Source of the DNA: a virus
Taxonomy: Duplodnaviria; Caudoviricetes
DNA: 64,000 bases
Strand: one strand, 5' to 3'
Virus record (IMG/VR): IMGVR_UViG_2756170199_000003
Span: 32,001-96,000 of that record
Positions 1 through 64,000 of this stretch are shown here, piece after piece. The notes under the pieces were generated by a model that made no database searches, was not told the DNA's origin, and saw only the letters and a list, made by a program, of their open reading frames with translations. A program made the position numbers and the translations under genes. Each line of letters begins with the position of its first letter. The first letter of the stretch is position 1.

Positions 1-361
1 CCTGCGCGGAGGATCCAATGCTCGCCTGCACAGAAGGAGAAAGTGCAGAAAAGGCACTGTTGATCGTGCCCCCGCCCGTCACGGCCTGGACGAGTGTGTT
101 CGAGGCGGTGAGCAGGCGGGCGATGGTGTTCTGCGGGTTCATGAGGAGCTGCCCGTTGGCAACCCCTTGCACGAGTGGCAATACCTTCGCAGCCGCGGCG
201 CCCGCACGCAGCATGCCGATCAGGTTGACGTTGTACTTCGCGGCGAGGCTCTGAATCGAATTGACGATCCCGCCCGCCGTGCCGCTATAGACATCGACGG
301 TGGCGAGACTGTCTGCCGGGCCGGTGAGAAAGCCCGGAGCGGCAAGTGTCCCGGATGACAT
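1..361 (-). CDS. Partial ORF running off the window start; putative virion structural protein (MSSGTLAAPGFLTGPADSLATVDVY...)
   Basis: Translated by hand because it is absent from the ORF track. ATG at 361 is preceded by AAGGAG and there is no stop down to position 1. The F-TGP-D-LA-VDVY start resembles phiKZ-like virion proteins (from memory). Confidence 0.6.
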   Translation of the reverse strand, partial: MSSGTLAAPGFLTGPADSLATVDVYSGTAGGIVNSIQSLAAKYNVNLIGMLRAGAAAAKVLPLVQGVANGQLLMNPQNTIARLLTASNTLVQAVTGGGTINSAFSALSPSVQASIGSSAQ

Positions 362-364
362 GCC

Positions 365-928
365 CTACTCCTTGCAGTGTTCGTGAACACGCGCCGGCAG
401 AAAAGCGACGACCGGCGCCGGCGACCAGGTCCGGCCTTCCTTGAGGCAGCAGCGGATTTCCTCCATACCTGCGCACAGCCATCGCGAGATGCGCCCGTGG
501 ATCTGGATCTGCTCCGGCCCGTACAGATAGTAGTACGTGAACGGGAGCGTCGAGCTCATCATCGCCTCGCGGATATCGCTGTTCTGGACGATGCGGTGAT
601 AGTTGGCCTCGTTGATGATCTGGCTGAAGTTCTCCCGCCAGATCATCTTCTTTCCTTTCGCGTACGATCTTGCGCCGTTGCCGCAGAGCGTGCGAAGCGC
701 GTCATCGGGCGTCTCGCATTTGATGTAATGCCAGAAGCCTTCCATCGACCGGAAAGGGCCGTAGACCGGATGCACGAATGGCGTGACGCTGTAATGCGCC
801 AGCTTTCTGCCGAGTTCAGTCTGAGCCGCCGTCGAGATGTTGATGTGGGTGATGCCGTCCTCGCTGGGGCTCATCCCGGTTTCGCTGGCGTTCACAGCCG
901 CGAAAAGGTCCTGAATTGTCATAGTCAT
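365..928 (-). CDS. Conserved jumbo-phage protein, NADAR/YbiA-like fold suspected
   Basis: The motif HINISTAAQTELGRKL...PF-HPVYGPFRSMEGFWHYIK is typical of a large-phage family. The ATG at 928 overlaps the upstream stop (ATGA). Confidence 0.6.
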   Translation of the reverse strand: MTMTIQDLFAAVNASETGMSPSEDGITHINISTAAQTELGRKLAHYSVTPFVHPVYGPFRSMEGFWHYIKCETPDDALRTLCGNGARSYAKGKKMIWRENFSQIINEANYHRIVQNSDIREAMMSSTLPFTYYYLYGPEQIQIHGRISRWLCAGMEEIRCCLKEGRTWSPAPVVAFLPARVHEHCKE

Positions 929-1689
929 GATGCACCCTTCAGATTCTCTGGAGTCTCTGCGCATGGTCGCCGCGAGCGCGCCGTACCACCCGAAGGCATC
1001 TTGCCGTCCCGTTCATCGCGCACGTCCTCAGCGCTCTCCCGTGTCTGCTCCGCCGGTTCCGGAGCGCGCCCGAATTCGACCGTCGTGCCGTGTATCGAGG
1101 TGCGGCCGCTGAAATAGCGGCACTTCACCGAGAACTCCGCTTTATTGACCTGCAGAAACTGCAGGCCCTTCAGAAATACCTTGAAGGTCATCCCCTTGCC
1201 CCGGCGGGCAACGTAGCCACCAAGGAGTTCATTGAACCGCTCGAGCCCGACATCAAGATCGACCAGAATCTGGCGGTAGAAGTCGGCGAGAATATCGTTG
1301 GGATCCGCTACATCAGCGCGTGACAGATCGATCCTTGTCTTGTGGAGCGAAGTAGCGCCGGTGTCGTAATAACACTTGACGTAGAAGTCGATCTCCACGA
1401 CCTTCAGAAAGCGCATCCCCTTGAGATAGACGCTGAAGGTCATGCCGGGACGTTTGAGCTCCTTGGTGAGGTTGCCGCGCGCGACCGTGAGGTCCTTTGT
1501 ATTCTGGGCAATGCCATTTGCGGGATCCCTCACGTAATCACTCAGAAAATCGCTGAACCGTCCCGGGCCAACATCGAGTTCGATGAGCTGCTTGCGATAG
1601 AGGTTGGCGAGCACGCCGTTCGGTCCGGCAGTGCGCCGGACTGCGTTGTCGCCAGATCTGGGGATATGACCGAACTGTTGAATAGCCAT
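925..1689 (-). CDS. Hypothetical phage protein with an internal two-domain duplication
   Basis: Start chosen at MAIQQFG (AGGAC upstream). Two similar halves: LY/FYR..L..LDVG..RF...MTF.V.LKG..FL.V. Confidence 0.65.
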   Translation of the reverse strand: MAIQQFGHIPRSGDNAVRRTAGPNGVLANLYRKQLIELDVGPGRFSDFLSDYVRDPANGIAQNTKDLTVARGNLTKELKRPGMTFSVYLKGMRFLKVVEIDFYVKCYYDTGATSLHKTRIDLSRADVADPNDILADFYRQILVDLDVGLERFNELLGGYVARRGKGMTFKVFLKGLQFLQVNKAEFSVKCRYFSGRTSIHGTTVEFGRAPEPAEQTRESAEDVRDERDGKMPSGGTARSRRPCAETPENLKGAS

Positions 1690-1793
1690 GTCCTGTCCTT
1701 GTAAAGTGCCTGTGGGATTGCCTGTGAAGCTGCGTGTTAAAAAGCCTGTGTACAAAGCGTGCTATGGTCAGTCATTGATCGACAGGGCCACGC

Positions 1794-2336
1794 TTACCGC
1801 CCGATCTGGTGACTCATGTCGATCAGCACGATCATGAGTCGCCTCAGGTTGACGAATATCCGCGTAAGCATGCGCAAGTTGTATTGATGGACGCCGGTTT
1901 CCGCGCCATCGCTTTCACGCATGAGGGTGCATAACATCAGCACCTCGCTTCTGAAGCGGGCGAGGTGCTCGGGCACATTGATGTAAAACCCTTCTTTCGA
2001 TTCGAAGAAGCGGTCGAGCGTCGTCGCGCTGCCCTCAAGCAGTGCCCATTGCGTTGAGAGCGGTACCCCGCTTGCGAGCCTTGAATTGATGGTCCGCAGT
2101 TCAGTGCAGTACTGCACGATCGTTCCGTAGAAGGGCTGGATGCCAAAACCAAACGAATCGGACAGACGGAAGTTCTGAAACCTGGCCGGCTCCAGACACT
2201 CGGTTAGCGCCTGAAGCGTTGCGCGCCCGGCTTGGTGCGCCGACAGCGCGCGCTCCTGCCTGATGAGTCTTGTCATGCGCCGTCCTGCGCGCTTGTCGCG
2301 ACACCAGTGCCTGAGTTGAATTCGCCACGACTGCAT
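1794..2336 (-). CDS. Hypothetical protein
   Basis: Co-oriented ORF within the minus-strand run; start uncertain (2336 or 2276). Confidence 0.5.
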   Translation of the reverse strand: MQSWRIQLRHWCRDKRAGRRMTRLIRQERALSAHQAGRATLQALTECLEPARFQNFRLSDSFGFGIQPFYGTIVQYCTELRTINSRLASGVPLSTQWALLEGSATTLDRFFESKEGFYINVPEHLARFRSEVLMLCTLMRESDGAETGVHQYNLRMLTRIFVNLRRLMIVLIDMSHQIGR

Positions 2337-2387
2337 GACAGACCTCGTGCGACGGCATGACGGCGCGCAACCGTCCATTAGTATGAT

Positions 2388-2936
2388 ATGTCGCTCAAAC
2401 CGGATTCACAGGGGATGGAAATGTCCAGCACCATTTCACCGTCAAAACGCGATGACGCTTCTCGGCACAAGGCACGCGAGGCCCCAGTGGTTGAAGTGCC
2501 CGATGACGATGACGGGGTACTTGACTACACATTGCGGCAGCGCCAGACCATCATCGTCACAATGGCCGGCGCGAAGGGAGAAAATCTGACCGACCTCTCT
2601 GCGCGCGAGCTCGACGTGATGCTGGCCGCACTCGATGGCATGGATCGCGTGGCGCTTGGCAGGAAACGGCTCAGATCGGAAAACATGGCGCTCGCGCGGC
2701 AGGCAGAAGCGGCCGCCATCATCGCGAGAGTGCTTGGCGCACCGGGAATCGCACAGGCTGGCCAGCAGGTATTGCTGCGGACGGGCACTTCCGGCAACCC
2801 CGCGCCGTTTGTCCCGGCCACTGCGATGCTTCCGGCGCATGTGCCGGAACCTGTGCTCGTGCCCGGCGAGGCCGACGTGGAAGCCGCGCAGATGAATGTC
2901 GATACGTTCATGGCGGGTTTCCGGTCTTTGGCATAA
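2388..2936 (+). CDS. Hypothetical phage protein
   Basis: 182-aa ORF divergent from its left neighbour and followed by a hairpin; start may be slightly downstream. Confidence 0.55.
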   Translation: MSLKPDSQGMEMSSTISPSKRDDASRHKAREAPVVEVPDDDDGVLDYTLRQRQTIIVTMAGAKGENLTDLSARELDVMLAALDGMDRVALGRKRLRSENMALARQAEAAAIIARVLGAPGIAQAGQQVLLRTGTSGNPAPFVPATAMLPAHVPEPVLVPGEADVEAAQMNVDTFMAGFRSLA

Positions 2937-2945
2937 CAGGGCGAC

Positions 2946-2980
2946 ACGCCTGCACCGGACAGAGTGGCCGGTGCAGGCGT
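2946..2980. terminator. Hairpin between convergent genes (likely bidirectional terminator)
   Basis: 13-bp inverted repeat ACGCCTGCACCGG / CCGGTGCAGGCGT. Confidence 0.6.
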
Positions 2981-3718
2981 TTATGCCGCCGACGGAGCTA
3001 ACGTTGCGCCAGCAGGATCAGCGATACTGAAGTACTTCACGTCAATCAGCTCGAGCCCAACGAAACCCGACGTCAGCATCGTCATCGCGGCGAACGGGTG
3101 TGCGCCGTCGCGTATGAGCTCCTGCAACGTATTCGCGTCAGGTCTTCCATTGAAGTAGATGGCGGGCGCGATCACGTTGATATCCGCAAGAGAGGTCCTG
3201 CGAAAAGCCTCGGCATGCATGTCGAGCCACGCTTCATACTCATACATGAAGAGCAGGTCAAAATTGGACTTCACGAATAGCGGTGTGAGCTGCGTGGGTG
3301 CGTGACACACCATCTCCACAGGCGCAAGCCCCCCGCTCCAGCATGTGACGGCATCCTGCAACGCCACGAGCGTCGACGCATCGAGCCTGTAAGGCCAGGT
3401 GTTCACGAGAATGCACACGCCATCCAGATACGGGCGCATGCTAACGACCTGCGTCAGCGAGCGCATGAAATCGGCCAGCAGCATGGTCAGGGTCGTGATC
3501 GTCGAGCGTTTGAGCGTCTCGATGTCCCGTGCGCGGTAAAGCCTGCGAAAGACCTCCGTATCCACGCCATCGAAAACATCTTCCTCACGCTGGTGATAGT
3601 TTCCTGCCAGCGCCCGCGCGGCCAGAGCATCATCGATGCGCGCGATTGTCCCAAGACGCGTATCGAGCAGGCAGTCCAGCGCAATGAGGGCGCGGGCGAC
3701 ATTGGTTCGATCTGTCAT
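2981..3718 (-). CDS. Conserved phiKZ-like hypothetical protein, HAD-like N-terminus
   Basis: ALIALDCLLDTRLGTI motif and NTWPY; start chosen at MTDRTN. Confidence 0.6.
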   Translation of the reverse strand: MTDRTNVARALIALDCLLDTRLGTIARIDDALAARALAGNYHQREEDVFDGVDTEVFRRLYRARDIETLKRSTITTLTMLLADFMRSLTQVVSMRPYLDGVCILVNTWPYRLDASTLVALQDAVTCWSGGLAPVEMVCHAPTQLTPLFVKSNFDLLFMYEYEAWLDMHAEAFRRTSLADINVIAPAIYFNGRPDANTLQELIRDGAHPFAAMTMLTSGFVGLELIDVKYFSIADPAGATLAPSAA

Positions 3719-3737
3719 GGCGAAAAAAATGGGAACG

Positions 3738-4364
3738 CTATGGGCCCGCCTGGCTGATGGTGCCACCGGTGCCGGTACCGGCAGATCCAACGCTACCACC
3801 ATCGCCACGCGCGGCTCTGGAGCCACGCCTGTTGCGAGGTGGCATTACGAACAGATGGATGAGCAGCAGCACGCTCAACCATTTGTTCTGCAGCAGTAGA
3901 TCCCCGGCGAGTTCCGGGTCCGGAAGCGATTCGTGAATTTCCTCGGGAGTGGCAACGAGACTCTGGCGCTGGGTTGCATGTGGTTGAGGTGCCGGTCGCG
4001 ATGAATGGAGAAAGCCCGAACTCTGGAAGAGATGGGGCGTATCAGCCGCTACCGCAAATGCAAGCGACTCGGCGAGATTCGCGTAGCGCTCGGGCGATGC
4101 CCCCCAGCGCGAGAAAAAGACAAAGACGATCATGAGGATGAAGTCGCACACATCCGGGTCCACAAAGACCAGATCGACCGCATGGTCGAGTCCTCTCGCA
4201 CTTGCGAGCAGATAGGGCTTCTCCGCGAGGATGAGTGACATCAGAAAATCCGTAAGCCTGTCGCGCATCTCCTCGTTGGGCCCCGTGATGTTGTTCAGGG
4301 CGAACTCCACACTCTCGGTAAAGATCATGGCAGTGTCGCGCCACTCGTCGGTCGTGAGAGACAT
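3738..4364 (-). CDS. Hypothetical protein
   Basis: ORF downstream of the vRNAP subunit; start MSLTTDEW with AAGGAAAA upstream. Confidence 0.55.
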   Translation of the reverse strand: MSLTTDEWRDTAMIFTESVEFALNNITGPNEEMRDRLTDFLMSLILAEKPYLLASARGLDHAVDLVFVDPDVCDFILMIVFVFFSRWGASPERYANLAESLAFAVAADTPHLFQSSGFLHSSRPAPQPHATQRQSLVATPEEIHESLPDPELAGDLLLQNKWLSVLLLIHLFVMPPRNRRGSRAARGDGGSVGSAGTGTGGTISQAGP

Positions 4365-4377
4365 GGTCAGTTTTCCT

Positions 4378-5061
4378 TTACAGCCCCTCCGCATCCAGAT
4401 GCATCGACAACAGCATGACGCGCAGCGCCTGGGTCGACTTCACGCCTCCACGAAAGGGTTCGATCGCTTTTTGCGAAGCGCCGCCCGTGCGGGCGAAACT
4501 CTCGTTCATGGCGTTGAAGCCCTGCGTGTCACCGCCGCGAAGGGTAATCAGTTCATGCAGACACTTGTCCAGATGGAAGGCCGCGAGCACCTGGGTCTCA
4601 GGAAAAGAAAGTTTGCTCGCTTCAGATTTGCCCGAAGGCTGGCCGGTCAGATCGTCGACACTCCGGTTGTCTTCCGGAATCGAGATCTTCTTCACCAGCA
4701 ACTGCGCCTGGCGGCACAGCGTCAGATCGCATATCAGGTAACGTACTGGCGAAAGATACGGGGGCGTGTCGTTATCGTTGTCGATCCAGATGCGCTCGAA
4801 AAAATTATGTCCAAGCTCATCGGCGATCGCCAGGTTGTTGGCGATCGTCACTTTCTCCTTTGAAAGATTGGGGGCAACGATGGCAAGCCGGATCTCGTGT
4901 CGCTCCAGCCTGCCCATGAACGCGTGAAATGCTGCATCATCCATGCCGGCAAACAGGTCCCGGTAGATCTTCGTGTTGCTGTCGGACCCCGGAATGAGCC
5001 TGCCGATATACTCAAGAAGGAACTTCTCTGTCTCCTTTCTTTTTCCGGTTGGCCTGTCCAT
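4378..5061 (-). CDS. Virion RNA polymerase beta subunit, C-terminal part (phiKZ gp149-like)
   Basis: RQAQLLVKKISIPEDNRSVDDLTGQPSGKSEASKLSFPETQVL...LHELITLRGGD parallels the RpoB C-terminus (K...LVTQQP.GK....GEME...L.E.LT.KSDD). Confidence 0.8.
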   Translation of the reverse strand: MDRPTGKRKETEKFLLEYIGRLIPGSDSNTKIYRDLFAGMDDAAFHAFMGRLERHEIRLAIVAPNLSKEKVTIANNLAIADELGHNFFERIWIDNDNDTPPYLSPVRYLICDLTLCRQAQLLVKKISIPEDNRSVDDLTGQPSGKSEASKLSFPETQVLAAFHLDKCLHELITLRGGDTQGFNAMNESFARTGGASQKAIEPFRGGVKSTQALRVMLLSMHLDAEGL

Positions 5062-5542
5062 GTCGGTTCTCCGGATCGCGATTGATGAGAATGATGCTGG
5101 GCTCCATATCGCAGTTTCTTGCCTCCTCGATCATGTTGGCCGTGCCTGGCGAGACGCCGTCCCAGAAGCACACGGCACGGGTGCCTACGCGTGCCATCTC
5201 GCGGTTACGCTGATGGCCTGCGCGGGCGTTATAAAGCCGCCCCGTCACGGCGCTTCTCTTGATGTACGAATTGGGCGCGCCCAGATCCTCCCAGTCCGCG
5301 GGAAACTCTGTCCACGCCCGCCCGTGCTCGCGGCACCAGCGGATGATCATCTGGTCGGCGCCGCTCGGTGCCTTGCCGGAGATGAAGATCACGGACGCAC
5401 GACGACGCAGCGTCCGGGCAATCCAGCCCTCGAGCAGTTCCGTAAATCTGGGGTAGTCGTTGAACGTTCGCGTGCCCGCCACGATCACTGCTTCATCGAA
5501 GAACGGGATGGCAGCGTGGCTCAATGCGGTATGTCCGAGCAT
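5012..5542 (-). CDS. SLOG-superfamily (YspA/DUF2493-like) protein
   Basis: VIVAGTRTFNDY, ISGKAPSGAD, FPADW, AGHQRNREMA, FWDGVSPGTANMI; start uncertain. Confidence 0.8.
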   Translation of the reverse strand: MLGHTALSHAAIPFFDEAVIVAGTRTFNDYPRFTELLEGWIARTLRRRASVIFISGKAPSGADQMIIRWCREHGRAWTEFPADWEDLGAPNSYIKRSAVTGRLYNARAGHQRNREMARVGTRAVCFWDGVSPGTANMIEEARNCDMEPSIILINRDPENRHGQANRKKKGDREVPS

Positions 5543-5595
5543 GAGCGGCGCCGATGCCGGCGATTGGGTCACGTGTGGTCTCTGGGTCGCCAGAT

Positions 5596-5940
5596 TCAAA
5601 GCGCCCCGGGTAGCTGATGCTCCAGGATAAACGGCAGTACGCCGCTTTCGAACAGTTTTTTCCAATCCTCGGTGCTCCCTTCCTTGTCCACCAGACAGTA
5701 ACGCACGTCGATGGTGTTGATGCTTTCACGTTGATTGAGTTTCGCGAAAATAAGCCGCCATGCGCGGTTGATCGCGAAGCGCTGGTAGCTGGGGTCATCC
5801 AGTGTCTCGACGCCTGTCTGAAGAAACCGGGTCCACCCCGACGGATCCGGGTGGTGATTTTCGGCAAGCAGCCCGGTAACAAAAGCGACAAGCGATCCGG
5901 GCGTCGCCTGCTGGGCGGACCCGTCGGGAAAATCCGTCAT
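5596..5940 (-). CDS. Small hypothetical phage protein
   Basis: 114-aa ORF preceded by an AT-rich promoter-like sequence. Confidence 0.6.
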   Translation of the reverse strand: MTDFPDGSAQQATPGSLVAFVTGLLAENHHPDPSGWTRFLQTGVETLDDPSYQRFAINRAWRLIFAKLNQRESINTIDVRYCLVDKEGSTEDWKKLFESGVLPFILEHQLPGAL

Positions 5941-5960
5941 GGTGAAGGCCCCACAGATAA

Positions 5961-5969
5961 GTTATATAT
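5961..5969 (-). promoter_or_regulatory. Candidate early (vRNAP) promoter motif ATATATAAC
   Basis: One-mismatch variant of ATATATCAC seen at 37530 and 61948; about 20 nt upstream of the 5940 start. Confidence 0.35.
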
Positions 5970-6010
5970 ATTCCAGCGCGTTTGCGTTACATGCGCCCCG
6001 CCATCCGCGT

Positions 6011-7528
6011 TCAGGCGTTCACGGCGAGCGCCTGCATATCGCGTGCGTGATACTGATCGATGCATGTCTGGTAGTCAGACTTGATGGTCGTGTGGTCCGC
6101 TTCGAGCCAGTACGGCTCGTAATGCTTCGGATCGTCGACGGGCAACGTCATGCGAAGCAGATCCATGGTCGACAGATAGGGCAGCTCCCGCGCCTCGCCA
6201 CTTTCGTGCGTCCACCATCCCCGCGTGGCGAGCAGCGCATGCCAGTCGTAGCCCTGCGCCTTCACGTTCTCGTAAAGTGCTTTAGGAGTCAGGCGAAATT
6301 TCTCCGGCTGGGCGTGCCACAGATAACTCATCTGGCACATCTCGGAAGTGATGGTGAGCGCGCGCCGCAAAAGCGGGTCAGCGTCGATCTTCGCGCGCAC
6401 GGTGGTGCGCTGCAGCTTCGTCTCCGGATACAGCGCAAGTGCGTAGCTTGTATTGCTGCCTTCGAGCCCATATCGTTCGTTCTCGCGGATATGGTGAAAC
6501 TCTGTCAGCGAGGGCAGCACGCCGTCGGCCTGCGACACGATCAGCGTGACCGGCATGCCGGAAGGTCCAGCCTTGCCGCGCAGGTTGCGGATCTGTACAA
6601 CGTTCAGGTCTGTATCGTGAGCGAGATCATCGTTGCTGTCGCGCGGATACTCGGGCCCCTTGGTGCCCTGGTTGAAAAGCGGGGCCGCGTTGAACGCATG
6701 CCAGCAGTTGTGCGTGAGGAACGTGAACTTCGCGGGCACGCCCTTGATCTTGTCGCCATTCCTCAGGTACCGCAACGCCGCGGCGGCGGAATTCATACCT
6801 GGCGGGCCGCCCTGCAGGTCGATCACCTTGCCGATATGGGCGGTCATCAGAAGATAGTCGTACACCGAGGTATGGATGCGGGGCACTTCCATGAGAATGC
6901 GGTTCTTCACGCGTCCCTGCTGCATGTCAATGGTATTGCCCTTCGCTTCACCCAGTTCGATGTCGTCCTGCATGTCGATGATGTTGCTCGTCTCGAACTC
7001 GCTGAACGAATCGATTTCGGTGAACGTTGGGATCAGCATCTGGAACGCTCCCGAGCGCTCCCGGTTCCAGTATGGCGTGTTGACGATGATGTCGCGGCGC
7101 TTGCCCTTTGCCTCAAGCTCGTCCTTGTGAACGCGGTACCATTCGTCGCCCACGTAGACCGTCTTGTCGGTAATGATCCAGCGACGATTGCGCAGGATAT
7201 CCTCGTGGTGAAAATCCCCTATGTTGCCGGCGACCTTCGTCTGGTGCTCTTCGTGGATATTGGTTTCCGTATCGTAGGTCTTCGCTGTGGAGTGCATCAT
7301 GCGCGCCATGGCTGTGAGCATCATGAAGCGCTCGATGGTCGACTTGAAGTTGTTGCCGATACCCACGATCCCCGTGATAAACCCGAGTCCTCCGTTGAGG
7401 ATGGATTCGCCCCGACGCCCCTGGATATAGTGCCCGGTCGGAATGTCCAGACAGGCGCCAAGGTTGATCATCAGCTTGACGTTGGGTGCCGGAGTCATCC
7501 TGGAGCGAAGATCAATGTCTTGAGCCAT
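6011..7528 (-). CDS. uvsX: UvsX/RecA-like ATPase (phiKZ gp152-like)
   Basis: INLGACLDIPTG...ILNGGLGFITGIVGIGNNFKST Walker A region, YDTE, EIDSFS Walker B, and KAGPSG near the C-terminus. Confidence 0.85.
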   Translation of the reverse strand: MAQDIDLRSRMTPAPNVKLMINLGACLDIPTGHYIQGRRGESILNGGLGFITGIVGIGNNFKSTIERFMMLTAMARMMHSTAKTYDTETNIHEEHQTKVAGNIGDFHHEDILRNRRWIITDKTVYVGDEWYRVHKDELEAKGKRRDIIVNTPYWNRERSGAFQMLIPTFTEIDSFSEFETSNIIDMQDDIELGEAKGNTIDMQQGRVKNRILMEVPRIHTSVYDYLLMTAHIGKVIDLQGGPPGMNSAAAALRYLRNGDKIKGVPAKFTFLTHNCWHAFNAAPLFNQGTKGPEYPRDSNDDLAHDTDLNVVQIRNLRGKAGPSGMPVTLIVSQADGVLPSLTEFHHIRENERYGLEGSNTSYALALYPETKLQRTTVRAKIDADPLLRRALTITSEMCQMSYLWHAQPEKFRLTPKALYENVKAQGYDWHALLATRGWWTHESGEARELPYLSTMDLLRMTLPVDDPKHYEPYWLEADHTTIKSDYQTCIDQYHARDMQALAVNA

Positions 7529-7593
7529 TTCATCTCCCGCTGAAGGAAGAGAACTGTTCAGTAATACTTACAGACGATGACCCGGACCCGGTG

Positions 7594-7603
7594 AAATTTT
7601 ATG
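7594..7603 (+). promoter_or_regulatory. Candidate late promoter AAATTTTATG
   Basis: TATG core with an A/T-rich upstream run, ahead of a structural gene; the motif recurs in the window. Confidence 0.5.
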
Positions 7604-7667
7604 GCCGCCTGCCCGGCTGCTGACCCTGTCGCCCCTGTCCGGGTGACCTCACCGAGGGAAACCCGTC

Positions 7668-8501
7668 ATGACGACACTGCTCGAAAACCAGCACAAGGTG
7701 GTCGCGCTCGAAGCGTTTGCCGTTGGGAATATCACTGGCCTGCTGCATCGCGTCTTCCCCGCTATCCGCAAGGGCTTCGAGGATCTGGCCAGCCTCGTCT
7801 CCGCCGACGAGCGGCCAGTCGCTTTCAGCGCAGACCAGAAGAAGTTTCTTGAACTGCTCGCCGGCCACAACTACGTGACGGCTTCTCCGCTGCCGGCCCG
7901 GTTGCCGCAGGGACTGAATGTGCCGTATCTGGTTTATGCTGAAGCACTCTCGCAGGCTGTCGTACACGCAGCGCAGATCCTCGACGAGCTTTCGCGCTAT
8001 ACGCTCTTTCTCGGCAGGCTCGTGACGAACCATGATTTCCAGTACAGCGCTGACTACAATCCGGTCTACTACGGGCAGCTGCAACGCCAGCGAGACGACG
8101 CCAACGAGAAACTCGGCAAGTGCTTCCAGATGGGTTCGACGAAGACGGATCGTACCTATGCGGATGTCGTTTCGCGCAACGCGGACTGGAAGGCGGTGTT
8201 CGAGGTCACCAACCGGCTGGCCGCCGATATCAACGGGGTCGACCGCACCGTGATTGCGAAGAAGATTGCAGAGTCTGTGCACCTGCTTGACGTCATCGAG
8301 AAGAAGATCGCGCGCCAGGAGCTCGAGGGCGTCTCACCGGAGATTGTCGCGGAGCTCTCGGAGGGCGCGTACCAGATGGCCTCGCAACTCGAGATGTACA
8401 GCACCGTCTGGTACAAGGTGCAGAACTTCGTGACAGCCGTGAATTACAGCACCGAAGTCGTGATCCGGGCATTCAGTGGCGCGGAGCAGGCGAGCCGGTA
8501 G
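7668..8501 (+). CDS. Putative virion/head protein (phiKZ gp153 position) with N-terminal ALE protease motif
   Basis: Divergent from uvsX as in phiKZ-like genomes; VVALEAF near the N-terminus. Confidence 0.6.
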   Translation: MTTLLENQHKVVALEAFAVGNITGLLHRVFPAIRKGFEDLASLVSADERPVAFSADQKKFLELLAGHNYVTASPLPARLPQGLNVPYLVYAEALSQAVVHAAQILDELSRYTLFLGRLVTNHDFQYSADYNPVYYGQLQRQRDDANEKLGKCFQMGSTKTDRTYADVVSRNADWKAVFEVTNRLAADINGVDRTVIAKKIAESVHLLDVIEKKIARQELEGVSPEIVAELSEGAYQMASQLEMYSTVWYKVQNFVTAVNYSTEVVIRAFSGAEQASR

Positions 8502-8694
8502 CGAACCAACGGATGAATTTTTGTTAAAGAACGTCATGACCCGGTATCGCAAAATTGATGCCTGTTATCCTCGCGGGTTTCCTGTTCTTGACGTGCTGAC
8601 TTCTCTTGCCTTGGGATCTGCTGGACTGGCTAACGCTCCGGTTGCGCTGCGAGATGACCAGCCGTGATTTCCGGCCCTGGAGGCCACGGCATCC

Positions 8695-9378
8695 ATGCGG
8701 CTCATTTCTCCTGGTAGTACGGCAAGACTTGCCTCGAAAGCCGGCGTAGTTATCCTCGTCGCCGCAGCCACTACGGCCTCGCCCGCCTGGGCTCATCACC
8801 GCCCGCACAGTGCGCATCGTGAACCAGCGCGCAAGCGCGTTGCGCTGCACGCACGTCCGCAGCCCAAGCCGCGCTTTGTGCACGCCCCCGGAGAGGAGCC
8901 AACGCCTCTCGTTGTACAGGACACCGGTTCAACTGTAGAGACCGCCACTGAGCCGCAGTCTGAACTGGCTGGCGAGTCCACCGCAGCGCTCGAGCGGGTG
9001 CAGGAGAAAGCCATGAGCCTCGTCGGCGTACGGTATCGCCTGGGCGGCAGCTCTCCATCGAGCGGCTTCGATTGCAGTGGATTTGTGCAATACGTGATGC
9101 GCCATGCGGCCGGGCTGCGGCTTGGCCGTACAGCCGAGAGTCAGGCGACAGAAGGACAGCAGGTCGAGCGTAGTGATCTGAAACTTGGCGATCTTGTTTT
9201 CTTTCATACCTACGGACGGCGAATCTCCCATGTGGGCCTGTATCTCGGTCACGGCGAGTTCGTGCACGCGCCGTCTTCCGGCGGCCATGTGCGCGTGGAA
9301 AAGCTGGACGATCCGTACTGGCAGGTTCACTACGTCAAGGCAGAGCGTCTGAGCGATGCCCAAGTGACACAGGACTAG
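8695..9378 (+). CDS. NlpC/P60 (C40) cell-wall peptidase with signal peptide
   Basis: YRLGGSSPSSGFDCSGFVQYV, GDLVFF, SHVGLY, FVHAPS; hydrophobic N-terminus ending AWA. Confidence 0.92.
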   Translation: MRLISPGSTARLASKAGVVILVAAATTASPAWAHHRPHSAHREPARKRVALHARPQPKPRFVHAPGEEPTPLVVQDTGSTVETATEPQSELAGESTAALERVQEKAMSLVGVRYRLGGSSPSSGFDCSGFVQYVMRHAAGLRLGRTAESQATEGQQVERSDLKLGDLVFFHTYGRRISHVGLYLGHGEFVHAPSSGGHVRVEKLDDPYWQVHYVKAERLSDAQVTQD

Positions 9379-9474
9379 CTGTAAAGAATTGACCCAGTAT
9401 CTGGCAGAAGACTCACGAGGTACCGACGCCTTCCTCTTCCTCACTCAACCATAACGTCACACGAAGGTGCTCTA

Positions 9475-9861
9475 ATGGATGTACAGCAACTTGTTTCTGA
9501 ATTTCTGGCTTCGGAGCATGGCAGCCAGGCTACCCAGGCGCTCTCGGCCCAAGGCATCGGTGCTGACGATGCACAACAGATTCTGGGCCAGGCGGCCGCG
9601 ACCGCGCACGCGCACGGTGAAGAAGGCGGTGGCCTGATGGGCGAACATGCCGGCCGGAGTTTTTTCTCAGCCTTCGCAGCGGGCCTGGTCCGGGGAGACG
9701 GATTTATGAAATCGATGATGGATGGCGGCCAGGGCGTTCTGGCCGGACGGGTCGCTGAGTCGCTGGCCGACAGAATGGGCATTGACCCTTCCATCGCGTC
9801 CACCTTGTCGGCAGCCGCTACGCCATACCTCGTGGCATTCCTGAAAGAAAAGTTTGGCTGA
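9475..9861 (+). CDS. Small bacterial-type hypothetical protein
   Basis: 128-aa Gly/Ala-rich ORF with AAGGTG RBS. Confidence 0.6.
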   Translation: MDVQQLVSEFLASEHGSQATQALSAQGIGADDAQQILGQAAATAHAHGEEGGGLMGEHAGRSFFSAFAAGLVRGDGFMKSMMDGGQGVLAGRVAESLADRMGIDPSIASTLSAAATPYLVAFLKEKFG

Positions 9862-9896
9862 AGTCATTGCGCACGTACCCTTCCGACCCGTGAAGA

Positions 9897-11555
9897 TCAA
9901 GGTATCACCCTCAGGTTCGAGTACGTGCCGGCGCTGATGCAGATATCGTCTCCCGCCTGAACCACCGTCGCATACCGGAAAGCCCGCTCCGATTCGGGCC
10001 ACGTGACGAGGGTGATCTTCGGGCTGGCTTTCTCCAGTCGCTTGAGCGAATTGCGGTTGAGCAGATCGATACCGAGCGTCAGCGTCACGGGAATCGTCCC
10101 TGTAACAGGCGCTGCCCCGTTCTCGCCGCCTACGGCGTAGTTCGCCATAACGTTCAACGCGGCAAAGCCCACGCCGAATTCTGGCCGCAGCTCTGTCACC
10201 GTAGCGGCCTCCCCTTTCCTGCCGGCGGGCTTTTCCTTCTTCTCGTAGAGGTTCTCCGTGAGATCGGTCGTCGTGATGGCCGCATCGCGCGTCTCGTACT
10301 GACGCAGGCGTTCGATGAGCCCCGACACGGCCGTAATGGCGCGCATCGCAATGCGCGGCGGCCGGCACTCGCGCGAGAGCGGTTTGTGCGTGTGCCCCCC
10401 GGGCTCCTCGTCCAGGCAGTTCAGGTCAAGCCGCCATGCGCTCGGCCGCAGCAACGCCGCGGTACCCCACGCGACAAGTTCACGGTGCGTCGTCGCGCTG
10501 TAAAGCTGATCCAGTCGCACAATGACGATAGCGTCGAATCCCCCAGCCAGTTCCGTCGTGTAGTTGCGCACGAGCTCAATCGCCGTGTCCGGCATCGCCA
10601 GTCTCACCACCGTATGCGCACCATCGCTCATGCGCTTGCCGAGCAGTTCGTCTTCCTTGCCGTGATCCCCGAGATAGTAGACGCCCGGCTGCTGGTACTG
10701 TGCCACGGTATTGAAGTAGAGACACCGGTTCGCGAGCATCGGATGACGGCCGGTATCGTACTTCCAGTACCCCTGCGCGGCGCTTGAACTGACCTCGTTC
10801 CGGGAGATGCCCTGTGCCGAGAGCGCGACGCCGATGGTGGCCAGCTTGTCGGCGAGCACGTTGCCCAGATGATGGCTGTGACTTTTGACCCACGCAAATT
10901 TAACGTCCACGGCGTGCTCGACCAGACGCGCACGCGCGGCCGCCAGTTCCTTCCAGAGCACGACATTGGGCACACTCTCGCCGCCGCGCTTGACCCAGCC
11001 ATTCCTTTCCCAGGTGTCGATCCAGCTCTCCATACCACGACGTACGTATTCGCTGTCGACCCTGACCATGACGCGCTCGACCTCGAAGTCCTGCGCGTAT
11101 TGCAGGGCCCTGACGGCAGCCACCAGTTCTCCGATGTTGTTGGTCAGCTTCTTCTCGCCCGTCGAGAGCATGGACCCATAACCATCAACGTAGTGAACGG
11201 GTGTGACTTCCGCGAGGCCGGCACGTTTTGCTGCATCGTATTTTTCGACATAGCCCTTGCGTGTCAGCAGCCAGCGACCGTTGCCGCTGCCTTTGGCCGG
11301 TTTCGCGTCGGTATAAAGATAGCCGTGAAAGCCCCAGCCAGTCGGGCCGGGATTGGGATTGCTCCCGGCGTCCGTATACAGCACGAGACCCATCGCAACT
11401 TTCGCTATGCCTTCGTCGCGCCCCTCCCCTGTGGCCCTTCCTGCCGGCGCGGCCTCGGGCGTGTCAACCGCGCTTGCATTCTTCTCCGCTTCGTCCGCTG
11501 CTTCTTCCGCTTCGAGCGTCGACACCTCTGCGGCATCCTCGTCCTCTGGAACCAT
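9897..11555 (-). CDS. Ribonuclease H with long C-terminal extension (phiKZ gp155-like)
   Basis: LYTDAGSNPNPGPTGWG, TNNIGELVA, VDSEYV, NVVLWKEL, WVKSHSHHLGNVLADKLA. Confidence 0.9.
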   Translation of the reverse strand: MVPEDEDAAEVSTLEAEEAADEAEKNASAVDTPEAAPAGRATGEGRDEGIAKVAMGLVLYTDAGSNPNPGPTGWGFHGYLYTDAKPAKGSGNGRWLLTRKGYVEKYDAAKRAGLAEVTPVHYVDGYGSMLSTGEKKLTNNIGELVAAVRALQYAQDFEVERVMVRVDSEYVRRGMESWIDTWERNGWVKRGGESVPNVVLWKELAAARARLVEHAVDVKFAWVKSHSHHLGNVLADKLATIGVALSAQGISRNEVSSSAAQGYWKYDTGRHPMLANRCLYFNTVAQYQQPGVYYLGDHGKEDELLGKRMSDGAHTVVRLAMPDTAIELVRNYTTELAGGFDAIVIVRLDQLYSATTHRELVAWGTAALLRPSAWRLDLNCLDEEPGGHTHKPLSRECRPPRIAMRAITAVSGLIERLRQYETRDAAITTTDLTENLYEKKEKPAGRKGEAATVTELRPEFGVGFAALNVMANYAVGGENGAAPVTGTIPVTLTLGIDLLNRNSLKRLEKASPKITLVTWPESERAFRYATVVQAGDDICISAGTYSNLRVIP

Positions 11556-11606
11556 CGCAGCTCCCTATCCGGTCATGACTACACCATGCCCGGCCCCGGT
11601 AACGTT

Positions 11607-12161
11607 TTACGGGCCGGTGTGGCCAGCCGGACCCGGATCGCCATGACAGCGCTGCCGGTAGTCCCGATACGCGCCGTCGAACGTATTGCGCAGACGCAGG
11701 ATGTAGCGATGCAGCTCGACGATGTGCCTTTCAGCAATCGCGAGTGCAGCGGTGGTGTCGCCCGGCCGTAGGGCGTCGAGCTCCTTCAGGGGTGCGCCGG
11801 GCACTTCAGGCAGTGCGGGCATCACAAAGCCCGGACAGACGACGGGGGATATTGACGCAGAGTCCGGTGACGTATGCGTACGCGCAAGGCGTTGCGATTT
11901 GCGCATGGCAGACGGACGCGCAGCAGCGCGCGGCCCGGACGCGTCAGATGAGGACGCGATCGGCGAAATGAGGACAACCATCGCTGTCGGAACCGGACTG
12001 GTGGCGGGGGCCGGAGTGGCTGTGGGGGCGGTAGCGGAAACAGAAGCGGCAGCAGGTGTGGGCTGACTGGCTGTCTCGATGGTGATACATCCAGCCAGCA
12101 GCATAAGCGAGCCAACTATCGCGAGTGCCATACCGGAGGAAAACGGTGCGTGCTCAAGCAT
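11607..12161 (-). CDS. Putative lipoprotein, o-spanin-like
   Basis: Lipobox LLAGC after a hydrophobic stretch; Pro-rich body and terminal Cys. Confidence 0.55.
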   Translation of the reverse strand: MLEHAPFSSGMALAIVGSLMLLAGCITIETASQPTPAAASVSATAPTATPAPATSPVPTAMVVLISPIASSSDASGPRAAARPSAMRKSQRLARTHTSPDSASISPVVCPGFVMPALPEVPGAPLKELDALRPGDTTAALAIAERHIVELHRYILRLRNTFDGAYRDYRQRCHGDPGPAGHTGP

Positions 12162-12180
12162 GGACGGGCCTCTTGCCAGG

Positions 12181-12609
12181 TCAGTTTTCAGGTGTCCAGT
12201 CGGTGAGTGCCGCGCGCAGTTGCGCGCGCGGGTCTACAGCGCCCGAGCCCGTGCCAGAACCCGTCGGTTCGGCGAGTGTGCGACCGGTCGCATTGCCGGC
12301 AGGCAGCTCCCCCGTATGGTCCTGCCCCTGGAGCTTCTCGAGTTCCGCATGTTCCTTCTGGTATTTCGTTTCGAGGTCCTGATAAGTGCGCTGAAGTCTC
12401 ACGTAGCTCAGGAGGATCGACACGAACCGTGCATCCACGCCGACACTGATCGCGCTGAAAACGAGGCTGGCCATCACGACGATGCTGAAGACCGCGCGTC
12501 GGCGGTTGACCCGCAGAACCTTCATGAAGGATTCGTCGTTGAGGACCATCTCCCGCACGATCGACCAGGCCGAAGTGAAGAGCTTCGTCACGGACTCGAT
12601 AAAGGGCAT
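12181..12609 (-). CDS. Single-TM membrane protein with coiled coil, i-spanin-like
   Basis: RRR followed by AVFSIVVMASLVFSAISVGV and a heptad-like segment; directly upstream of the lipoprotein. Confidence 0.5.
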   Translation of the reverse strand: MPFIESVTKLFTSAWSIVREMVLNDESFMKVLRVNRRRAVFSIVVMASLVFSAISVGVDARFVSILLSYVRLQRTYQDLETKYQKEHAELEKLQGQDHTGELPAGNATGRTLAEPTGSGTGSGAVDPRAQLRAALTDWTPEN

Positions 12610-12620
12610 GCCGCACCTCG

Positions 12621-12629
12621 AATTTTATG
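12621..12629 (+). promoter_or_regulatory. Candidate late promoter AATTTTATG
   Basis: Same motif as at 7594; upstream of the 12702 structural gene. Confidence 0.5.
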
Positions 12630-12701
12630 GTCCCTGGAATACGGGGACGCTGGATACCCTGGATGCTCCTCTCACGACAATCTGGCGGGGGTGCGAACGC
12701 G

Positions 12702-14081
12702 ATGTATCTGCTCAAAGGTTTCATCAACAATTCGAAACTCGCAAGCGCCGCCGCCGCGGGCACGCTTGCCGTGATCGGCGCACTCTCGGAGCAGTCGAGC
12801 ACCTACGCCATCACGAAATCCATGTTCTTTCAGGAGTCGAGCCCCGACCTTTTCTTCGTGAGCTTTACGAGTGCGGATGACACGGGCGCCGTGCCGGCGC
12901 CCGCCGGCATTGCGACACAGGTCCTGAATTTTGCAGCGTGGGTGTATGCGCAGACCCAGGCAATTCCGAACCCTGGAGAGATTGCCGCGCAGACGCTGCT
13001 CAACGGCCTGCTCAGCGCATTTCAGACCGAGGCGCAGAATTTCACGTGTGGAAACATGGTGACCGATGGCACGTACTGGGTGCCGGAGTGGCTTGAATGG
13101 GAGAACATCACCGATCCGCTCTATGGATCTCTCACGACCGGCACCACATGCCTCATCCGCATCTGGTTCACCGACAGCGCGTTCGCCGCGCAATACGATG
13201 ACTACACGATCCTGATCGTTCCGCCCATCCAGAACCTCGACGACTTCTTCACGACCTCGTCGAACGTGGCGGCGCTGATCGCAGCACAGAGCTATACCGA
13301 CACCATTGCGCTGGTGAACGCTGCGCGCGGCAACTATCCGGAGACGATGATCGAGGCGCAGAGTTTTAACTACATCGATCCGAACAACGCGCAGAACATC
13401 ATCCCGACCAACTGGACAATCCTGATCTACGGGCTCGCTGGCAACAACATCGATTCGATCGCCAATGCGATCATCGACTTCATTCTCGCGAACAGCACGC
13501 ACGATCAGGCAGACTGGGAAGCGATCCTGCCGGATATCTTCCGGCGTACCGAGTTCACGCTCGTGCCGATGTGGGACCAGTTTGCAATTCCGGACCGCAG
13601 CCAGCAACGCGGCATCTATTCACCCGTCGCCAATCTCACGCGTGCCAATGCCATGATCAGCCAGGTCGCGAGCTATGGTGCGAGTCATATCAATTCCAAC
13701 GCCTGCGTGCAGACCGTGCCGTACAAATCGGTGGCACTCGTGAGCTGCGGCTCGCCCAACAACAGGAACAACGCGTTCCAGATCGTCGACGTCTTCCCCG
13801 ATATCCTGCCGGTGCCCTCACAGAGCGTGGATTTCAACCGTATGGCGGTGGCCACCCAGAACTTCCTGCTGCTCGTGGTGAGCATGCTCAAGAGTGCGGA
13901 GACGCTGACGCAGTTTGCGAGCGTACCGGCCGGCATGACCAAGCTCATGCGTAACAACATCCTGTATCTGGTGACGAGCTACGAGAACATCAGCTATCTG
14001 ATGGCCACCCAGTCGAATTTCCCCCTGTCCGGTGTGCCGGCCCCTGAGCAACCGGCTGGGACCGGCTCTTCGACTTCCTGA
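12702..14081 (+). CDS. Virion structural protein (phiKZ gp157-like)
   Basis: MYLLKGF...IGALS..S.TY, IRIWF.D.AF..QYDDY.I..VPP, W..I.PDIF..TEF; position after RNase H matches phiKZ-like order. Confidence 0.7.
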   Translation: MYLLKGFINNSKLASAAAAGTLAVIGALSEQSSTYAITKSMFFQESSPDLFFVSFTSADDTGAVPAPAGIATQVLNFAAWVYAQTQAIPNPGEIAAQTLLNGLLSAFQTEAQNFTCGNMVTDGTYWVPEWLEWENITDPLYGSLTTGTTCLIRIWFTDSAFAAQYDDYTILIVPPIQNLDDFFTTSSNVAALIAAQSYTDTIALVNAARGNYPETMIEAQSFNYIDPNNAQNIIPTNWTILIYGLAGNNIDSIANAIIDFILANSTHDQADWEAILPDIFRRTEFTLVPMWDQFAIPDRSQQRGIYSPVANLTRANAMISQVASYGASHINSNACVQTVPYKSVALVSCGSPNNRNNAFQIVDVFPDILPVPSQSVDFNRMAVATQNFLLLVVSMLKSAETLTQFASVPAGMTKLMRNNILYLVTSYENISYLMATQSNFPLSGVPAPEQPAGTGSSTS

Positions 14082-14092
14082 TCGGGTGCGCG

Positions 14093-15412
14093 ATGACGAC
14101 ACCCCTGAATCCGAACATAGGCGCATCGGGTCTGTGGTCGCTGGTCGCGCCCTTCGACCAGTTGCTGCTGCCCGATGTGGCCTACAGCTGCGTGGCAGTT
14201 CGCCTGCTCGCCGATATCATCGCCTCGGGCGGCGACCCGTTCACGCTTTATTACGAGCCGCAAAATCTTGCGCAGACCGACTATCAGAATGATGTCGCCG
14301 CGGGTGCGACGATCGTGTCTTTGCAGGCCACGGGTGGCAACTGGCTTCATGTGCCCAGCACGTATATCAGCCAGATGCCCAACGCGAACAACATCCCGTA
14401 CCGGGGAATCGTGCTGGGCGTGAATCTGGGGGCGCTACCCGATTCGCTCGACCTCACCTATCTGAAATCGCAGGTGAGCGCCGTGGTACAGGACACGATT
14501 GGCGTTCTTCCTGCCGCAGTCACATCGCTTGCCGTGACACCAAAGACGCTCATCAGCCCTGCGGAAGACACGTCGATCACCGCGAGCCGCCAGGCACTGA
14601 TGGCAGCCAATGGCACGCCTACCGCGCAACTCATCGCGGCGCGCGCGCAGATCGCCACGCTGCAACAGCAGATCGCGGCGCTCTCGCAGTTCATCCAGGG
14701 GTTGATCGATGACGGCACAATTCCCGGTGCCAGCATTCCGGGACCCGGCGATGGTGGAGATGGCACCGAAGTCGTGCCGGGGGTGACCGCGACCTTTGAC
14801 CCTGAATTGCTGCCCGACGGCATGGATCTCGCGAACAGCAGCATGACAGTGATCGCGACGCTCAACGAGTGGCTGACCGCGCGCACGACCTACGGGCAGG
14901 TGTCAGGCTACTTCTATGCCGAGGCGACCTACGATCGTCTGACTGGTGCAACGGGGTTCGGACTGGTGAACCAGTTTGGCGCGCCGGTGGGAGAACTCGG
15001 CGCAGACGCGAACAGCATCATGGCGTTCACCAACGTGGCCAAAGCCACGAGCGGCGTCTATTACCTGGGCGGCCTCGTCTCCTCGATCGGTGCGCAACCC
15101 CCATCGCAGGGCATGACGCTCGGGATGGCGGTCAATCTTGTCGACAGGCTCGTGTGGTTCTACAACCCGGTCACACAGCAATGGAACGGCGGCACGCTGA
15201 CGAACCAGAACCCCGTTGGCAATCTTGGCGGCGTATCCATCGATAGCATCTGTGTGCACAGCGGGCAGGCCGCCCAGGTGTTTCCTGCGGCCTCGACCTG
15301 GCAGGTCGCCGATCAGGTGACGTTCAATCCCGGCACCAGTGCGTTCGTGAACGCCGTGCCGGACGGCTACATGCCGTGGAACACCCAGGCTGGCTCAGTC
15401 TCGACGGATTGA
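14093..15412 (+). CDS. Phage structural protein N-domain + coiled coil + SPRY/ConA-like C-domain
   Basis: The N-terminal GLWSL.APF...AVR.L.D....G.DPF..YY segment is phage-like. The C-terminal SGYFYAE, TLGMAVNLVDRLVWF, VFPA, TFNPG...F...VPDGY pattern is SPRY-like. Confidence 0.6.
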   Translation: MTTPLNPNIGASGLWSLVAPFDQLLLPDVAYSCVAVRLLADIIASGGDPFTLYYEPQNLAQTDYQNDVAAGATIVSLQATGGNWLHVPSTYISQMPNANNIPYRGIVLGVNLGALPDSLDLTYLKSQVSAVVQDTIGVLPAAVTSLAVTPKTLISPAEDTSITASRQALMAANGTPTAQLIAARAQIATLQQQIAALSQFIQGLIDDGTIPGASIPGPGDGGDGTEVVPGVTATFDPELLPDGMDLANSSMTVIATLNEWLTARTTYGQVSGYFYAEATYDRLTGATGFGLVNQFGAPVGELGADANSIMAFTNVAKATSGVYYLGGLVSSIGAQPPSQGMTLGMAVNLVDRLVWFYNPVTQQWNGGTLTNQNPVGNLGGVSIDSICVHSGQAAQVFPAASTWQVADQVTFNPGTSAFVNAVPDGYMPWNTQAGSVSTD

Positions 15413-15443
15413 TGGACAGGCTGCGGCTGCGGCTGCGGAATCG

Positions 15444-16748
15444 TCACTGAACGAAGGCTGCATCCTCAACCTCACCGTCCTTATCGTATCGCAGTGCAAG
15501 GCTCACGTCACCGTTGCCATGCGTGAGCTGCTGCGTGCTTTGATCAAGCTTCTGCATGAGCCCGGCAAAATTCGACGTCTGAACACTCGCCTCTGCCCCC
15601 AGTTCATTCGCCAACCGATAAATTTCCGTCCTCCGGTAATCGACCAGCTCGGTCTTCTCGGTGCGGGACTTCTCTAGCAGCTGATTGGCTTTCCCAATCA
15701 CCGCGTTGCGGAACGCATCCACCAGGTTGAGCCACTCCTCGAGTTCGGGGCGCATGCGCGTATATTTGCGCCCTGTCGGATCAAGGTACGTGACGATCAT
15801 GTTCGACACAGCAGCCAGCTGCAACAACAGTCCATAACGTACAAGCAGCGGCTGAATATTGCGCACCAGCTCGCGAAGCTCCTTGTGCGTGTTAGTCGTG
15901 CCGAATGTGTCCTTGTCCGTCAGGTTCCTGATGCGCCGGGTCAAATCAACGAGGTCCCCCTGAACCTTGTTGCGCCAGGCGAATCCCTGATGATTGATGC
16001 TCTCGATCACATGGGACTTTTCGCTCGAGACTTCGATGGGTCGATGTCCATCCTTCATGTGCTGCGCGATTTCGCTCAGGTACGCGATGGCGCCAGAAAT
16101 GTTGGCCTGGTCTGCAGCCTCAAGTCGCTCGATCAGCTCGGAAATACCGCTTTTGATTTTGCCGAGACTGCGCTCGATATCCGCAAGATGGGCCTGGGCC
16201 ACCGCGATGCTCACGAGCTGGAATGCCCCGACTGCGAGTTGACGGGCAGAACCCGCCTGCACAATCCGCCCCTTGCCCGCGACCTGTCCGGTCACGTCGA
16301 CAGCGTCGGCCAGAACCTCTCCCGACTTTGTCTTCATGAGCGTATAGGTTCCATCCTTGAGTCCCTGCGCGATTTCCGGTTTGAAGACCAGGCGTATGGT
16401 CTTGCCGGGGATACTCGCCCCCGCTTTCAGGAAATCGGAAGCAAGATGCCCCAGTCTGTCGATCTCCTCACTCGACGAATCGAGCCGTCGCGCAGTAAAC
16501 GGTATACCGGATATCTGCTCAACGTTCATCACGACAACGCCCTCGGAATCAACGAGCTCGACGTCGTGAAACGCCTCCTGCACGGGCGGCGCAGGAACCG
16601 GATCGGCTTCAGCCGGAACCACCTCGACGGGAGCTGCGGCAACGGTGCGAGCATCACTACGTTGAGGAGCCCGCCGCTGGCCAGCCTTGTAGGCGAGAAA
16701 AACAGCGACGAGAGCGATCAGCACGATCGCGACGATTACAGTTGTCAC
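15444..16748 (-). CDS. N-terminally membrane-anchored hypothetical protein of bacterial type
   Basis: GTG start, one TM helix, helical body with FQLVSIAVAQAHLADI; codon style appears to differ from flanking phage genes. Confidence 0.7.
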   Translation of the reverse strand: MTTVIVAIVLIALVAVFLAYKAGQRRAPQRSDARTVAAAPVEVVPAEADPVPAPPVQEAFHDVELVDSEGVVVMNVEQISGIPFTARRLDSSSEEIDRLGHLASDFLKAGASIPGKTIRLVFKPEIAQGLKDGTYTLMKTKSGEVLADAVDVTGQVAGKGRIVQAGSARQLAVGAFQLVSIAVAQAHLADIERSLGKIKSGISELIERLEAADQANISGAIAYLSEIAQHMKDGHRPIEVSSEKSHVIESINHQGFAWRNKVQGDLVDLTRRIRNLTDKDTFGTTNTHKELRELVRNIQPLLVRYGLLLQLAAVSNMIVTYLDPTGRKYTRMRPELEEWLNLVDAFRNAVIGKANQLLEKSRTEKTELVDYRRTEIYRLANELGAEASVQTSNFAGLMQKLDQSTQQLTHGNGDVSLALRYDKDGEVEDAAFVQ

Positions 16749-16905
16749 AGCAACATCCCCGAAGATTTCTTGTGATCCGGTCTTGTCTGCCTGGTCCGGT
16801 TCGCAGGAGGTCCTTGTTTAAACGAGTCCACAGTTTGCCAGAAGATGACTCAGCCAGTCACAAACGATCCACCCCGCATATGGGTGTGCGCGTTTGTCGC
16901 GAGCG

Positions 16906-19176
16906 TCAGATTTTCGTATCGATTCCCTTGAAGAATCCCGAAATCAGACGCGCGGGCATGATGTCCCCCGCGAAGCTCGCCCAATGCGCAGGCGACATCC
17001 ATGATCGCCACTGCGCCATCTGCATGGTGAGATTGAGCTTCAGTCGCCGGAACACATAAATCTGGTCGGCGAGACCCAACCCGCCCAGTACCGCCATGTA
17101 GTCGGTGAAGGGGTTATCGCCGTCAAAGATGTTGTCGAGCGACGTCGCCACATTCGACACCGTATCGACGACTGTCCCGAGCGCCGCGCCCGCCACCGAC
17201 ATGGCCGTCGCTGCCGGAAGTGCCGCCGCAGCGGCGCCTGCTCCGCCCGCCACCGCGCCCACTGGCCCCGCCACTGCGCCCCCGCCGACTGCCCCAGCCA
17301 CAGCTGCCGCGCCTTCCGTGACCGCAAATCCGAGACTCGCGCCCGTCTGTGCCGCCGCCGTACTCAGGCCCTGGCTGATGGGCAGATACACCAGCGATGA
17401 GAGGTCCGCGACCGTGAACGTCACGTCAATGCCCAGTGCCCTGCCCTCACTATTGAAGCCGAGGTTGCCTGTGCCGCGCGTCACCGACAGACTGTCGATG
17501 ATACCGAGCCGGATCTGGCAGCGGCCGCGGTCATACAGCTCACAGATAAATGGCGCCGTGTAGGACTGACGACCCGTGGCGAGCGGCAGCGCGCCGGCGA
17601 TCAGCATCGCGAGCGGAATATAGAGATTGATGAGCTGCGAAACCGGATTGCCATAGGGGCTCACCAGGTTCACCGTATAGCTCGTTCTGGCGAGCGTTGC
17701 GGATGCCGACTGCCAGTGGCGTGGAATATCAACAAAGGCTGAGCCTCCGAGCGCGGCCAGCCCCGAGAGCCCCATGCCGCCCGCGATGCCCGCGGCGAAA
17801 TCCATTGCGTCGTTGACCGCAGTGCCGACGAGTCCGAGCACCCCGCCGCTTGCGAGATTGCCACCCGCTGCATCGAAGCGCGTGGTCCGAGCCTGACTCG
17901 ACATGCTGTTGATCTTGTTCGCGATCTCGGAATCCGCAGTCTGATTCTGGAACGAGTCGGTCACCGAGCCCGTTGCGTTCACGCGGAAGCTGACGAAGGA
18001 ACCGCCGTCATTGAGCTCCGCATTCAGGAAATCGAAGAAGCCGGCGTTATCGCTCTGGGACTGCGAGAAATTCTCGGTAACCGAGTCGAGCGTCGCGTTA
18101 TCCTGCGTCTGGGTGACGGTTGACGACGCGCCCGATGTATCGGTGCTGGTTGTGCCGGTGGAGTCTGCTGGCGCGCTTGTGCCTGCCGCACTATCGTCCC
18201 CTCCGCCGGATGGCTTCACCTGCGCATTGGCGACGGTGCCGAACCACTGCGAGATGTAGTCGCTGAACGAGCGTGCGCCTGTATCGGTCAGCTTGTTGCC
18301 TGGACTGAAGATGCCCTGAATGACCGAGGACAGGTTCTGGCTCGTCAGCGCCCCGGTATCCATGGCGGCCTGATACATCGCGGTCTGCTTCGCCTCAAGG
18401 CGCCTTGCACGCGTGGACATCTTGTACACATCGATACCGCCACCATCGAAGAAGATGTCCGGCCACGCCGCCTGCATTTGTGCAATGGCTGCTGCATCAA
18501 ACTGGTACTGGTCACCAAGCCCCGGAATGTTCGTCACGTCGGCGCCCACCACCGCCTCACCCGCGCGAGGAATCACGCCGAGATTCACTGCGATCTGGTT
18601 GACGATGGTCTGCACAATCTGCCAGTAGACCGGCATCGTGCGCTTGAGGTAATAGAACTTCGATGAGGGCTTGTTCATCAGGAAATTCAGCCCAACGCCT
18701 GCCAGATGAAACGCGAGCAGTCTCCAGCTCATCAGCGACACGACGAAGCCGGCCGCTTTCCCCAATGTGTAAAAGAAGGTCGTGCCGCGTCCGGTTCTCG
18801 CGAGCACGCCAGCCCCACTGTTGTAGAAGGACGTAAAGAACTGTGTGAGCGAGTTGAACTGCGGGACACCAAAGCTCATGTGAATGACCTGGGCGTGATC
18901 GTCGATCGCCTCGCTGTAATAGATGCCAAGGCCGTTGCTGCCATTCAGGCGCGAAGGCGCTTTCGGGTCGGCGTAGCGTGTGAACTGTGGCGGCGGATTG
19001 ATGGCGATGTTGCCGCCCGGGCGTGTGTCGACATACTTGAGTGCAGCACTCGTAAAAAAGCGGTTTGAGGCATCGGCGCTGCCGGTCGCGAAATACGATG
19101 AAGGCACGAGAAACGATTGCCTCACCCAGCTCACATCGCTGCCCTGAATATCGAGCGTGTTCAGGTTGGTAATCAT
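16906..19176 (-). CDS. Virion/baseplate-region protein (phiKZ gp182-like)
   Basis: KYVDTRPGGNIAINPPPQFTRYADP, YYSEAIDD, FGVPQFNSL, SYTAPFICE; directly downstream of the gp181-like gene. Start set at MITNLN. Confidence 0.75.
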   Translation of the reverse strand: MITNLNTLDIQGSDVSWVRQSFLVPSSYFATGSADASNRFFTSAALKYVDTRPGGNIAINPPPQFTRYADPKAPSRLNGSNGLGIYYSEAIDDHAQVIHMSFGVPQFNSLTQFFTSFYNSGAGVLARTGRGTTFFYTLGKAAGFVVSLMSWRLLAFHLAGVGLNFLMNKPSSKFYYLKRTMPVYWQIVQTIVNQIAVNLGVIPRAGEAVVGADVTNIPGLGDQYQFDAAAIAQMQAAWPDIFFDGGGIDVYKMSTRARRLEAKQTAMYQAAMDTGALTSQNLSSVIQGIFSPGNKLTDTGARSFSDYISQWFGTVANAQVKPSGGGDDSAAGTSAPADSTGTTSTDTSGASSTVTQTQDNATLDSVTENFSQSQSDNAGFFDFLNAELNDGGSFVSFRVNATGSVTDSFQNQTADSEIANKINSMSSQARTTRFDAAGGNLASGGVLGLVGTAVNDAMDFAAGIAGGMGLSGLAALGGSAFVDIPRHWQSASATLARTSYTVNLVSPYGNPVSQLINLYIPLAMLIAGALPLATGRQSYTAPFICELYDRGRCQIRLGIIDSLSVTRGTGNLGFNSEGRALGIDVTFTVADLSSLVYLPISQGLSTAAAQTGASLGFAVTEGAAAVAGAVGGGAVAGPVGAVAGGAGAAAAALPAATAMSVAGAALGTVVDTVSNVATSLDNIFDGDNPFTDYMAVLGGLGLADQIYVFRRLKLNLTMQMAQWRSWMSPAHWASFAGDIMPARLISGFFKGIDTKI

Positions 19177-19194
19177 GTCGTAGTCCTGAATGAT

Positions 19195-19235
19195 GGAAAG
19201 TCTCCGCGCGGCATGGAGATGCGCGGAGACTTTCC
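19195..19235. repeat. 15-bp inverted repeat between the gp181-like and gp182-like genes
   Basis: GGAAAGTCTCCGCGC / GCGCGGAGACTTTCC with an 11-nt loop. Confidence 0.75.
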
Positions 19236-19252
19236 GGGGCTTGCTGCCTGGG

Positions 19253-22200
19253 TTACGCCATCTTGACCATCGAGACCGGGGGCGTGGGCATCGTGCGCGC
19301 CGCGCCGCGCGCAAATGACTGGGCCGTCCCGGTGCTGCGGGGAGCGGTGCCGGCGCCCTGAGCTGTCGACGCGGTTGAGGTCTGGGTTACGGCCTGCTGT
19401 ACCAGGGCGTACAGGGCCTTCATGACATCGAGCGTTTGCTCGTGGACCTTGAGCGAAGCCTCCAGCGTCTGCCCAACGCCGCCGAGCGCGTCCATATGCT
19501 CGTCGTGCCGGGCCTGCTGGACCGCCATGATGGACTTCGATCCCTGGTCGATCGGCTGGACCGATTGCGGCCCGAATCCAAACGATGCGAACGGCGATGT
19601 GCCAGCGGCAGGCAACGGCTGCAGTTGGGGCAGTTTTCCGGCGAGGCTTCCCACGACATTGCCTGCTGCGCGTTCGAGTCCGGCTGCCGGGCCTGTCGTC
19701 GCCAGCCCTGTTTTCATCAGCGTGGCATCAACCAGCGCCGTCGCTGCGCCCGTTGCAGGCGGACGTTGCCCAACCGGTACCGGCGCGCCTGACGAAGCCG
19801 CCGGAGGCGGTGTTGCCGGCGCCGCTGGCGATCCTGCCGCGGATCTGGTGGTGGGGGCAGCGACGGGCGTGGCCGCCGCACCCGCCGGCATGGTCGCCCC
19901 TGCGCCCACCCCACTCGTGCCAGCCGTCGCCGGCGTGATGGCCGCCGCGGCTGTCGTGGCACCGGCTGCGCCCGCTGCACCACCGACTGGCTTTGCAGGC
20001 GCCGTCAGAGCCTGACCGTTAGTTGCACCGACGCCAGACGAGCCACCTGCCGGGGGCGCGCCCGGCGTCTTGCCAGCGTCAGCGCCCGTTTTGACCGGGG
20101 ACGACGCGACATCTGTCGCACCGCTCGTCACCCCCGTCTGTTTGAGTCCGAGCTGCACGCGGCGGCCAATCTCGGCATAGACCTGGGCGACCGTGCGATG
20201 CGAGCCGTCCTTGTTGAAGAAGATGGACCGGTTGGCCGCTGCGGGTCCTGGCATCAACGCGACGGCATCGGTCCCGGGATCGGCCTTGAGCAGTTGCCGC
20301 GCGCCCCCCGCACCGAGAAAGTGCGCAAGATAAACGTCGGTCGGCGTGAGATTCGACTTCACGCCCCTGAGCGCCGCCACGTTCTCCTTGATGAACTCAG
20401 CGCCCATCAGCGCGCTTGCGCGCGGATCGGTTTGCGGTGTATTGGGCGGGATGTCGTACTTCGGACCATACTTCCTCAGCATGGTCTGCCAGGTGCTGTT
20501 GATGAACTGGAAGAGGCCCGAGGCGCTGCTCGTGCCCGCCTTCGCAGCCGGGTTGAACGCCGATTCGATCGCCCCGATTGCGGCCAGCAGGATCGGATCG
20601 ACGCCCACCATCGACGCGGCCTTGCCGATCAGGTCCTTCACCGCGCTCCAGCCCTTGCCAATCGGCAGTGGCAACTGGCCGATCTTTCCGCCCAGCGCCT
20701 GAAGGCCTGTCCTGATCGCCCCACCTGCCGCGCCAGCGACGCCCGTGACGGCTTCCTTCACACCTGACACTGCCTTGCCAGTTGCGGTGACTACAGCGCC
20801 GCCTGCCTGCTTGGCAGCCTCCCAGGTCTGTTTTGCAGCGCTCTCAACGCCGGAGGCCACCTTGCCAGCGATGTCCTTCGCACCACCCCACATCCCCGCG
20901 ATCAGGCTTCCCGCCGTTCCCATTCCCGCTTCGACCTTGTCGGTGAGCAGGTCCGTCCAGCCCTTGCCCTGATCTTTCGCCGGCGTAGATGCGGTCCCCG
21001 ATGCCGCGCCCTGTGCCTTCTTCGCATCTTCAGACTTGCCTTTCGCGATTGCAGCGGCCGCCACCACACCGGCCTTCTTCAGCCCCGCTTTCGCACCGGC
21101 GGTGGTATCCCCCGGCATCCTGTCGATTTCCGCCTGCGCGGCGGCGACATACGTGCTCACCTCCTTCGGACCGGCATCGAGTGTGAGACTGCGATGCAGT
21201 GTCAGTATCGAGCCATGGAACGGCGAACGCATTTCGCTGTACGGACCATTGGGCCACGAAACAGCCTTCAGGAACTGTTGCCGGTCGTCCTTCTTCGTGA
21301 GCTTGTCGTCGACCTCGGCCAGCTCGAGATTTCTGCCCATCGATTTGAGGGCCGTCAGGTGCGTACAGAACACCGGTTTGAAGCGTCGCAGATACCAGGT
21401 CGCGAAATTAACGACCTCGCCGCGGTTTGCCGGATCAATATCGAAGGGGGCCACCACCTCGCGGAAATTGATCGACTTGCCGCTCACGTCGGCCTGAAGC
21501 CCTCCCTTTCCAGGGCGGTACCAGACGCCTTTCATGAGCGTCGCCTCGAGCGTGAGCACTGCCTTCACGCTGTCGTGATCGTCCGGCAGGAAACCATACT
21601 GCGCGATGCGCAGGCGCGTGAGTGGACCCGGCTTTTTCTCCAGCAGCCTTTTGATGCCGCGATACGCGAGATACCCCGCACCCGCAAGCGCCGCCGCGCC
21701 GAGCACCACCGGCAGCGACAGGAAACCGCCGACGGCTGCCAGCCCGCCGCCGATCAGCTCGCCCGCAGCTGCCACTCCGGTGGCAAGTCCCCCGGCAACA
21801 CCTCCAGCAATGCCTGCGAGGGAGCCACCAAGCGCGCCCGCGCCGGCGGTCCCGGCAGCGAGTGCTTCAGCACCCGTTGCGCCAGCGGCAAGGGCTTCTG
21901 CGCCCCCCGCCGCACTGGCAACGCCCGCTGTACCTTCGGTCAGTGCCGCGCGACCAAGCAGCCGGCCAACACCCCTGCCCAGCAGTTTCTTCCCGCCGCC
22001 AGCGAGCGCTTTCACGCCGCGACCGGCCCACTTCGCGCCACGCAGCAGCTTGCCGCCACCCCAACGACCAAGCTTGCGTTCGATCCAGTCTTCAGCGGCC
22101 GTTTTCAGGCCACCGCCCGTTTCCCCGTCGCCGTCGCCGTCGTCTCCGCCCTCCTTGCCTTTACCCTTGCCCAGCCTCCTGAGCTTGCCGAGCAGCCCGC

Positions 22201-25200
22201 TCAAACCCGCAAGAATCCCGCGGGTCGGTGTGCCCTCCCTGTCCGCATCAACCGCCTTTTCTTTTTCGGCGAGTCCTTTCCTGCGTTCAAGGTCTTCCCA
22301 TGAATTCCGGATAACGCCGGTACCCTCCTCATCGCCAACGACCCGCTTCTTCGGCTTGCGCAGACGCTCGAGCAGGATGTCGCGGATTTCAGTCAGGCGC
22401 TCCGTGATGGTCTTCGAGCCAGCGAACATGATGCCGTCCGGCCCCAGCCACTTGTTGAACCATTCGCCCAGACCCCGGAACGGCGAGAGCGCCAGATCCT
22501 TGAGCGCGCCCGCGCCCTTTCTCACCGCGCCGAGCAACCCCTTGACCGGTGCCATGACGAGCGAGGCGAGCTTCATGAGCGGCGTGCGGATGGGCCGGCC
22601 TTGCGCGTCAACAATGCCTTTGGCCAGGTCCTCCTTCCTGAGCACGACCTGAGGATTATTCCGGTCGCTATGGTCGACCACAGGACCATCGATCATGCCG
22701 GGACGCAGGATCACCCTGTCTTCGTGAAGCTGCGAACGATAGGCGCCTGCGCGCATCATGATCGCAAGCAGACGCGGTTCGCGCTCGCCCTTCACGTAGA
22801 TATCGACGGGCGCATCGAGCAGTTCCATGCCGCGGCGGGCGAGCATCACGCCGGTCTTCGCCGCTCTCATGGCGAGCGAGACAACATCGCTCCTCAGTGT
22901 CTCCGCGGCGCGCCCAAGGAATTTCGCGCCAGCACCCAGTGCCGAAATGAGCTTGCCCTTAGCCCGCCCTGCTTTCGAATACGCCCTTGCAATATCCAAC
23001 GCCCGCAGGACGACGTTGCCGTTGTCCGAGGCATCGATCACATCGCCCTTGATATCCTTGTACGAGCGGATGATGACGCCGGTCTCGCGGTCGCGGTAGT
23101 CGCCATTACGCATCTTGCGCGCGAACAGCACGGGCTCGATGGATTCCGGCAGATAGATGTCCCTGAACCCCTCAGCGTACGCCAGCCCCTTGCGGCCTTT
23201 CACGCCCGCCCAGCCCAGCATCTTCGTGCCGATCCCCGGCTCCTGCCACCATTTCCAGCCCGCCTGCGCCGCCTGCTTCGCTGCGCCCCAACCGGCGCGC
23301 GCACCGCTCTTTGTCGCCTCGACGCCCGCGCTGGCGATGTCCCGCACGGTCCAGTCGGTAAAACGTTTGGGCCGGCGCCCACGCCCCATGCGCTCGCGCA
23401 ACCGTGCGAGCCGTTCTGCTGCACCGCCGGCTGCTCGTCCAGCGGCACGCCCCGCAGCGCGGCCGGCACCCGCAATTCCCTCACCCAAACCTTCGAAATC
23501 CGGCATCGCTGGAACAACGAGAAGCCCTTCCTCGATCTGCTTCTGGATCGCGAGCAGCGTTTCATGGATCTTCGCGGCGAGAGGTTTGCTGCTGTGATCC
23601 CGGATTGCGTCAATCACAGGCCCAAACGCATGGTCGGCCGGCGTGAAGCGATGTCCGAACGAAGTATCCGTGTGCGCTCGCAGCGGCCTGCCCCACTTCT
23701 GCTGGAGGAAAAGATCGACGTCGGCCGCAGCGGTGCCGTGTCGTTCGACCACGCCAGGCATGTCGCTGCGTTCACCTGGCACTGCCTGGTTTTCATCGTA
23801 GGTCACCGGTTGCCGGATTCCCGCCACACCCGCATCGGGTGCACCGGGCGGCACCACGCGATGCGCACCGCCCGTGAAGGGATGACGCCTGCGCCGCGGC
23901 TTCACGGATGACTTTGCGCGACGCGGTGCGCGCATGAACATCTGGATGGGTCGGGGCGTGCGCCGACGTGCCGCCATGATTCCGGCACCGCCCACCGGTC
24001 CCGTCGGCCGAAGACCACCTGCCGCATGCCCGCCCTCCGGCGTATAGTCTTCCGAGAGGTAGTAATCGATCAGGCGGTTCTGGTCGATGTAGCCGTTTTT
24101 GACGATCCCCGCTTCTTCGGCAAACTCGAGCATGCCGGCATTGATCAGTGACTGGACCATCTCGCGTGGATCGGCAATGCCACCGCCCAGACCTGCAAAG
24201 CGGGCATGAAACTCCTTCTGCCGCTCCTCCCGATCCTGTGCCCCGTAGTTCTGGAAGAGCTGCGCGAAGGTTCCCGCATGCTTCGATTCCTCGCCCGCAT
24301 AGCTCCACAGGTCACTGTAGCGTTTGAGTGACCCGGTACGGTTCGCGAAGTTGTCGCGCACAAGACGGCGGATCAACATCTGCCGCTGCTCCGCGGTGAG
24401 CTTCACGCCACCCGTTTTCTCGAGATCATCGATGAGCGAGCCTGCGTGCTCCTGGACGTACTCACGGTCACGCGGCTTCACGATCGATTCGAATGAACGC
24501 CTGAAGGTCTGCGAGCGTTCACGGAAGCGGTTGCCGGTCCAGTCGAACGACGTGAGCTCGACCTTCGTGTCGCCCGTGCGCAGGATCTGCAGCTCGCGAT
24601 AGATGCGCGCGAGAAAGCCCGGGATGATTTCGGTGATCGACTTCCGGACGAGATGCGTGAAAGGCGCGGGCTCCTGCAGGTTACGCAGGTTGTCGACCTG
24701 CACGCCCGTCTGCACGGCTCCCGCACGGATGATCTGGTTCTTGAGCCACTGCACCGCCGAGCCGACCACCGGTGTATCGTCGAGTCGATCCGAATACGCG
24801 AATTCCGTCAGGTGCTGGGGCACGCTCTGCGCCAGATGGCCCGCCGTATGACCGTGGCGCTCGAGGAAATTGCCAGCGCGCGTGCCCTTGAGCGAGCGGC
24901 CGATACGTGAGCCGAGCATCGAAGCGAGGCCGTGTGACGCCAGACCGCCGGCCATGTCGCCAGCCATCTCCGCACCGGAGGGCCCCATGCCTTCCATTCC
25001 CGACATGTTTGCGCCCATGTCGGCCATGCCAAGACCCATCTGTGCGCTGCCCACGAGATTGCGCAGCGACGAGGTGAGCGACGATTTGATCTGGCCGGTG
25101 AGTGAGCGCAGGAAGTTGCTGCGCTGGCCGAGAAACCAGCTGCCCGCGTTGCCCATGAAGCGGTTTCTGAGCAGCGTCGGCCAGTCCTCGCGCATTTTGA

Positions 25201-25999
25201 CTTTCAGCAGATCGGGTAGCGCCGTGTTCTTCTGGATGTTCTCCAGCAGCTCGCGCGTGGCCACACCCTGCTTCTTCTGCTCCATGAGTGCATCCATCGC
25301 CACGAAATAGTGGCGCATCTGCACTTCGAGGGATTTACGCTGGTAGTTGACTGTGACGCGATCCTGATAATCAGCCAGCCGCTGCAGCGACAGGCGGATC
25401 GAATTCAGTGCGCCAAGCTGGCTGTTCGTGCGATCGGTGTCGATCTGCCGGTGAATATCGGCTTGGGCCTTGTCTTCCGCACGCTGCTGCGCCTGCGTCT
25501 GGGCCTGGTAGCTGAAGATGTCGCCAAGCGTTGCCTGCAGACTGGCGTGACGGGCCGCCTCAGCAGAAAGGCCCGTGGTGCCCGTGTCGGCTGATTCTGC
25601 CCATGCCTTGAGACGATCCTGCACGCTCTTCGGCAGGAACTTGCCACCGGCAGGCAGCAGCTTGCCCACCGTCCGCTTCAGATCGTTCTGCAGCGGTTTG
25701 ATTTCGCGTACCGAAGCATTGTATAGATCCCGGATCGATGAGGTCGCTTCGTCAGCGCGATCCAGCGCATGGCCATAGCCGCTGGGCAACGCCTGGCGCA
25801 ATGTCCGGTTGATAAACGACTTGCTGCGCACGCCCTGCCAGACACCCTGCGCACCGCCCTTGATGAACTCCTTCGCGTGCTTCGTGACCGGCTTGCGGTC
25901 ATCCTTTTTTGCCTTCTCGCCAAAACCGAATTCGGGAATATCCAGATCTGCGTCGAAGCCGAAATCGTCATCGGCTTTGAATGACTTTTTCCTGAACAT
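19253..25999 (-). CDS. Giant tail-associated protein with lytic transglycosylase domain (phiKZ gp181-like)
   Basis: 2248 aa; SLT motifs AIESAFNPAAKAGTSSASGLFQFINSTW and YLAHFLGAGGA; KSITEIIPGFLARI; head-to-head with the vRNAP beta' gene. Confidence 0.85.
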   Translation of the reverse strand: MFRKKSFKADDDFGFDADLDIPEFGFGEKAKKDDRKPVTKHAKEFIKGGAQGVWQGVRSKSFINRTLRQALPSGYGHALDRADEATSSIRDLYNASVREIKPLQNDLKRTVGKLLPAGGKFLPKSVQDRLKAWAESADTGTTGLSAEAARHASLQATLGDIFSYQAQTQAQQRAEDKAQADIHRQIDTDRTNSQLGALNSIRLSLQRLADYQDRVTVNYQRKSLEVQMRHYFVAMDALMEQKKQGVATRELLENIQKNTALPDLLKVKMREDWPTLLRNRFMGNAGSWFLGQRSNFLRSLTGQIKSSLTSSLRNLVGSAQMGLGMADMGANMSGMEGMGPSGAEMAGDMAGGLASHGLASMLGSRIGRSLKGTRAGNFLERHGHTAGHLAQSVPQHLTEFAYSDRLDDTPVVGSAVQWLKNQIIRAGAVQTGVQVDNLRNLQEPAPFTHLVRKSITEIIPGFLARIYRELQILRTGDTKVELTSFDWTGNRFRERSQTFRRSFESIVKPRDREYVQEHAGSLIDDLEKTGGVKLTAEQRQMLIRRLVRDNFANRTGSLKRYSDLWSYAGEESKHAGTFAQLFQNYGAQDREERQKEFHARFAGLGGGIADPREMVQSLINAGMLEFAEEAGIVKNGYIDQNRLIDYYLSEDYTPEGGHAAGGLRPTGPVGGAGIMAARRRTPRPIQMFMRAPRRAKSSVKPRRRRHPFTGGAHRVVPPGAPDAGVAGIRQPVTYDENQAVPGERSDMPGVVERHGTAAADVDLFLQQKWGRPLRAHTDTSFGHRFTPADHAFGPVIDAIRDHSSKPLAAKIHETLLAIQKQIEEGLLVVPAMPDFEGLGEGIAGAGRAAGRAAGRAAGGAAERLARLRERMGRGRRPKRFTDWTVRDIASAGVEATKSGARAGWGAAKQAAQAGWKWWQEPGIGTKMLGWAGVKGRKGLAYAEGFRDIYLPESIEPVLFARKMRNGDYRDRETGVIIRSYKDIKGDVIDASDNGNVVLRALDIARAYSKAGRAKGKLISALGAGAKFLGRAAETLRSDVVSLAMRAAKTGVMLARRGMELLDAPVDIYVKGEREPRLLAIMMRAGAYRSQLHEDRVILRPGMIDGPVVDHSDRNNPQVVLRKEDLAKGIVDAQGRPIRTPLMKLASLVMAPVKGLLGAVRKGAGALKDLALSPFRGLGEWFNKWLGPDGIMFAGSKTITERLTEIRDILLERLRKPKKRVVGDEEGTGVIRNSWEDLERRKGLAEKEKAVDADREGTPTRGILAGLSGLLGKLRRLGKGKGKEGGDDGDGDGETGGGLKTAAEDWIERKLGRWGGGKLLRGAKWAGRGVKALAGGGKKLLGRGVGRLLGRAALTEGTAGVASAAGGAEALAAGATGAEALAAGTAGAGALGGSLAGIAGGVAGGLATGVAAAGELIGGGLAAVGGFLSLPVVLGAAALAGAGYLAYRGIKRLLEKKPGPLTRLRIAQYGFLPDDHDSVKAVLTLEATLMKGVWYRPGKGGLQADVSGKSINFREVVAPFDIDPANRGEVVNFATWYLRRFKPVFCTHLTALKSMGRNLELAEVDDKLTKKDDRQQFLKAVSWPNGPYSEMRSPFHGSILTLHRSLTLDAGPKEVSTYVAAAQAEIDRMPGDTTAGAKAGLKKAGVVAAAAIAKGKSEDAKKAQGAASGTASTPAKDQGKGWTDLLTDKVEAGMGTAGSLIAGMWGGAKDIAGKVASGVESAAKQTWEAAKQAGGAVVTATGKAVSGVKEAVTGVAGAAGGAIRTGLQALGGKIGQLPLPIGKGWSAVKDLIGKAASMVGVDPILLAAIGAIESAFNPAAKAGTSSASGLFQFINSTWQTMLRKYGPKYDIPPNTPQTDPRASALMGAEFIKENVAALRGVKSNLTPTDVYLAHFLGAGGARQLLKADPGTDAVALMPGPAAANRSIFFNKDGSHRTVAQVYAEIGRRVQLGLKQTGVTSGATDVASSPVKTGADAGKTPGAPPAGGSSGVGATNGQALTAPAKPVGGAAGAAGATTAAAAITPATAGTSGVGAGATMPAGAAATPVAAPTTRSAAGSPAAPATPPPAASSGAPVPVGQRPPATGAATALVDATLMKTGLATTGPAAGLERAAGNVVGSLAGKLPQLQPLPAAGTSPFASFGFGPQSVQPIDQGSKSIMAVQQARHDEHMDALGGVGQTLEASLKVHEQTLDVMKALYALVQQAVTQTSTASTAQGAGTAPRSTGTAQSFARGAARTMPTPPVSMVKMA

Positions 26000-26045
26000 G
26001 ATCGTTCCACGTTAAATCAGAACTGAGCCGTAACCCTCGGCTCCT

Positions 26046-26055
26046 CATAGTTTTT
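26046..26055 (-). promoter_or_regulatory. Candidate late promoter AAAAACTATG
   Basis: TATG core about 47 nt upstream of the gp181-like start. Confidence 0.45.
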
Positions 26056-26081
26056 CCCGGCTTCTCCGGCCTTCACGGAGG

Positions 26082-27716
26082 ATGTCAATGCCCGAGCGCC
26101 TCGCCATTCCCTTCAACATCCGGCTGCTCAACCTGACCCCGGCGCGGCTGCAGAACATCCGCCCCGTCACTTCACTCGAGTTCTTCGACGGCAACAGCCA
26201 GAACTTCCATCCGGAAGGGCTTTTCTCGACGCTGATCTTTGGCAAGGTTGGCGACGACAAACGCTCGCTGCGCTTTTCGTATATCGATATCCGGGTGCCG
26301 GTCTTTCACCCGGTCGTCTACCGCGCACTCACGAGCCTCAAGCAGCTCTACCGCGACATCATCTCGGGCGTCCAGTACGCACTCTGGAATGAGCAGACGA
26401 AGGAGTTCGAGCGCAGCGATGCGCTCAACGGCCAGACAGGTTTCCAGTTCTTTGTATCGCACTGGACGCAGATCGACTTCGGTGAAACAAAAAGCGACGA
26501 GCGCCAGGCCAAGGTCCAGATGATCAGGAAGTACCAGGACGTGGCGCTGACCTCGAAAATCGTTGTCATGCCAGCCGGCATGCGAGATCTCGAATTCACC
26601 GATGACGGCCGCATTCGCGAGGATGAGATCAACACACTGTACCGCTCGATCATCGCGCGTTCGAACAGCGTCAACGAGGTGACGGCCAGGCGCAATCCCG
26701 AGCTCATCAACACCGTGCGCTACAGCCTGCAGGGTGCGTTCAACCAGCTCTACGAGCTGATCGAGAGCATGGTCGAAGGCAAGCACAAGCTGCTGCTCGG
26801 CAAGTGGGCGAGCCGCCGCGTCTTTGACGGTACGCGCAATGTCGTCAGTGCCATGGACGCCTCACATGACTGGCTCGGCGCGCCCGGCACCACTGGCCTG
26901 AACGATCACGTTGCAGGCCTCTATCAGGTGCTCAAGGCCGCGCGTCCGCTTGCGGTCTATCACATCCGCACCGGGTTTCTCCCGTCGGTGTTTCCGGGCC
27001 CGAACGTGCCCGCGCGCCTGGTCGATAAGAAGACACTCGAAACTGAGCCCGTGCAGCTCAAGCCCGAGTACTACGATCGCTGGGCCACCATCGAAGGTGT
27101 CGAGAAACTGCTCACGCTGTTTGGCGAGGAAAGCCTGCGCCATCGCGTGATCGAGATCGATGGCCGCTATCTGGGTCTCATTTACAAAGGACCCGACATG
27201 ACCTTCCGGCTCATGAACAGTATTGACGAGCTGCCCGGCGGTCTTGATCACCAGTATGTCTTTCCGCTCACATTCTGCGAACTGCTCTACTGCTCGACCT
27301 ACCGACACATGGACAAGGTGGCCGCATTCGTCACGCGCTATCCGATCACGGGACTCGGCTCGACCGTGCCGGGCAAGATCCACATGCGCACCACCATCCG
27401 CAACGAAGTGCGGCGTGAACTCGGAGCCGACTGGACGCCCCTCGGTGACGACTACGTCGCTTATGAGTTTCCCATCCGTGACGGCGAATTCATCAACAGC
27501 ATCGTGGTGGCACCAGCACTGCTAAGTGGACTCACGATGGATTTCGACGGCGACACCGCTTCGCTCAATCTCGCCTACACGGACGATTCCATTGCAGAAG
27601 TCGACGCATTCCTCAGGACCCGCAAGGCCTATATCGGACCGGACGGCAAACCCCTGAAGAGTTGTGCGGTCTCCACCGTCAATCTCGTCCTGCACAACAT
27701 GACGGGCACGGTGTGA
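26082..27716 (+). CDS. Virion RNA polymerase beta' subunit with catalytic motif (phiKZ gp180-like)
   Basis: FHPEGLFSTLIFGKVG, VMPAGMRD, GTRNV, TRYPITG and GLTMDFDGD (Mg-binding DxDGD). Confidence 0.9.
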   Translation: MSMPERLAIPFNIRLLNLTPARLQNIRPVTSLEFFDGNSQNFHPEGLFSTLIFGKVGDDKRSLRFSYIDIRVPVFHPVVYRALTSLKQLYRDIISGVQYALWNEQTKEFERSDALNGQTGFQFFVSHWTQIDFGETKSDERQAKVQMIRKYQDVALTSKIVVMPAGMRDLEFTDDGRIREDEINTLYRSIIARSNSVNEVTARRNPELINTVRYSLQGAFNQLYELIESMVEGKHKLLLGKWASRRVFDGTRNVVSAMDASHDWLGAPGTTGLNDHVAGLYQVLKAARPLAVYHIRTGFLPSVFPGPNVPARLVDKKTLETEPVQLKPEYYDRWATIEGVEKLLTLFGEESLRHRVIEIDGRYLGLIYKGPDMTFRLMNSIDELPGGLDHQYVFPLTFCELLYCSTYRHMDKVAAFVTRYPITGLGSTVPGKIHMRTTIRNEVRRELGADWTPLGDDYVAYEFPIRDGEFINSIVVAPALLSGLTMDFDGDTASLNLAYTDDSIAEVDAFLRTRKAYIGPDGKPLKSCAVSTVNLVLHNMTGTV

Positions 27717-27797
27717 CCAGAACGGTGATCAATCCGGTGATCGATGCGCTCATCACCGGGCCGCCCCATCCGGCTCATTCCCTGCACGGAGCACGCA

Positions 27798-30700
27798 ATG
27801 TCCGTCCTGTTCGAGACGTGGTACCGGCAGTTCGGCGTACGCCGCAGCAACCAGCTGGTCCAGCCGCCGTTGCCGGGCATGGACCGGCTCATTCTTCCGC
27901 GCCGCAGCCTCTTTCATTTTCCCGGCAACGGCCCGCTCGATGACGGCCCGGGCGCCACCCAGCTGGAATTTCGCGGCATCACCCGGCCCATCCTCGTACA
28001 TCACGTCATCAAACAGTCGGTGAACCTGGGCAATCCCCGCCCGCTGCCAACACCGGTCACCACGCTCGCCTCGCACTTTTTCCAGAAAAAGCGTCGCTAC
28101 AAAAAGCTCGTCAACTTTGCAACGGCCACACGCGACGACAACACGCTGTGCGTCTTCAACTATGCGTTCCTGTGGCGCACGTACCGGTATCCGCGTTCGA
28201 TCTACGCCGGCACGTACCAGTGGCACAACATCCACGAAACCATGTGGATGCAGGTCACCGAAGTCGCCAACCGCTCCAACCGCAACCAGTTCATCCCGGT
28301 CACGCTCCCCGCGATCCTGCCGTGCCTCACCGACCTGAAGCTCGGTGAGATGGGCCAGCTCAGCCATCAGCCCAGCCAGCGGCTGGTGAAGCGCTTTGCC
28401 TCCCATGAATCGCTCATGATCCTCGAGCTCTGGAAGTGGCTCGGAGAGAACCGCAGATCCTCGATGCTCTCGCACGTGCCAGAGGACAAGCTCGGCCGCG
28501 TGAACCTGATCCTTGAAGAAAGCGGCCGCTGGTTCGCGGTGAATCTCGGCACGCTCAACGGATGGCGGGTGGCCACAAAGGAAGAACAGGAAGCGAACCC
28601 GGACGCAAACCGGCATGGGTTCGAGCCCAACCGTCTGCAGCGGTATTTCCTGCGCATGCTCATGACACTCATGGAGGTGCGCACCGCAGCCGCGCCCGAG
28701 GTCAGTGCACAGAGTGGCGCTGGCGAAGAGCCATCTTCGGCAACACCTGACACACCGACAAACGTCATCGACGAGGTTCACGATGACGAACACGAGAATG
28801 AGGACGTCACCCGAACGGTTCAGCAACCTGCCCCTTCGCTGCCCCCCGGCCCGGTATTCCATGCCACCCATCCGGGACAGGATGAAGAGGATCTGGAAGA
28901 GGACGAACGCGAAGAGGATAACGAACGCGTTGCACGGGTCGCCTCGCGCATCGTTGCGGACCAGCAGGAACCCGACGAGCGCGGCGTGGATATTCACCCC
29001 GACACGGAACTCGAACGGCAGATCGAAGCGGACCTGCAGCAGCTCGAGCATATCGCCAGCCTGACGTTTGCGGAAGATGAGACAAATGGCAGGCAAGACG
29101 CCGAACCGGTCGAAGGCGCCACGCCAGCTGGTCAGACGCAGCCGGTGATACCTGTCACCGCCGCGGAGCCGGTATCACCGGAAACCGCCGTCATGAAGAT
29201 CGCCGACCGCCTGGCCGCCCAGGGAATGATGAGCGCCGGCGAGCACCGGCGCTATCAGGCGCTCTCACAAGCCTACAAAAAGATCGTCGCGCCGGATGGC
29301 CGGACCACGCTCGGCGCCTTCGTCCAGATTTCGCCTGACGACGTACAGATCGCGCAGTCGCCCGCGATCAACGACATCCCTACCGTGCTCGACAAGACGA
29401 TGCTCAAATCGTCGCTGCTTTCATTCGACCCGAAGTACATCCGCAATGTGATGCAGAAGGATGTCGCGGGCATGGTCCTGAACCTGCAGCAGGCGGGCCT
29501 GTGCGTGACGGGGTATGACGTCGAGGATGTCGACGACGTGATGGGTGCATACCGGATCCACACCGCCCGCGTGGTGCCGATCGAAGGCGCCGCCTCGACC
29601 CTTCGTTTCCGGCTGCCCGTCGTCAACGAGGATGGCACCTTCACGAGCAACGGCGTGAAGTACCGGATGCGCAAGCAGAAGGGTGACCTGCCCATCCGCA
29701 AGATCGCACCGGGGCGCGTGGCGCTCACGAGCTACTACGGCAAGGTGTTTGTCTCCCGTTCGACCAAACGGGTCAACGATTGCGGTACGTGGCTCACCAA
29801 TTCCATCATGGCTGCCGGACTCGATCCGCAGGCGGGGCTCGTCACGCAGATGCACACGGCGCCGGTGTTCGACAACCTCGTCGTCTGCCCTCGCCTCTAC
29901 AGCACGCTCGCCATGTCGTTCAGAAGCTTCCAGCTCGGCGGCTTCGAGTGGAACTTCGATCATTCGCGGCGCGAAGCACTCTATGGCGCCGATACACTCA
30001 CGCGCTACGAGCGCGATGGTGCCATCGTCTGCGGGCAATCACTCACCGACCCGAAAGCTCTGGCCGTCATGGACCGGCACGGCGGACTCTTTGAGATCCG
30101 CGACGGCAAGCCGGCCGCGCTTGCCGGCTTCGACGCGATGCTGCAGCTGGACGCCGCGAAGGCACCCGTTGATTTCGCCGAGGTGATGGTGCTCGGGCGC
30201 AGCATCCCGCTCGGTATCGTGCTCGGTTACGAGATGGGGCTCACGCGCCTCATGGAGCTGCTGCGGGTCGCGCCCAGGCGCGTTCCTGCCGGCCAGCGCG
30301 TGAACCTCCAGCCCGATGAATATTCGCTGGTGTTTGCCGATGAGACGCTTGCCTTTCCGAAGCCGAACGCCTTCGCCTCGATGGTGCTCGCGGGCTTCAA
30401 TGAATACCACCGCAGCATCCGCACCTACAACGTCCACGAGTTCGACCGGCGCGGCGTCTATCTGAACGTGCTCGAAACGGGCGGCCAGTCGCAACGCTAT
30501 CTGCGCGAGATCGACCTGCAGTACCAGCTCTTCGTCGACCCGATCACGCGCGAGCTGCTCGTGGACATGAAGGAGCCGGTGGACTATCAGGGACTGCTGC
30601 TGCGCGCCTGCTCGATGCTCCTCGACGATCATCACCCGGACGAGCTCGATGCCAGCATGATGCGTATCAAGGGTTATGAACGCATGGCCGGCGCCGTCTA

Positions 30701-32243
30701 CTCGGAGATCGTACGCGCCATTCGCGTGCATCACGGCCGACCGGGCAGGAACCGCCTGCCCATAGACCTCAATCCGTTCCAGGTCTGGAAGAACATCACG
30801 CAGGATCCCGCCAAGGTCCAGATCAAGGAGATCAACCCTATCGAAAACCTGAAGGAGATTGAAGCTGTCACCTATGCGGGTGTCGGCGGCCGTGGCTCGC
30901 GCAGCATGGTCAAGCATACCCGCGCCTATCACCACAACGACATGGGCACGATCTCGGAGGCAACCGTCGATTCGAGCGACGTTGGCATCAATACCTACAC
31001 GAGCGCCGATCCTCAATTCACCTCACTGCGCGGCATTTCGCGCCGCTATGAGGTCGGGAAAACCGGGGCCACCGCACTCTTTTCCACTTCCGCGCTGATG
31101 GCACCAGCGGCCGATCGCGACGATCCCAAGCGCGTGAACTTCATCTCCATCCAGTCCAGCCACAAGATCGCCTGCCGCGGCTATCACCAGCCGGGGCTTC
31201 GCACCGGATACGAGCAGGTAATCGCGCATCGCGTCGGGGACATGTTCGCCGTGACTGCGAAGAAACCCGGCAAGGTTGTCTCGGTAAATGCTGACGGCAT
31301 GCGGATCCAGTACGAAGACGGCGAAGTCCAGGGCATCGAACTCGGGCGCCGGTTTGGCAATGCCGCCGGGCTCGTCATCCCTCACCAGATCGCCACGCCC
31401 ATGCGCGCGGGACAGACGTTCGGGCCCGGCGCCGTGATCGCCTACAACGAGGGATTCTTCGAACCGGACATCCTGAACCCCGCCAACGTCGTCATGAAAA
31501 CCGGGGTGTCGGTCAAAACCGTCTTCATGGAATGCCCGATGACGCTGGAGGATTCATCGGCGATCTCGAAGGAAACCGCGGCGCTCCTGATGACGCGGCA
31601 AACCAAGGTGCGCACCATTGTCGTCAATTTCGACCAGGAGGTACACAAGCTCCTGAAGGTTGGCGACGAGGTCGGGGCTGACGCAATTTTATGCGTCATT
31701 GAGGACGCCGTGACCGCGGGCAACCGCCTCTTCGACGAGGCGTCGCTCGACACGCTGCGCGTGCTGAGCGCCCAGACGCCACAGGCCAGGATCCGCGGCG
31801 TGATCGAACGCATCGAGATGTTCTATCACGGCGAAATCGAGGACATGTCGCCGACGCTCGCGAAAATCGCGACGACAAGCGACGCGCAGCTGGTCCGGCG
31901 TGCCCGCGCCAGCGGCACAAAGGCCTTCACGGGAAGCGTGGACGAAGCGTTTCGCGTGGACGGCAATCCGCTCCAGCTCGATACCGCTGCCATCCAGATC
32001 TACATCACAGCCGACGTGCCGGCGGGCGTGGGCGACAAGGGCGTGTTTGGCAACCAGCTCAAGACCGTGTTCGGTGAGGTGATGGAGCGCGACATGGTCA
32101 CGGAATCGGGCGTGAAGATCGGTGCCGTGTTTGGCGCCAAGTCCGTGGCCGATCGGATCGTTTCCTCGCCCGAGCTCATTGGCACCACGTCCACATTGCT
32201 CGAAGTCATCGCAACCGCCGCGGTCAGGCTCTACAAATCGTGA
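27798..32243 (+). CDS. Virion RNA polymerase beta subunit, N/middle part (phiKZ gp178-like)
   Basis: NGVKYRMRKQKGDLPIRKI, SEATVDSSDVG, DDPKRVNF...Q, RTGYE, EDSSAIS, GVGDKGVFGNQLKT are RpoB-like conserved segments. Start set at MSVLFETW. Confidence 0.9.
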   Translation: MSVLFETWYRQFGVRRSNQLVQPPLPGMDRLILPRRSLFHFPGNGPLDDGPGATQLEFRGITRPILVHHVIKQSVNLGNPRPLPTPVTTLASHFFQKKRRYKKLVNFATATRDDNTLCVFNYAFLWRTYRYPRSIYAGTYQWHNIHETMWMQVTEVANRSNRNQFIPVTLPAILPCLTDLKLGEMGQLSHQPSQRLVKRFASHESLMILELWKWLGENRRSSMLSHVPEDKLGRVNLILEESGRWFAVNLGTLNGWRVATKEEQEANPDANRHGFEPNRLQRYFLRMLMTLMEVRTAAAPEVSAQSGAGEEPSSATPDTPTNVIDEVHDDEHENEDVTRTVQQPAPSLPPGPVFHATHPGQDEEDLEEDEREEDNERVARVASRIVADQQEPDERGVDIHPDTELERQIEADLQQLEHIASLTFAEDETNGRQDAEPVEGATPAGQTQPVIPVTAAEPVSPETAVMKIADRLAAQGMMSAGEHRRYQALSQAYKKIVAPDGRTTLGAFVQISPDDVQIAQSPAINDIPTVLDKTMLKSSLLSFDPKYIRNVMQKDVAGMVLNLQQAGLCVTGYDVEDVDDVMGAYRIHTARVVPIEGAASTLRFRLPVVNEDGTFTSNGVKYRMRKQKGDLPIRKIAPGRVALTSYYGKVFVSRSTKRVNDCGTWLTNSIMAAGLDPQAGLVTQMHTAPVFDNLVVCPRLYSTLAMSFRSFQLGGFEWNFDHSRREALYGADTLTRYERDGAIVCGQSLTDPKALAVMDRHGGLFEIRDGKPAALAGFDAMLQLDAAKAPVDFAEVMVLGRSIPLGIVLGYEMGLTRLMELLRVAPRRVPAGQRVNLQPDEYSLVFADETLAFPKPNAFASMVLAGFNEYHRSIRTYNVHEFDRRGVYLNVLETGGQSQRYLREIDLQYQLFVDPITRELLVDMKEPVDYQGLLLRACSMLLDDHHPDELDASMMRIKGYERMAGAVYSEIVRAIRVHHGRPGRNRLPIDLNPFQVWKNITQDPAKVQIKEINPIENLKEIEAVTYAGVGGRGSRSMVKHTRAYHHNDMGTISEATVDSSDVGINTYTSADPQFTSLRGISRRYEVGKTGATALFSTSALMAPAADRDDPKRVNFISIQSSHKIACRGYHQPGLRTGYEQVIAHRVGDMFAVTAKKPGKVVSVNADGMRIQYEDGEVQGIELGRRFGNAAGLVIPHQIATPMRAGQTFGPGAVIAYNEGFFEPDILNPANVVMKTGVSVKTVFMECPMTLEDSSAISKETAALLMTRQTKVRTIVVNFDQEVHKLLKVGDEVGADAILCVIEDAVTAGNRLFDEASLDTLRVLSAQTPQARIRGVIERIEMFYHGEIEDMSPTLAKIATTSDAQLVRRARASGTKAFTGSVDEAFRVDGNPLQLDTAAIQIYITADVPAGVGDKGVFGNQLKTVFGEVMERDMVTESGVKIGAVFGAKSVADRIVSSPELIGTTSTLLEVIATAAVRLYKS

Positions 32244-32262
32244 TGCGCAGGAGGGACCCACC

Positions 32263-32451
32263 ATGAAATCGCGGGAATCGGAAAAAACGCTTGTCACGCT
32301 GGCCAACGCCACGACGCTCGTGCGCTGCATCGTGCAGGGTGTGGTGGGCAATGACCTGGCCGACACGTTTGCCGGCGCGCCGCTCACCAACGACGTCATC
32401 GACCAGCTGGCCCAGGCGCGGTTCCAGCAGGCGGTGCAGCAATACCTGTAG
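32263..32451 (+). CDS. Small hypothetical protein (62 aa)
   Basis: GGAGG RBS; fills the gap between co-oriented genes. Confidence 0.6.
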   Translation: MKSRESEKTLVTLANATTLVRCIVQGVVGNDLADTFAGAPLTNDVIDQLAQARFQQAVQQYL

Positions 32452-32467
32452 CGGGAGGCGTTTTACC

Positions 32468-33904
32468 ATGCTCAGCGAAAGAACCCTGCTCGCCTCCATT
32501 GCGCTCACCGAGCGGCTTGATGCGGCTGGCTTTGCACTCCACCCGGCCGCGGGTACGCCGCTCGACGCAATGTGTGCAGCGACCCACTTCGACACGGGTA
32601 TTGCGCAAGTGCCCGATGGCAACTTCGGGACCCTGGCTAACCAGCTTGCCACTCGAACGGCACTGGTCGACCCGCTCATGGACTGCTCCGAGCACGACGC
32701 GGTGCTCGATTCGATTGCGGACACGGCGATCGAGGCCGTCAAACGCCACGTTGCATTTGCGCGCTCCGTGGTCGCGCCGACCATCCAGAACCTGTATGAG
32801 CGCGTCCACAGTTCCATCGAAGGCCTGAGCGTGTCTTCGCTGCTGGGTCTGGAGGTGGAAGTCTGGCGCGAACCCAAACCGGTGCTGAACACCGCATTGC
32901 AGAGCGAACTGCACAAGCTCGAAGATGTCGCGCTTGATGACCCGCCCCTGTGGCTGCGCATGCCTGACATCGGCATTGCCGAGCTCATGGAACTGCTGAA
33001 GACAGGCAATGGCGGACTGGACGCTGACATTGCCGAGTGGGTCGCCGCCGAGGGCGACGCCTTCTTCATGTGCGTCTGGTGCGACTTCTTCCAGCAGCAC
33101 ATGCCCGAAGATGGCGAGCGCAACCGCACTTTCACGGAACGCGTCACCGATCGCATGACCGGCGTGCCTGTCGCACTTGCTGTCTATCTGCTCGCACGAC
33201 GCCTGCTCGACGAGAAGCCGCCAGAGGGTGTGGAAATGCCGCTTGCGAACTACCGGGCGCAGCTCGTGGAGTTTCGCAATCAGGCCGGCGGCGCACTCGT
33301 TCGCGCGCTCGATCGGATCGGCCGGGCCCTGAAAAACGGCCTGCTGGTGCGCGAGATCGCGGGTAGCAAAACCGTCGTCTATGAGCCCGTATATCGTGAG
33401 TATCTGGAAAAGGGTGGCAGCAACGAAATGCTGTTCGCCAACGCGCTCTCGCGGTCTTTCATGATGACGAGCTCCGACCTGCTCGAACAGAAGGAAGCGC
33501 TTGCAAGTCGCTGGGCCACTCACAGCGCGCTGATCGCTACTGCGGAATCCAACCAGCGCTACAACAAGACCATCGAACTGCTGGAGCTGCATTTCCGCGC
33601 GCAGCTTGATGAGGCGACCGAAGGCGAAGACACCACTGCGGCCAACCGCGACACGGTGCTCAGGCTCTTTCGTGATTGTCTCAAACACATCACGCAGAGC
33701 GATCTCAATGACCTGTACGCCGTGTGCCTGAAGCTCGTCTGCCGTGCACGGTTTTACACCACCGACGCCGAGCGCATTCTCACCGGCATGGAGCTCGCGA
33801 GGGCACGCAATCCGTCGCTCTCACCCCGCGAAGCCGCGACAGCCAGCATTGTCGATTACATCGCCTGGTGGGTCGCCTCACAAATGCGGCTGGCAAGCTG
33901 CTAA
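32468..33904 (+). CDS. Conserved phage protein (phiKZ gp177 position)
   Basis: GGAGG RBS, start MLSERTL; HVAFARSVVAP motif; assigned by synteny. Confidence 0.65.
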   Translation: MLSERTLLASIALTERLDAAGFALHPAAGTPLDAMCAATHFDTGIAQVPDGNFGTLANQLATRTALVDPLMDCSEHDAVLDSIADTAIEAVKRHVAFARSVVAPTIQNLYERVHSSIEGLSVSSLLGLEVEVWREPKPVLNTALQSELHKLEDVALDDPPLWLRMPDIGIAELMELLKTGNGGLDADIAEWVAAEGDAFFMCVWCDFFQQHMPEDGERNRTFTERVTDRMTGVPVALAVYLLARRLLDEKPPEGVEMPLANYRAQLVEFRNQAGGALVRALDRIGRALKNGLLVREIAGSKTVVYEPVYREYLEKGGSNEMLFANALSRSFMMTSSDLLEQKEALASRWATHSALIATAESNQRYNKTIELLELHFRAQLDEATEGEDTTAANRDTVLRLFRDCLKHITQSDLNDLYAVCLKLVCRARFYTTDAERILTGMELARARNPSLSPREAATASIVDYIAWWVASQMRLASC

Positions 33905-34363
33905 CGCACATCGGGTACTTCAGGCCAGACCTGCAGGCACGGCGGGGCACAAGCAGGCAAGCCAGCGCTACGGATCGCCCTGCGCATTACCGGTTCGCGC
34001 AAACCACGAAATAGCCAATCAGGAACGGCACGAAGAGTAGCGTGCCCACGACAAGTCCCTTGATCTGGGATGCGCGTTCATCATCTCTTTTGCCAACCTC
34101 GTTCGCCACAACAGGCTGGTCTGCCACGTGTGTTTCCGCGGCAGGCGCAAACGAGTACAGCGTGTGAACGCGATCAAGCATGCGGGAGTGATCAAGCAGC
34201 AGCGCAAGCGGACCCATGGCGGTTCTCCAACAGAGGAATATCGAGACAGAGAACAGAATAAATGCAAGGGCTCATCTTTGAGCCTGGACAAATCTGAAAC
34301 ACATTGCTGCGTGACATTCCGTCGCATTGCCGTCTTCAGATCGTGCCACTACCGGGAGATCAC

Positions 34364-35089
34364 ATGGACCCGAAGCATCTGGTGAGAGACCCCAACCGGG
34401 TGAAGGGCGCCCTCGCGGAAACGCCAGATGGCAAACTGGTCGCGAAGGCGCCCGTCAAGATCTATATCCCGACGCGCTTTGCCGAACGAGGTCTCGCCGA
34501 AGTCGGCATCGAGACGTTTATTTATGGCGTTTATGCCATCACTGTTGAAGACAGCTACTACGGCGTCTCTCTCGTGAACGCCATGATTCGCATCCAGCCG
34601 ACCTCGATGATGAAAGTGCTCGCGGGAGAGGACGAGTACTTTGAGTTCGAATTCGAGAAAGGTGCGGTTATCGCGCCATCGTTAAATCTCGTCAAGAATG
34701 ATGCACTCGTCTACCGGATATTCAACGAAATGCTCGCGGGTGCCCATGTGCCGTGGTACATCGGCTATAACGAGATGGCGTGTCTGCTCGACAGCGCCAA
34801 ATATCACGCCGGTGCCAATGTCGGACGGAACCACGACATCACCGAGCTGCTCGTCTCTGTCATTTCGAGAAACGCTGGCGACCGCCACGAGTTCTATCGA
34901 ACCGCGGTAAAGAGCCAGCATGATCTTCTCGCCAGTCCCCCCGTCTTCATTCCCCTTCGTTCCATCGAATTCGCTGCGACAAGCGCCCTGAACAAGATCG
35001 CAGGCAGCTACTTCAGCCGCGGCGTCGTCAGTGCGCTCATCAGCCCGAGCACGCGGGTTGAACGGCTGAACGACATTCTTGCGCGCTAA
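34364..35089 (+). CDS. Conserved phage protein (phiKZ gp176 position)
   Basis: GGAG RBS; KIYIPTRF, G.VPWY..Y, NKIAGSYF..G..SAL; lies between the vRNAP cluster and the protease. Confidence 0.65.
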   Translation: MDPKHLVRDPNRVKGALAETPDGKLVAKAPVKIYIPTRFAERGLAEVGIETFIYGVYAITVEDSYYGVSLVNAMIRIQPTSMMKVLAGEDEYFEFEFEKGAVIAPSLNLVKNDALVYRIFNEMLAGAHVPWYIGYNEMACLLDSAKYHAGANVGRNHDITELLVSVISRNAGDRHEFYRTAVKSQHDLLASPPVFIPLRSIEFAATSALNKIAGSYFSRGVVSALISPSTRVERLNDILAR

Positions 35090-35339
35090 CCACTCGGGCA
35101 GTTTATGTTTCATTGCGGGGCTGCTTCATTACCTCGTGTTACCTCAATATCCGCCATTCGGCTCGACGCACGTGAATACCTCAAGCAGCGCCGACGATTT
35201 GCACCCTTGCAGCACACATACGCTTTGCCGACGTTTGCTTACACATCGAAAAGGTTTTTCATCTCGTGACGCCTTACGCTTCATTCACGGCCTGAGTGCC
35301 GCGCTGCACGAAACAGAACAACACTTTGCGGGAAACAGA

Positions 35340-36074
35340 ATGAAGAACCTTTTCGCCCTCAACACACGCAACACTCGCCACCCGGTTGTATCGGGACTTG
35401 TATCCAGCGTGACGGCCGGCGCAGCATTGATCGCGGCTTGCCTCGCCGCACCGTTGCCCGCATCCGCACAGGTCATGGTTCTCGCCCCGCCGGCGGCACG
35501 CTATGAAACCGCACCGCCTCCGCGCGCCGGCTACGCATGGCAAGGTGGCTACTGGGGCTGGCAGCAGGGCCGTTACATGTGGACTCAGGGTCAGTGGATC
35601 AGCGCACCCCATGGGCGTCCCCTGCCGCCACCGCCGGCGCCCGTCTCGAATGTCATGAGACTGTCGGCCGATGCCCTGTTCCCGTTTGATCGCGGCAACG
35701 TCACCGATATCCTGCCAGGCGGGCGGGCTCAGATCCGCACGATTGCCGCGAAGCTGCGTGCAATGCCGTTTGGACGCATGGAGGTACGTGGCTATACGGA
35801 TCGCCTCGGCTCGCCCACGTATAACCTTGGGCTGTCCCAGCAGCGCGCCGACGCCGTCAAGATGCTGCTGATCCAGCAGGGTGTACCGGCCGATCGCATC
35901 ATCGCACGTGGAATGGGACCGCAGGATCCGATCACGCAGTGCTCGATCAATCAGCCTCAGGACAGGCTTGTGGCGTGCCTGCAGCCGGATCGCCGCGTCG
36001 AAATCGTCACGTTCGCCCGCACCGCAGAGCGCCCGATGCCGCCGATGGCCGCAAACCCGATGTACCGGCGGTAA
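35340..36074 (+). CDS. Exported protein: WXXGXW/YXWGXW repeats + OmpA C-terminal peptidoglycan-binding domain
   Basis: Signal peptide ending ASA; GYAWQGGYWGWQQGRYMWTQGQW; LSADALFPFD, GYTDRLGS..YN..LSQQRA, C..C.QPDRRVEI. Confidence 0.85.
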   Translation: MKNLFALNTRNTRHPVVSGLVSSVTAGAALIAACLAAPLPASAQVMVLAPPAARYETAPPPRAGYAWQGGYWGWQQGRYMWTQGQWISAPHGRPLPPPPAPVSNVMRLSADALFPFDRGNVTDILPGGRAQIRTIAAKLRAMPFGRMEVRGYTDRLGSPTYNLGLSQQRADAVKMLLIQQGVPADRIIARGMGPQDPITQCSINQPQDRLVACLQPDRRVEIVTFARTAERPMPPMAANPMYRR

Positions 36075-36238
36075 TCCCACGCGTTTCGTCAGAAGCGCGT
36101 GCCGACGCCGCAGCCTGCAGCAAACCCGCCGTTACCGCCCGCGCCACTGCATCCGAAGATGCCGCAACCGCCCAGCAGGGCAGACAGGATGGCGACGGCG
36201 ACAAGGGCTCGCAGGAGTGTCATAAGTGATCAGTGAGT

Positions 36239-36332
36239 TGGCGGAAACGGAGGGATTCGAACCCTCGATCCAGGTTTTGGCCCGGATGCTCCCTTAGCAG
36301 GGGAGTGCCTTCGACCTCTCGGCCACATTTCC
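36239..36332 (-). tRNA. tRNA-Ser (anticodon GCT)
   Basis: Reverse complement GGAAATGTGGCCGAGAGGTCGAAGGCACTCCCCT-GCT-AAGGGAG...GGTTCGAATCCCTCCGTTTCCGCCA; long variable arm and encoded CCA. Confidence 0.93.
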
Positions 36333-36334
36333 GG

Positions 36335-36408
36335 TGGAGCGGGTGAAGGCAATCGAACCCTCGTCGTAAGCTTGGAAGGCTTCTGCTCTACCATTGAGCT
36401 ACACCCGC
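36335..36408 (-). tRNA. tRNA-Gly (anticodon TCC), with a T-stem mismatch
   Basis: Reverse complement GCGGGTGTAGCTCAATGGTAGAGCAGAAGCCT-TCC-AAGCTTACGACGAGGGTTCGATTGCCTTCACCCGCTCCA. Confidence 0.88.
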
Positions 36409-36655
36409 GAGTGATGCTCGCCTTGGCATCTGTATAGGCGGAAATCCGAAAACCCGGCGCCATTGGCATGACCGGGCTTTTCCCCGTGGCGCGACCCGCT
36501 TCAACAGGATCGCAACGCCACGCGGCCCGTCAGCTTATCGGACCGCTCATTCTCCCACAATAGAAAATTGTCAAACCTTGTGCGCGCTTTCGTGCGCGCA
36601 CACGAATTTCAATTGTCGTGCCAGCTTCCCGGTCAACGGCGAAGCCTGCCTCAGG

Positions 36656-36665
36656 AAATTCTATG
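36656..36665 (+). promoter_or_regulatory. Candidate late promoter AAATTCTATG
   Basis: TATG core 27-30 nt upstream of the protease gene. Confidence 0.5.
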
Positions 36666-36691
36666 TCCCGAACATGGAATGAGGCCCGGTC

Positions 36692-37447
36692 ATGACCAAC
36701 TATGTGCGCTTCGGGCTCACGGCGCTGAACGGCATGAACAAGTCGGGCAGCCTCAAGCCCGACGCCAATGGCTACTACCCTGTGGTGCTGGGCGGGTTGA
36801 ACATGTACAACTCGGTCAACCAGTACTACCCGTACGAACCGGCCCGCGAGATATTCGAAAACTCCAGCCAGTTCATGCGCCGCGTTCAATCCGGCAACCT
36901 GCGTGGCGAATACGGCCATCCTAAACGCCTGCCCGGCCAGAACATCGAGGATTATGCACGGCGGATTCTCGATATCGACGTCAACAATGTCTCGCATCAC
37001 ATTGCCGAGATCCGGCTCGATTTCGAAAACTACAGGGATCCGGACGGCCGCGGCATCATCGCAATTCTTGGGCAGGTCAAACCCTCGGGGCCCCAGGGCG
37101 TGCACCTGAAAAACTCGCTCGACAACCCGCGCGAGAATGTCTGTTTCTCGATCCGCTCGTTCACGCTCGACGTGCCGGTCGGGCGCACTGTGCGGCGCGA
37201 GCTCAAGAACGTCGTGACGTGGGACTACGTCAACGAGCCAGGGCTTTTCATCGCGAGCAAGTTCAATTCGCCAGCACTTGAAGAAATCGACGAAACGATG
37301 TTCTCAAAGCTGCAACTCGACCGTGCCGTGGCGACAACCGGCAATCCCGCCATCGGACTGGAGTCAGCGAGGCTGACCCTCAATGAGCTCTACCAGTCGC
37401 TTGGATGGCTTGCTGAAACGGCCACTCCATCATGGCTTGCGTGGTGA
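36692..37447 (+). CDS. Prohead maturation protease, S80 family (phiKZ gp175-like)
   Basis: LRGEYGHP (His), NVSHHI, FSIRS (Ser), TWDYVNEPG; C-terminal ALE/GLE autocleavage-like motifs. Confidence 0.9.
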   Translation: MTNYVRFGLTALNGMNKSGSLKPDANGYYPVVLGGLNMYNSVNQYYPYEPAREIFENSSQFMRRVQSGNLRGEYGHPKRLPGQNIEDYARRILDIDVNNVSHHIAEIRLDFENYRDPDGRGIIAILGQVKPSGPQGVHLKNSLDNPRENVCFSIRSFTLDVPVGRTVRRELKNVVTWDYVNEPGLFIASKFNSPALEEIDETMFSKLQLDRAVATTGNPAIGLESARLTLNELYQSLGWLAETATPSWLAW

Positions 37448-37529
37448 CTATACTCAAGAACGATCAGGGCCGGCAGATATCGCTGCCGGCCCCTATGCCG
37501 CCCCGGATTCATTCAAACCAGTTTCGGGC

Positions 37530-37538
37530 ATATATCAC
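37530..37538 (+). promoter_or_regulatory. Candidate early promoter motif ATATATCAC
   Basis: An identical 9-mer lies at 61948; both precede runs of small non-structural genes. Confidence 0.45.
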
Positions 37539-37640
37539 TGCCCTGAACTGGAACGCAGTTGATCGACGGGTTCGCCTGTCAAATTCTTACCGCGTTCCAG
37601 CCTTCTATGCAGTGAAACCCTTCTTCAACTGGAACCGCGT

Positions 37641-38189
37641 ATGGCCAAACTCAACGTAAGCGAACGGGACCGATCCGTACTGATCTTCAGGGCACAGAAG
37701 TATCGGCTCAACATCCTGCAGTCACAGCTGAAACAGGCGCGCATGATTGAGGTGGCGCGCAAAGACATCGTGGTGGGCAATCGCAGTGACAATCCCATCG
37801 ACAACGCCATACAGGTGCGCTTCTCCCGCAACGGCGGCGAAGATGCCAACCAGGAGATCGCGTTTTTCTGCGTCGACGGGAAATACATCGTGCTGCTCGG
37901 CCAGGAAAAGTGCGCGAGCCTCGTAGCCAAAGACGTGCCAGTCATTTACGGACGCCTGATCTCTGCCCATGCCCTCAAGCAGGCGCGCGTCGACGTCGCC
38001 ATGACGGACGAGCCCGCTCGAGAAAGCGTACCCATCGAAGTACCCGCGAATCTATCCCCACGCGCCCCCGCGCGCGAGCGCGAACTGCCGCGTGCCGCAC
38101 GGCGCCCCACTCGCAAGAACCGGGCCCGTCGCGCCAACGCTTTGGCACGCCAGAGCGCCAGCGCACCGCGTCCTTCAACTGGAGGGTAG
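37641..38189 (+). CDS. Hypothetical protein with basic C-terminal tail
   Basis: 182-aa ORF; GKYIVLLG...GRLIS..ALK motif. Confidence 0.6.
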   Translation: MAKLNVSERDRSVLIFRAQKYRLNILQSQLKQARMIEVARKDIVVGNRSDNPIDNAIQVRFSRNGGEDANQEIAFFCVDGKYIVLLGQEKCASLVAKDVPVIYGRLISAHALKQARVDVAMTDEPARESVPIEVPANLSPRAPARERELPRAARRPTRKNRARRANALARQSASAPRPSTGG

Positions 38190-38283
38190 CCGCACAAAAG
38201 CCACTGCCCTCCACCCGCATTCACGACGCCGAGGACCCATCAGGGTGCCGGCACAACTTCCCGATCTAACAGGATACCGAACG

Positions 38284-38748
38284 ATGAGCACAAGCACCGT
38301 AATCGCTGAAGAGACCCTTTCAGCTGCAGTCCGCAAAGACCTCTCGGTCGACGACAAGGGCAACGTAAAAGGTCCTGACGACCTTTACGAGCGGCATCTT
38401 CCCGAAGGGCTCACGATGGAGATGGTCAACCGCGCAAGCGAGCACCGCAAGCGCTTTGGTGTCGCTGCGTACGAAGCTTTCGCCGAGGTCTCCGAAGACG
38501 CGCTGAAGCAGAACAAGGATCTTGATCGCACCTCGATGCGACTCACCACGAACGGCGACGACCTGCTCAGCGCGCAGTACCAGCGCTCGGTCAAACGAGC
38601 CGTGAAGGGTGAAAAAGGCAAGGTCAGCAGCGAAACCGTCTATGGTGTCCTTTCGCACAAGTACACCGTGCAGGCCGGATTCAGCGAAGACTACGCCTCC
38701 GTCGAGGAGCGCTACGCGAAGCAGGGCAAAAAACTCTTCGCAAGTTGA
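38284..38748 (+). CDS. Hypothetical phage protein
   Basis: AGGA RBS, start MSTSTV; LPEGLTME motif. Confidence 0.65.
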   Translation: MSTSTVIAEETLSAAVRKDLSVDDKGNVKGPDDLYERHLPEGLTMEMVNRASEHRKRFGVAAYEAFAEVSEDALKQNKDLDRTSMRLTTNGDDLLSAQYQRSVKRAVKGEKGKVSSETVYGVLSHKYTVQAGFSEDYASVEERYAKQGKKLFAS

Positions 38749-38826
38749 TCTTTCCTGTCCCGGGCGCGGTGCGGTTTCATACCCAGCAGCGCCCTTTCAC
38801 CCGTTCCAGTCAGGTGTCTCACCATC

Positions 38827-39384
38827 ATGAGCGATGAGCCAGAAGAAACCTCCCTGACCAGCATCTGCCTCGTTCTCCTGCGCGAAGTCCGCATGGAACA
38901 AGGCTACCGTCAGGCCTACCTCGCCAGTTGGGTCGGCAGAACAACGGGTACGTGGACGAAAATCGAAGCTGGCACGAATCCGCTCCAGCTCGATGTCCTC
39001 TTCCACATCTGTACATGCATGCGGATCACACCGTCCCATGTGCTCGCCACAGCAGAACGCTACGCCGTCATTCTCAGTCAACACGGCTGGTCAATCCTGA
39101 CGTCGCATCTGCCTTCGAAAAAGGACAGTCTTCTACGTCTGGCCCAGCAGTACTGGACACTACCTGCGAGGTCGCGCGGATTGGCACCCCGACGTGGGTC
39201 CGTGCTGGACGGTCCGCTGTATGGCGGCAATCCGCACGAAGTCCCTCTGCCTGCCGTTTTCCAGTTCGCTCTTGATCCTGCGTATCGTGCTGCAACTCTT
39301 GACGGCGCCGCTGTTGCGCACCTCGACCCCGCTGGCCACATGCAGTTGCCCGGCAGACCACCGATGCAAGCCAGCGTAGCGTAA
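38827..39384 (+). CDS. XRE-family HTH transcriptional regulator
   Basis: LREVRMEQGYRQAYLASWVGRTTGTWTKIEAG..PL.LD is a Cro/CI-type HTH. Confidence 0.8.
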   Translation: MSDEPEETSLTSICLVLLREVRMEQGYRQAYLASWVGRTTGTWTKIEAGTNPLQLDVLFHICTCMRITPSHVLATAERYAVILSQHGWSILTSHLPSKKDSLLRLAQQYWTLPARSRGLAPRRGSVLDGPLYGGNPHEVPLPAVFQFALDPAYRAATLDGAAVAHLDPAGHMQLPGRPPMQASVA

Positions 39385-39478
39385 CGATCTCCAGTTCGCT
39401 CCTTCCCGTGTTCGCACGGGTTGACGGGATGGGCAACCCCCATCCCGTCGTTTTTCCAGCTTCTCTCTTTTTCCGCTC

Positions 39479-39706
39479 ATGCCCCAGCATACTGTCATCG
39501 TGCTTGTCGCGGTCGCAGTCCTTCTCTGGTGTCTCATCGGCACCGTGCTGTTGAACCGCATCCCCCTGCTTTCGGACCCACGTCTGCACACCAGCATTCA
39601 CCATCGCTCCGCAATCAGCTCGCTTCTGGTTGTGATTGTTCTCATCACGTTCTGGCCGGCAGGGAAATCAATCAGCGCGTGGCTCACGAGCCGGGCCCGC
39701 AATTAG
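39479..39706 (+). CDS. Small two-TM membrane protein
   Basis: Two hydrophobic segments in 75 aa. Confidence 0.45.
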   Translation: MPQHTVIVLVAVAVLLWCLIGTVLLNRIPLLSDPRLHTSIHHRSAISSLLVVIVLITFWPAGKSISAWLTSRARN

Positions 39707-39763
39707 GCCGCCGGCATCGCGTCAGCCCGCCCTTTCCGTATCAGCTCAGTCAGGAATCACGCC

Positions 39764-40264
39764 ATGTCCCTACCCGACAGAAAAGAGGTGGATCAGCTCT
39801 TCCTCGCGCATAGCACCTTCATTGTCCCGCCGGACGTCAGCGGTTCATACGCAGTCATGTCTGCCGAGCAGTTTCACGCAGCGCTCGCGCAGCTCGACTC
39901 GTCACTACGAGCGCATCGGTCCGTGACGACGGAACCCGCCGGTGTCATGAAACTACCGGACGGCAGCGCCTGCGCAATCGTGAGCCTTCCGCTACCGAAG
40001 GACCACTGGCTGTATGCGCCTCGCACCTACGCCACGAACCGCACTGATTACGAGCCCGATGAGTTGCCCGAGCCCGTGCTCGAACCGCAATACCGCGACG
40101 CGGTTGTGACCGCTGCGCGATATGCCGTGCGCGCCGCAACGATGTGTGGACAGGAGCCCGATTTTGATCCCGACGCGCTCGTGCGCAATGTGGCCTATGC
40201 CCTTTGTGGGCCCTACGCGCCGGTCTCGCCTGCCAACGATGACCGATCGCCCTCATCCAGCTGA
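39764..40264 (+). CDS. Hypothetical (prophage-type) protein
   Basis: AGGA RBS; SLPLPKDHWLY and YAVRAATMCG.E.DFDPDALV motifs. Confidence 0.65.
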   Translation: MSLPDRKEVDQLFLAHSTFIVPPDVSGSYAVMSAEQFHAALAQLDSSLRAHRSVTTEPAGVMKLPDGSACAIVSLPLPKDHWLYAPRTYATNRTDYEPDELPEPVLEPQYRDAVVTAARYAVRAATMCGQEPDFDPDALVRNVAYALCGPYAPVSPANDDRSPSSS

Positions 40265-40318
40265 TCACCACGCACCTCAAAGCACGGTGGCCAGCTATCC
40301 GATCCTTCACAAGGACCT

Positions 40319-40774
40319 ATGCCAACTCACCTCGTCATAATGGCGTGCTCCGCGACCAAGGCGGCAGAAGCTGCGCCCGCAATCGAGCTCTATCGGGGCG
40401 TGATGTATTCGACATTGCGAGCAAACATGCCCGCCCAGCCGCCGGCGATTGTCATCCTGTCGGCGAGATACGGCTTTCTGCTTCCGGCCCAGATCGTCGC
40501 TCCCTACGAACAACTGATGACCAATATGCGCGCCGGCGAAATGCTCGCGAACCTCCCAGCATTCGACACGATCGACTGGCCGTCAGGCCTGCGCTCCATC
40601 TTCCTTGCCGGAGGGAAGGCCTATCGGCGTGTCATGCACGCGGCGGTTGAACGTCGTATTGGCCTCGGCATGATCGCGGTGACCACGACGATCGCAGCAA
40701 CGGCAGGCGGGATTGGCCATCAGCGTGCGCAGCTCGGCGCATACCTGAGGTCCATCGCCACCGGCGAGACGTGA
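40319..40774 (+). CDS. DUF6884-like protein
   Basis: LVIMACSATK...PAIELYRG...ILSARYG...I.PYEQ...GIG.Q...L. Confidence 0.75.
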   Translation: MPTHLVIMACSATKAAEAAPAIELYRGVMYSTLRANMPAQPPAIVILSARYGFLLPAQIVAPYEQLMTNMRAGEMLANLPAFDTIDWPSGLRSIFLAGGKAYRRVMHAAVERRIGLGMIAVTTTIAATAGGIGHQRAQLGAYLRSIATGET

Positions 40775-40838
40775 CATTCCGCGCCCGCCGCGCGCAAGTA
40801 CGCAACACCATTCAACAAACCTCATTGAAAGACAACGC

Positions 40839-41111
40839 ATGAAAACCATCACGATGCCGGTCATCGCGACCTGCCACATCTCCAAAGAAACCGACCAGAT
40901 TCTGCAGGACAACGGCGACAGAAATCCGTGGACTATTGCCGCGCCGTATGACGAAGGCGTCTTCATTTACATCCAGTCCGAAGACATGGAGGGCCAGCCC
41001 GCGGAGCTCGGCGATATCTTCGCGTGGGCCCGGAGGCACGGGCATGAATGGGTTTGCATTGACGCGGCTGGAGACGTCGTTGATGAGCTTCCATCATACG
41101 ACTGGGACTGA
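40839..41111 (+). CDS. Small hypothetical protein (DUF5983-like)
   Basis: TCHIS...P.EL...WARRHG.EWV..D..GD....LP.YDW. Confidence 0.6.
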   Translation: MKTITMPVIATCHISKETDQILQDNGDRNPWTIAAPYDEGVFIYIQSEDMEGQPAELGDIFAWARRHGHEWVCIDAAGDVVDELPSYDWD

Positions 41112-41112
41112 C

Positions 41113-41165
41113 GGGATAGACGCCCTCCCCGATGGGAGGGCGTCTATCCCCTTTCTTTTTTCTTT
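41113..41165 (+). terminator. Rho-independent terminator
   Basis: 17-bp perfect stem GGGATAGACGCCCTCCC / GGGAGGGCGTCTATCCC, 4-nt loop and a T-rich tail. Confidence 0.85.
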
Positions 41166-41343
41166 GACCCGGAACAGTACAATCAGGACGTCACCGCACT
41201 GTTCGCCGCCACGGCTGATCCGATCGACCGCCTGCTCATTACTGTTATCCTGATGGCTTTCTGGCCAGTCGGAAAGATACTCAGCCTTGGCTCACGCGAA
41301 ACTGTCATTGACAGCCCAACGCACAGGCGCCGGCAACCCACAC

Positions 41344-41772
41344 ATGACTGCGACCGACCGCTTCTCGCTTGAAACCCATTCCGGCCCGTACGAATCCTGG
41401 CCACTACGAACCCGTCTCCTCATGGATGGTGCGCCAACTCAGCTGACGCTCTCCGGTTTCGTCCTGCTCCACCAGTTCGAAATTCTCGCGGGCTACCTTC
41501 TGGTTACTGACTACGATTGCCCGTTTGAAGAAGCCGTGACCTTTACGCTACTGTCGAAAGACCTGCAGCACATCTTAGGCGAACGCACACTGGGAGCGAT
41601 GTATAGTTCCTTTTTACTCGACGGCATCACGTGGAGCGATGAGCGAAACTTCAGCGCGACATTTGCCGGTATCCACGGAAGATGGGATTTCAGCATTCGG
41701 GACTGGTCCATCCCGGTTATCTTTCCGCGCCTGAAAGTGAGCCACGTCGCAACAGAGGAAGCGCGCGCTTAG
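41344..41772 (+). CDS. Hypothetical bacterial-type protein
   Basis: Start MTATDRF; YLLVTDYDCPFEE motif. Confidence 0.6.
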   Translation: MTATDRFSLETHSGPYESWPLRTRLLMDGAPTQLTLSGFVLLHQFEILAGYLLVTDYDCPFEEAVTFTLLSKDLQHILGERTLGAMYSSFLLDGITWSDERNFSATFAGIHGRWDFSIRDWSIPVIFPRLKVSHVATEEARA

Positions 41773-41824
41773 GGCCGAGTTCGAGACCGGGACAATGCGG
41801 CCTGACAATGCATTGACGGCATAA

Positions 41825-41847
41825 TGGCCTCCCCTGGCGGGAGGCCA
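41825..41847. terminator. Hairpin between convergent genes
   Basis: TGGCCTCCC / GGGAGGCCA, 9-bp stem. Confidence 0.5.
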
Positions 41848-41882
41848 CTCATATCCCTCCTTTTTTACCATCAGCACTACGT

Positions 41883-42857
41883 TCACGACGTGACCGCACT
41901 GCTCGGCGGCGTATTCACGGCAGCCAGCGCGGCGGCCGCAAGCGCTGCCGTCACGTCCTGACCTGTCGGCAATACCGAGGTCGGGCTCACCTGGTTCGCG
42001 GCGATCTGCGCGATCTCGTTCTGGTACCCGGTCGTGGTCGCCGCCACGTCTGCATTGATCGCGTTGATAAACGCGTTTTCCGTGTACGGATTGGCGTTCA
42101 CGATGCTGATCGCCGAAAGCACCTGCTGCGCGAACGCATCCACGCCCAGACTCCACTGCGCGATACCTGAGTAGGTGATGTCGACGGTCAGGTTTTCGAG
42201 CGCACTGGCCTGATCGCGCGAGCCCAGGATATCACCCGTACCGGTCGGGTACATGTTGGTCACCAGCCACGACTTCACGACTCTCGTGTGCGTCGGATCC
42301 GGCTCGATAAATAGCATTGTCGCCGAGTACATGTCCGCCAGCATGTCCGGCGGTGGACTCATTCCGGTGATGGCCGAGAGCGTCGCGACATTCGCGAACT
42401 TCGTGTCCGGGTCCATCATCAGGTTGGTGATCCACCCCTGATGGAACATCGACACAGGCATGCCATACTTCTCGTTCCACGAGAACTGCGGCTGCGAACG
42501 CTCTCGCTTCACATCGGTGAAATCCTGCTGCATGTTCCCGCCGCCACCAACCGGGGTCTCCGCCATTTCCACGGTAAGATGGGCGTTCAGCCCCGTGATG
42601 CGCAGCGCGTGCAGTTCCACCAGTGCGCGCAGCGTTCCGATCCACACATCGGGATTGGGCAGATAGCTGAAGCCCAGTGGCGCTTCCACGAGAATGCAGA
42701 TCAGGTTGCGCCGCACGTACTGCTGGTTGCTGACCCACTGCACGTAGTTCGGCACGAACCCCATCTGGCCACCATAGCGGGGGTCGAGCATCGGGTTGTT
42801 ATGCCCTTGGGCGAATCCGAACTGGTTCTGGAGTATGGCGTTTGCAACGCGGCCCAT
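41883..42857 (-). CDS. Tail tube protein (phiKZ gp30-like)
   Basis: GGQMG..P....WVSNQQYVRRN, EKYGMP, MDPDTK, LFIEPDP, WLVTNMYP; directly downstream of the sheath gene. Confidence 0.8.
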   Translation of the reverse strand: MGRVANAILQNQFGFAQGHNNPMLDPRYGGQMGFVPNYVQWVSNQQYVRRNLICILVEAPLGFSYLPNPDVWIGTLRALVELHALRITGLNAHLTVEMAETPVGGGGNMQQDFTDVKRERSQPQFSWNEKYGMPVSMFHQGWITNLMMDPDTKFANVATLSAITGMSPPPDMLADMYSATMLFIEPDPTHTRVVKSWLVTNMYPTGTGDILGSRDQASALENLTVDITYSGIAQWSLGVDAFAQQVLSAISIVNANPYTENAFINAINADVAATTTGYQNEIAQIAANQVSPTSVLPTGQDVTAALAAAALAAVNTPPSSAVTS

Positions 42858-42929
42858 GACCGTATCTCCATTTACTTTGCATTGCTAATCGTCAAGGTGA
42901 CTCACTGGAAATCGGGAGACACGCCGTAT

Positions 42930-45035
42930 TCAGGTTGTCGCGCTCGACGTCTGGTCCAGCCGGACGGACTGGATCACGATGGTGGCAACCGTCTTCATGC
43001 CGGCCGCGGCGATCTGCAGGATCGTGGTCCAGCTGTAGCCACGCTGCGCATCGGCACCCGTGATCGTGGTGGTGGGCGTGATCGTGAAGCGGTTATCGAA
43101 GATGTTCGCCACGCGCGTCGTGATGAAGTTGTTCACGTTCTTGATGAGTTGCGCGTTGGTCATTGAAGACACGCCACAGAACTGCCGGCGCGCCAGGTCG
43201 CCGATCTTCTCGAGCGTGCAGATCGCACTCACCGTAAAGAAACTGTTGAGCACCGACGTGTCGTTGTCGTAGATGGTTTTCAGCGCCGGGAAGTACGCCT
43301 GCCGGCGCGCGCACGCCTCCACCCCCACCATGCCGTTGGCCCAGTCCTGGTTGCGTGCGGTTGCGCTCCAGAAGGTCACGTTGATGTTCGAGAACAGGTT
43401 GATCTGCGAGCCCGGCTGCATGTCGAAGGCGTAGCCTGATTTCCACTTGCCATTGCTTGCACCCATGTAGGCGGCCGCCTTCGACGCCAGCTCGATCGTC
43501 AGTGGCAGCGGGCCGGTGTAGAGCGAGCCCGTCAACGTGCCAGAGCCCGGCACCACCATGCCGCGTGCGCAGGGCGTGCCGAAGTAGTCCGACTCCGGGT
43601 ACTGCTGCAGGAACGCCTTGAGTGCCACCGCCATTGACGATTCCTCAGAGGCCGTCAGAGGTGGCGAGAGTGTCGAGAAGGTCGACAGCGTGATGAAGGT
43701 GTCGGGACGTTGCGAAATGAACTGCGCGAGCGCCTTCTTGGTGTCGATGGGGAAGCCCGAATCCCAGAAATGGGAATACGGGTACATCACGAGTTCCTGG
43801 ATCGGATCGGCCGCATCGGCAAAGCGCGCCGCATCCTCCGCCACCAGCGCCGCGAAGCTCGCGTCATCCATCGAGCCATCGCTGCCGCCACTTGCCCACA
43901 GCGTGCTTGCCTGCCCCAGGTAGGCCGCGTCCGGATCCGTCGTATTGAACTGGAAGGTCGAGTATGGCGCGCCTCTGGAGGACACACCGCTCACGAAGTT
44001 GAATAGCCACTGCTCTCCATCCTCGCCGGTGAAATCGGAGAATGGATTGATTGCCGCGTCCTCGGCGGCGTAGAACATGCCAATGAGCGTGGCCAGATTG
44101 TCATCGTAGACGTGCAGGCTGCCAAAGGGGCCGTAGACGTCGGCTGTGCCCGCCGGGTTGTTCAGATCCTGCCACGCATTCAGGAAGATGTCCTGAATCG
44201 ATATCTGCGCGTCGAGCGCCGTGTCGATCGTAGCCGGCTTGAACGTGACATCGAGATACGTCGAGCCGTTGGTCATGCGCGTCACGGTGCCCGTGCTCGA
44301 GGCCGAGGCGCGCGTGACACACGACACCCGGAACGGATAGACCAGGTCGTCCTCGATGAAGTTTGCGTTCGCTGGCGTCGATGAGTTCGCCGTGGGCGCC
44401 CACAGACGCAGTCCGTTGTTATTGCCGTACGCACCAAAACTCGGCACCAGCAGATCGAGCACCGGATAGCGCTGCGAGGTATCCGATCCGGAGGACTGGT
44501 CGCCCGCCAGAATCTGCACCTCACCGTAGTCACTCGTCCCATCGGGGTTGTAGGTCACAGTCGACACCACCCACTTGACGATGTAGCCCGGCAGCGTCGA
44601 GTTTGCGCCCGTCACCGGTACGGGTGCGCCACTCTCGTCGGTTGTGAATGAGCCGTCCGTATTGCGCTCGTACTGCGTGATCGGCGCAGGCATCACGTCG
44701 AGACAAAGGCGCAGTGATGCAGGCGGATTCGCGTCTGCCGGCTGCAGCCGCTTCACCATGATCGCGTTGCCCTGCGCGTTCACCGTATTGGCAAGCACAG
44801 TCGCGTGATTGGCCCAGGCCTTGCGCAGATCGAACGAATCGGCGCCATACATGTTGGTCAGATCGACGCCCGAAACGACCTCTTCCGTGACGGGGCCCAT
44901 CTGGGCGTAGAGATAGATGTAGGGAAGGTGCTGGGGAATCTGCTCCGGGACGGGCGTCACCTGCTGCGTACTGAGGTCATCAGTGCGCTGGAAGATGGTC
45001 ATCGGAGCGCCATTGACAATCATGGCCGTTGTCAT
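42930..45035 (-). CDS. Contractile tail sheath protein (phiKZ gp29-like)
   Basis: IVNGAP...D.S...PQHLP, WDSGF...TK, PESDYFGTPCARG, FPALKTIYDNDTSVLNS, RGYSW. Start set at MTTAMIV. Confidence 0.85.
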   Translation of the reverse strand: MTTAMIVNGAPMTIFQRTDDLSTQQVTPVPEQIPQHLPYIYLYAQMGPVTEEVVSGVDLTNMYGADSFDLRKAWANHATVLANTVNAQGNAIMVKRLQPADANPPASLRLCLDVMPAPITQYERNTDGSFTTDESGAPVPVTGANSTLPGYIVKWVVSTVTYNPDGTSDYGEVQILAGDQSSGSDTSQRYPVLDLLVPSFGAYGNNNGLRLWAPTANSSTPANANFIEDDLVYPFRVSCVTRASASSTGTVTRMTNGSTYLDVTFKPATIDTALDAQISIQDIFLNAWQDLNNPAGTADVYGPFGSLHVYDDNLATLIGMFYAAEDAAINPFSDFTGEDGEQWLFNFVSGVSSRGAPYSTFQFNTTDPDAAYLGQASTLWASGGSDGSMDDASFAALVAEDAARFADAADPIQELVMYPYSHFWDSGFPIDTKKALAQFISQRPDTFITLSTFSTLSPPLTASEESSMAVALKAFLQQYPESDYFGTPCARGMVVPGSGTLTGSLYTGPLPLTIELASKAAAYMGASNGKWKSGYAFDMQPGSQINLFSNINVTFWSATARNQDWANGMVGVEACARRQAYFPALKTIYDNDTSVLNSFFTVSAICTLEKIGDLARRQFCGVSSMTNAQLIKNVNNFITTRVANIFDNRFTITPTTTITGADAQRGYSWTTILQIAAAGMKTVATIVIQSVRLDQTSSATT

Positions 45036-45098
45036 GGTTGCGATCCTGAAAGGAAATGCTATGGCCTGGGGGTAATCTGGAATGGCGATGCGGCGCAT

Positions 45099-45108
45099 CA
45101 TATAAATT
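45099..45108 (-). promoter_or_regulatory. Candidate late promoter AATTTATATG
   Basis: TATG core about 64 nt upstream of the sheath start. Confidence 0.45.
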
Positions 45109-45177
45109 CGTCCGCTTCGCAATCCTCAATAACCTTCGACCACGTCATCACGAACTTTCAGGACGAGGCGGCGGAGA

Positions 45178-46122
45178 ATGAAACGCTATGCGACGGCGTA
45201 CGAGACCACGCAATGCAGTGGCTATGTGCTGGACAAACTTGAAACATCGCTGAAAGCGGCATACCTTGCGGGAGCGCTTATGCCTGCCAGTGAGGCGGCG
45301 ACGGTACTCGAGGTACAAGGCGGTCAGCCACTTGCAGATGCGATACCCGAATTTGCCCACCCGTTTCTCGTCGCGCACGCGCACGGCGGCACTCACGACG
45401 AAGGTGGGACCATCGTGTTCGACGCTCGCCCATTCGGCGCCTTTGACCGCCTGCGCGGGCAATTCGTCGTCCGCAACGAGATCGAATATGGCCTGCAGTT
45501 GCGACGCGCCCAGCTCAATGACATCTGGGTCAATGACGATCCGGCGTTGCTGCGGGATGCGTCACCGGTGGCAATGAGTTTCTTCGCGAGCTGGATCAGC
45601 GAGAACGTAGCCCGCCGCTTCGCGCTTGACCCGCGCGAGCAGCTGAATCTGGCGATCCTCAGCGCCATTCACTATCTCTCGCTGTTTGCCGATGAGGACA
45701 GCCTCGATACCCACGCGCGCCTGAAAATCGCAATGCAGGTCTCCCGCGGCCTACGCTGTCCGGCCGAGGATGTAATGACGCTGCTCGAGAAACAGCAGCA
45801 TGCGGGCGCCGGCATTGTCGGTCTATGCGCGGATGCGGCTGACGCGACAGGCAGCGTGAGATTGCGCGAGCTCAGCCCCGGCATTCTCATCAGCATCATC
45901 AAGGGAACGTGGTGGGGCATCAATGCAGCCGAAATGCTCGCTGTCGCGCTTGAACATCCACCGACATGGCTCGCGCTGCTGGCCGCCGCGCACGTCGAGC
46001 GCACCTACCGCAACTCCGGCCTCGCGCGCATGGTAGAGCGCCAGGCGCATAAGGAACCGAACCAGCTCTTCCTGCGCGCGGTACTCAATCTCGCTCACCT
46101 GTCGGATCGTCGCGCTCATTGA
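45178..46122 (+). CDS. Virion structural protein (phiKZ gp28 position)
   Basis: TAYETT, IPEFAHP, VALEHPPTW motifs; divergent from the sheath gene. Confidence 0.7.
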   Translation: MKRYATAYETTQCSGYVLDKLETSLKAAYLAGALMPASEAATVLEVQGGQPLADAIPEFAHPFLVAHAHGGTHDEGGTIVFDARPFGAFDRLRGQFVVRNEIEYGLQLRRAQLNDIWVNDDPALLRDASPVAMSFFASWISENVARRFALDPREQLNLAILSAIHYLSLFADEDSLDTHARLKIAMQVSRGLRCPAEDVMTLLEKQQHAGAGIVGLCADAADATGSVRLRELSPGILISIIKGTWWGINAAEMLAVALEHPPTWLALLAAAHVERTYRNSGLARMVERQAHKEPNQLFLRAVLNLAHLSDRRAH

Positions 46123-46177
46123 CCCGCCTGCGCCCGCCTCCCCCTTCACTTCTCCGTCTTTCCACCCGGGTTTGGCC

Positions 46178-48820
46178 ATGTACGACTATCTCGTCGATAA
46201 CGCGCTGCGCAACGTCTGGTGTGCGCCCACGCAGGACCGCCAGGCAATCCTGCAGCCCGCGCGCCTCACCCCGGATGGCGGAGTGACCAATAGCGTGCAG
46301 ATCGACTGGTCTGAATACCAGCTGCCGGCAAGCAACGCACCATTCCACGTCTACCAGATCGGACAGATCAGTCCGTGGCTGCTCGGCCTGCTGGCGTGGG
46401 CCATCACCTGGACACCGTTCTCACTGGCGATGAACCGGTTGAACCTGATCGTCGACCTGTATGTGAACTCCGGCATCCAGCTACCGCGCTTCCAGTCGTA
46501 TTTCATGATCACACGCGACCGCAACATCGTGATCGCGGTGCGGTTCCAGCCCACTATCAGCATCAATCTCGATCGCGAGCCACTGTGTCTGCGGCTCTAC
46601 AGCAACGCCTTCTTCCAGAGCCCACGTGCCACCTCCGGCGACACAAAATACGTGATCCAGACGGGCGGGCTGGTACCAAAGCTCAAGAGCGACATCCTGC
46701 CCGTCCAGAACACCGTCACGGCACTTCAGGCACTTCCGGGCGTCGTGTACTGCTTCGTCAACGGCTTCAAGGTCGACGCCATCAATGTCGTCACAGCGCA
46801 GCCCGGCGATGTGGTCGAGTACGTCTATGACAGTTCCATCTACCGGATCGCCGACTTCACGCTGTCCGGCCTGCCGGTATTCAACAGCACGCTCGACAGC
46901 AAGTACAAGTACCTGCTTCATTACGATGGACGCGCCCGACATACCATCGACTTCGAGGACGACATCGATGTGTGGGTAATCTATACGCTACCCACGAGTC
47001 TCACACAGGGCGTCTTCTACCACCACAACGAAGCGGATGCGATCCGCAACGTTACGCACCGCGACTACGCGTTGCCTACGGCCTACGTGGCGGGCTACCT
47101 CGCGGCGCGCGGAAACTGGGAGTCAGAAGCAAACGTCACGATCCGGCTGCACATCCGTCGGGCCGGACTCGAGCGCCCGCTCGTCTACGAGGCCAACCGC
47201 ATTTTCGAGCTTTACAAGCTCAGCGATGCCCAGATCGTGAGCGCATTGGCGGGCGTGAACGCCACGCTTGAAAACTGGCAGGCGGCCACGCTGGAAGCGT
47301 CGCCCTACACCCGGATCATGGGCGCATACGGTGGTGTCGCGGCGAGTTCAGGTGGTGCCAATACCTTCGACCGCCAGACGGTCGAGGATGCGTACGGCTA
47401 TAACGCCACGGGCCGGCTCGTGGGCATGAGCCCGCTGATCCCCGTGCTGGAATCAGGCCAGTTGCTCGTTAGCCTCCCCTACAACCTCCAGAGCAACGTC
47501 ACGGCGTGGGAATACGACAGCAACGGCACGCTGCTTGGCTACTACGGCCACGCGAGCGGTGGCGTGTATGTCTGCGAGAACAGCAACTGTGTGCTCGTCG
47601 AGGTGATCTATGGCGGCGCCGCCCAGATGCCCGACGATACCTACGGGCAGGCCACCCAGTTGATCGATACGCGTCTGGACTACCGCATGTACACGTGCGA
47701 TATCGCGTCTCTCACCGGCAAGCCGCTCTTCAACTGGCGCGACGTCACCGGCAGCAGCCAGTATGCGATCCAGGACGGCATCCTCACGTGGCTGATCGAC
47801 ACCACCAAAGCCTATACATGTGTGCGAAGCAACCGCACGATGCTCGCCTACACGCTGTACATCCAGCCAAAGGAAGGCATCCTGCCGATTGAGATCCAGC
47901 AGCAGGGCATCCTCAACTACGTGCTGCAGCTCTTCGCGATGCAGATCCCGATGGGCCAGCTCGACGTGTTCGTGAACGGCCGCTCCATGATCCAGGGCCT
48001 GGACTATGTGATGCAGTTTCCCACGATCATGATCAACAACGTCTCGGCGCTGTCGTTTCCGCAGGACAGGCAGCAGCAGATCACGATCCGCTGGACCGGA
48101 TTCTGCAGGAACGATCTGTCGATCCCGTCCCATCGCGATACGGGCTGGGTGCAGTACGGGCTGCTCTCGAACAACAACCGCTACAACATCCGCGACGACG
48201 ACGTTACCCGCATCGCGGTGGGCGGTGGCGTGTTCCCGAAGTCCGCACTAAAATTCGCCGAAGACGACGCCAACATCCTCTCGCCGCTGCCCGTCAACGG
48301 GCTGCCGTATCAGGTGCAGAAGGTGGTGGTGCCGATGCTGGGGGTCACCAACGAGGATACCCAGACCTACTTCGACAAGGCTCTCGCGATCGACCGGGCC
48401 GTCGAAGACTACATGACGCTCTACTATCCGCTGCCGGCTCCCGGTGCAGCAAGCGGCCCGGACGTCATCAACGCGCTCTACCCGCTTTTCAGCCCCTTCT
48501 GCTGCAAGATCATCTACGACCTCGTGCTCGGCATCATCGACGAGACACCCCTGCAATCGTTCTACAACGACGACTTCGTGCGTGGAGTCTGCCAACCCTA
48601 TGAGTATCTGCTGGCGTTCGACCCGACCCAGCCAGCCACCGCGCAGGATCCGCGGTTCGTGAGGATCCAGCCGCACAACCTGACCGTGACCATTGCGCTC
48701 GACATCTATGCGTACAACTTCGTGAACAACGTGATCCGCATCTATCTGAACAACCTGGTGCTGCTCAACAACTACGTATCGATTGCCGATCTGGCGGGTA
48801 GCAGCGCGATCGGCAGTTGA
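46178..48820 (+). CDS. Large virion structural (baseplate-region) protein (phiKZ gp27-like)
   Basis: LVDNALRNVWCAPTQDRQ, KYLLH, THRDY, YGYNA, DVFVNGRS.I.GLDY motifs. Confidence 0.75.
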   Translation: MYDYLVDNALRNVWCAPTQDRQAILQPARLTPDGGVTNSVQIDWSEYQLPASNAPFHVYQIGQISPWLLGLLAWAITWTPFSLAMNRLNLIVDLYVNSGIQLPRFQSYFMITRDRNIVIAVRFQPTISINLDREPLCLRLYSNAFFQSPRATSGDTKYVIQTGGLVPKLKSDILPVQNTVTALQALPGVVYCFVNGFKVDAINVVTAQPGDVVEYVYDSSIYRIADFTLSGLPVFNSTLDSKYKYLLHYDGRARHTIDFEDDIDVWVIYTLPTSLTQGVFYHHNEADAIRNVTHRDYALPTAYVAGYLAARGNWESEANVTIRLHIRRAGLERPLVYEANRIFELYKLSDAQIVSALAGVNATLENWQAATLEASPYTRIMGAYGGVAASSGGANTFDRQTVEDAYGYNATGRLVGMSPLIPVLESGQLLVSLPYNLQSNVTAWEYDSNGTLLGYYGHASGGVYVCENSNCVLVEVIYGGAAQMPDDTYGQATQLIDTRLDYRMYTCDIASLTGKPLFNWRDVTGSSQYAIQDGILTWLIDTTKAYTCVRSNRTMLAYTLYIQPKEGILPIEIQQQGILNYVLQLFAMQIPMGQLDVFVNGRSMIQGLDYVMQFPTIMINNVSALSFPQDRQQQITIRWTGFCRNDLSIPSHRDTGWVQYGLLSNNNRYNIRDDDVTRIAVGGGVFPKSALKFAEDDANILSPLPVNGLPYQVQKVVVPMLGVTNEDTQTYFDKALAIDRAVEDYMTLYYPLPAPGAASGPDVINALYPLFSPFCCKIIYDLVLGIIDETPLQSFYNDDFVRGVCQPYEYLLAFDPTQPATAQDPRFVRIQPHNLTVTIALDIYAYNFVNNVIRIYLNNLVLLNNYVSIADLAGSSAIGS

Positions 48821-48837
48821 TCGATGCCGGAGGTCGC

Positions 48838-50544
48838 ATGTCCGACTTCGGAAGTTCAGTCGAGCTGCCGGTCGGCACCGACGGCGGCGTACCCATCAAG
48901 AGCCCCGACAACAGCCTGTGGGAGATCTGGGCCTACCAGAATCTCTGGCTCGGCGCCGCGGGCACGAACAAGTACATACCGAAGATCAACGACTACGTCT
49001 GCGACTACACGATCAACCAGTGGTGGAGAGTCGCGCTGGTCGATCCCGTCACCTACGTGCCGACGCTCGTGCCGCTCACCACCACACCCAATGCGGCGAT
49101 GACCGAGGGGGACCTGCTTCAGGGCGTGGGGCTTGGCACGCTTGCCGACACGTTTCGCGTCTATCTCGACACCAGCGTCATTCCGTTCATCCTCGCCGTG
49201 GACGGCAGGCTCTGGTATCCGGGGCCCGATGTCGCGTCAGTCAAGCTTTTCACGGGCGCGGATTTCACCACCAACGAGAACTGCATCAGCGGCTACTACG
49301 ACCAGTCGGGCAAACTGGTTTCCCAGGCGATTCCCCTCGCACCCGTGTCGGTCGAGTTCCCCGATGGCTCCATGGGTACGGTCTCAGGCGTGCCGGTCTG
49401 TTACACGAACGTGCGTCTGGCTGACGCCACGCCGGTCACCGCGGTCGCCTACTCCTCGACCGGTGCAGTCGTATCCATCCGGCAGCTCCTGATCCAGAAC
49501 ACCGGTTGCATCCGTCTGGCCGACTCCGGCGTGAAGTATGTCGTGGGGATCGAACTCAGGACACCGTTCCTCTCAAGCTCGGACCCGACGCTCATCCAGT
49601 TCCCGATCAATGTGATTCTCGCGAACCTGAACCTGATGGGCATTGTGCGTTACAGCGACGGTTCGAGCGCCATGCTGCCAGTGGACAACACGAAGTTCCA
49701 GATACTCGGCTTCAATGCCTTTGTCTCGACAATCGTCGGACAGTCCTTCAACGTCGTGCTCAAGTACAACCTCTCGCCCGACGAGGCGGTCTTCAACGCG
49801 AATTCGGTCGAACAGCAGGGGTTCATCACCCGGGCCTACCGGATGACGTCCATCAACTCCGCCGGTGCGTACGCTCTCAAGCTCTTCGCTTTCCCCGTCT
49901 GGCGCGACAGTGTCACGGGCTACCGGCTCGACTGGTTTCTCTACAACCTCGATCGCAGCACCTGGTGGAATGTCACGAGCCTGGTGCAGTTCTCGCCAGC
50001 TTTTCCGGCCTTCCAGCCGCTGCAGTACGGCGTGCAGCAGGACATCAACGCACAGGTGCAGCTGAGCAAGGTCGACCTGAGCTTCACGAACTATCTTTTC
50101 AGTGCCACGCTGGCGATCACGCTGCTTGGACCCGGCATGCAGGACTCGCCCTGGCAGATCCAGTTCGAGCCTGGGCAGATGCCCCCCTACGGTCCCGGCA
50201 ATGTCGCAGCTGTCAACGAGGTCCAGGCCAACCAGTACACGATCAATATCGCCAGCGGCTATAAAAAGCAGGGCGACTGGCTACAGGCGCTCTATTACAA
50301 CACCCTGCCGCTGACCGATCCGGCCACCGAGGCGAAGTTGCCGGTGCCGAGCCACTTCGCGATCCAGATGCCCGATGGCAGCGAGCCGATCGTCTGCCCG
50401 ATCTCGCAGTGGGCGGCGACGTTCAGCACGAGCGTGACGATTCCCGACGACAGCACGCTCTACGTAACGTTCTTCCTGCGCACCACGACCAACGACCTGC
50501 AGCTCTCGATCTGCGGCCTGCCGGTGCGCTATCCGGGTACGTAG
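48838..50544 (+). CDS. Virion structural protein (phiKZ gp26-like)
   Basis: GGAGG RBS; KYIPKINDYV, FRVYLDTSV.P..L.VD, Y.LKLF.FP.W motifs; assigned by synteny with terL. Confidence 0.7.
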   Translation: MSDFGSSVELPVGTDGGVPIKSPDNSLWEIWAYQNLWLGAAGTNKYIPKINDYVCDYTINQWWRVALVDPVTYVPTLVPLTTTPNAAMTEGDLLQGVGLGTLADTFRVYLDTSVIPFILAVDGRLWYPGPDVASVKLFTGADFTTNENCISGYYDQSGKLVSQAIPLAPVSVEFPDGSMGTVSGVPVCYTNVRLADATPVTAVAYSSTGAVVSIRQLLIQNTGCIRLADSGVKYVVGIELRTPFLSSSDPTLIQFPINVILANLNLMGIVRYSDGSSAMLPVDNTKFQILGFNAFVSTIVGQSFNVVLKYNLSPDEAVFNANSVEQQGFITRAYRMTSINSAGAYALKLFAFPVWRDSVTGYRLDWFLYNLDRSTWWNVTSLVQFSPAFPAFQPLQYGVQQDINAQVQLSKVDLSFTNYLFSATLAITLLGPGMQDSPWQIQFEPGQMPPYGPGNVAAVNEVQANQYTINIASGYKKQGDWLQALYYNTLPLTDPATEAKLPVPSHFAIQMPDGSEPIVCPISQWAATFSTSVTIPDDSTLYVTFFLRTTTNDLQLSICGLPVRYPGT

Positions 50545-50582
50545 CGGGATAACTGCTCGAGGCACCGGGCCAGTATCTGACC

Positions 50583-50623
50583 AGCGCCGGGACCGCCTGA
50601 GCGATACAGGCGGTCCCGGCGCT
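50583..50623. repeat. 17-bp GC-rich hairpin just upstream of terL
   Basis: AGCGCCGGGACCGCCTG / CAGGCGGTCCCGGCGCT with a 7-nt loop and no poly-T. Confidence 0.75.
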
Positions 50624-50643
50624 TCTGACGGGAGGGCGTCAAC

Positions 50644-52905
50644 GTGATCCTCTTCCTCGATGATTTCAGCCTGTATCCGCGCGCCATCATCGACACCGAA
50701 ACCACCAACGAGAGCTTCGTGAGGCTCGCGGCGATCTACCGCAAGATGGGGATACGTAACCACGCGTTTCTCCTCGCGCTGCTCAATCCTGATCTGCAAG
50801 GCGTGGACCCATTTTCTCCCGATCTCACGCTCGATCAGATGGCGGCGATCGCCGTCGAGTGCAAGACCAATCCCTTCTATTTTTTCCGCGAGGTATGCCG
50901 CATACCCATGAGCGGCAGCACCGAAGCCGTCCCGTTTCAGGCCAGCCGCGGCAACATCGCGCTCATCTGGTGCTTCTTCAATCACCTGATGATCTTCCTC
51001 GTGATGATCCGGCAGACCGGTAAGTCGGTGGCGGCCGATACGCTCATGGTGCTGTTGCTCAACTTCATCTGCGTGAACACCGAAATCAACCTGCTCACGA
51101 AAGATGAAATCCTGCGGCGCACCAACGTGGACCGCATCAAGAAGATCATTGATGAGTTGCCACCCTACCTGCAGCAGCGCACCCGGCAGGACACGCACAA
51201 CGGCGAGGAAATCAGCGTCAATCGCCTTGGCAACAAGTACAAGACGCACGTCCCGCAGGCGTCCGAGAAAGGCGCCTACAAGGTGGGACGAGGCCTCACC
51301 ACGCCGGTCATCCAGATCGACGAAGGACCGTTCCAGCCGAATGTGAGCATTGCCGTACCGTCCGCACTCGCCGCGCGCAATGCAGCAGTCGACGCGGCCC
51401 GCGCGAATGGTTCGCCTTATGGCGTCATTTTCACCAACACCGCGGGCAAGATCGACGACCGCGACGGCGCCTTCATCTATCGCATGCAGGGCAGCGCCGC
51501 ACCGTGGAACGAGAAATTCTTCGACGCTGCAGACGCCCAGGAGCTCGAGCAGCTGGTGCGCAAGTCCTCCCACGGCGAGAAAACCCCCGACGGCAGCCGG
51601 CGCAGTGTCTATCGCGTGAACATCACGTTCGGCCACCGACAGCTCGGCAAGACCGACGAATGGCTACGGGAAAAGATCGAGGAAGCTGCGGTCAGCGGAG
51701 ACGACGCGAATCGGGACTTCTTCAATATGTGGACCTCCGGCACGCAGACGCATCCCCTGCGACGCGAAGTCCTCGAGCGGATTGTGGAATGCCGGCAGGA
51801 TCCAAAGTTCACCGAGATCAGCAAGGAAGGCTATATCACGCGCTGGTATGTGGAAGAGCACGCGATCGAGGCAAGAATGCGTGCCGGGCGCTTCGTCATC
51901 GGACTGGACCCGTCAAACGCCTCCGGTGGTGACGACATCTCGCTCGTCGCGCTCGATATCGACACACTTGAGGTCGTCGCCGCGGGCACCTATAACGAAA
52001 CCAACATCCTGCTTTTCTGCAGCTGGGTAGCGCAGTGGCTGATCCGCTGGGACACCACGACGCTGGTCATTGAGAACCGCAGTCTCGGGCAGGCCCTGAT
52101 CGACTACCTGCTCTACATGCTGCCAGGACACGCCATCGATCCGTTCCGGCGGCTCTTCAACCGGATCGTCCAGGAGTACGACGAGCTGCCGGCCCGCTTT
52201 CACGAGATCCAGGTACCGATGGGACGACGCCCCACCGACATCTACACGCGATACAAGAAGGCGTTTGGCTTCACGACATCGGGCGGTGCTGGTATCTATT
52301 CGAGAAGCGAGCTCTATTCGGCCTCGCTCCAGCTTGCCGCCAAACGCGCGGGTGCGCTCAGCTACGATCCGGTGCTGATCGAACAGATCGCCCATCTGAC
52401 CACACGCAATGGCCGCATCGATCACGAAGAAGGCTTGCATGACGACATGGTGATCGGCTGGCTGCTGGCCCACTGGCTCGTCACTCGCGGCAAGATGCTG
52501 GCGTTCTACGGGATCGACGACCGGCGCATTGGCTCAGCACTGCACGTGGGCTCGCGCGAGAGCGTCATTGATCATGCGATACGCCGCGAGCAGCAGGCGA
52601 TCCAGGAGGAGATCCGGCGCCTGTACGACGAACTCTCCCGCGAACCCAACGAATGGGTAGCCGCGCGCATTGAACATCAGATGCGCCTGCTCGACCGCCG
52701 CGTAGTCCTGCAGGAAGGTGAAATCTTCAGCATGGACACCTTGATCAACCAGGCAAAGGACAGGAAGCGGGAACGAAGACTGCAGCGTCGCACGGCGACG
52801 CCTCCTGCGGACCCAAGCCCCCCACCCCAGGGATTCTTCAGCGACATTCCGCCGGGCGTCACACCGGGCACCCCCGTGCGCACACTCAAACGTGGTGGCT
52901 GGTAA
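50644..52905 (+). CDS. terL: Terminase large subunit (phiKZ gp25-like)
   Basis: NPFYFFRE, Walker A IRQTGKS, GRGLT..VIQIDE Walker B, IGLDPS nuclease Asp, VIENRS, RIDH...HDDMVI; GTG start. Confidence 0.92.
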   Translation: MILFLDDFSLYPRAIIDTETTNESFVRLAAIYRKMGIRNHAFLLALLNPDLQGVDPFSPDLTLDQMAAIAVECKTNPFYFFREVCRIPMSGSTEAVPFQASRGNIALIWCFFNHLMIFLVMIRQTGKSVAADTLMVLLLNFICVNTEINLLTKDEILRRTNVDRIKKIIDELPPYLQQRTRQDTHNGEEISVNRLGNKYKTHVPQASEKGAYKVGRGLTTPVIQIDEGPFQPNVSIAVPSALAARNAAVDAARANGSPYGVIFTNTAGKIDDRDGAFIYRMQGSAAPWNEKFFDAADAQELEQLVRKSSHGEKTPDGSRRSVYRVNITFGHRQLGKTDEWLREKIEEAAVSGDDANRDFFNMWTSGTQTHPLRREVLERIVECRQDPKFTEISKEGYITRWYVEEHAIEARMRAGRFVIGLDPSNASGGDDISLVALDIDTLEVVAAGTYNETNILLFCSWVAQWLIRWDTTTLVIENRSLGQALIDYLLYMLPGHAIDPFRRLFNRIVQEYDELPARFHEIQVPMGRRPTDIYTRYKKAFGFTTSGGAGIYSRSELYSASLQLAAKRAGALSYDPVLIEQIAHLTTRNGRIDHEEGLHDDMVIGWLLAHWLVTRGKMLAFYGIDDRRIGSALHVGSRESVIDHAIRREQQAIQEEIRRLYDELSREPNEWVAARIEHQMRLLDRRVVLQEGEIFSMDTLINQAKDRKRERRLQRRTATPPADPSPPPQGFFSDIPPGVTPGTPVRTLKRGGW

Positions 52906-52970
52906 TTCGAGATAGCCGAATCGCATGAAACTGCGCTCACTATTCGCAATACACATTGCGCCCTGACAAT

Positions 52971-53011
52971 TGTTGAAGATTCAAGGGCACCAGGTCGTTG
53001 AATCTTCAACA
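52971..53011. repeat. 14-bp AT-rich inverted repeat at the terL/vgrG junction
   Basis: TGTTGAAGATTCAA-N13-TTGAATCTTCAACA. Confidence 0.8.
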
Positions 53012-53126
53012 CTCAGCCGCTATAAAGTGAGATGGCCCTTAAAAGGTCGCAATCACGGCTCATCTCAATATAGCAGTCCTCCCCTTCGGGCCGTGCCTTC
53101 CTCAAAATCCAGGGAGCTCTACGCCT

Positions 53127-55634
53127 ATGGCGGACTTGCTGAACGCATTGCAATCGATACCTGGCCGGCAGGCGTACTTTCTCGAAGTGCCCGGTACGGC
53201 AGCTGCCGCGGCGTTGTCCGTGGTGTCGTTCGATGCGACCGAAACGATGGGCTCGCCCATTGAGGTGAGCATCGAACTCACCCATCCCCTGCAGCTCGCA
53301 CGCGCGGACTTCCTGAACCGCGACGCCACATTCTCGATCGTGCCCGACGACGGTGTGCCGAAGAAGTTTTCGGGATACATCGAGCGCTTCTCGACGATCA
53401 AGACCACGAAGGACTTCACCCGGTACCGTCTGGTCCTGAAGTCACATTTCGGGCGCCTGCAGGCGGTTACCAACACGCAGGTTTTCCAGCACCTCACCAC
53501 CCCGCAGATCATCCGGCAGATCCTGAGCTCACACGGTATCAGGGATCACCAGATGTCCTTCCGGCTGCGCGGCAAATACCCCAAGCATCTGTGGCGTTTC
53601 CAGCACCAGATGACAGATTTTTCCTATGTGCACATGCTCATGGAAAAGGCTGGCATTTACTGCTTCGTCGTCGAGACCGAATACGGTGACCAGATTGTTT
53701 TTGGTGACGACATCGACCACTACATCTACGACCCCCGTCTCATCGTCCCCTATCGCGAAGCAGCCGGCCTTGAAGCCGGTGGTAGTGAGGCGATAACGTC
53801 GATCAGAACACATAGCGTGACGGTGCCGCAGTCCATCGTCGTCGCTGACTACAACCCGGATCAGGCGTGGGAGCGTTTTCGAGATGAGGCCAACCTCGCC
53901 CCGCAGGACGAAACCACCTACGGCCAGACCTACATCTACGGCACCAACCACCTCGATCAGGACGGCGCCAAGTGGGAAGCACAGCTGCGACATGAGGCGG
54001 CCCTCGCCCGCCAGGTGATCTACGAGGGTGAGAGCAATGTGCTAGCGCTTCAGTGTGCTCGTGTACTCGAAACAGACATCGCGCTACCCGACGCCCCGAA
54101 GGGCCAGGTGGTCATCGAAGTCAAGCACAGTGGCGCGCGCGACAAGGGCTATTCGAACACGTACAGGGCGATTCCTGCGGACCGGCGCTTCCGGCTCCAG
54201 CTCGAGCCTTCGAATTGGGCAAAAATCCCGGGGACGCTTTCGGCACGAATTTGCAGTCCCGATAAATATTCCTTTGGCTACCTCAATTCCGTTGGCTACT
54301 ACGTCGTCAGACTCGATGCCGATTTTGGTACCTGGTCGAAGGGTGGCGAGAGCGTGCCGTTGCGTCTCGCAAAACCCTTCGCCGGCAAACTGCAGACCGG
54401 CATGCACTTCGTCGCGCTGGATAACGACGAGGCAAAGATCTCCTTCAGGGATGGGGACCCGGACAAGCCAGAAATCAGCGGCTTCCACCACCATAGCCAG
54501 GCCCGCGATCTGGTGACGAATGACCGCCGCTGGCTGTCCCGCAACATGATCCGTACGCAGAAGAACAACAAGCTGCGTATGGAGGACTGGAACGGACAGG
54601 AAGGCATCAAGCTTAGCACGGACCACTCGGGCAAGTCACAGCTCAATCTCGGCTACCTCGTCAATGGCAAGCTTGAATACCGCGGCGAGGGGCATGAGCT
54701 CCGCACATCGGGATGGGGGGTACTGCGCGCCGGCAAGGGCGTGATGGTGACCAGCTATGACCGCCCAGGCGCCACTGGCGCACAGCGCGACATGCAGGAG
54801 ACGATGGCGCAACTGGACAGCGCGCTGGAGCTCGCCAAAGCGCTCGCGGCATCCGCCACCAGCGCCAAGGCGGAACCTGCCGACACCAACGCGCAGCAGC
54901 AGGTGAAGGATGATCTGGATAACCTGAAGAAGCCAGGCTTGCTGATGAGCACGCCAGCCTCCGCTGCATTGGTAGCGGCCGGTGGCATCCAGTTCTCGGC
55001 GGAAGACAACATCACTGGCGTAGCCGGCAGGAATGCTGACTTCAGTGTCATGAAACGCTTTACCGCCGCGGTCGGCGAGAAGATTTCGCTGTTCGCGCAG
55101 AAGTTCGGCATCAAGATCTTCGCAGCCAAAGGCCCCGTTGATTTCCAGGCACAGGGCGGGCCGATGTCGCTTACCGCGGCCAAGGACGTCAACGTCGGCA
55201 GCGTCAATGGCAAGGTCAATCTCGCGGCGGCCAAGGAAATCATCCTCGAATGCGGAGGTGCGTTCGTCCAGATCAAGGACGGCAGCATCACGCTCGGCGG
55301 TCCGGGCGATCTGTTCTTCAAAACGATCACCGTACAGAAGAAAAGCAAAGCGTCGCAAACGCCAGCTTTCCCTGTCCTGCCCGATGGCAATATCTACGAG
55401 CAGGACTTCAAACTCGTCAATCACGCGGACGGCACCTTACTCCGGAACGCAGCATACAAGATCACGTCCGAAAGCGGCACCCAGTTCGCAGGCGTCGCTT
55501 CGGACAACGCAATCACACGTCTTGCTGTGACCAGTCCCGCCGAGAAACTCACGGTCAAACTGAATTCCGAAGATGCCGACACCTATCACCAGCATCTCCG
55601 CGATGCGTGGGGCAACCCCGCATCCAACGATTGA
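53127..55634 (+). CDS. vgrG: Type VI secretion spike VgrG (DUF2345-type) with C-terminal transthyretin-like extension
   Basis: DFSYVHMLMEKAGIY, RLAKPFAG..GMHF, F.DGDPDKP, NKLRMED..GQEGIKLST..GKSQLNLG.LV, GHELRT..WG.LRAGKG, GIKIFAAKGPV; tail YEQDFKLVN..G.....YKI. Confidence 0.95.
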   Translation: MADLLNALQSIPGRQAYFLEVPGTAAAAALSVVSFDATETMGSPIEVSIELTHPLQLARADFLNRDATFSIVPDDGVPKKFSGYIERFSTIKTTKDFTRYRLVLKSHFGRLQAVTNTQVFQHLTTPQIIRQILSSHGIRDHQMSFRLRGKYPKHLWRFQHQMTDFSYVHMLMEKAGIYCFVVETEYGDQIVFGDDIDHYIYDPRLIVPYREAAGLEAGGSEAITSIRTHSVTVPQSIVVADYNPDQAWERFRDEANLAPQDETTYGQTYIYGTNHLDQDGAKWEAQLRHEAALARQVIYEGESNVLALQCARVLETDIALPDAPKGQVVIEVKHSGARDKGYSNTYRAIPADRRFRLQLEPSNWAKIPGTLSARICSPDKYSFGYLNSVGYYVVRLDADFGTWSKGGESVPLRLAKPFAGKLQTGMHFVALDNDEAKISFRDGDPDKPEISGFHHHSQARDLVTNDRRWLSRNMIRTQKNNKLRMEDWNGQEGIKLSTDHSGKSQLNLGYLVNGKLEYRGEGHELRTSGWGVLRAGKGVMVTSYDRPGATGAQRDMQETMAQLDSALELAKALAASATSAKAEPADTNAQQQVKDDLDNLKKPGLLMSTPASAALVAAGGIQFSAEDNITGVAGRNADFSVMKRFTAAVGEKISLFAQKFGIKIFAAKGPVDFQAQGGPMSLTAAKDVNVGSVNGKVNLAAAKEIILECGGAFVQIKDGSITLGGPGDLFFKTITVQKKSKASQTPAFPVLPDGNIYEQDFKLVNHADGTLLRNAAYKITSESGTQFAGVASDNAITRLAVTSPAEKLTVKLNSEDADTYHQHLRDAWGNPASND

Positions 55635-55679
55635 CCGCGTATTTCTGAAAGCATTCCAGTAACCAAAGGTTCCGAGAAT

Positions 55680-56651
55680 ATGGGCAAACGCATTCCACAA
55701 GAAGCAGAAGATCCAGCCTACGAAAGTGACCAAACACGGCCTCAGGCAACCACGCCTGTCGCCAATCTTGCGGAGCCGATCTCCAAGGGATACCTCTGCA
55801 AAAAGTGCTGCGCCGCACTTAACAAACCGCGTCGAAACCGGTTGAACCACCCGATGTACCAGCGCACCGTGACTCGCTCGATCTGGGAAGACAACGTCGA
55901 AAAGCGACAGTATTTTCGCTATAAGGGCGAGGTCGGCTATGACATGACGAAAAAGCCACCGGCTCCGATCATGTCGGCCAAGAAAAAGGAAGAAAACCGC
56001 CCCAGCGAGTTTCCGTTAGCTGGAATCTGGCGCATAAAGCGCGAACTCCAAGCGGTGGTCGAAACTGCTGGAGAGGCCGCGGGAGACCTGATAACACGAA
56101 ACGAGCTCGAAGCGCTTGGCGGTTCGGTATTGCGCATCCCAGACGTCATTGTCCTTCATTGTGATAGTGATCTTCTCAAACAACTCGAATCCCAAACGGC
56201 CGATATCAAACGCTTCATTCCAGAACAGAAGAATATTGAGCGGATCGTTGAGGTTAAGTTCTTCGACGATACCCTCTCGGAATATCAAGGTCGCGCGTAT
56301 AGTCAGATTGCAGGGCCAGCCGAATTCAACCTCCTTGAACCGACGAACCCAGATCCAGATTGCGGTTGCGGATGTCAGAAGGACGAAAAAAAACAGAAGA
56401 CAGAGCAAAAGCAAACCTCTCGATCGTCTGCTTCTCAGCGTCCGCCAATTCCGTTCATTCCGCCTGTTACACCGCCGCGCGGCGGGAAAGATGAGGACCG
56501 TCTTATCGTTGACCCAGTCGCTTCGAGTTCATACGACGGCGAGCAATCATTGAGCGATGTATTACCCCGCACACCAACGAGCAACTTGTCAGGCTCCTCA
56601 GTGATACTGCTCGACGTGCTGCTTATACTCGCTGCGGCCGCAGCCCTTTAA
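55680..56651 (+). CDS. T6SS nuclease effector, VRR-Nuc/TseV-like (PD-(D/E)xK)
   Basis: YKGEVGYDM...PPAPIMS, RIPDVIV...IVEVKF..D.....Q..AY..IAG, CGC; between vgrG and the immunity gene; visibly lower GC. Confidence 0.8.
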   Translation: MGKRIPQEAEDPAYESDQTRPQATTPVANLAEPISKGYLCKKCCAALNKPRRNRLNHPMYQRTVTRSIWEDNVEKRQYFRYKGEVGYDMTKKPPAPIMSAKKKEENRPSEFPLAGIWRIKRELQAVVETAGEAAGDLITRNELEALGGSVLRIPDVIVLHCDSDLLKQLESQTADIKRFIPEQKNIERIVEVKFFDDTLSEYQGRAYSQIAGPAEFNLLEPTNPDPDCGCGCQKDEKKQKTEQKQTSRSSASQRPPIPFIPPVTPPRGGKDEDRLIVDPVASSSYDGEQSLSDVLPRTPTSNLSGSSVILLDVLLILAAAAAL

Positions 56652-56668
56652 CTGATCCAGACTCCGAA

Positions 56669-57688
56669 ATGACATCTGACGAACTCGACGACTACGTTTA
56701 CGACTGCGACCGCACAGCCCCTGACAGCCCTGAAGGAGCTGACTTCCGATACGTGGTGAAACTCGTACTTCGCGCCACGTTATTTTTTCGCGCAGGACAC
56801 ACGCAGGAAATTCGCCAGGGACTGAAGGCCTGCTTCGACGAGTATTTTCTGGCATTCGGCAAGAATCTGCATTGGGGATGGGAACCCCAACCATCCGGAA
56901 AGCCGACGCCTCGAATCTTCGATCAAAATCTTATCGATGCTACTCGTAGTGCCTTCGACAACACGAAAGAAGGTAGCAACATTGAACTCGCTTTCATGAG
57001 CGGATTTAACCAATACTACGTTGGCGATTATGGAATCAAGTGTCTGACCATGCCAAACTGGGAAGACTCAATGGGTTACGATTCCTATTTCAGCTTCTGG
57101 TTGCCTTGTGATACTTATCATGAAGGCCGATGGGATGGTGGCAATTTCCCTGCCCATGAATTCCTGCTTGCGTGCTGCAAACGTCTTAAAGCTTCACAAG
57201 GCTACGCTGGATTCGCTCTTGCGCTGCCGCACGAATATGCCAAATGGGAACCCTACGAACTGAAGTTGGCCCAAAAATACTACGGACTGGAGATCGACAA
57301 GGCAGCGGCAACATCACTCATGATCGACGAGTGGCGCGGAGTCAAGGACGTCAACTGGTACACCATCCTTGGCGAACCCTATGTTGAAAAATTAGGCGGC
57401 AACCACGCCATCCGCGCAAAGCTTGCAGCCCCCAACTTTCAGCTTTACGACTTTGGCGCAGGGATTACCATCCGGGCAGGCGCTGAACCTGAAATGGCTC
57501 CAGTAAGCAATGGTCTGCCATCTGCATATGTAGCAGTCAATGACGTCATTCGACCAATCAGGACGACACAAATCCGATCGATGGGTCTTGGCTCAAACGC
57601 AGGCGAATTGCGCTTCAATATCCGACTGACTGACCTGTGGATGAGACGGTTTGATGCGCCGGGGATTTGGCCGCCGGCACATCCATAA
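56669..57688 (+). CDS. Cognate T6SS immunity protein (DUF3396/TsiV-like)
   Basis: ATLFF..GH.....R...CFDEY, GYAGF, E..LA..YYGLEID, GVKDVNWYTILG...VEKLGG, P..Y..VN....P.R, W.RRFD. Confidence 0.82.
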   Translation: MTSDELDDYVYDCDRTAPDSPEGADFRYVVKLVLRATLFFRAGHTQEIRQGLKACFDEYFLAFGKNLHWGWEPQPSGKPTPRIFDQNLIDATRSAFDNTKEGSNIELAFMSGFNQYYVGDYGIKCLTMPNWEDSMGYDSYFSFWLPCDTYHEGRWDGGNFPAHEFLLACCKRLKASQGYAGFALALPHEYAKWEPYELKLAQKYYGLEIDKAAATSLMIDEWRGVKDVNWYTILGEPYVEKLGGNHAIRAKLAAPNFQLYDFGAGITIRAGAEPEMAPVSNGLPSAYVAVNDVIRPIRTTQIRSMGLGSNAGELRFNIRLTDLWMRRFDAPGIWPPAHP

Positions 57689-57786
57689 CACGGCCAATCG
57701 TGTTCGATTAACAGCGGCAGGCCCCCGTCCCGTATATCGCAACGGTTTGCGACGACGGTGGCCTGACCGCATCGAATGAGGTTTGC

Positions 57787-58419
57787 GTGACAAGTAATGA
57801 ACGTACGGCTCACCGCCGTGTACTGCCATTTTTCTGCTCACCGCCGGCATGGGTTCTGATTCGCGTCGATGTGCCGGGACTCTCCATTGTGAGAGAACGC
57901 ACCGAGCATGGTGGAGCGGTGCTGTGCTTCCTGTCGCTACTCGACGCGATGATCGAGGTCGTCCATGCCGCACGCGTTGGCAGGGAGTTGCGTATCCTTC
58001 GCGCATCAGATGTCGATTTCAGTCTGTTCCGGGACCTCGACGGACAAGGACTGCTCGCGAGCCTGCATAGTGCATGGCTCGCATCGGGTCCGAAGATCCT
58101 TGCCCGACCATCTGGCGTCTTGGCTAGGTTCACAACGGACCTACATGAATGGGCCGGCGATCCGGTTTTCTTCGAAGTTCAGTCGGACACGCTTGGCTTG
58201 TTCAACGACACCTATGAACTGGCAGGTCTTTTCGCCTGGCGCGAGACCAATCAAATCGTACAGCGATGGGACGAGGCACGCCTTCGCGACGCCGCGAAAA
58301 GAGCGCTCAATGCGGTTGAGGTGACAGGCGGTCAAGCGGAGGACTGCAACGGCTTGGCCCTGTTCAATCCTGAGTCAATGGAATGGCACTTCGTGCCGCC
58401 CAGAGAGCAGGAATCGTGA
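57787..58419 (+). CDS. Hypothetical bacterial-type protein
   Basis: GAGG RBS with GTG start; 210 aa ending ALFNPESMEWHFVP. Confidence 0.55.
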   Translation: MTSNERTAHRRVLPFFCSPPAWVLIRVDVPGLSIVRERTEHGGAVLCFLSLLDAMIEVVHAARVGRELRILRASDVDFSLFRDLDGQGLLASLHSAWLASGPKILARPSGVLARFTTDLHEWAGDPVFFEVQSDTLGLFNDTYELAGLFAWRETNQIVQRWDEARLRDAAKRALNAVEVTGGQAEDCNGLALFNPESMEWHFVPPREQES

Positions 58420-58557
58420 GCAGCAACACCTTTGTCCAGCCTGGTCGTGGATTCGTCGGCCGGTCCATCAATCGCGTGGTCGCGCTGCACACTGCTTCAG
58501 AACGTGCTCCGGTTGATCTTTGCCCGGCTGCCTATCATGCAGCCGGATAGCGTCGTC

Positions 58558-59787
58558 TCATGTCCCTGAGTAGTGCCGCATGGTCATCGTACGGATTACG
58601 ATGTAGAGAAGGATCGCTGTGCGTACCGATGCAATCACGCTGTCGTTCCGGTTTCCCGTGGCCTTCTTCACGCACCACTCGGCTTTATCCCTGAGCGAAA
58701 AGAGCGCAGGATCGATGCTGCGCGACGAAGTATAGACCCCACGCAGCCTGGCAAGGAGCGTCGGCAGATCCACGTGGTTGCGCACCATGGTGCGCTCTTC
58801 AGCAAGATAGTCGAAGCTGTGAATGAGCGTTTCGTCGAGCAGATCGCCGATGCGCTTCGCAGCTGAGTGCTGGTAGCTGTCCGAAATCCATTCGAGTGTC
58901 TGCCGGAAGAGGCGTGGCGGTGTCGTGTACATCAGCTTGCAGATCAGCTCGAACAGCTCTTCCTTGATGAACGAGTGCCGGTCGGTGACGATCGAGTGCA
59001 GGTACCGCGTGTACGCAATCAGGTTGCGGTTACGATCCTTGAGCACCACGTTACCATCGTAGTCGACGAGCGACGAGCTCGACTGGATGCGCATACCCTG
59101 ATGATGGACCTGCAGGAACACGTCGTAAATGTTCTTGAGCATGTCGCGGATGCGGCTTTGCGTATCGTTGAGCAGGTAGATCACCTCGAGGTCGTTGTCC
59201 ATCCGGGAGATGGTCTTGAAATGCAGGCCCTGGGGGGAGATGAGGTCGCGCGTACGCTGCTCCAGCACGGCGTTCCACGTGCCAAACTGCTTGATCGCGA
59301 ATTTACCGGACAGCAGCGCGTAGGTGGCCTCCGCTGTGGCCCGGTCGGCGGGATAGCGGAAGTGGCGAAAGAGGCGGGAGGTCAGAAACTTGTACTGGAG
59401 CACGAGCGCAACGTCCATCATGGTTGTCTGCTTCGCGGCGTCGTTGAGTTTCGGGCTCACGTAAAGCGCGTGCAGCAGCCATGCGCACGAGAGATTCATC
59501 GTGTCACTGGAGACCTTGAAGGTGGGATTGACGGTAGGTAGCGCGACGAGCTCCTGGGCAAGCACACCCTCTTCGACTTTCAGGATCTCCTCGAACCACC
59601 GGTCACGGTCGTCGTCGGTGAAGCGCACCACCTCCACGCCCGTGAGATTGCCGCCAAAGAACTTGATGTGATCGGGGTTCTTGAAAACAAAGGCGTGACG
59701 GTACTGGCTTACCCTGCGGGCGAATGCTGCATCCATCGCGAGGTCGTGGCAAGCCTCGAGGAACACGCCCTCGATGTTTTTCGCCAT
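58558..59787 (-). CDS. Conserved phiKZ-like virion structural protein (gp32-like)
   Basis: FFGGNLTGV...RF...D...WF, F.VSSD..NL, LQYKFLTS, A.ATY..LS.KF.IK..G.W, YTSSRS motifs. Confidence 0.7.
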   Translation of the reverse strand: MAKNIEGVFLEACHDLAMDAAFARRVSQYRHAFVFKNPDHIKFFGGNLTGVEVVRFTDDDRDRWFEEILKVEEGVLAQELVALPTVNPTFKVSSDTMNLSCAWLLHALYVSPKLNDAAKQTTMMDVALVLQYKFLTSRLFRHFRYPADRATAEATYALLSGKFAIKQFGTWNAVLEQRTRDLISPQGLHFKTISRMDNDLEVIYLLNDTQSRIRDMLKNIYDVFLQVHHQGMRIQSSSSLVDYDGNVVLKDRNRNLIAYTRYLHSIVTDRHSFIKEELFELICKLMYTTPPRLFRQTLEWISDSYQHSAAKRIGDLLDETLIHSFDYLAEERTMVRNHVDLPTLLARLRGVYTSSRSIDPALFSLRDKAEWCVKKATGNRNDSVIASVRTAILLYIVIRTMTMRHYSGT

Positions 59788-59850
59788 GGCCAATTCCTGA
59801 AATCCGATGAAAAGCCGCTGAGGAGCCGCCGGCAGCGTCCGGGTGCGGCT

Positions 59851-60555
59851 CTATGCGCGCCGGCGCGCGACCCAGTCCTTTGCAAATGCCTCAAGCGAGG
59901 GAAACACCCTCGATCCGTAGGCATGCACCAGTGCCTCGAGCGCCTGTGCGAGTTCGACCACGCGCGGCTCGGGATTGCTGCTGTCGCTGCCGTTGACTGA
60001 GGGTTGGGTGGCATCCATGACGACCACGTAGTTATCCGGGCCACTACCATGCTGACCGAGTTCGGCCAGATCCTGACTCACTTCGACAATGTGCTCGGGC
60101 TTGACGTCGGTCGCCGAAACGCCATAGACGGTAGTCGCACCAGCGCCTGGCGTCGTGTCGGCGCTGGCGAGTTCCACGTTGTTGATGAGTTGGGCAAGCG
60201 CGAGGGCGTCATTAGCCTGCGATTCGAGCGCCTGCGATTCGAGCGCCTGCGACTGGCCGCCCGGTCGACCGCCGGAATCGAGCAGGGCTTTTGACGTTTC
60301 CGGTGCGCCATCCTGCGCGCTGCCATGCCCATCCCGGCTGCCCGCGGCAGCGTCAGACTCCGTGGCACCCGGTGAGGCGACCGCAGTTGCCTCATCCGTG
60401 GCTTCGCCCGTCGAAGACTCGGGACGCGCATAGACCTCGTTGAGCGCCTGCGAAAAGACTTCCGAGAGCGGCCCCTTGATCTCAATGAGTTCCTTGCTGT
60501 CATCCCCGGCAGAGTCCAGTTGCCCTTCGAGCGCTGCCCTGAGCAATGAAGCCAT
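59851..60555 (-). CDS. Putative head/ejection protein with multiple A/S-x-E protease motifs
   Basis: GGAGG RBS; AALE, QALESQALESQ, QALE, SLE; KGPLSEVFSQALNEVYA. Confidence 0.65.
   Translation of the reverse strand: MASLLRAALEGQLDSAGDDSKELIEIKGPLSEVFSQALNEVYARPESSTGEATDEATAVASPGATESDAAAGSRDGHGSAQDGAPETSKALLDSGGRPGGQSQALESQALESQANDALALAQLINNVELASADTTPGAGATTVYGVSATDVKPEHIVEVSQDLAELGQHGSGPDNYVVVMDATQPSVNGSDSSNPEPRVVELAQALEALVHAYGSRVFPSLEAFAKDWVARRRA
60215..60252. repeat. 15-bp tandem repeat (2.5 copies) encoding SQALE
   Basis: GCCTGCGATTCGAGC twice plus GCCTGCGA. Confidence 0.85.
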
Positions 60556-60639
60556 GCTGCCTCCGTGTGTTTTGCCGTCATGGCGTACACAGGATTGGCG
60601 CCGGGACGCCGCGCGCTGTCGTCTTTGCGCATTGCGTTT

Positions 60640-60780
60640 CCGCGCGCACACGCACGCGTATAAAGCGTATATATCGAGTATTTCTATAAAGAGAAGAGAT
60701 ATGAAATATCTCTTCTCTACGCTGTATACGCTCCTTATGTATACGATAAAGCGATTGCGCGGGCGCGCGTGCGGGCGCGC
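60640..60780. other. AT-rich nested palindromic non-coding element (origin-like or structural)
   Basis: Central AGAGAAGAGATAT-GAA-ATATCTCTTCTCT (60690-60718), flanked by GCGTATA twice on the left, TATACG(C) twice on the right, and GC-rich outer arms. Confidence 0.6.
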
Positions 60781-61068
60781 TGATATCCAGCATTGGTAAT
60801 TTTTTACCAGAAAGAAAACGACGAAAATTCCCCGATCCGCTTATCGCCCCTGAAACGGGGCTAAGCCGATAGCGAGAATACTGCCAGAATCAACGACAAC
60901 GGGCCCACAAGCGGCTCTCGCGGCCTACGCAATACCGATACAGCCACGACTCCTCCCAGCGGCACACAGGGCGTCCCCTGATCATGGCGGCAAGCGGGCA
61001 AGGTCGAGGGGAAAATACCCGCGCCGGCACTCCTGTGCGCATGCCCGTACCCAACTCAACCTGCGCCC

Positions 61069-61872
61069 CTAGCGCGGTCCACCGATCTGCATGCGCAGCG
61101 CCCTCAACCATCGCTCGCCGTCGTTCATGATCGCGATCTTCGCCCACTTCTCCTTCAGGTAATCCTCGTAGTTCTGTTCCGCATCGGCGTAGCTGTCGAT
61201 GATCTCCTTGATCTTGCCCAGATTCTGGCCCCCCCTCAGTTCACCGATGTCGAGCTGCACCGTGTAGGTGTTGTAGATGTAGGACTTGACCGCGTACTCG
61301 ACGAGCTTGCAGAACGCGTGATAGCTGCGCAGCTGGATGTTGTTCAGGTTCTCGTCGTTGGCCACGATGCAGCGCAGGTATGAGTTCGAGGGCACCGTCA
61401 GCACGTCGCGCACGAGCACGACGTTTTCGCCAATGAGTTCGATTCGCGCGGTTGAGGTGATCGGCACCATGCCCATCGCATCCACCACGGCATTGCCGAC
61501 CTGCAGCATCGTGTTGGCCTGGTTAAGCGCCGCGATGCCCACCGACGAAATACGCGTTGGATCGGCGAACGACACATTCAGCACCGTCAGAATGCTCCGA
61601 CCATTGGTTCGTTTCTTCGGAATGCGAAACACGGTGTCAAAGGGCGTCTCCCCGCGCTGGCCACACCCGTCGAGCAGGATCCAGACCTCCGTACCGCCCA
61701 GCAGGTTGCAGTCGATCAGCACACGCGGGCGAACCACCAGACTGATGATCTGGTCTTCGATACCTGCGGTCGTGTCCCGCCAGTATTCCTCCCGCCTGAA
61801 AAACACCACGTGCAGCACCTCTGGTGGAATCCGGTAACGCACGTCGAACACACTTTTTGCGATGGCGTTCAT
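61069..61872 (-). CDS. Conserved phiKZ-like virion structural protein
   Basis: MNAI......Y.IP.EVL, V.RPRVL.DCNL.GG, AVKSYIYN, G..LG..KEIIDSYADAE..Y. Confidence 0.7.
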   Translation of the reverse strand: MNAIAKSVFDVRYRIPPEVLHVVFFRREEYWRDTTAGIEDQIISLVVRPRVLIDCNLLGGTEVWILLDGCGQRGETPFDTVFRIPKKRTNGRSILTVLNVSFADPTRISSVGIAALNQANTMLQVGNAVVDAMGMVPITSTARIELIGENVVLVRDVLTVPSNSYLRCIVANDENLNNIQLRSYHAFCKLVEYAVKSYIYNTYTVQLDIGELRGGQNLGKIKEIIDSYADAEQNYEDYLKEKWAKIAIMNDGERWLRALRMQIGGPR

Positions 61873-61947
61873 AAAGGGGCCTCTTTGCCCCTGCCGCGTC
61901 CTGTGCGGATGGGCAGCGGCCCGAATCAACTTAAAGAAAAGACGGCG

Positions 61948-61956
61948 ATATATCAC
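61948..61956 (+). promoter_or_regulatory. Candidate early promoter motif ATATATCAC
   Basis: Identical to the 37530 motif; A-rich upstream; about 53 nt before the 62009 start. Confidence 0.45.
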
Positions 61957-62008
61957 CGATGCGGAGTCGATCAGATCTCCACAACATTTCTTTACGGAGG
62001 ACCACGAC

Positions 62009-62350
62009 ATGAACCATGCGATTCAGGAAATGTTTTCCAGTTGTGTGAAGTATTTCGACGCGCTCAGCTATCTGGCCGAACGCAATGCCTCGGTGAGTTT
62101 TGCACGGGTCAATCTGGGCGAGTACTCGGTCGTCCACCTGCGCTGCGGAAACGCCACCGTGATTTCGAGCGAGATCATTCGCGTCTTCGACCGGGAGGGT
62201 AACCCGGTGGATAAGGTCACGCTGCCCTACACGCAGCAACGTGCCTGGTACAAGCGACTCGTCGTCGAGGAAGGCTTTCCCGCTGCGAACCTGATTGAAC
62301 TTCTCGATGAACGCAGTCGCGATTATTTCTGGCGGGAGCGGCTGCAGTAG
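62009..62350 (+). CDS. Hypothetical protein
   Basis: GGAGG RBS, start MNHAIQ. Confidence 0.65.
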   Translation: MNHAIQEMFSSCVKYFDALSYLAERNASVSFARVNLGEYSVVHLRCGNATVISSEIIRVFDREGNPVDKVTLPYTQQRAWYKRLVVEEGFPAANLIELLDERSRDYFWRERLQ

Positions 62351-62467
62351 GTCAGGGAGTCGTCACACACAACAGCTACGGGATCATGGATGCTGGTTGG
62401 GCAGCATCCATGATCCCGTAGCTATTTTTCTTCGCAATCCGAACTCATACACAAGGACCAATACGCT

Positions 62468-62824
62468 ATGTTTGCCAAGATGCTGATGGGCGCTGCCAAG
62501 GAAAACCGCCACGTTGGAGTTCCCCGTTCCATAGTCGAGGGTGAACACATCGAATTCTCGTACGACCTTCATGGACGGCCTTTCATGAAGGTCTGGCGTT
62601 TCGGGAGCTGCGAGGAGCTCCCCGTGTTCGGCGACGTCTACCTCATGTCCGGAACCGGCGAGACCATCGATCGTTTCAGCCCGCCGCTGAATTTTGTTGG
62701 TCGCGGCGCCGACGGCTGGAAAGACCGCCCCGGCGATTCAAAATCGCCTCCCGACCACACACCGCCGCCGGCGAACCTCCCATCCGTTCCACGGTTGCTT
62801 ACAGGACTAACCCGTCATGTGTGA
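62468..62824 (+). CDS. Hypothetical protein
   Basis: AAGGA RBS; VYLMSGTGETIDRF motif; overlaps the next gene. Confidence 0.6.
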   Translation: MFAKMLMGAAKENRHVGVPRSIVEGEHIEFSYDLHGRPFMKVWRFGSCEELPVFGDVYLMSGTGETIDRFSPPLNFVGRGADGWKDRPGDSKSPPDHTPPPANLPSVPRLLTGLTRHV

Positions 62825-63311
62825 CTACCCGCGCAAGATCATCGTGCTGCGGCACGCCGAACCTACCATCGAGCCATGGAGCCAGCGTCTGTCATCGATC
62901 GGCCGCGAGCGTGCCGCATCGCTCGCCACGTATATTCCCCGAAATTTTGGCAAGCCAGACGTTATCTTCGCACTCGCCCCTACAACCGGCCTGCACCCGC
63001 TGCTCACGGTCCTACCATTGTGGCAGGACCTTGATGACGTTCCGCTGGACGTCTCCTGCGACAGCGACGAGATCCGTGTGCTGGCGCGCTATATCGTCAG
63101 GCAGGGCGAGCCGATTCCCGGCAGCCGCTTCGCCGGTCGCAATGTACTGATCTGCTGGGATCCGAAGGGGCTGCCGGCGCTCATGATGGCGCTCGGTGCA
63201 TCGACACAAACTTTCCGCGATCCGTGGCCTGAGAGCGATTTCAACAGCATTTACGTCCTCACTCGCGACAACGAGCGCGTGATCAACACGCGTTACGAAA
63301 TGATATTCTGA
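62817..63311 (+). CDS. Histidine phosphatase (SixA/PGM)-like protein, possibly degenerate
   Basis: IIVLRHAE, LS..G.ERA..L, PDVIF, VLICW; the second catalytic His appears replaced (CWD). Confidence 0.65.
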   Translation: MCDYPRKIIVLRHAEPTIEPWSQRLSSIGRERAASLATYIPRNFGKPDVIFALAPTTGLHPLLTVLPLWQDLDDVPLDVSCDSDEIRVLARYIVRQGEPIPGSRFAGRNVLICWDPKGLPALMMALGASTQTFRDPWPESDFNSIYVLTRDNERVINTRYEMIF

Positions 63312-63378
63312 GAAGTCCGTTCCTGCGAGTGGTGTCAACCACGGAAACGGTATAACCCTGTTTCGGATGGAGTAAATA

Positions 63379-63678
63379 ATGACAGACAACGAAGAATTTT
63401 ACGATGCGGAGATAGGGCCTGCCATTCTCGAGATCATGAACAAGTGCAAGGCGCGGGGAATGTCTTTTGTCGCTCTTGTCGAATACGCTCCCGGCAAGCG
63501 AGAACGCTCGACTTTTCTACCGTCCGATGCGGGAATCGAGATGATTATGGCTGAGCTGTGCGCGAGAAACGGGCCGTATCTCGACGCCTACGTTGCGGAC
63601 GTCAATGCCTATGCGAAGAAGAACCATATTGACACGACTGACAGCTTCATTCTGCAGCGCATGCGTGGCCTCACCTAG
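63379..63678 (+). CDS. Small hypothetical protein
   Basis: GGAG RBS; E.FYD.EI.P....I...CK..GM.FVA.VEY. Confidence 0.65.
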   Translation: MTDNEEFYDAEIGPAILEIMNKCKARGMSFVALVEYAPGKRERSTFLPSDAGIEMIMAELCARNGPYLDAYVADVNAYAKKNHIDTTDSFILQRMRGLT

Positions 63679-63846
63679 CAGTGGGGTAGCGATGATACTC
63701 GCAGTTGCGGCGAGATAGCATGTTTTCTACGATACCGGCGTTGCCTCTCGTCGCCCGTTACCTGCTTAAGTTCCGCCTCCAGCACGTGATCGTGCCGCCG
63801 TAGGGCGGCACGCCATTCCGACCTTCTTTTGTTCGAGGACCGCTCA

Positions 63847-64000
63847 ATGTTTAGGCAGGCCACGCTCATTCAGGACGTGACCCTCTACCGCGCGAGTCTG
63901 GCGCCCACGCTCACCGGACTCGTGATCCAGTATGCCCAGGCGGGCTGCGTCGAAGAGGAGGCTCTGGAATGGATCGTCGCCCATCAGATCGAAGAGTGCT
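63847..64000 (+). CDS. Partial ORF running off the window end (MFRQATLIQD...)
   Basis: GAGGA RBS; reading frame open to the window end (translated by hand). Confidence 0.45.
   Translation, partial: MFRQATLIQDVTLYRASLAPTLTGLVIQYAQAGCVEEEALEWIVAHQIEEC

Follow-up and report, generated by a model that had tools for sequence, protein, structure and literature searches.

The 64-kb window analysed here (the whole stretch of DNA under study) is the middle of a chimallin-encoding, phiKZ-like nucleus-forming jumbo phage that infects soil bacteria, Burkholderiaceae of the Paraburkholderia/Caballeronia type. A plasmid replication and partition cassette, together with the bacterial weaponry that the phage carries (a type VI secretion system (T6SS) spike, a DNase toxin and its antidote), makes life as a giant plasmid in the host probable, and the best reading of the sequence is a jumbo phage-plasmid likely residing as a circle of ~280 kb. 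This lifestyle has not previously been described in the nucleus-forming phiKZ-like phage family. The IMG/VR record (G000) is a 138,880 bp, 52% complete fragment, probably from a soil metagenome, that contains the window; its own replicon state was inferred from relatives. Genes were called by PHROGs or Pfam profile searches unless stated and tRNAs by ARAGORN; contig coordinates are window coordinates plus 32000.

An intact phiKZ-like core

An initial annotation of the window had listed phiKZ-like core genes for virion RNA polymerase (vRNAP) pieces, S80 protease, gp181/182-like proteins, sheath, tube, TerL, UvsX and RNase H. All were recovered by PHROGs and Pfam, as was chimallin, which had been proposed as a check, on the same contig (dN/dS values here are against the relative G006:C5, hereafter C5).

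6011-7528, minus strand: UvsX-like recombinase (phrog_97, E 1.3e-34; core)
9897-11555, minus strand: RNase H-like ribonuclease (phrog_3265, E 6e-105; phrog_531 RNase H; core)
16906-19314, minus strand: gp182-like virion protein (phrog_3181, E 2e-203; core)
19253-25999, minus strand: gp181-like giant tail/injection protein, 2248 aa (phrog_3201, E 4e-272; core)
26082-27716, plus strand: virion RNA polymerase beta-type subunit, piece 1 (phrog_2986, E 8e-191)
27744-32243, plus strand: virion RNA polymerase beta-type subunit, piece 2 (phrog_3148, E 0, full length)
36692-37447, plus strand: Peptidase S80 prohead protease (PF20034, E 1.6e-74; core)
41883-42857, minus strand: tail tube (PF23806, E 4e-110; core; dN/dS 0.015)
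42930-45122, minus strand: tail sheath (phrog_3242, E 3e-206; core; dN/dS 0.075)
45178-46122, plus strand: phiKZ gp28-like vertex-binding protein (PF25614, E 6e-70)
50644-52905, plus strand: terminase large subunit, TerL (phrog_2; dN/dS 0.072)
58558-59793, minus strand: conserved core gene closing the variable slot (phrog_2921, E 1e-132)
contig 104493-106565 (outside the window), plus strand: chimallin (phrog_4795, E 1.7e-49)

The UvsX-like protein is 86% identical in amino acids to that of C5 and 65% to those of G004 and G008:C11 (C11), and the gp181-like protein contains a lytic transglycosylase domain (phrog_4067 transglycosylase; Pfam SLT, residues 1790-1879). TerL is 56% identical to that of Burkholderia phage FLC9 and 52% to those of Ralstonia RP12/RP31, the nearest phages to G000. 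The contig that encodes chimallin also encodes DNA polymerase and further RNAP subunits. Alignments of the large core ORFs with their orthologues run the full length and show no evident frameshift, as the initial annotation had it, and tube, sheath, TerL, vRNAP and other genes are under strong purifying selection (dN/dS 0.015-0.16, G000 against C5, dS ~1). Two further proposed checks, the major capsid gene and PhuZ, were borne out in relatives, where both the capsid gene and a PhuZ-like tubulin were found; the 52% fragment G000 gave no PhuZ match. The DNA is GC-rich as described (window 60%, 0.53-0.66 per 2 kb; whole contig 59.7%), but the argument that this composition indicates residence in a host fails, since the B. 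glumae phage isolate FLC9 is likewise GC-rich at 56% (55.97%; PMC12388082).

A plasmid replicon in a variable slot of the phage genome

A search for ParAB/Rep had also been proposed, and a plasmid-type cassette was found on the same contig, 31 kb past the window end.

contig 127246-128493 (outside the window), minus strand: Rep (50-58% to Burkholderiaceae plasmid proteins)
contig 128744-129763 (outside the window), minus strand: ParB (ParB_N and HTH_ParB)
contig 129736-130977 (outside the window), minus strand: ParA (AAA_31, E 1.7e-38)

Together parA, parB and rep form the complete basic replicon of Burkholderiaceae megaplasmids, placed in a variable slot between the helicase and the next core block. 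ParA (413 aa, with an N-terminal extension) is 67% identical to a Burkholderiaceae megaplasmid ParA, and its best phage matches are the phage-plasmids N15, PY54 and phiKO2. The Rep matches come from 117 Burkholderiaceae plasmids and are annotated 'Replication protein O', their genes lying close to parA where the plasmid records begin. The search for parS yielded candidate motifs but no clear array. At least five related genomes (G000, G001, C5, G004 and C11) carry the cassette in synteny, at one common locus; the ParA of C11 is a strongly divergent allele (46%) at the identical locus, and that of C5 is the sole ParA match on its contig. In the parent contig of G001, PIN and TIR-domain genes adjoin parA. 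All three genes are under constraint (dN/dS: ParA 0.03, ParB 0.09, Rep 0.27).

The cassette is missing from 15 other relatives, including seven near-complete genomes and the phage isolate FLC9. It is present in all isolate-derived members whose locus was readable and, among the complete metagenome-derived members of the 16-row TerL clade, in one of three (G004; not G005 or G091). This distribution bears on a different explanation, which we consider unlikely: an ordinary virulent jumbo phage maintained by persistent or carrier-state infection, whose parA-parB-rep and T6SS genes are morons, either functionless or with a role in the lytic cycle, where the cassette might position or replicate phage DNA. 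Absence of the cassette from such close relatives as G005 and G091, and from FLC9, would fit a carrier state, but a full basic replicon kept under purifying selection, with alleles replaced at a fixed locus, and its presence in every readable isolate-derived member against one of the three complete metagenome-derived ones, argue against it.

A T6SS cassette and other bacterial cargo

The cargo reported between the core blocks was also found, with the XRE gene as the doubtful case.

53127-55634, plus strand: T6SS-type VgrG spike (Phage_GPD 8e-54, T6SS_Vgr 1.5e-31, DUF2345 2e-41; cargo)
55680-56651, plus strand: predicted TseV-like VRR-Nuc (PD-(D/E)xK) DNase effector (VRR_NUC 22.7 bits, just below cut-off)
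56669-57688, plus strand: TsiV (DUF3396) immunity protein (PF11876, E 2.6e-44)
8695-9378, plus strand: NlpC/P60 peptidoglycan endopeptidase (PF00877, E 2.6e-33; accessory)
35079-36074, plus strand: OmpA-domain protein (PF00691, E 6e-17; lineage-specific accessory)
36239-36408, minus strand: tRNA-Ser(GCT) and tRNA-Gly(TCC) (ARAGORN; host-like)
38827-39384, plus strand: marginal HTH (XRE-like) gene (HTH_31)

VgrG-TseV-TsiV is a true T6SS cassette. It occupies the variable slot after TerL, where TerL and the phrog_2921 gene are only 0.6-1.8 kb apart in at least 25 relatives. VgrG matches a type VI secretion protein in the PDB over its full length (841 aa, chain 6SJL, E 1e-115); the complete relatives G004, G005 and G091 lack a homologue. 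Homologues of the effector carry PF08774, and the motifs IPD155 and E191-x-K193 are invariant. TsiV matches P. aeruginosa PA0821 (PDB 7DRG, E 6e-34), and local GC falls to 53% at its gene. Sister phages exchange this cargo: in G001 its place is taken by an unrelated pair of 450 and 175 aa, and the effector on a JGI 275-kb contig is only 51% identical.

The other accessory genes are patchily distributed. NlpC/P60 is not in G004 or C11, and C5 has a 63% copy at another locus; the OmpA-domain gene is shared with C5 (70%) but not with G004 or C11. The tRNA-Ser and tRNA-Gly match chromosomal copies of Paraburkholderia/Caballeronia at 96% and 97-99% identity. The HTH gene does have a profile match, but at 26.1 bits against a 27-bit cut-off, and it belongs to a small accessory cluster (38092-41772) and is not conserved: no counterpart was found in the closest relative C5 or in G004, and the only match in C11 (28%) lies at another locus. 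The analysis identified neither a conserved repressor nor a lysis-lysogeny switch, which would suit a carrier state.

In the two closest relatives, C5 and G001's parent contig, a complete T6SS cluster and metabolic genes adjoin the phage block, amounting on the C5 circle to 68 kb of clearly bacterial genes. VgrG-TseV-TsiV, the T6SS island, a recombinase trio that has inserted into C5 and the PIN/TIR genes are cargo typical of resident elements, and such an island with mobile elements is ill-suited to an obligately lytic genome. The same 68 kb, the invasion of the phage block by mobile elements and the lack of a PhuZ match in G000 could instead indicate a domesticated or defective phage region of a Burkholderiaceae plasmid that captured a jumbo phage, the rep-parAB, T6SS and metabolic genes being the plasmid's own and infectious virions no longer made. 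We regard this as distinctly improbable: 108 core genes recur in four complete relatives, the genes for virion, packaging, RNAP and chimallin remain intact (dN/dS 0.015-0.34, dS ~1), G004 and C11 have the cassette without the T6SS or metabolic island, and replicon size has held at 279-286 kb while ~65 kb of content was exchanged, which fits a headful packaging limit.

Relatives assemble as separate contigs

In cultured isolates the relatives assemble apart from the chromosome, at least one as a closed circle. They form separate contigs of 282,688, 284,264 and 286,074 bp in Paraburkholderia isolate assemblies, and two cassette-bearing relatives assemble circularly at ~279-286 kb. The two ends of C11 overlap by 125 bp. 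In C5 a single LysR gene is divided between the contig ends, its halves aligning to BenM residues 5-80 and 105-279, so C5 closes on itself. C5 is the circular 284-kb replicon of a Paraburkholderia adhaesiva assembly of about five contigs (3.38, 1.91, ~0.9, 0.49 and 0.28 Mb).

Besides the failure to find a clear parS array or a conserved repressor, further points count against a phage-plasmid. A circularly permuted lytic phage would likewise assemble as a circle, as expected of virion DNA in a carrier state, and survival as an unshielded plasmid is hard to square with shell-dependent evasion of defences. Chimalliviruses such as Seoulvirus and Goslarvirus are moreover common in isolate assemblies though not temperate, and because such phages persist without plasmid genes, presence in isolate assemblies alone is no proof of lysogeny. 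The persistent phages in the literature, however, when screened for plasmid replication and partition genes, lacked ParA and Rep.

The proposed searches for an integrase and chromosomal flanks came back negative: no integrase is conserved among the relatives, and no chromosomal flanks were found. A chromosomally integrated prophage, or a phage-bacterial assembly chimera, is the most improbable explanation, in spite of the IMG/VR label 'provirus' for G000, G001 and G003, a tyrosine recombinase near the right end of G000 and the bacterial genes flanking the phage block in C5 and G001's parent contig. The contigs concerned are as long as a phage genome, and IMG/VR made its 'provirus' cuts at their T6SS/phage junction and within the island that follows parA. 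Related chromosomes show no collinearity with the flanks, the G000 recombinase sits in a G000-specific 4.4-kb insertion, and C5 closes into a circle. The identical T6SS-phage junction recurs in two phages 15-20% apart in nucleotide sequence, which argues against a chimera. Of the long-term residence proposed initially, the phage-plasmid form is therefore supported by ParAB/Rep, chimallin, separate ~283-286 kb contigs and the lack of a conserved integrase, and the integrated-prophage form is not.

Proposed life cycle

In the resident state, Rep would fire the plasmid origin and ParAB would segregate the ~280-kb circle as a low-copy plasmid prophage, with no chimallin shell built. After a switch, the virion and non-virion RNA polymerases, chimallin, DNA polymerase and structural genes, all intact and under purifying selection, would drive a normal nucleus-forming lytic cycle, and headful packaging of the circle would be in keeping with the constant replicon size. 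The cargo may be the element's upkeep: VgrG-TseV-TsiV behind terL would arm a T6SS with a DNase and shield the carrier cell; the two closest relatives have that T6SS on the replicon itself. NlpC/P60, the OmpA-domain gene and the host-like tRNAs would be further accessory genes.

Comparison with known systems

The phiKZ-like Burkholderiales phages FLC9, RP12/RP31 and FLC1-1B share the core gene set and local synteny with G000 (TerL 52-56% and major capsid protein 44-55% identical) and are GC-rich as well. They were obtained as plaque-forming phages; FLC9 has no ParA, and its terL is inverted relative to the G000 clade. The G000 VgrG had no jumbo phage match in the phage collection searched.

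Orphan T6SS VgrG islands with TseV (VRR-Nuc) and TsiV (DUF3396) have the same three-gene order and domains, one example in Paraburkholderia sp. GAS38 lying in a non-phage gene neighbourhood. Temperate Burkholderia phages carry TsiV-like genes, and also PAAR-TseV-TsiV modules (PMC13366799). The G000 island differs in lying directly behind a jumbo-phage terL, with a matching T6SS apparatus on the same replicon in its closest relatives.

Persistent virulent jumbo phages and bacterial assembly-associated phage sequences (Seoulvirus, Goslarvirus, Bapsvirus) also encode chimallin and form separate contigs in 'pure' isolate assemblies, and chimalliviruses that persist in isolates with no plasmid genes have been described before (bioRxiv 10.1101/2024.12.31.630880; PMC12768965). 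Such phages were explicitly found to have neither ParA nor replication proteins, in contrast to the full cassette and bacterial cargo of the G000 clade. Phage-plasmids of the P1, N15, PY54, phiKO2 and SSU5 types likewise combine a tailed-phage genome with partition and replication genes and exist as extrachromosomal prophages. Those matched by the G000 ParA (N15, PY54, phiKO2 and POI1126; ~30% identity) are 46-60 kb and not nucleus-forming, whereas the G000-type element has ~280 kb, chimallin, its own multisubunit RNA polymerases and a Burkholderiaceae megaplasmid replicon.

Chimallivirus core genes of the element

The record that holds the window at its bases 32001-96000 (G000) is a single sequence of 59.7% GC with no terminal repeat, classed in IMG/VR as 'provirus'. 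All of the core genes named in the initial annotation were recovered with PHROGs and Pfam: UvsX, an RNase H-like nuclease, gp182-like and gp181-like proteins (the latter has 2248 aa and includes an SLT domain), S80 protease, tube, sheath and TerL. A gp28-type vertex protein was also matched in the window, and the phiKZ-type structural module (sheath, tube, gp181/182-like proteins, S80 protease, gp28) is present. Two virion RNA polymerase pieces lie in the window (phrog_2986, phrog_3148) and phrog_2987 and phrog_3295 further along the contig, which carries the split multisubunit virion and non-virion RNA polymerases that are a feature of the Chimalliviridae. Outside the window we found chimallin (phrog_4795 'nuclear shell protein', E 1.7e-49, contig 104493-106565, contig coordinates being window coordinates plus 32000), along with DNA polymerase, further RNA polymerase subunits, SbcCD, a helicase and tail-fibre paralogues. 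Four of these paralogues (634, 469, 504 and 772 aa) are neighbours at contig 12,770-20,052, before the window, and have the domains phrog_2163 and phrog_8147 in common.

The G000 record measures 138,880 bp at a CheckV completeness of 52%, and its syntenic relatives measure 279-286 kb, in a family with genomes above 200 kb. A major capsid gene was absent from the 52%-complete record but present in two relatives, the complete metagenome-derived genome G004 and a 284,264-bp contig of Paraburkholderia adhaesiva ZD32-2 (C5); the major capsid protein of the relatives shares 43.5% identity with the major head protein of RP12. PhuZ was likewise found only in relatives: C5, G004, a 286,074-bp contig of Paraburkholderia sp. 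BCC1886 (C11) and the complete metagenome-derived genome G005 each gave a Tubulin-family match, whereas the C5 protein had no tblastn match in G000. The C5 tubulin locus (143,632-144,717) is syntenic to window positions ~62,000-64,000, yet no PhuZ-like tblastn match occurs anywhere in G000. PhuZ is common in the Chimalliviridae, not universal. Its loss has already been described in the family (PMC12768965).

By TerL, the closest isolated phages were Burkholderia phage FLC9 (56%) and Ralstonia phages RP12, RP31 and FLC1-1B (52%). Given these nearest isolates, the core genes and chimallin on the same contig, the element is classified from its gene content as a chimallivirus of Burkholderiales. 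The five relatives C5, G004, C11, G005 and G091 (another complete metagenome-derived genome) have 108 core genes in common. Comparison of G000 with C5, at dS of about 1, gave dN/dS of 0.015 for tube, 0.07 for sheath and TerL, about 0.1 for the RNA polymerases and 0.34 for chimallin. Replicon size is constant at 279-286 kb even though about 65 kb of content differs, which fits a headful constraint. The motif TATATCAC may be a phage promoter element. G000 has 8 copies of it against 1.7 expected, always on the + strand (window 37531, 51832, 61949 and five more sites); C5 has 7 copies in its phage block and never one in the bacterial flank.

The GC-rich composition had been read as a sign of long-term residence. 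GC content was 59.0% in the phage block, 63-65% in host chromosome samples and 60% in a host plasmid sample. Because FLC9 is likewise GC-rich at 56% (PMC12388082), we rejected GC content as a diagnostic sign of residence.

A plasmid replication and partition cassette within the phage core

A parA-parB-rep cassette lies at contig 127246-130977, 31 kb past the right edge of the window and on the same contig as TerL and chimallin. ParA (413 aa; AAA_31, E 1.7e-38) has an N-terminal extension of ~130 aa and is 67% identical to ParA of Caballeronia and Burkholderia megaplasmids and chromids. ParB follows and then, downstream of parB, a 415-aa gene (Rep) whose product shares 50-58% identity, across >90% of its length, with the 'Replication protein O' annotated on 117 Burkholderiaceae plasmids; in one plasmid record the gene for that protein comes first, and in another, at the record start, about 1.3 kb separates it from parA. 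Pfam gave no match for Rep, for a 743-aa gene of G000 or for several small genes. Within the GenBank phage set, ParA of G000 occurred in no jumbo phage, and its best phage matches were the classical phage-plasmids N15, PY54 and phiKO2. A repeat search for parS gave no convincing array, only candidate motifs:

Candidate partition/operator sites near the cassette (contig coordinates)
131,135-131,220: inverted TGTTTCACG pair upstream of parA with a spacing of 77 bp; kept in G000, G001, C5 and G004
128,494-128,743: three CAGTGAAAT copies between parB and rep, on the downstream side of parB

Five genomes have the cassette at one locus, between the helicase and the core block that follows, and in C5, G004 and C11 phage core genes flank it on both sides.

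Carriers of the cassette besides G000 (identity to G000)
G001, sister genome from a 282,688-bp contig of GCA_014200875.1: ParA 98%
C5: ParA 98%
G004, metagenome genome of 278,988 bp whose ends overlap by 127 bp: ParA 90%, TerL only 63%
C11: ParA 46%, Rep 51%; same locus, but another allele

A further 15 relatives have no cassette, among them FLC9 and seven near-complete genomes, and in the ParA-negative G005 and G091 other DNA fills the slot. In a quick TerL tree the carriers fell at three places inside one well-supported 16-row clade. Between G000 and C5, dN/dS was 0.03 for ParA, 0.09 for ParB and 0.27 for Rep. Since the dS of ParA (0.26) is far below that of the core (about 1), the cassette has been exchanged more recently than the phages diverged.

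Two further observations concern genes that accompany the cassette. A methyltransferase-like gene (phrog_5696, contig 10,834-11,784, before the window) co-occurs with it, being present in all of C5, G004 and C11 and in neither G005 nor G091, a pattern that few genes besides rep-parAB follow; it might protect DNA in an unshielded plasmid state. Beyond parA in the G001 parent contig (GCA_014200875.1 contig 9) lie a PIN-domain gene with a small upstream antitoxin-like partner and a TIR_2-domain gene, which are addiction- or defence-type plasmid cargo.

Circular relatives and the absence of a conserved integrase

We searched for TerL relatives in species-representative bacterial genomes.

TerL relatives in bacterial genomes
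Paraburkholderia adhaesiva ZD32-2: 284,264-bp contig (C5)
Paraburkholderia sp. BCC1886: 286,074-bp contig (C11)
Caballeronia arationis LMG 29324: 143,740-bp contig
P. unamae CATux-332: 75.5-kb contig, TerL residues 585-753 only, 72%; terL possibly truncated or interrupted
Sulfuriferula MAG: TerL relative

The ends of C11 overlap by 125 bp. The ends of C5 split a single LysR-type gene in frame, the N-terminal part matching BenM residues 5-80 and the C-terminal part residues 105-279, indicating that C5 is a closed circle. The ZD32-2 assembly consists of about five contigs (3.38, 1.91, ~0.9, 0.49 and 0.28 Mb), and the cassette ParA is the sole ParA match on C5. These two relatives are extrachromosomal circular replicons in cultured hosts, and phage core genes are combined with plasmid replication and partition genes on one replicon. 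Cassette and circular relatives together support the earlier proposal of a resident element in its phage-plasmid form, and we think it probable that the element lives as a phage-plasmid. The main rival explanation is a virulent phage held in a carrier state with its accessory genes as morons; we consider it unlikely.

The integrated-prophage form of the proposal was not supported. There is no conserved integrase, and no PF00589 match was found in G001, G004, G005 or C11. The sole PF00589 match in G000 was rejected as a sign of integration, as it sits in a G000-specific 4.4-kb insertion (contig 133,200-137,600; window coordinates 101,200-105,600) between genes that are adjacent in C5. This insertion, which encodes a 459-aa tyrosine recombinase and the 743-aa protein, the latter with no family match, is probably a small mobile element. 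Separately, three tandem tyrosine recombinase genes of the recombinase-in-trio type are inserted inside the C5 phage block (57,700-60,130) and are absent from G004. Host chromosomal flanks were not apparent: the flanks are not collinear with related genomes, and a search of 81 Paraburkholderia genomes for an empty site matching the C5 flanks gave scattered gene-level matches and no collinear site; one of the 81 (G080) is an unpublished genome, and none of our conclusions depends on it.

Among PLSDB plasmids, TerL matched no Burkholderiaceae record; the sole match (34%) was the phiKZ-type TerL of NZ_CP134650.1 (Enterobacter ludwigii, 222,441 bp), a record in which a persistent jumbo phage was probably deposited as a plasmid. 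Among sequencing runs, one soil metagenome contained 0.49 of the sampled words of G000, and no RNA run was listed.

Accessory genes and the slot behind terL

Comparison of the window with C5, its closest full-length relative, and with the more distant complete G004 and C11 showed that nearly all window genes belong to the conserved core, with few exceptions:

Accessory features of the window
8695-9378: NlpC/P60 gene
15444-16748, - strand: 434-aa ORF with good coding signal, without homologue in C5, G004 or C11; sole family signal a 20-bit 'lipoprotein' PHROG match
35079-36074: OmpA-domain gene
38092-41772: small cluster including a sub-threshold HTH_31 gene and a DUF6884 gene
53127-58419: T6SS island block

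The accessory genes listed in the initial annotation (vgrG-effector-immunity, NlpC/P60, OmpA, host-like tRNAs) are real, and those that encode proteins lie outside the conserved core. For the reported XRE gene there is a marginal candidate within the 38092-41772 cluster, its HTH_31 match being below threshold. Two tRNAs in the window show 96-99% identity to tRNAs encoded on Paraburkholderia and Caballeronia chromosomes.

The 53127-58419 block has the gene content of a textbook T6SS island. Its VgrG combines Phage_GPD, T6SS_Vgr and DUF2345 (Pfam), that is, a gp27/gp5-like core with a DUF2345 extension, and aligns at full length, over residues 4-803, with PDB chain 6SJL (type VI secretion protein, 841 aa; E 1e-115). 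The 323-aa TseV-like effector scored 22.7 bits against Pfam VRR_NUC, under the cut-off of 23.8, and its homologues carry PF08774. Its PD-(D/E)xK motif (IPD with D155, E191-x-K193) is invariant in 10 homologues, so that we predict a VRR-Nuc nuclease with its catalytic motif kept. Directly downstream lies TsiV (DUF3396; PF11876, 152 bits), which matches PA0821 (E 6e-34). We considered whether VgrG could be the phage's own baseplate spike or hub and rejected this: VgrG homologues are missing from the complete relatives G004, G005 and G091, which marks the spike as cargo.

From terL to the next core gene (phrog_2921) the distance is 0.6-1.8 kb in >25 related contigs, and the slot is filled in three members. 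G000 has VgrG-TseV-TsiV; G001 has a VgrG 82% identical to that of G000 followed by an unrelated 450-aa and 175-aa pair; and a 275,198-bp JGI metagenome contig has VgrG, a TseV 51% identical and TsiV. Paraburkholderia sp. GAS38 has the identical three-gene order but in a non-phage neighbourhood.

A T6SS cluster adjoining the phage block

C5 comprises a 217-kb phage block and 68 kb of bacterial-type DNA. The latter includes metabolic genes and, at bases 17,400-49,600, a T6SS cluster with TssA, C, F, G, J, K and M, VgrG, a Tle3 phospholipase effector, ClpV and a TagL-like OmpA protein; next to it, genes for transporters and oxidoreductases span about 17 kb. By gene content this is a near-complete T6SS cluster, and it shares a circular 284-kb replicon with the phage block. 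The junction recurs on the G001 parent contig, where TssA, TssC, TssB, TssL, Hcp and ClpV lie directly upstream of a 191-aa gene. Pooled over these two contigs, the T6SS genes adjoining the phage block are TssA, B, C, F, G, J, K, L and M, Hcp, VgrG and ClpV.

Because the G000 and G001 records both start with an equivalent 191-aa ORF (bases 1-576), with T6SS genes upstream of it in the G001 parent, the left 'provirus' cut of G000 is predicted to be the T6SS/phage junction. The right-hand cut falls within an accessory island after parA. The phage block of G004 and of C11 has its two ends next to each other. Two metagenome scans with the left-junction genes gave nothing useful. The G000 VgrG aligned at full length only to the C5-borne VgrG (38%) and partially to the host's other VgrGs, which fits its use by an element-borne T6SS, the left flank of G000 lying beyond its record.

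Discussion

A more far-reaching reading, the odds of which seem to us even, is that this would be the first temperate nucleus-forming jumbo phage: a chimallivirus with two replication modes, which would persist without a shell as a low-copy plasmid, run by the rep-parAB captured from a megaplasmid, and would multiply as a lytic phage shelled by chimallin. On this reading its closest relatives also carry a complete T6SS, with swappable VgrG-toxin-immunity cassettes behind terL, which would make it a 280-kb transmissible weapon platform for Paraburkholderia. A T6SS could then move horizontally inside a virion, and the proposal raises the question of how a genome normally hidden by a shell survives host defences as naked plasmid DNA. 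Culturable strains with relatives are P. adhaesiva ZD32-2, Paraburkholderia sp. BCC1886 and the strain of GCA_014200875.1.

PhiKZ-like nucleus-forming phages are regarded as strictly lytic, which is one of the reasons why they are preferred in phage therapy and biocontrol. If true, a working plasmid replicon in this lineage would mean that the chimallivirus family can be temperate. We found no description of a plasmid replicon or a T6SS in a nucleus-forming phage, and nothing in the literature searched joining chimallin or nucleus-forming phages to a phage-plasmid lifestyle, except one paper that excludes it for its own set. TsiV and TseV cargo is already known from temperate Burkholderia phages (PMC13366799). 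The isolated FLC9 differs from the G000 clade in its arrangement, its terL being inverted relative to its neighbours (17,495-19,765). In 2025, persistent chimalliviruses were described from isolate assemblies and, when screened, were without ParA and Rep (10.1101/2024.12.31.630880; PMC12768965); the replicon described here, if functional, would explain in genetic terms the puzzle of why jumbo phages persist in 'pure' cultures.

Follow-up and report, generated by a model that had tools for sequence, protein, structure and literature searches.

Why does a phiKZ-like jumbo phage carry, directly behind its terminase gene, a spike, a toxin and an immunity gene of the bacterial type VI secretion system (T6SS), and whom would such a cassette serve? 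The window that we analyzed comprises 64,000 nucleotides (positions 32,001 to 96,000) of the IMG/VR record IMGVR_UViG_2756170199_000003, which is 138,880 bp long, tagged 'provirus', trimmed and 52% complete. An initial annotation of the window, made from the letters alone, had described an orphan cassette of co-oriented vgrG, nuclease and DUF3396-like genes amid phage genes, and this arrangement was recovered in full. On the left, the slot is bordered by an intact terL gene for the large terminase (50644..52905, plus strand, 753 aa; PHROG 2 at 9e-53), and nucleotide homology to relatives stops at 52,857-52,910. On the right, it restarts at 58,562-58,571, at the conserved phage gene p411 (phrog_2921 by PHROG match; 58558..59793, minus strand, 411 aa), which is convergent with terL and 65-92% identical across relatives. 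Between these borders lie four co-oriented genes, namely those of VgrG, the nuclease and TsiV, in this order and with gaps of 45 and 17 nt, followed by an ORF of 210 aa. The phage flanks consist of terL on one side and of phrog_2921, DUF7484 and DUF7193 genes on the other (Pfam, PHROG).

The first gene (53127..55634, plus strand) encodes a T6SS spike protein of 835 aa, and its naming as a DUF2345-type VgrG was borne out by the models of Pfam (Phage_GPD 8e-54, T6SS_Vgr 1.5e-31, DUF2345 2.1e-41) and NCBIfam (TIGR01646 vgr_GE, 192.6 bits over aa 31-500 against a cut-off of 121.8). The protein has a gp27-like hub, a gp5-like domain and, at the C-terminus, a beta-helix extension (T6SS_Vgr and DUF2345). 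Its conserved core runs to about position 55,361 (aa ~745), where homology to the equivalent slot of Paraburkholderia sp. HC6.4b (locus L017) breaks off, indicating a recombination break at aa ~745, and the last ~90 aa form a variable, cargo-specific tail. A transthyretin-like domain had been claimed for this tail, for which no HMM match was obtained; a single-sequence model was all-beta at low confidence (pLDDT 59), and Foldseek placed the VgrG-Tle1 structure of EAEC (6SJL) at rank 3 with a weak E value of 0.15. The VgrG is 92% identical to its homologue on a 275-kb JGI contig, 82% to that of HC6.4b and 77% to that of P. unamae, as well as 70-80% identical to chromosomal Paraburkholderia VgrGs, within which the phage-borne VgrGs are nested as one clade (98 and 94 SH-aLRT). 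A tblastn search of phages returned no full-length match and only partial ones, in Acinetobacter and Ralstonia prophage-type records, and an IMG/VR scan with the VgrG returned the HC6.4b record as its only match. Among 19 metagenomic VgrG loci at 52-80% identity, none is flanked by terL, p411, the nuclease gene or TsiV.

Since VgrG shares homology with the hub and spike proteins of phage baseplates (Phage_GPD) and the cassette sits among virion and packaging genes, it could be asked whether the VgrG and nuclease are built into the contractile tail tip and injected at infection, as the initial annotation had speculated. We regard such use by the virion as very improbable, because no VgrG occurs in three relatives with a completeness rating of 100% (278,988 bp with terminal repeats, 284,983 bp, 323,678 bp) or in Burkholderia phage FLC9; moreover, the protein closely resembles ordinary chromosomal T6SS VgrGs at the above 70-80%, lies in a variable slot with a candidate host-type promoter of its own, and is encoded together with an immunity gene, which would be purposeless in a virion weapon.

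The second gene (55680..56651, plus strand) encodes the cargo effector, a VRR-Nuc-like PD-(D/E)xK nuclease of 323 aa. It matches the Pfam model VRR_NUC at an E value of 1.1e-4 and 22.7 bits, slightly below the gathering score of 23.8, so that confirmation by HMM was clear for VgrG and TsiV and fell just short for the nuclease. The same model is matched at E<=0.01 by 13 of the 16 family members (best 2.2e-6), and D155 (in IPD), E191 and K193 (in an EVK motif) and Q203 are invariant in all 16 sequences, which agrees with the proposed PD-(D/E)xK effector. Fold matches (Foldseek, VIA-align) are weak (Z <=4.6) and nearly all to PD-(D/E)xK proteins, including FAN1 and VRR_NUC domains, and searches of the PDB by sequence and by family profile found no solved structure. 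The sub-threshold Pfam score and the missing structural match by sequence can be explained by the high divergence of this protein. It further has a linker of low complexity and a hydrophobic helix at the C-terminus, with no PAAR domain and no signal peptide; the lack of a PAAR-like domain at the N-terminus therefore points to the architecture of a VgrG cargo effector. The nuclease family is small and occurs in Burkholderiaceae.

The immunity gene (56669..57688, plus strand, 339 aa) starts 17 nt past the toxin gene, and the DUF3396-like assignment proved right over the full length of the TsiV model (PF11876, 2.6e-44, 152.1 bits against a cut-off of 25, profile positions 3-271 of 271); its aa 30-330 also match PDB 7DRG (PA0821) at 5.7e-34. 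Homologues of toxin and immunity gene adjoin elsewhere, as in the locus tags AC233_26055/26050. The identities of these genes, the intact catalytic residues and the toxin-immunity pairing are direct observations, and they support a VRR-Nuc-type toxin, with predicted nuclease activity, that is paired with its cognate TsiV. Researchers have found that TseV2 and TseV3 of Salmonella bongori are toxic DNases neutralized by DUF3396 proteins, and that TseV1 and TseV4 of Salmonella are non-toxic (PMC9635880), and therefore homology is no guarantee of nuclease activity. The pairing also bears on a further suggestion of the initial annotation, that the nuclease attacks the DNA of host or competitors but spares a shielded phage genome; in this scenario it would act in the cytoplasm, and a chimallin nucleus would be the shield. 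A chimallin gene is present and the nuclease lacks a signal peptide, but the co-oriented immunity gene only 17 nt downstream means that the nuclease would be neutralized in the cell that produces it. In addition, the HC6.4b slot is occupied by another effector whose only leads are lysozyme-like, the toxin and immunity genes are also paired in chromosomes that lack phage genes, and the nuclease gene is linked to VgrG; hence, we consider this use extremely improbable, and neither of the two phage-centered ideas gained support.

The fourth ORF of the slot (57787..58419, plus strand, 210 aa) matches no family in Pfam, PHROG or NCBIfam and only unnamed proteobacterial clusters in the Atlas. In L017, a homologue of 34% identity follows another effector pair at the equivalent position. 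Third-position GC is 0.75 in VgrG, 0.56 in the nuclease, 0.54 in TsiV and 0.62 in the 210-aa ORF, compared with ~0.8 in the phage genes, and overall GC drops over the toxin and immunity genes, which makes the effector-immunity pair compositionally foreign. Upstream of vgrG lies a candidate sigma-70-type promoter (52998..53026, plus strand; TTGAAT, 17 nt, TATAAA), after which come a conserved leader of ~100 nt and a ribosome-binding site, AGGGAG. The pattern TTGAnn-17-TATAA(A/G) is retained in the alignment of the window, L017 and locus L007 despite a diverged spacer. A consensus scan for promoters and terminators stayed at chance level, and the scanner overlooked this candidate because its -10 element ends in A. 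A perfect 14-bp inverted repeat on the same strand (arms 52971-52984 and 52998-53011, 13-nt loop) overlaps the -35 element and is not conserved in L017 or L007. No direct repeats, att sites or target duplications were found flanking the cassette.

In most relatives, the terL/p411 junction measures ~0.55 kb and is empty, and the check for presence or absence at this site revealed alternative cargo in the closest ones. The slot of HC6.4b contains the same VgrG core with a different effector pair, and that of P. adhaesiva contains unrelated cargo (an NlpC/P60 and an Adhesin_E-like gene). No family was found for the HC6.4b effector pair or for the small ORFs of P. unamae; for the 450-aa effector of HC6.4b, the Atlas gave only lysozyme and PG-binding leads, all sub-0.9. 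The 275-kb JGI contig carries full-length homologues of the same three genes (VgrG 92%, nuclease 51%, TsiV 62%), a likeness of gene content alone and not of position. P. unamae has a degraded chromosomal copy of the VgrG island, a 'fossil' in which TsiV is split into pieces, and its contig runs colinearly through T6SS, IS, terL fragment and VgrG island. The junction of terL and p411 behaves as a hot spot for cargo, at which effectors are swapped at the C-terminus of VgrG, and the data support horizontal acquisition of the VgrG-toxin-immunity module, as judged from the comparison of sequences.

The 'provirus' label, the 52% completeness and the GC dip over the toxin-immunity pair could raise the suspicion of a chimeric assembly or of host contamination in the viral bin. 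However, the junction recurs with alternative cargo in relatives and is therefore not a one-off chimera; HC6.4b/L017 and P. unamae, as two independent assemblies, both show the terL-vgrG junction with conserved upstream DNA, the same three genes appear on a third (the 275-kb JGI contig), and phage genes run on at both sides within one contig. An artifact is hence hardly credible, and vgrG, toxin and immunity gene lie reproducibly between phage genes on one molecule, forming a phage-borne auxiliary cluster. A further question is whether this cluster does anything. Foreign composition, the tolerance of the slot for unrelated cargo in P. adhaesiva and the decayed copy in P. unamae would all suit a neutral or decaying hitch-hiker, that is, host DNA gained by illegitimate recombination with no role for phage or host. 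We nevertheless think this unlikely, as no ORF is disrupted in the window or in L017, with full-length homologues on the 275-kb contig, the VgrG core and the upstream promoter region are conserved at ~81% nucleotide identity, and the divergence of toxin (51%) and immunity protein (62%) relative to VgrG (92%) is a pattern typical of active effector-immunity pairs.

If the cluster is under selection, the selected part could be TsiV, which would guard cells that are infected or carry the replicon against TseV-type attacks from Paraburkholderia neighbors, so that the host of the phage lives until the replicon is passed on, with VgrG and toxin as linked baggage. Among the genes of the set, TsiV has the strongest support and is intact, chromosomes of Burkholderiaceae commonly carry homologous toxin-immunity pairs, so that attackers exist, and the P. 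unamae fossil retains pieces of TsiV, though these pieces equally show that the gene was split there. Against a mainly defensive cargo, VgrG and toxin are intact with invariant catalytic residues, and HC6.4b exchanged its entire effector pair yet kept VgrG, which argues for selection on delivery. We judge this explanation improbable as the main one; it is compatible with the arming of carriers that we favor below.

As for the vehicle, terL is nearest to those of FLC9, RP12 and other phiKZ-like phages by protein comparison (56% identity to FLC9, 87% to a P. adhaesiva replicon), and the phiKZ-type core is also marked by DUF7193, DUF7484 and PHROG virion proteins. The record contains a chimallin gene (G000:105,105-106,370; PF25677, 36.9 bits against a cut-off of 27), and the presence of both this gene and the phiKZ-type core identifies a Chimalliviridae-like (nucleus-forming) phage. 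Nucleus-forming jumbo phages are generally held to be obligately lytic, and this presumed lytic life is part of why they are preferred for biocontrol and therapy. However, the closest relatives of the phage in the record are ~280-kb replicons in Paraburkholderia isolates, the nearest being a separate 284-kb contig within the 5-contig assembly of P. adhaesiva. The record encodes a ParB (ParB_N 26.4 bits, against a cut-off of 26.3), and the lineage with ParB/rep recurs as a ~280-kb replicon in isolates. Near-identity searches with the DNA at 50-60 kb gave no match among the INPHARED phages, and terL found no Paraburkholderia relative among the PLSDB plasmids. The jumbo-phage vehicle of the initial annotation was thus upheld as phiKZ-like and chimallin-encoding, but it is probably not a simple lytic phage; it may instead persist in Paraburkholderia in the state of a plasmid-like replicon.

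The initial annotation further held that the cassette is an orphan that needs a host T6SS. The first part is correct for the trimmed record, in whose 138,880 bp no TssC, Hcp or PAAR was found and which contains no T6SS core gene. However, the 284-kb sister replicon of P. adhaesiva carries a near-complete cluster, in which 12 of the 13 core genes of a T6SS are present and which encodes TssA, B, C, F, G, J, K, L, M, Hcp, ClpV, PAAR and VgrG-Tle3-Tli3, and the start of the record coincides exactly with the end of this cluster, which leaves the second part uncertain. At the same time, the P. adhaesiva cluster is the single replicon-borne T6SS that we saw, its VgrG is just 37% identical to the cassette VgrG, and the P. 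adhaesiva host has no VgrG of the cassette type. A second VgrG of HC6.4b (P0056) was compared with the VgrG of the P. adhaesiva cluster and, at 41% identity, rejected as its orthologue; therefore, it gives no evidence of the same T6SS in HC6.4b. What can be stated is that the phage lineage is physically linked with T6SS genes in several strains. A bolder proposal would be that this phage sublineage is a vehicle for a whole T6SS, with the cluster in a ~68-kb bacterial-type arm that was trimmed as 'host' in addition to the terL hot spot, and that carriers kill non-carriers and replicon losers while the element now and then seeds chromosomes with T6SS islands, of which the P. unamae fossil would be an example. 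We treat this proposal as tentative, with the odds somewhat against it.

Based on homology and context, we favor, at a probability of roughly 0.7, a reading of the cassette as a mobile auxiliary module of the T6SS, an exchangeable cargo on a plasmid-like chimallin jumbo phage that arms and immunizes its carriers. The island would be transcribed in carriers from its own host-type promoter; from what is known of these families, the nuclease probably sits on the variable C-terminal tail of the VgrG trimer, and the loaded VgrG would be mounted on a T6SS and fired into neighboring bacteria. We infer expression, loading, secretion, toxicity and the T6SS used, which may be a host chromosomal system or one that the same replicon carries in its untrimmed part. 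By analogy with TseV2/3, the nuclease is expected to cut the DNA of cells without TsiV, whereas TsiV would shield carriers, and cells that lose the replicon would turn into targets. With carriers protected and losers attacked, the module would both arm the host and stabilize the replicon. The lysogenic conversion suggested by the initial annotation therefore stands as the most plausible role, while the source of its T6SS is uncertain. A phage with a purely lytic life in its natural host would leave little time for T6SS use.

For a lineage of chimallin phages, it is unexpected to occur as a plasmid-like replicon in Paraburkholderia isolates, to carry a modular, exchangeable T6SS spike-toxin-immunity island and, in at least one member, to share the replicon with a near-complete T6SS. 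An active cassette would represent a new route by which interbacterial weapons spread among soil and rhizosphere Burkholderiaceae, and the P. unamae fossil shows cargo of this kind lodged in other bacterial DNA. A 'lytic-type' giant virus would then also be kept for a concrete selective reason, since carriers would kill cells that lack or lose it. Should the replicon prove to carry a whole T6SS, the weapon would stabilize a supposedly strictly lytic virus type as a long-term resident.

In the literature searched, we found no precedent for a chimallin-encoding jumbo phage-plasmid carrying a T6SS cluster; the nearest known systems are as follows. Persistent chimallin-encoding jumbo phages have been reported in bacterial isolate assemblies (bioRxiv 10.1101/2024.12.31.630880), where nucleus-forming jumbo genomes likewise appear as separate contigs in 'pure' bacterial assemblies; however, those phages were screened as lacking genes for replication and partition of plasmids, and T6SS cargo is not reported for them, whereas ParB/rep and cargo of bacterial type are features of the present lineage. 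The toxin and immunity genes resemble the TseV/TsiV systems of S. bongori (TseV1-4/TsiV1-4, PMC9635880) and P. aeruginosa (PA0822/PA0821) in the VRR-Nuc-type toxin with conserved D/E/K residues and in the adjoining DUF3396 immunity gene and vgrG. The nuclease differs from TseV1-3 of S. bongori in lacking the PAAR-like domain at their N-termini, and from TseV proteins in its C-terminal hydrophobic helix and strongly divergent sequence, its activity being predicted. In Vibrio cholerae, the Aux3 T6SS module resides on a prophage-like excisable element (PMC7721734); there, too, effector and immunity genes travel with a phage-like element and were retained for interbacterial competition, but Aux3 is a small integrase-dependent island without virion genes, in an unrelated host and with a different toxin. 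Closer in host, the temperate phage AB4 of Burkholderia gladioli has an annotated PAAR2-TseV-TsiV cluster with a proposed competitive advantage for the host (PMC13366799); it is likewise a phage-borne TseV/TsiV-type module in the Burkholderia group, described by annotation only, and relies on PAAR delivery from a conventional prophage instead of VgrG. A further parallel is documented in small temperate phages of Ralstonia, which carry and transmit VgrG auxiliary clusters on phiRSY1-like P2 myoviruses and on sipho- and inovirus prophages (PMC11481896, PMC5694545). These systems also occur in Burkholderiaceae, and there, too, a full-length T6SS-type VgrG followed by toxin and immunity genes lies in a phage genome, in a cargo region that adjoins packaging genes and has been read as arming the lysogen. 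The Ralstonia myovirus clusters encode mostly lipases and travel on a 40-kb integrating phage, whereas the cassette described here encodes a VRR-Nuc-like toxin and lies on a ~280-kb phiKZ-like, plasmid-like replicon with chimallin and ParB, a sister of which also bears the T6SS machine itself.

The region at 52,906-58,419 of the window holds four intact, co-oriented ORFs; judged from their predicted products, they make up a T6SS auxiliary module that is both genuine and intact. The first gene, vgrG (53127-55634, +), encodes a full T6SS spike protein of 835 aa, which matched Phage_GPD (8e-54), T6SS_Vgr (1.5e-31), and DUF2345 (2e-41) in Pfam and scored 192.6 bits with the NCBIfam model vgr_GE (cut-off 121.8), while the transthyretin-like tail that the initial annotation had given it was not confirmed. 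The second gene (55680-56651, +) encodes the predicted 323-aa nuclease, whose Pfam VRR_NUC match (E 1.1e-4, 22.7 bits) lies slightly below the gathering score of 23.8. The nuclease family is small, with about 20 clusters from Burkholderiaceae in every case with a named source; VRR_NUC was matched by 13 of 16 members, and D155, E191, K193, and Q203, which make up a PD...ExK...Q pattern, are invariant. No match was found in the PDB by sequence or profile, the mean pLDDT of the structural model was 62.5, and the structural neighbors were weak (Foldseek E at least 0.19, Z at most 4.6); FAN1 and stand-alone VRR_NUC domains were among them, and nearly all were PD-(D/E)xK nucleases. The third gene (56669-57688, +) was clearly assigned to the immunity protein TsiV/DUF3396 (152 bits in Pfam; PA0821, PDB 7DRG, at E 5.7e-34), and the fourth, orf210 (57787-58419, +), encodes 210 aa with no family match in Pfam, PHROG, or NCBIfam and only unnamed proteobacterial clusters in the Atlas. 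HMM searches bore out the VgrG and TsiV domains and the phage flanks, and pointed to a VRR_NUC-like nuclease, in what had been read as a co-oriented vgrG, nuclease, and immunity gene with phage genes on both sides.

The flanking genes are of phiKZ type: DUF7193, a PHROG virion protein, and terL (50644-52905, +) on the left, and phrog_2921 (58558-59793, -) and DUF7484 on the right. The terL product is 56% identical to that of Burkholderia phage FLC9 and about 42% to those of Pseudomonas phiKZ-like phages. The whole record (138,880 bp; IMG/VR class "provirus", 52% complete) also carries a chimallin-family gene and a ParB gene, and its nearest relatives are contigs in Paraburkholderia isolates, with terL 87% identical both in P. 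adhaesiva ZD32-2 (284,264-bp contig) and in the element of Paraburkholderia sp. HC6.4b. A matching terL was found in only 3 of 213 Paraburkholderia species representatives. With only five contigs in the P. adhaesiva assembly (3.38, 1.91, 0.91, and 0.49 Mb, and 284 kb), the 284-kb one most likely represents a complete replicon. The ParB-gene segment (128,459-131,144 of the record, beyond the window; 180,626-183,312 of the P. adhaesiva contig) is the best-conserved stretch between both replicons (90.7% nucleotide identity vs 68-86% elsewhere) and lies inside the phage core, outside the bacterial-type arm. The phage core of the P. adhaesiva contig also contains two adjacent tyrosine recombinase genes (57,017-59,238; 17,017-19,238 of locus L045), which are absent from the record, where the corresponding gap (7,941-8,327) is only about 0.4 kb.

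In about 30 related loci, DUF7193, the virion protein gene, and terL (forward) are followed in conserved order by phrog_2921 (reverse), and the terL/phrog_2921 gap is about 0.55 kb in most of them. It is 1.7 kb in Caballeronia arationis and 3.2 kb in P. adhaesiva (12,245-15,400 of locus L003), where it holds an NlpC/P60 gene (3.7e-31), a small Adhesin_E-like gene, a 170-aa ORF, and DUF2513, with no VgrG among them; this content could be a further effector-immunity pair or serve in lysis. In HC6.4b, the gap reaches 6.3 kb and contains a VgrG 82% identical to that of the window, a 450-aa ORF, a 175-aa ORF, and an orf210 homolog (34%). The 450-aa and 175-aa ORFs have no similarity to the window's nuclease or TsiV, and the Atlas leads for the 450-aa protein (15,378-17,254 of the HC6.4b locus, with its 175-aa partner) are lysozyme, PG-binding, and VgrG3-C-like, all sub-threshold; the pair is probably a cell-wall toxin with its immunity protein. 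At the nucleotide level, the window is homologous to HC6.4b across terL and then over 52,956-55,361 (81%), a span of 170 nt of upstream DNA and VgrG residues 1 to about 745; the homology stops at 55,361 and resumes exactly at the phrog_2921 stop codon. From this alignment, the break reads as a classical effector-cassette exchange at the VgrG C-terminus. In a 275,198-bp JGI contig, VgrG is 92% identical to the window's, the nuclease only 51%, and TsiV 62%. The island flanks contain no direct repeats. The terL/phrog_2921 junction is a cargo hot spot, mostly empty but with other cargo in some related elements, as emerged from the comparison that the initial annotation had proposed; a chimeric assembly, which it had considered as grounds for refutation, is argued against by the same junction in independent assemblies. 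In phage FLC9, the phrog_2921 homolog and terL are co-oriented, upstream of inverted virion genes (14,471-24,074 of locus L001, compared with window 46,172-59,793), and some distant IMG/VR relatives (L019, L022, and L024) also lack the convergent arrangement, their phrog_2921 homolog preceding terL on the same strand. The slot is created in the Paraburkholderia lineage, whose terL is flipped and converges on phrog_2921.

Many chromosomal Paraburkholderia VgrGs share 70-80% identity with that of the window, for example one on a 2.59-Mb P. pallida contig (78%). In the maximum-likelihood tree, the window's VgrG pairs with the VgrG of the 275-kb contig (support 100), a 7-member clade (support 98) holds both it and the HC6.4b terL-site VgrG, and the P. 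unamae copy falls in the sister group (94), with a few chromosomal or context-unknown sequences interspersed. GC3 is 0.79-0.85 in phage genes, 0.75 in vgrG, 0.56 in the nuclease gene, 0.54 in the TsiV gene, and 0.62 in orf210. The likeliest history would be a single capture of a host VgrG island by the ancestor of the sublineage, followed by repeated effector-immunity replacement. About 100 nt 5' of vgrG, a TTGAnn-17-TATAA(A/G) motif with a diverged spacer is kept in the window (52,998-53,026), HC6.4b, and P. unamae, and downstream of this candidate promoter lie a conserved leader and an AGGGAG site; the motif would fit transcription in resident cells by the RNA polymerase of the host. Immediately past terL, a perfect inverted repeat (52,971-53,011; 14-bp arms, 13-nt loop) overlaps the candidate -35 and is not kept in the two related islands.

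The cassette had been called an orphan, and no TssC, Hcp, or PAAR was found in the 138,880-bp record; the description does not extend to the sister replicon, which carries a T6SS at whose border the record starts. At about 20-48 kb, the 284-kb P. adhaesiva contig encodes TssJ, G, F, A, M, PAAR, Tli3, Tle3, VgrG, TssC, B, K, L, an OmpA-type protein, Hcp, and ClpV, so that a near-complete T6SS cluster and a jumbo-phage core share one replicon. FLC9-homologous phage genes occupy 49.6-265.7 kb, and the remaining ~68 kb is taken up by the T6SS and by genes of ordinary bacterial type (transporters, oxidoreductases, PdxA, a LysR regulator, and a porin). The sizes of related elements recovered from independent sources lie close together, at 275-286 kb (275,198; 278,988, with terminal repeats; 282,688; 284,264; 284,983; and 286,074 bp) although ~68 kb of the P. 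adhaesiva element is bacterial-type cargo, which hints at a packaging-size constraint. The window's record is colinear with 49.8-188.6 kb of the P. adhaesiva contig, and its first base is a gene start codon at the point where the T6SS cluster ends. That codon is the ATG of an ORF for a secreted, NlpC/P60-like protein of 191 aa, 32 kb upstream of the window, and from position 846 of the record onward there is homology to the sister replicon. Since the record starts exactly on an ATG, it is a gene-boundary trim of a longer contig; a start at the T6SS border would be expected if provirus trimming had removed a "host-like" arm.

In P. unamae CATux-332, a contig of 75.5 kb (75,539 bp) carries, at about 48-75 kb, a T6SS cluster orthologous to that of P. 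adhaesiva (TssC 79%, ClpV 80%, Hcp 92%), then a SET-domain gene also present in this phage lineage, an IS, the last ~170 terL codons, a VgrG (77%), three small ORFs, a split TsiV, and the 3' half of phrog_2921, with unrelated bacterial DNA beyond. Apart from a deletion of ~87 kb of phage genes, this order runs colinear with that of the P. adhaesiva replicon; the contig is a fossil of the replicon and implies an ancestor molecule that combined the T6SS cluster with the VgrG island at the terL site. The evidence points to closer ties between the vehicle lineage and T6SS than can be seen in the window. Neither TssC nor VgrG was found in distant complete relatives (278,988 bp with terminal repeats; 284,983 bp; 323,678 bp). 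The partner of the window's VgrG may be a chromosomal T6SS using dispersed VgrG islands, because the VgrG of the P. adhaesiva cluster is only 37% identical to it, and at least eight VgrGs of the window's type are spread across the P. unamae contigs but none is present in P. adhaesiva.

Of the Salmonella bongori TseV proteins, TseV2 and TseV3 have been found to be toxic DNases that depend on Mn and are structure-specific; their toxicity requires a conserved Asp and is neutralized by DUF3396 proteins, and TseV1 and TseV4 are non-toxic (PMC9635880). VgrG auxiliary clusters are carried by temperate Ralstonia phages, with transmission shown for phiRSY1-like ones (PMC11481896, PMC5694545), and PAAR-TseV-TsiV has been annotated on a B. 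gladioli prophage (PMC13366799). Our full-text literature search for jumbo phages together with VgrG and type VI secretion found, judged largely from titles and abstracts, only papers on other subjects, one of which names jumbo phages solely in its reference list. Chimallin-encoding jumbo phages persist in isolate cultures, and T6SS cargo is not mentioned for them; those studied lack plasmid genes (bioRxiv 10.1101/2024.12.31.630880), whereas the window's record has a ParB gene. The island belongs to a type of cargo already known from phages; its vehicle is of a new and surprising type.
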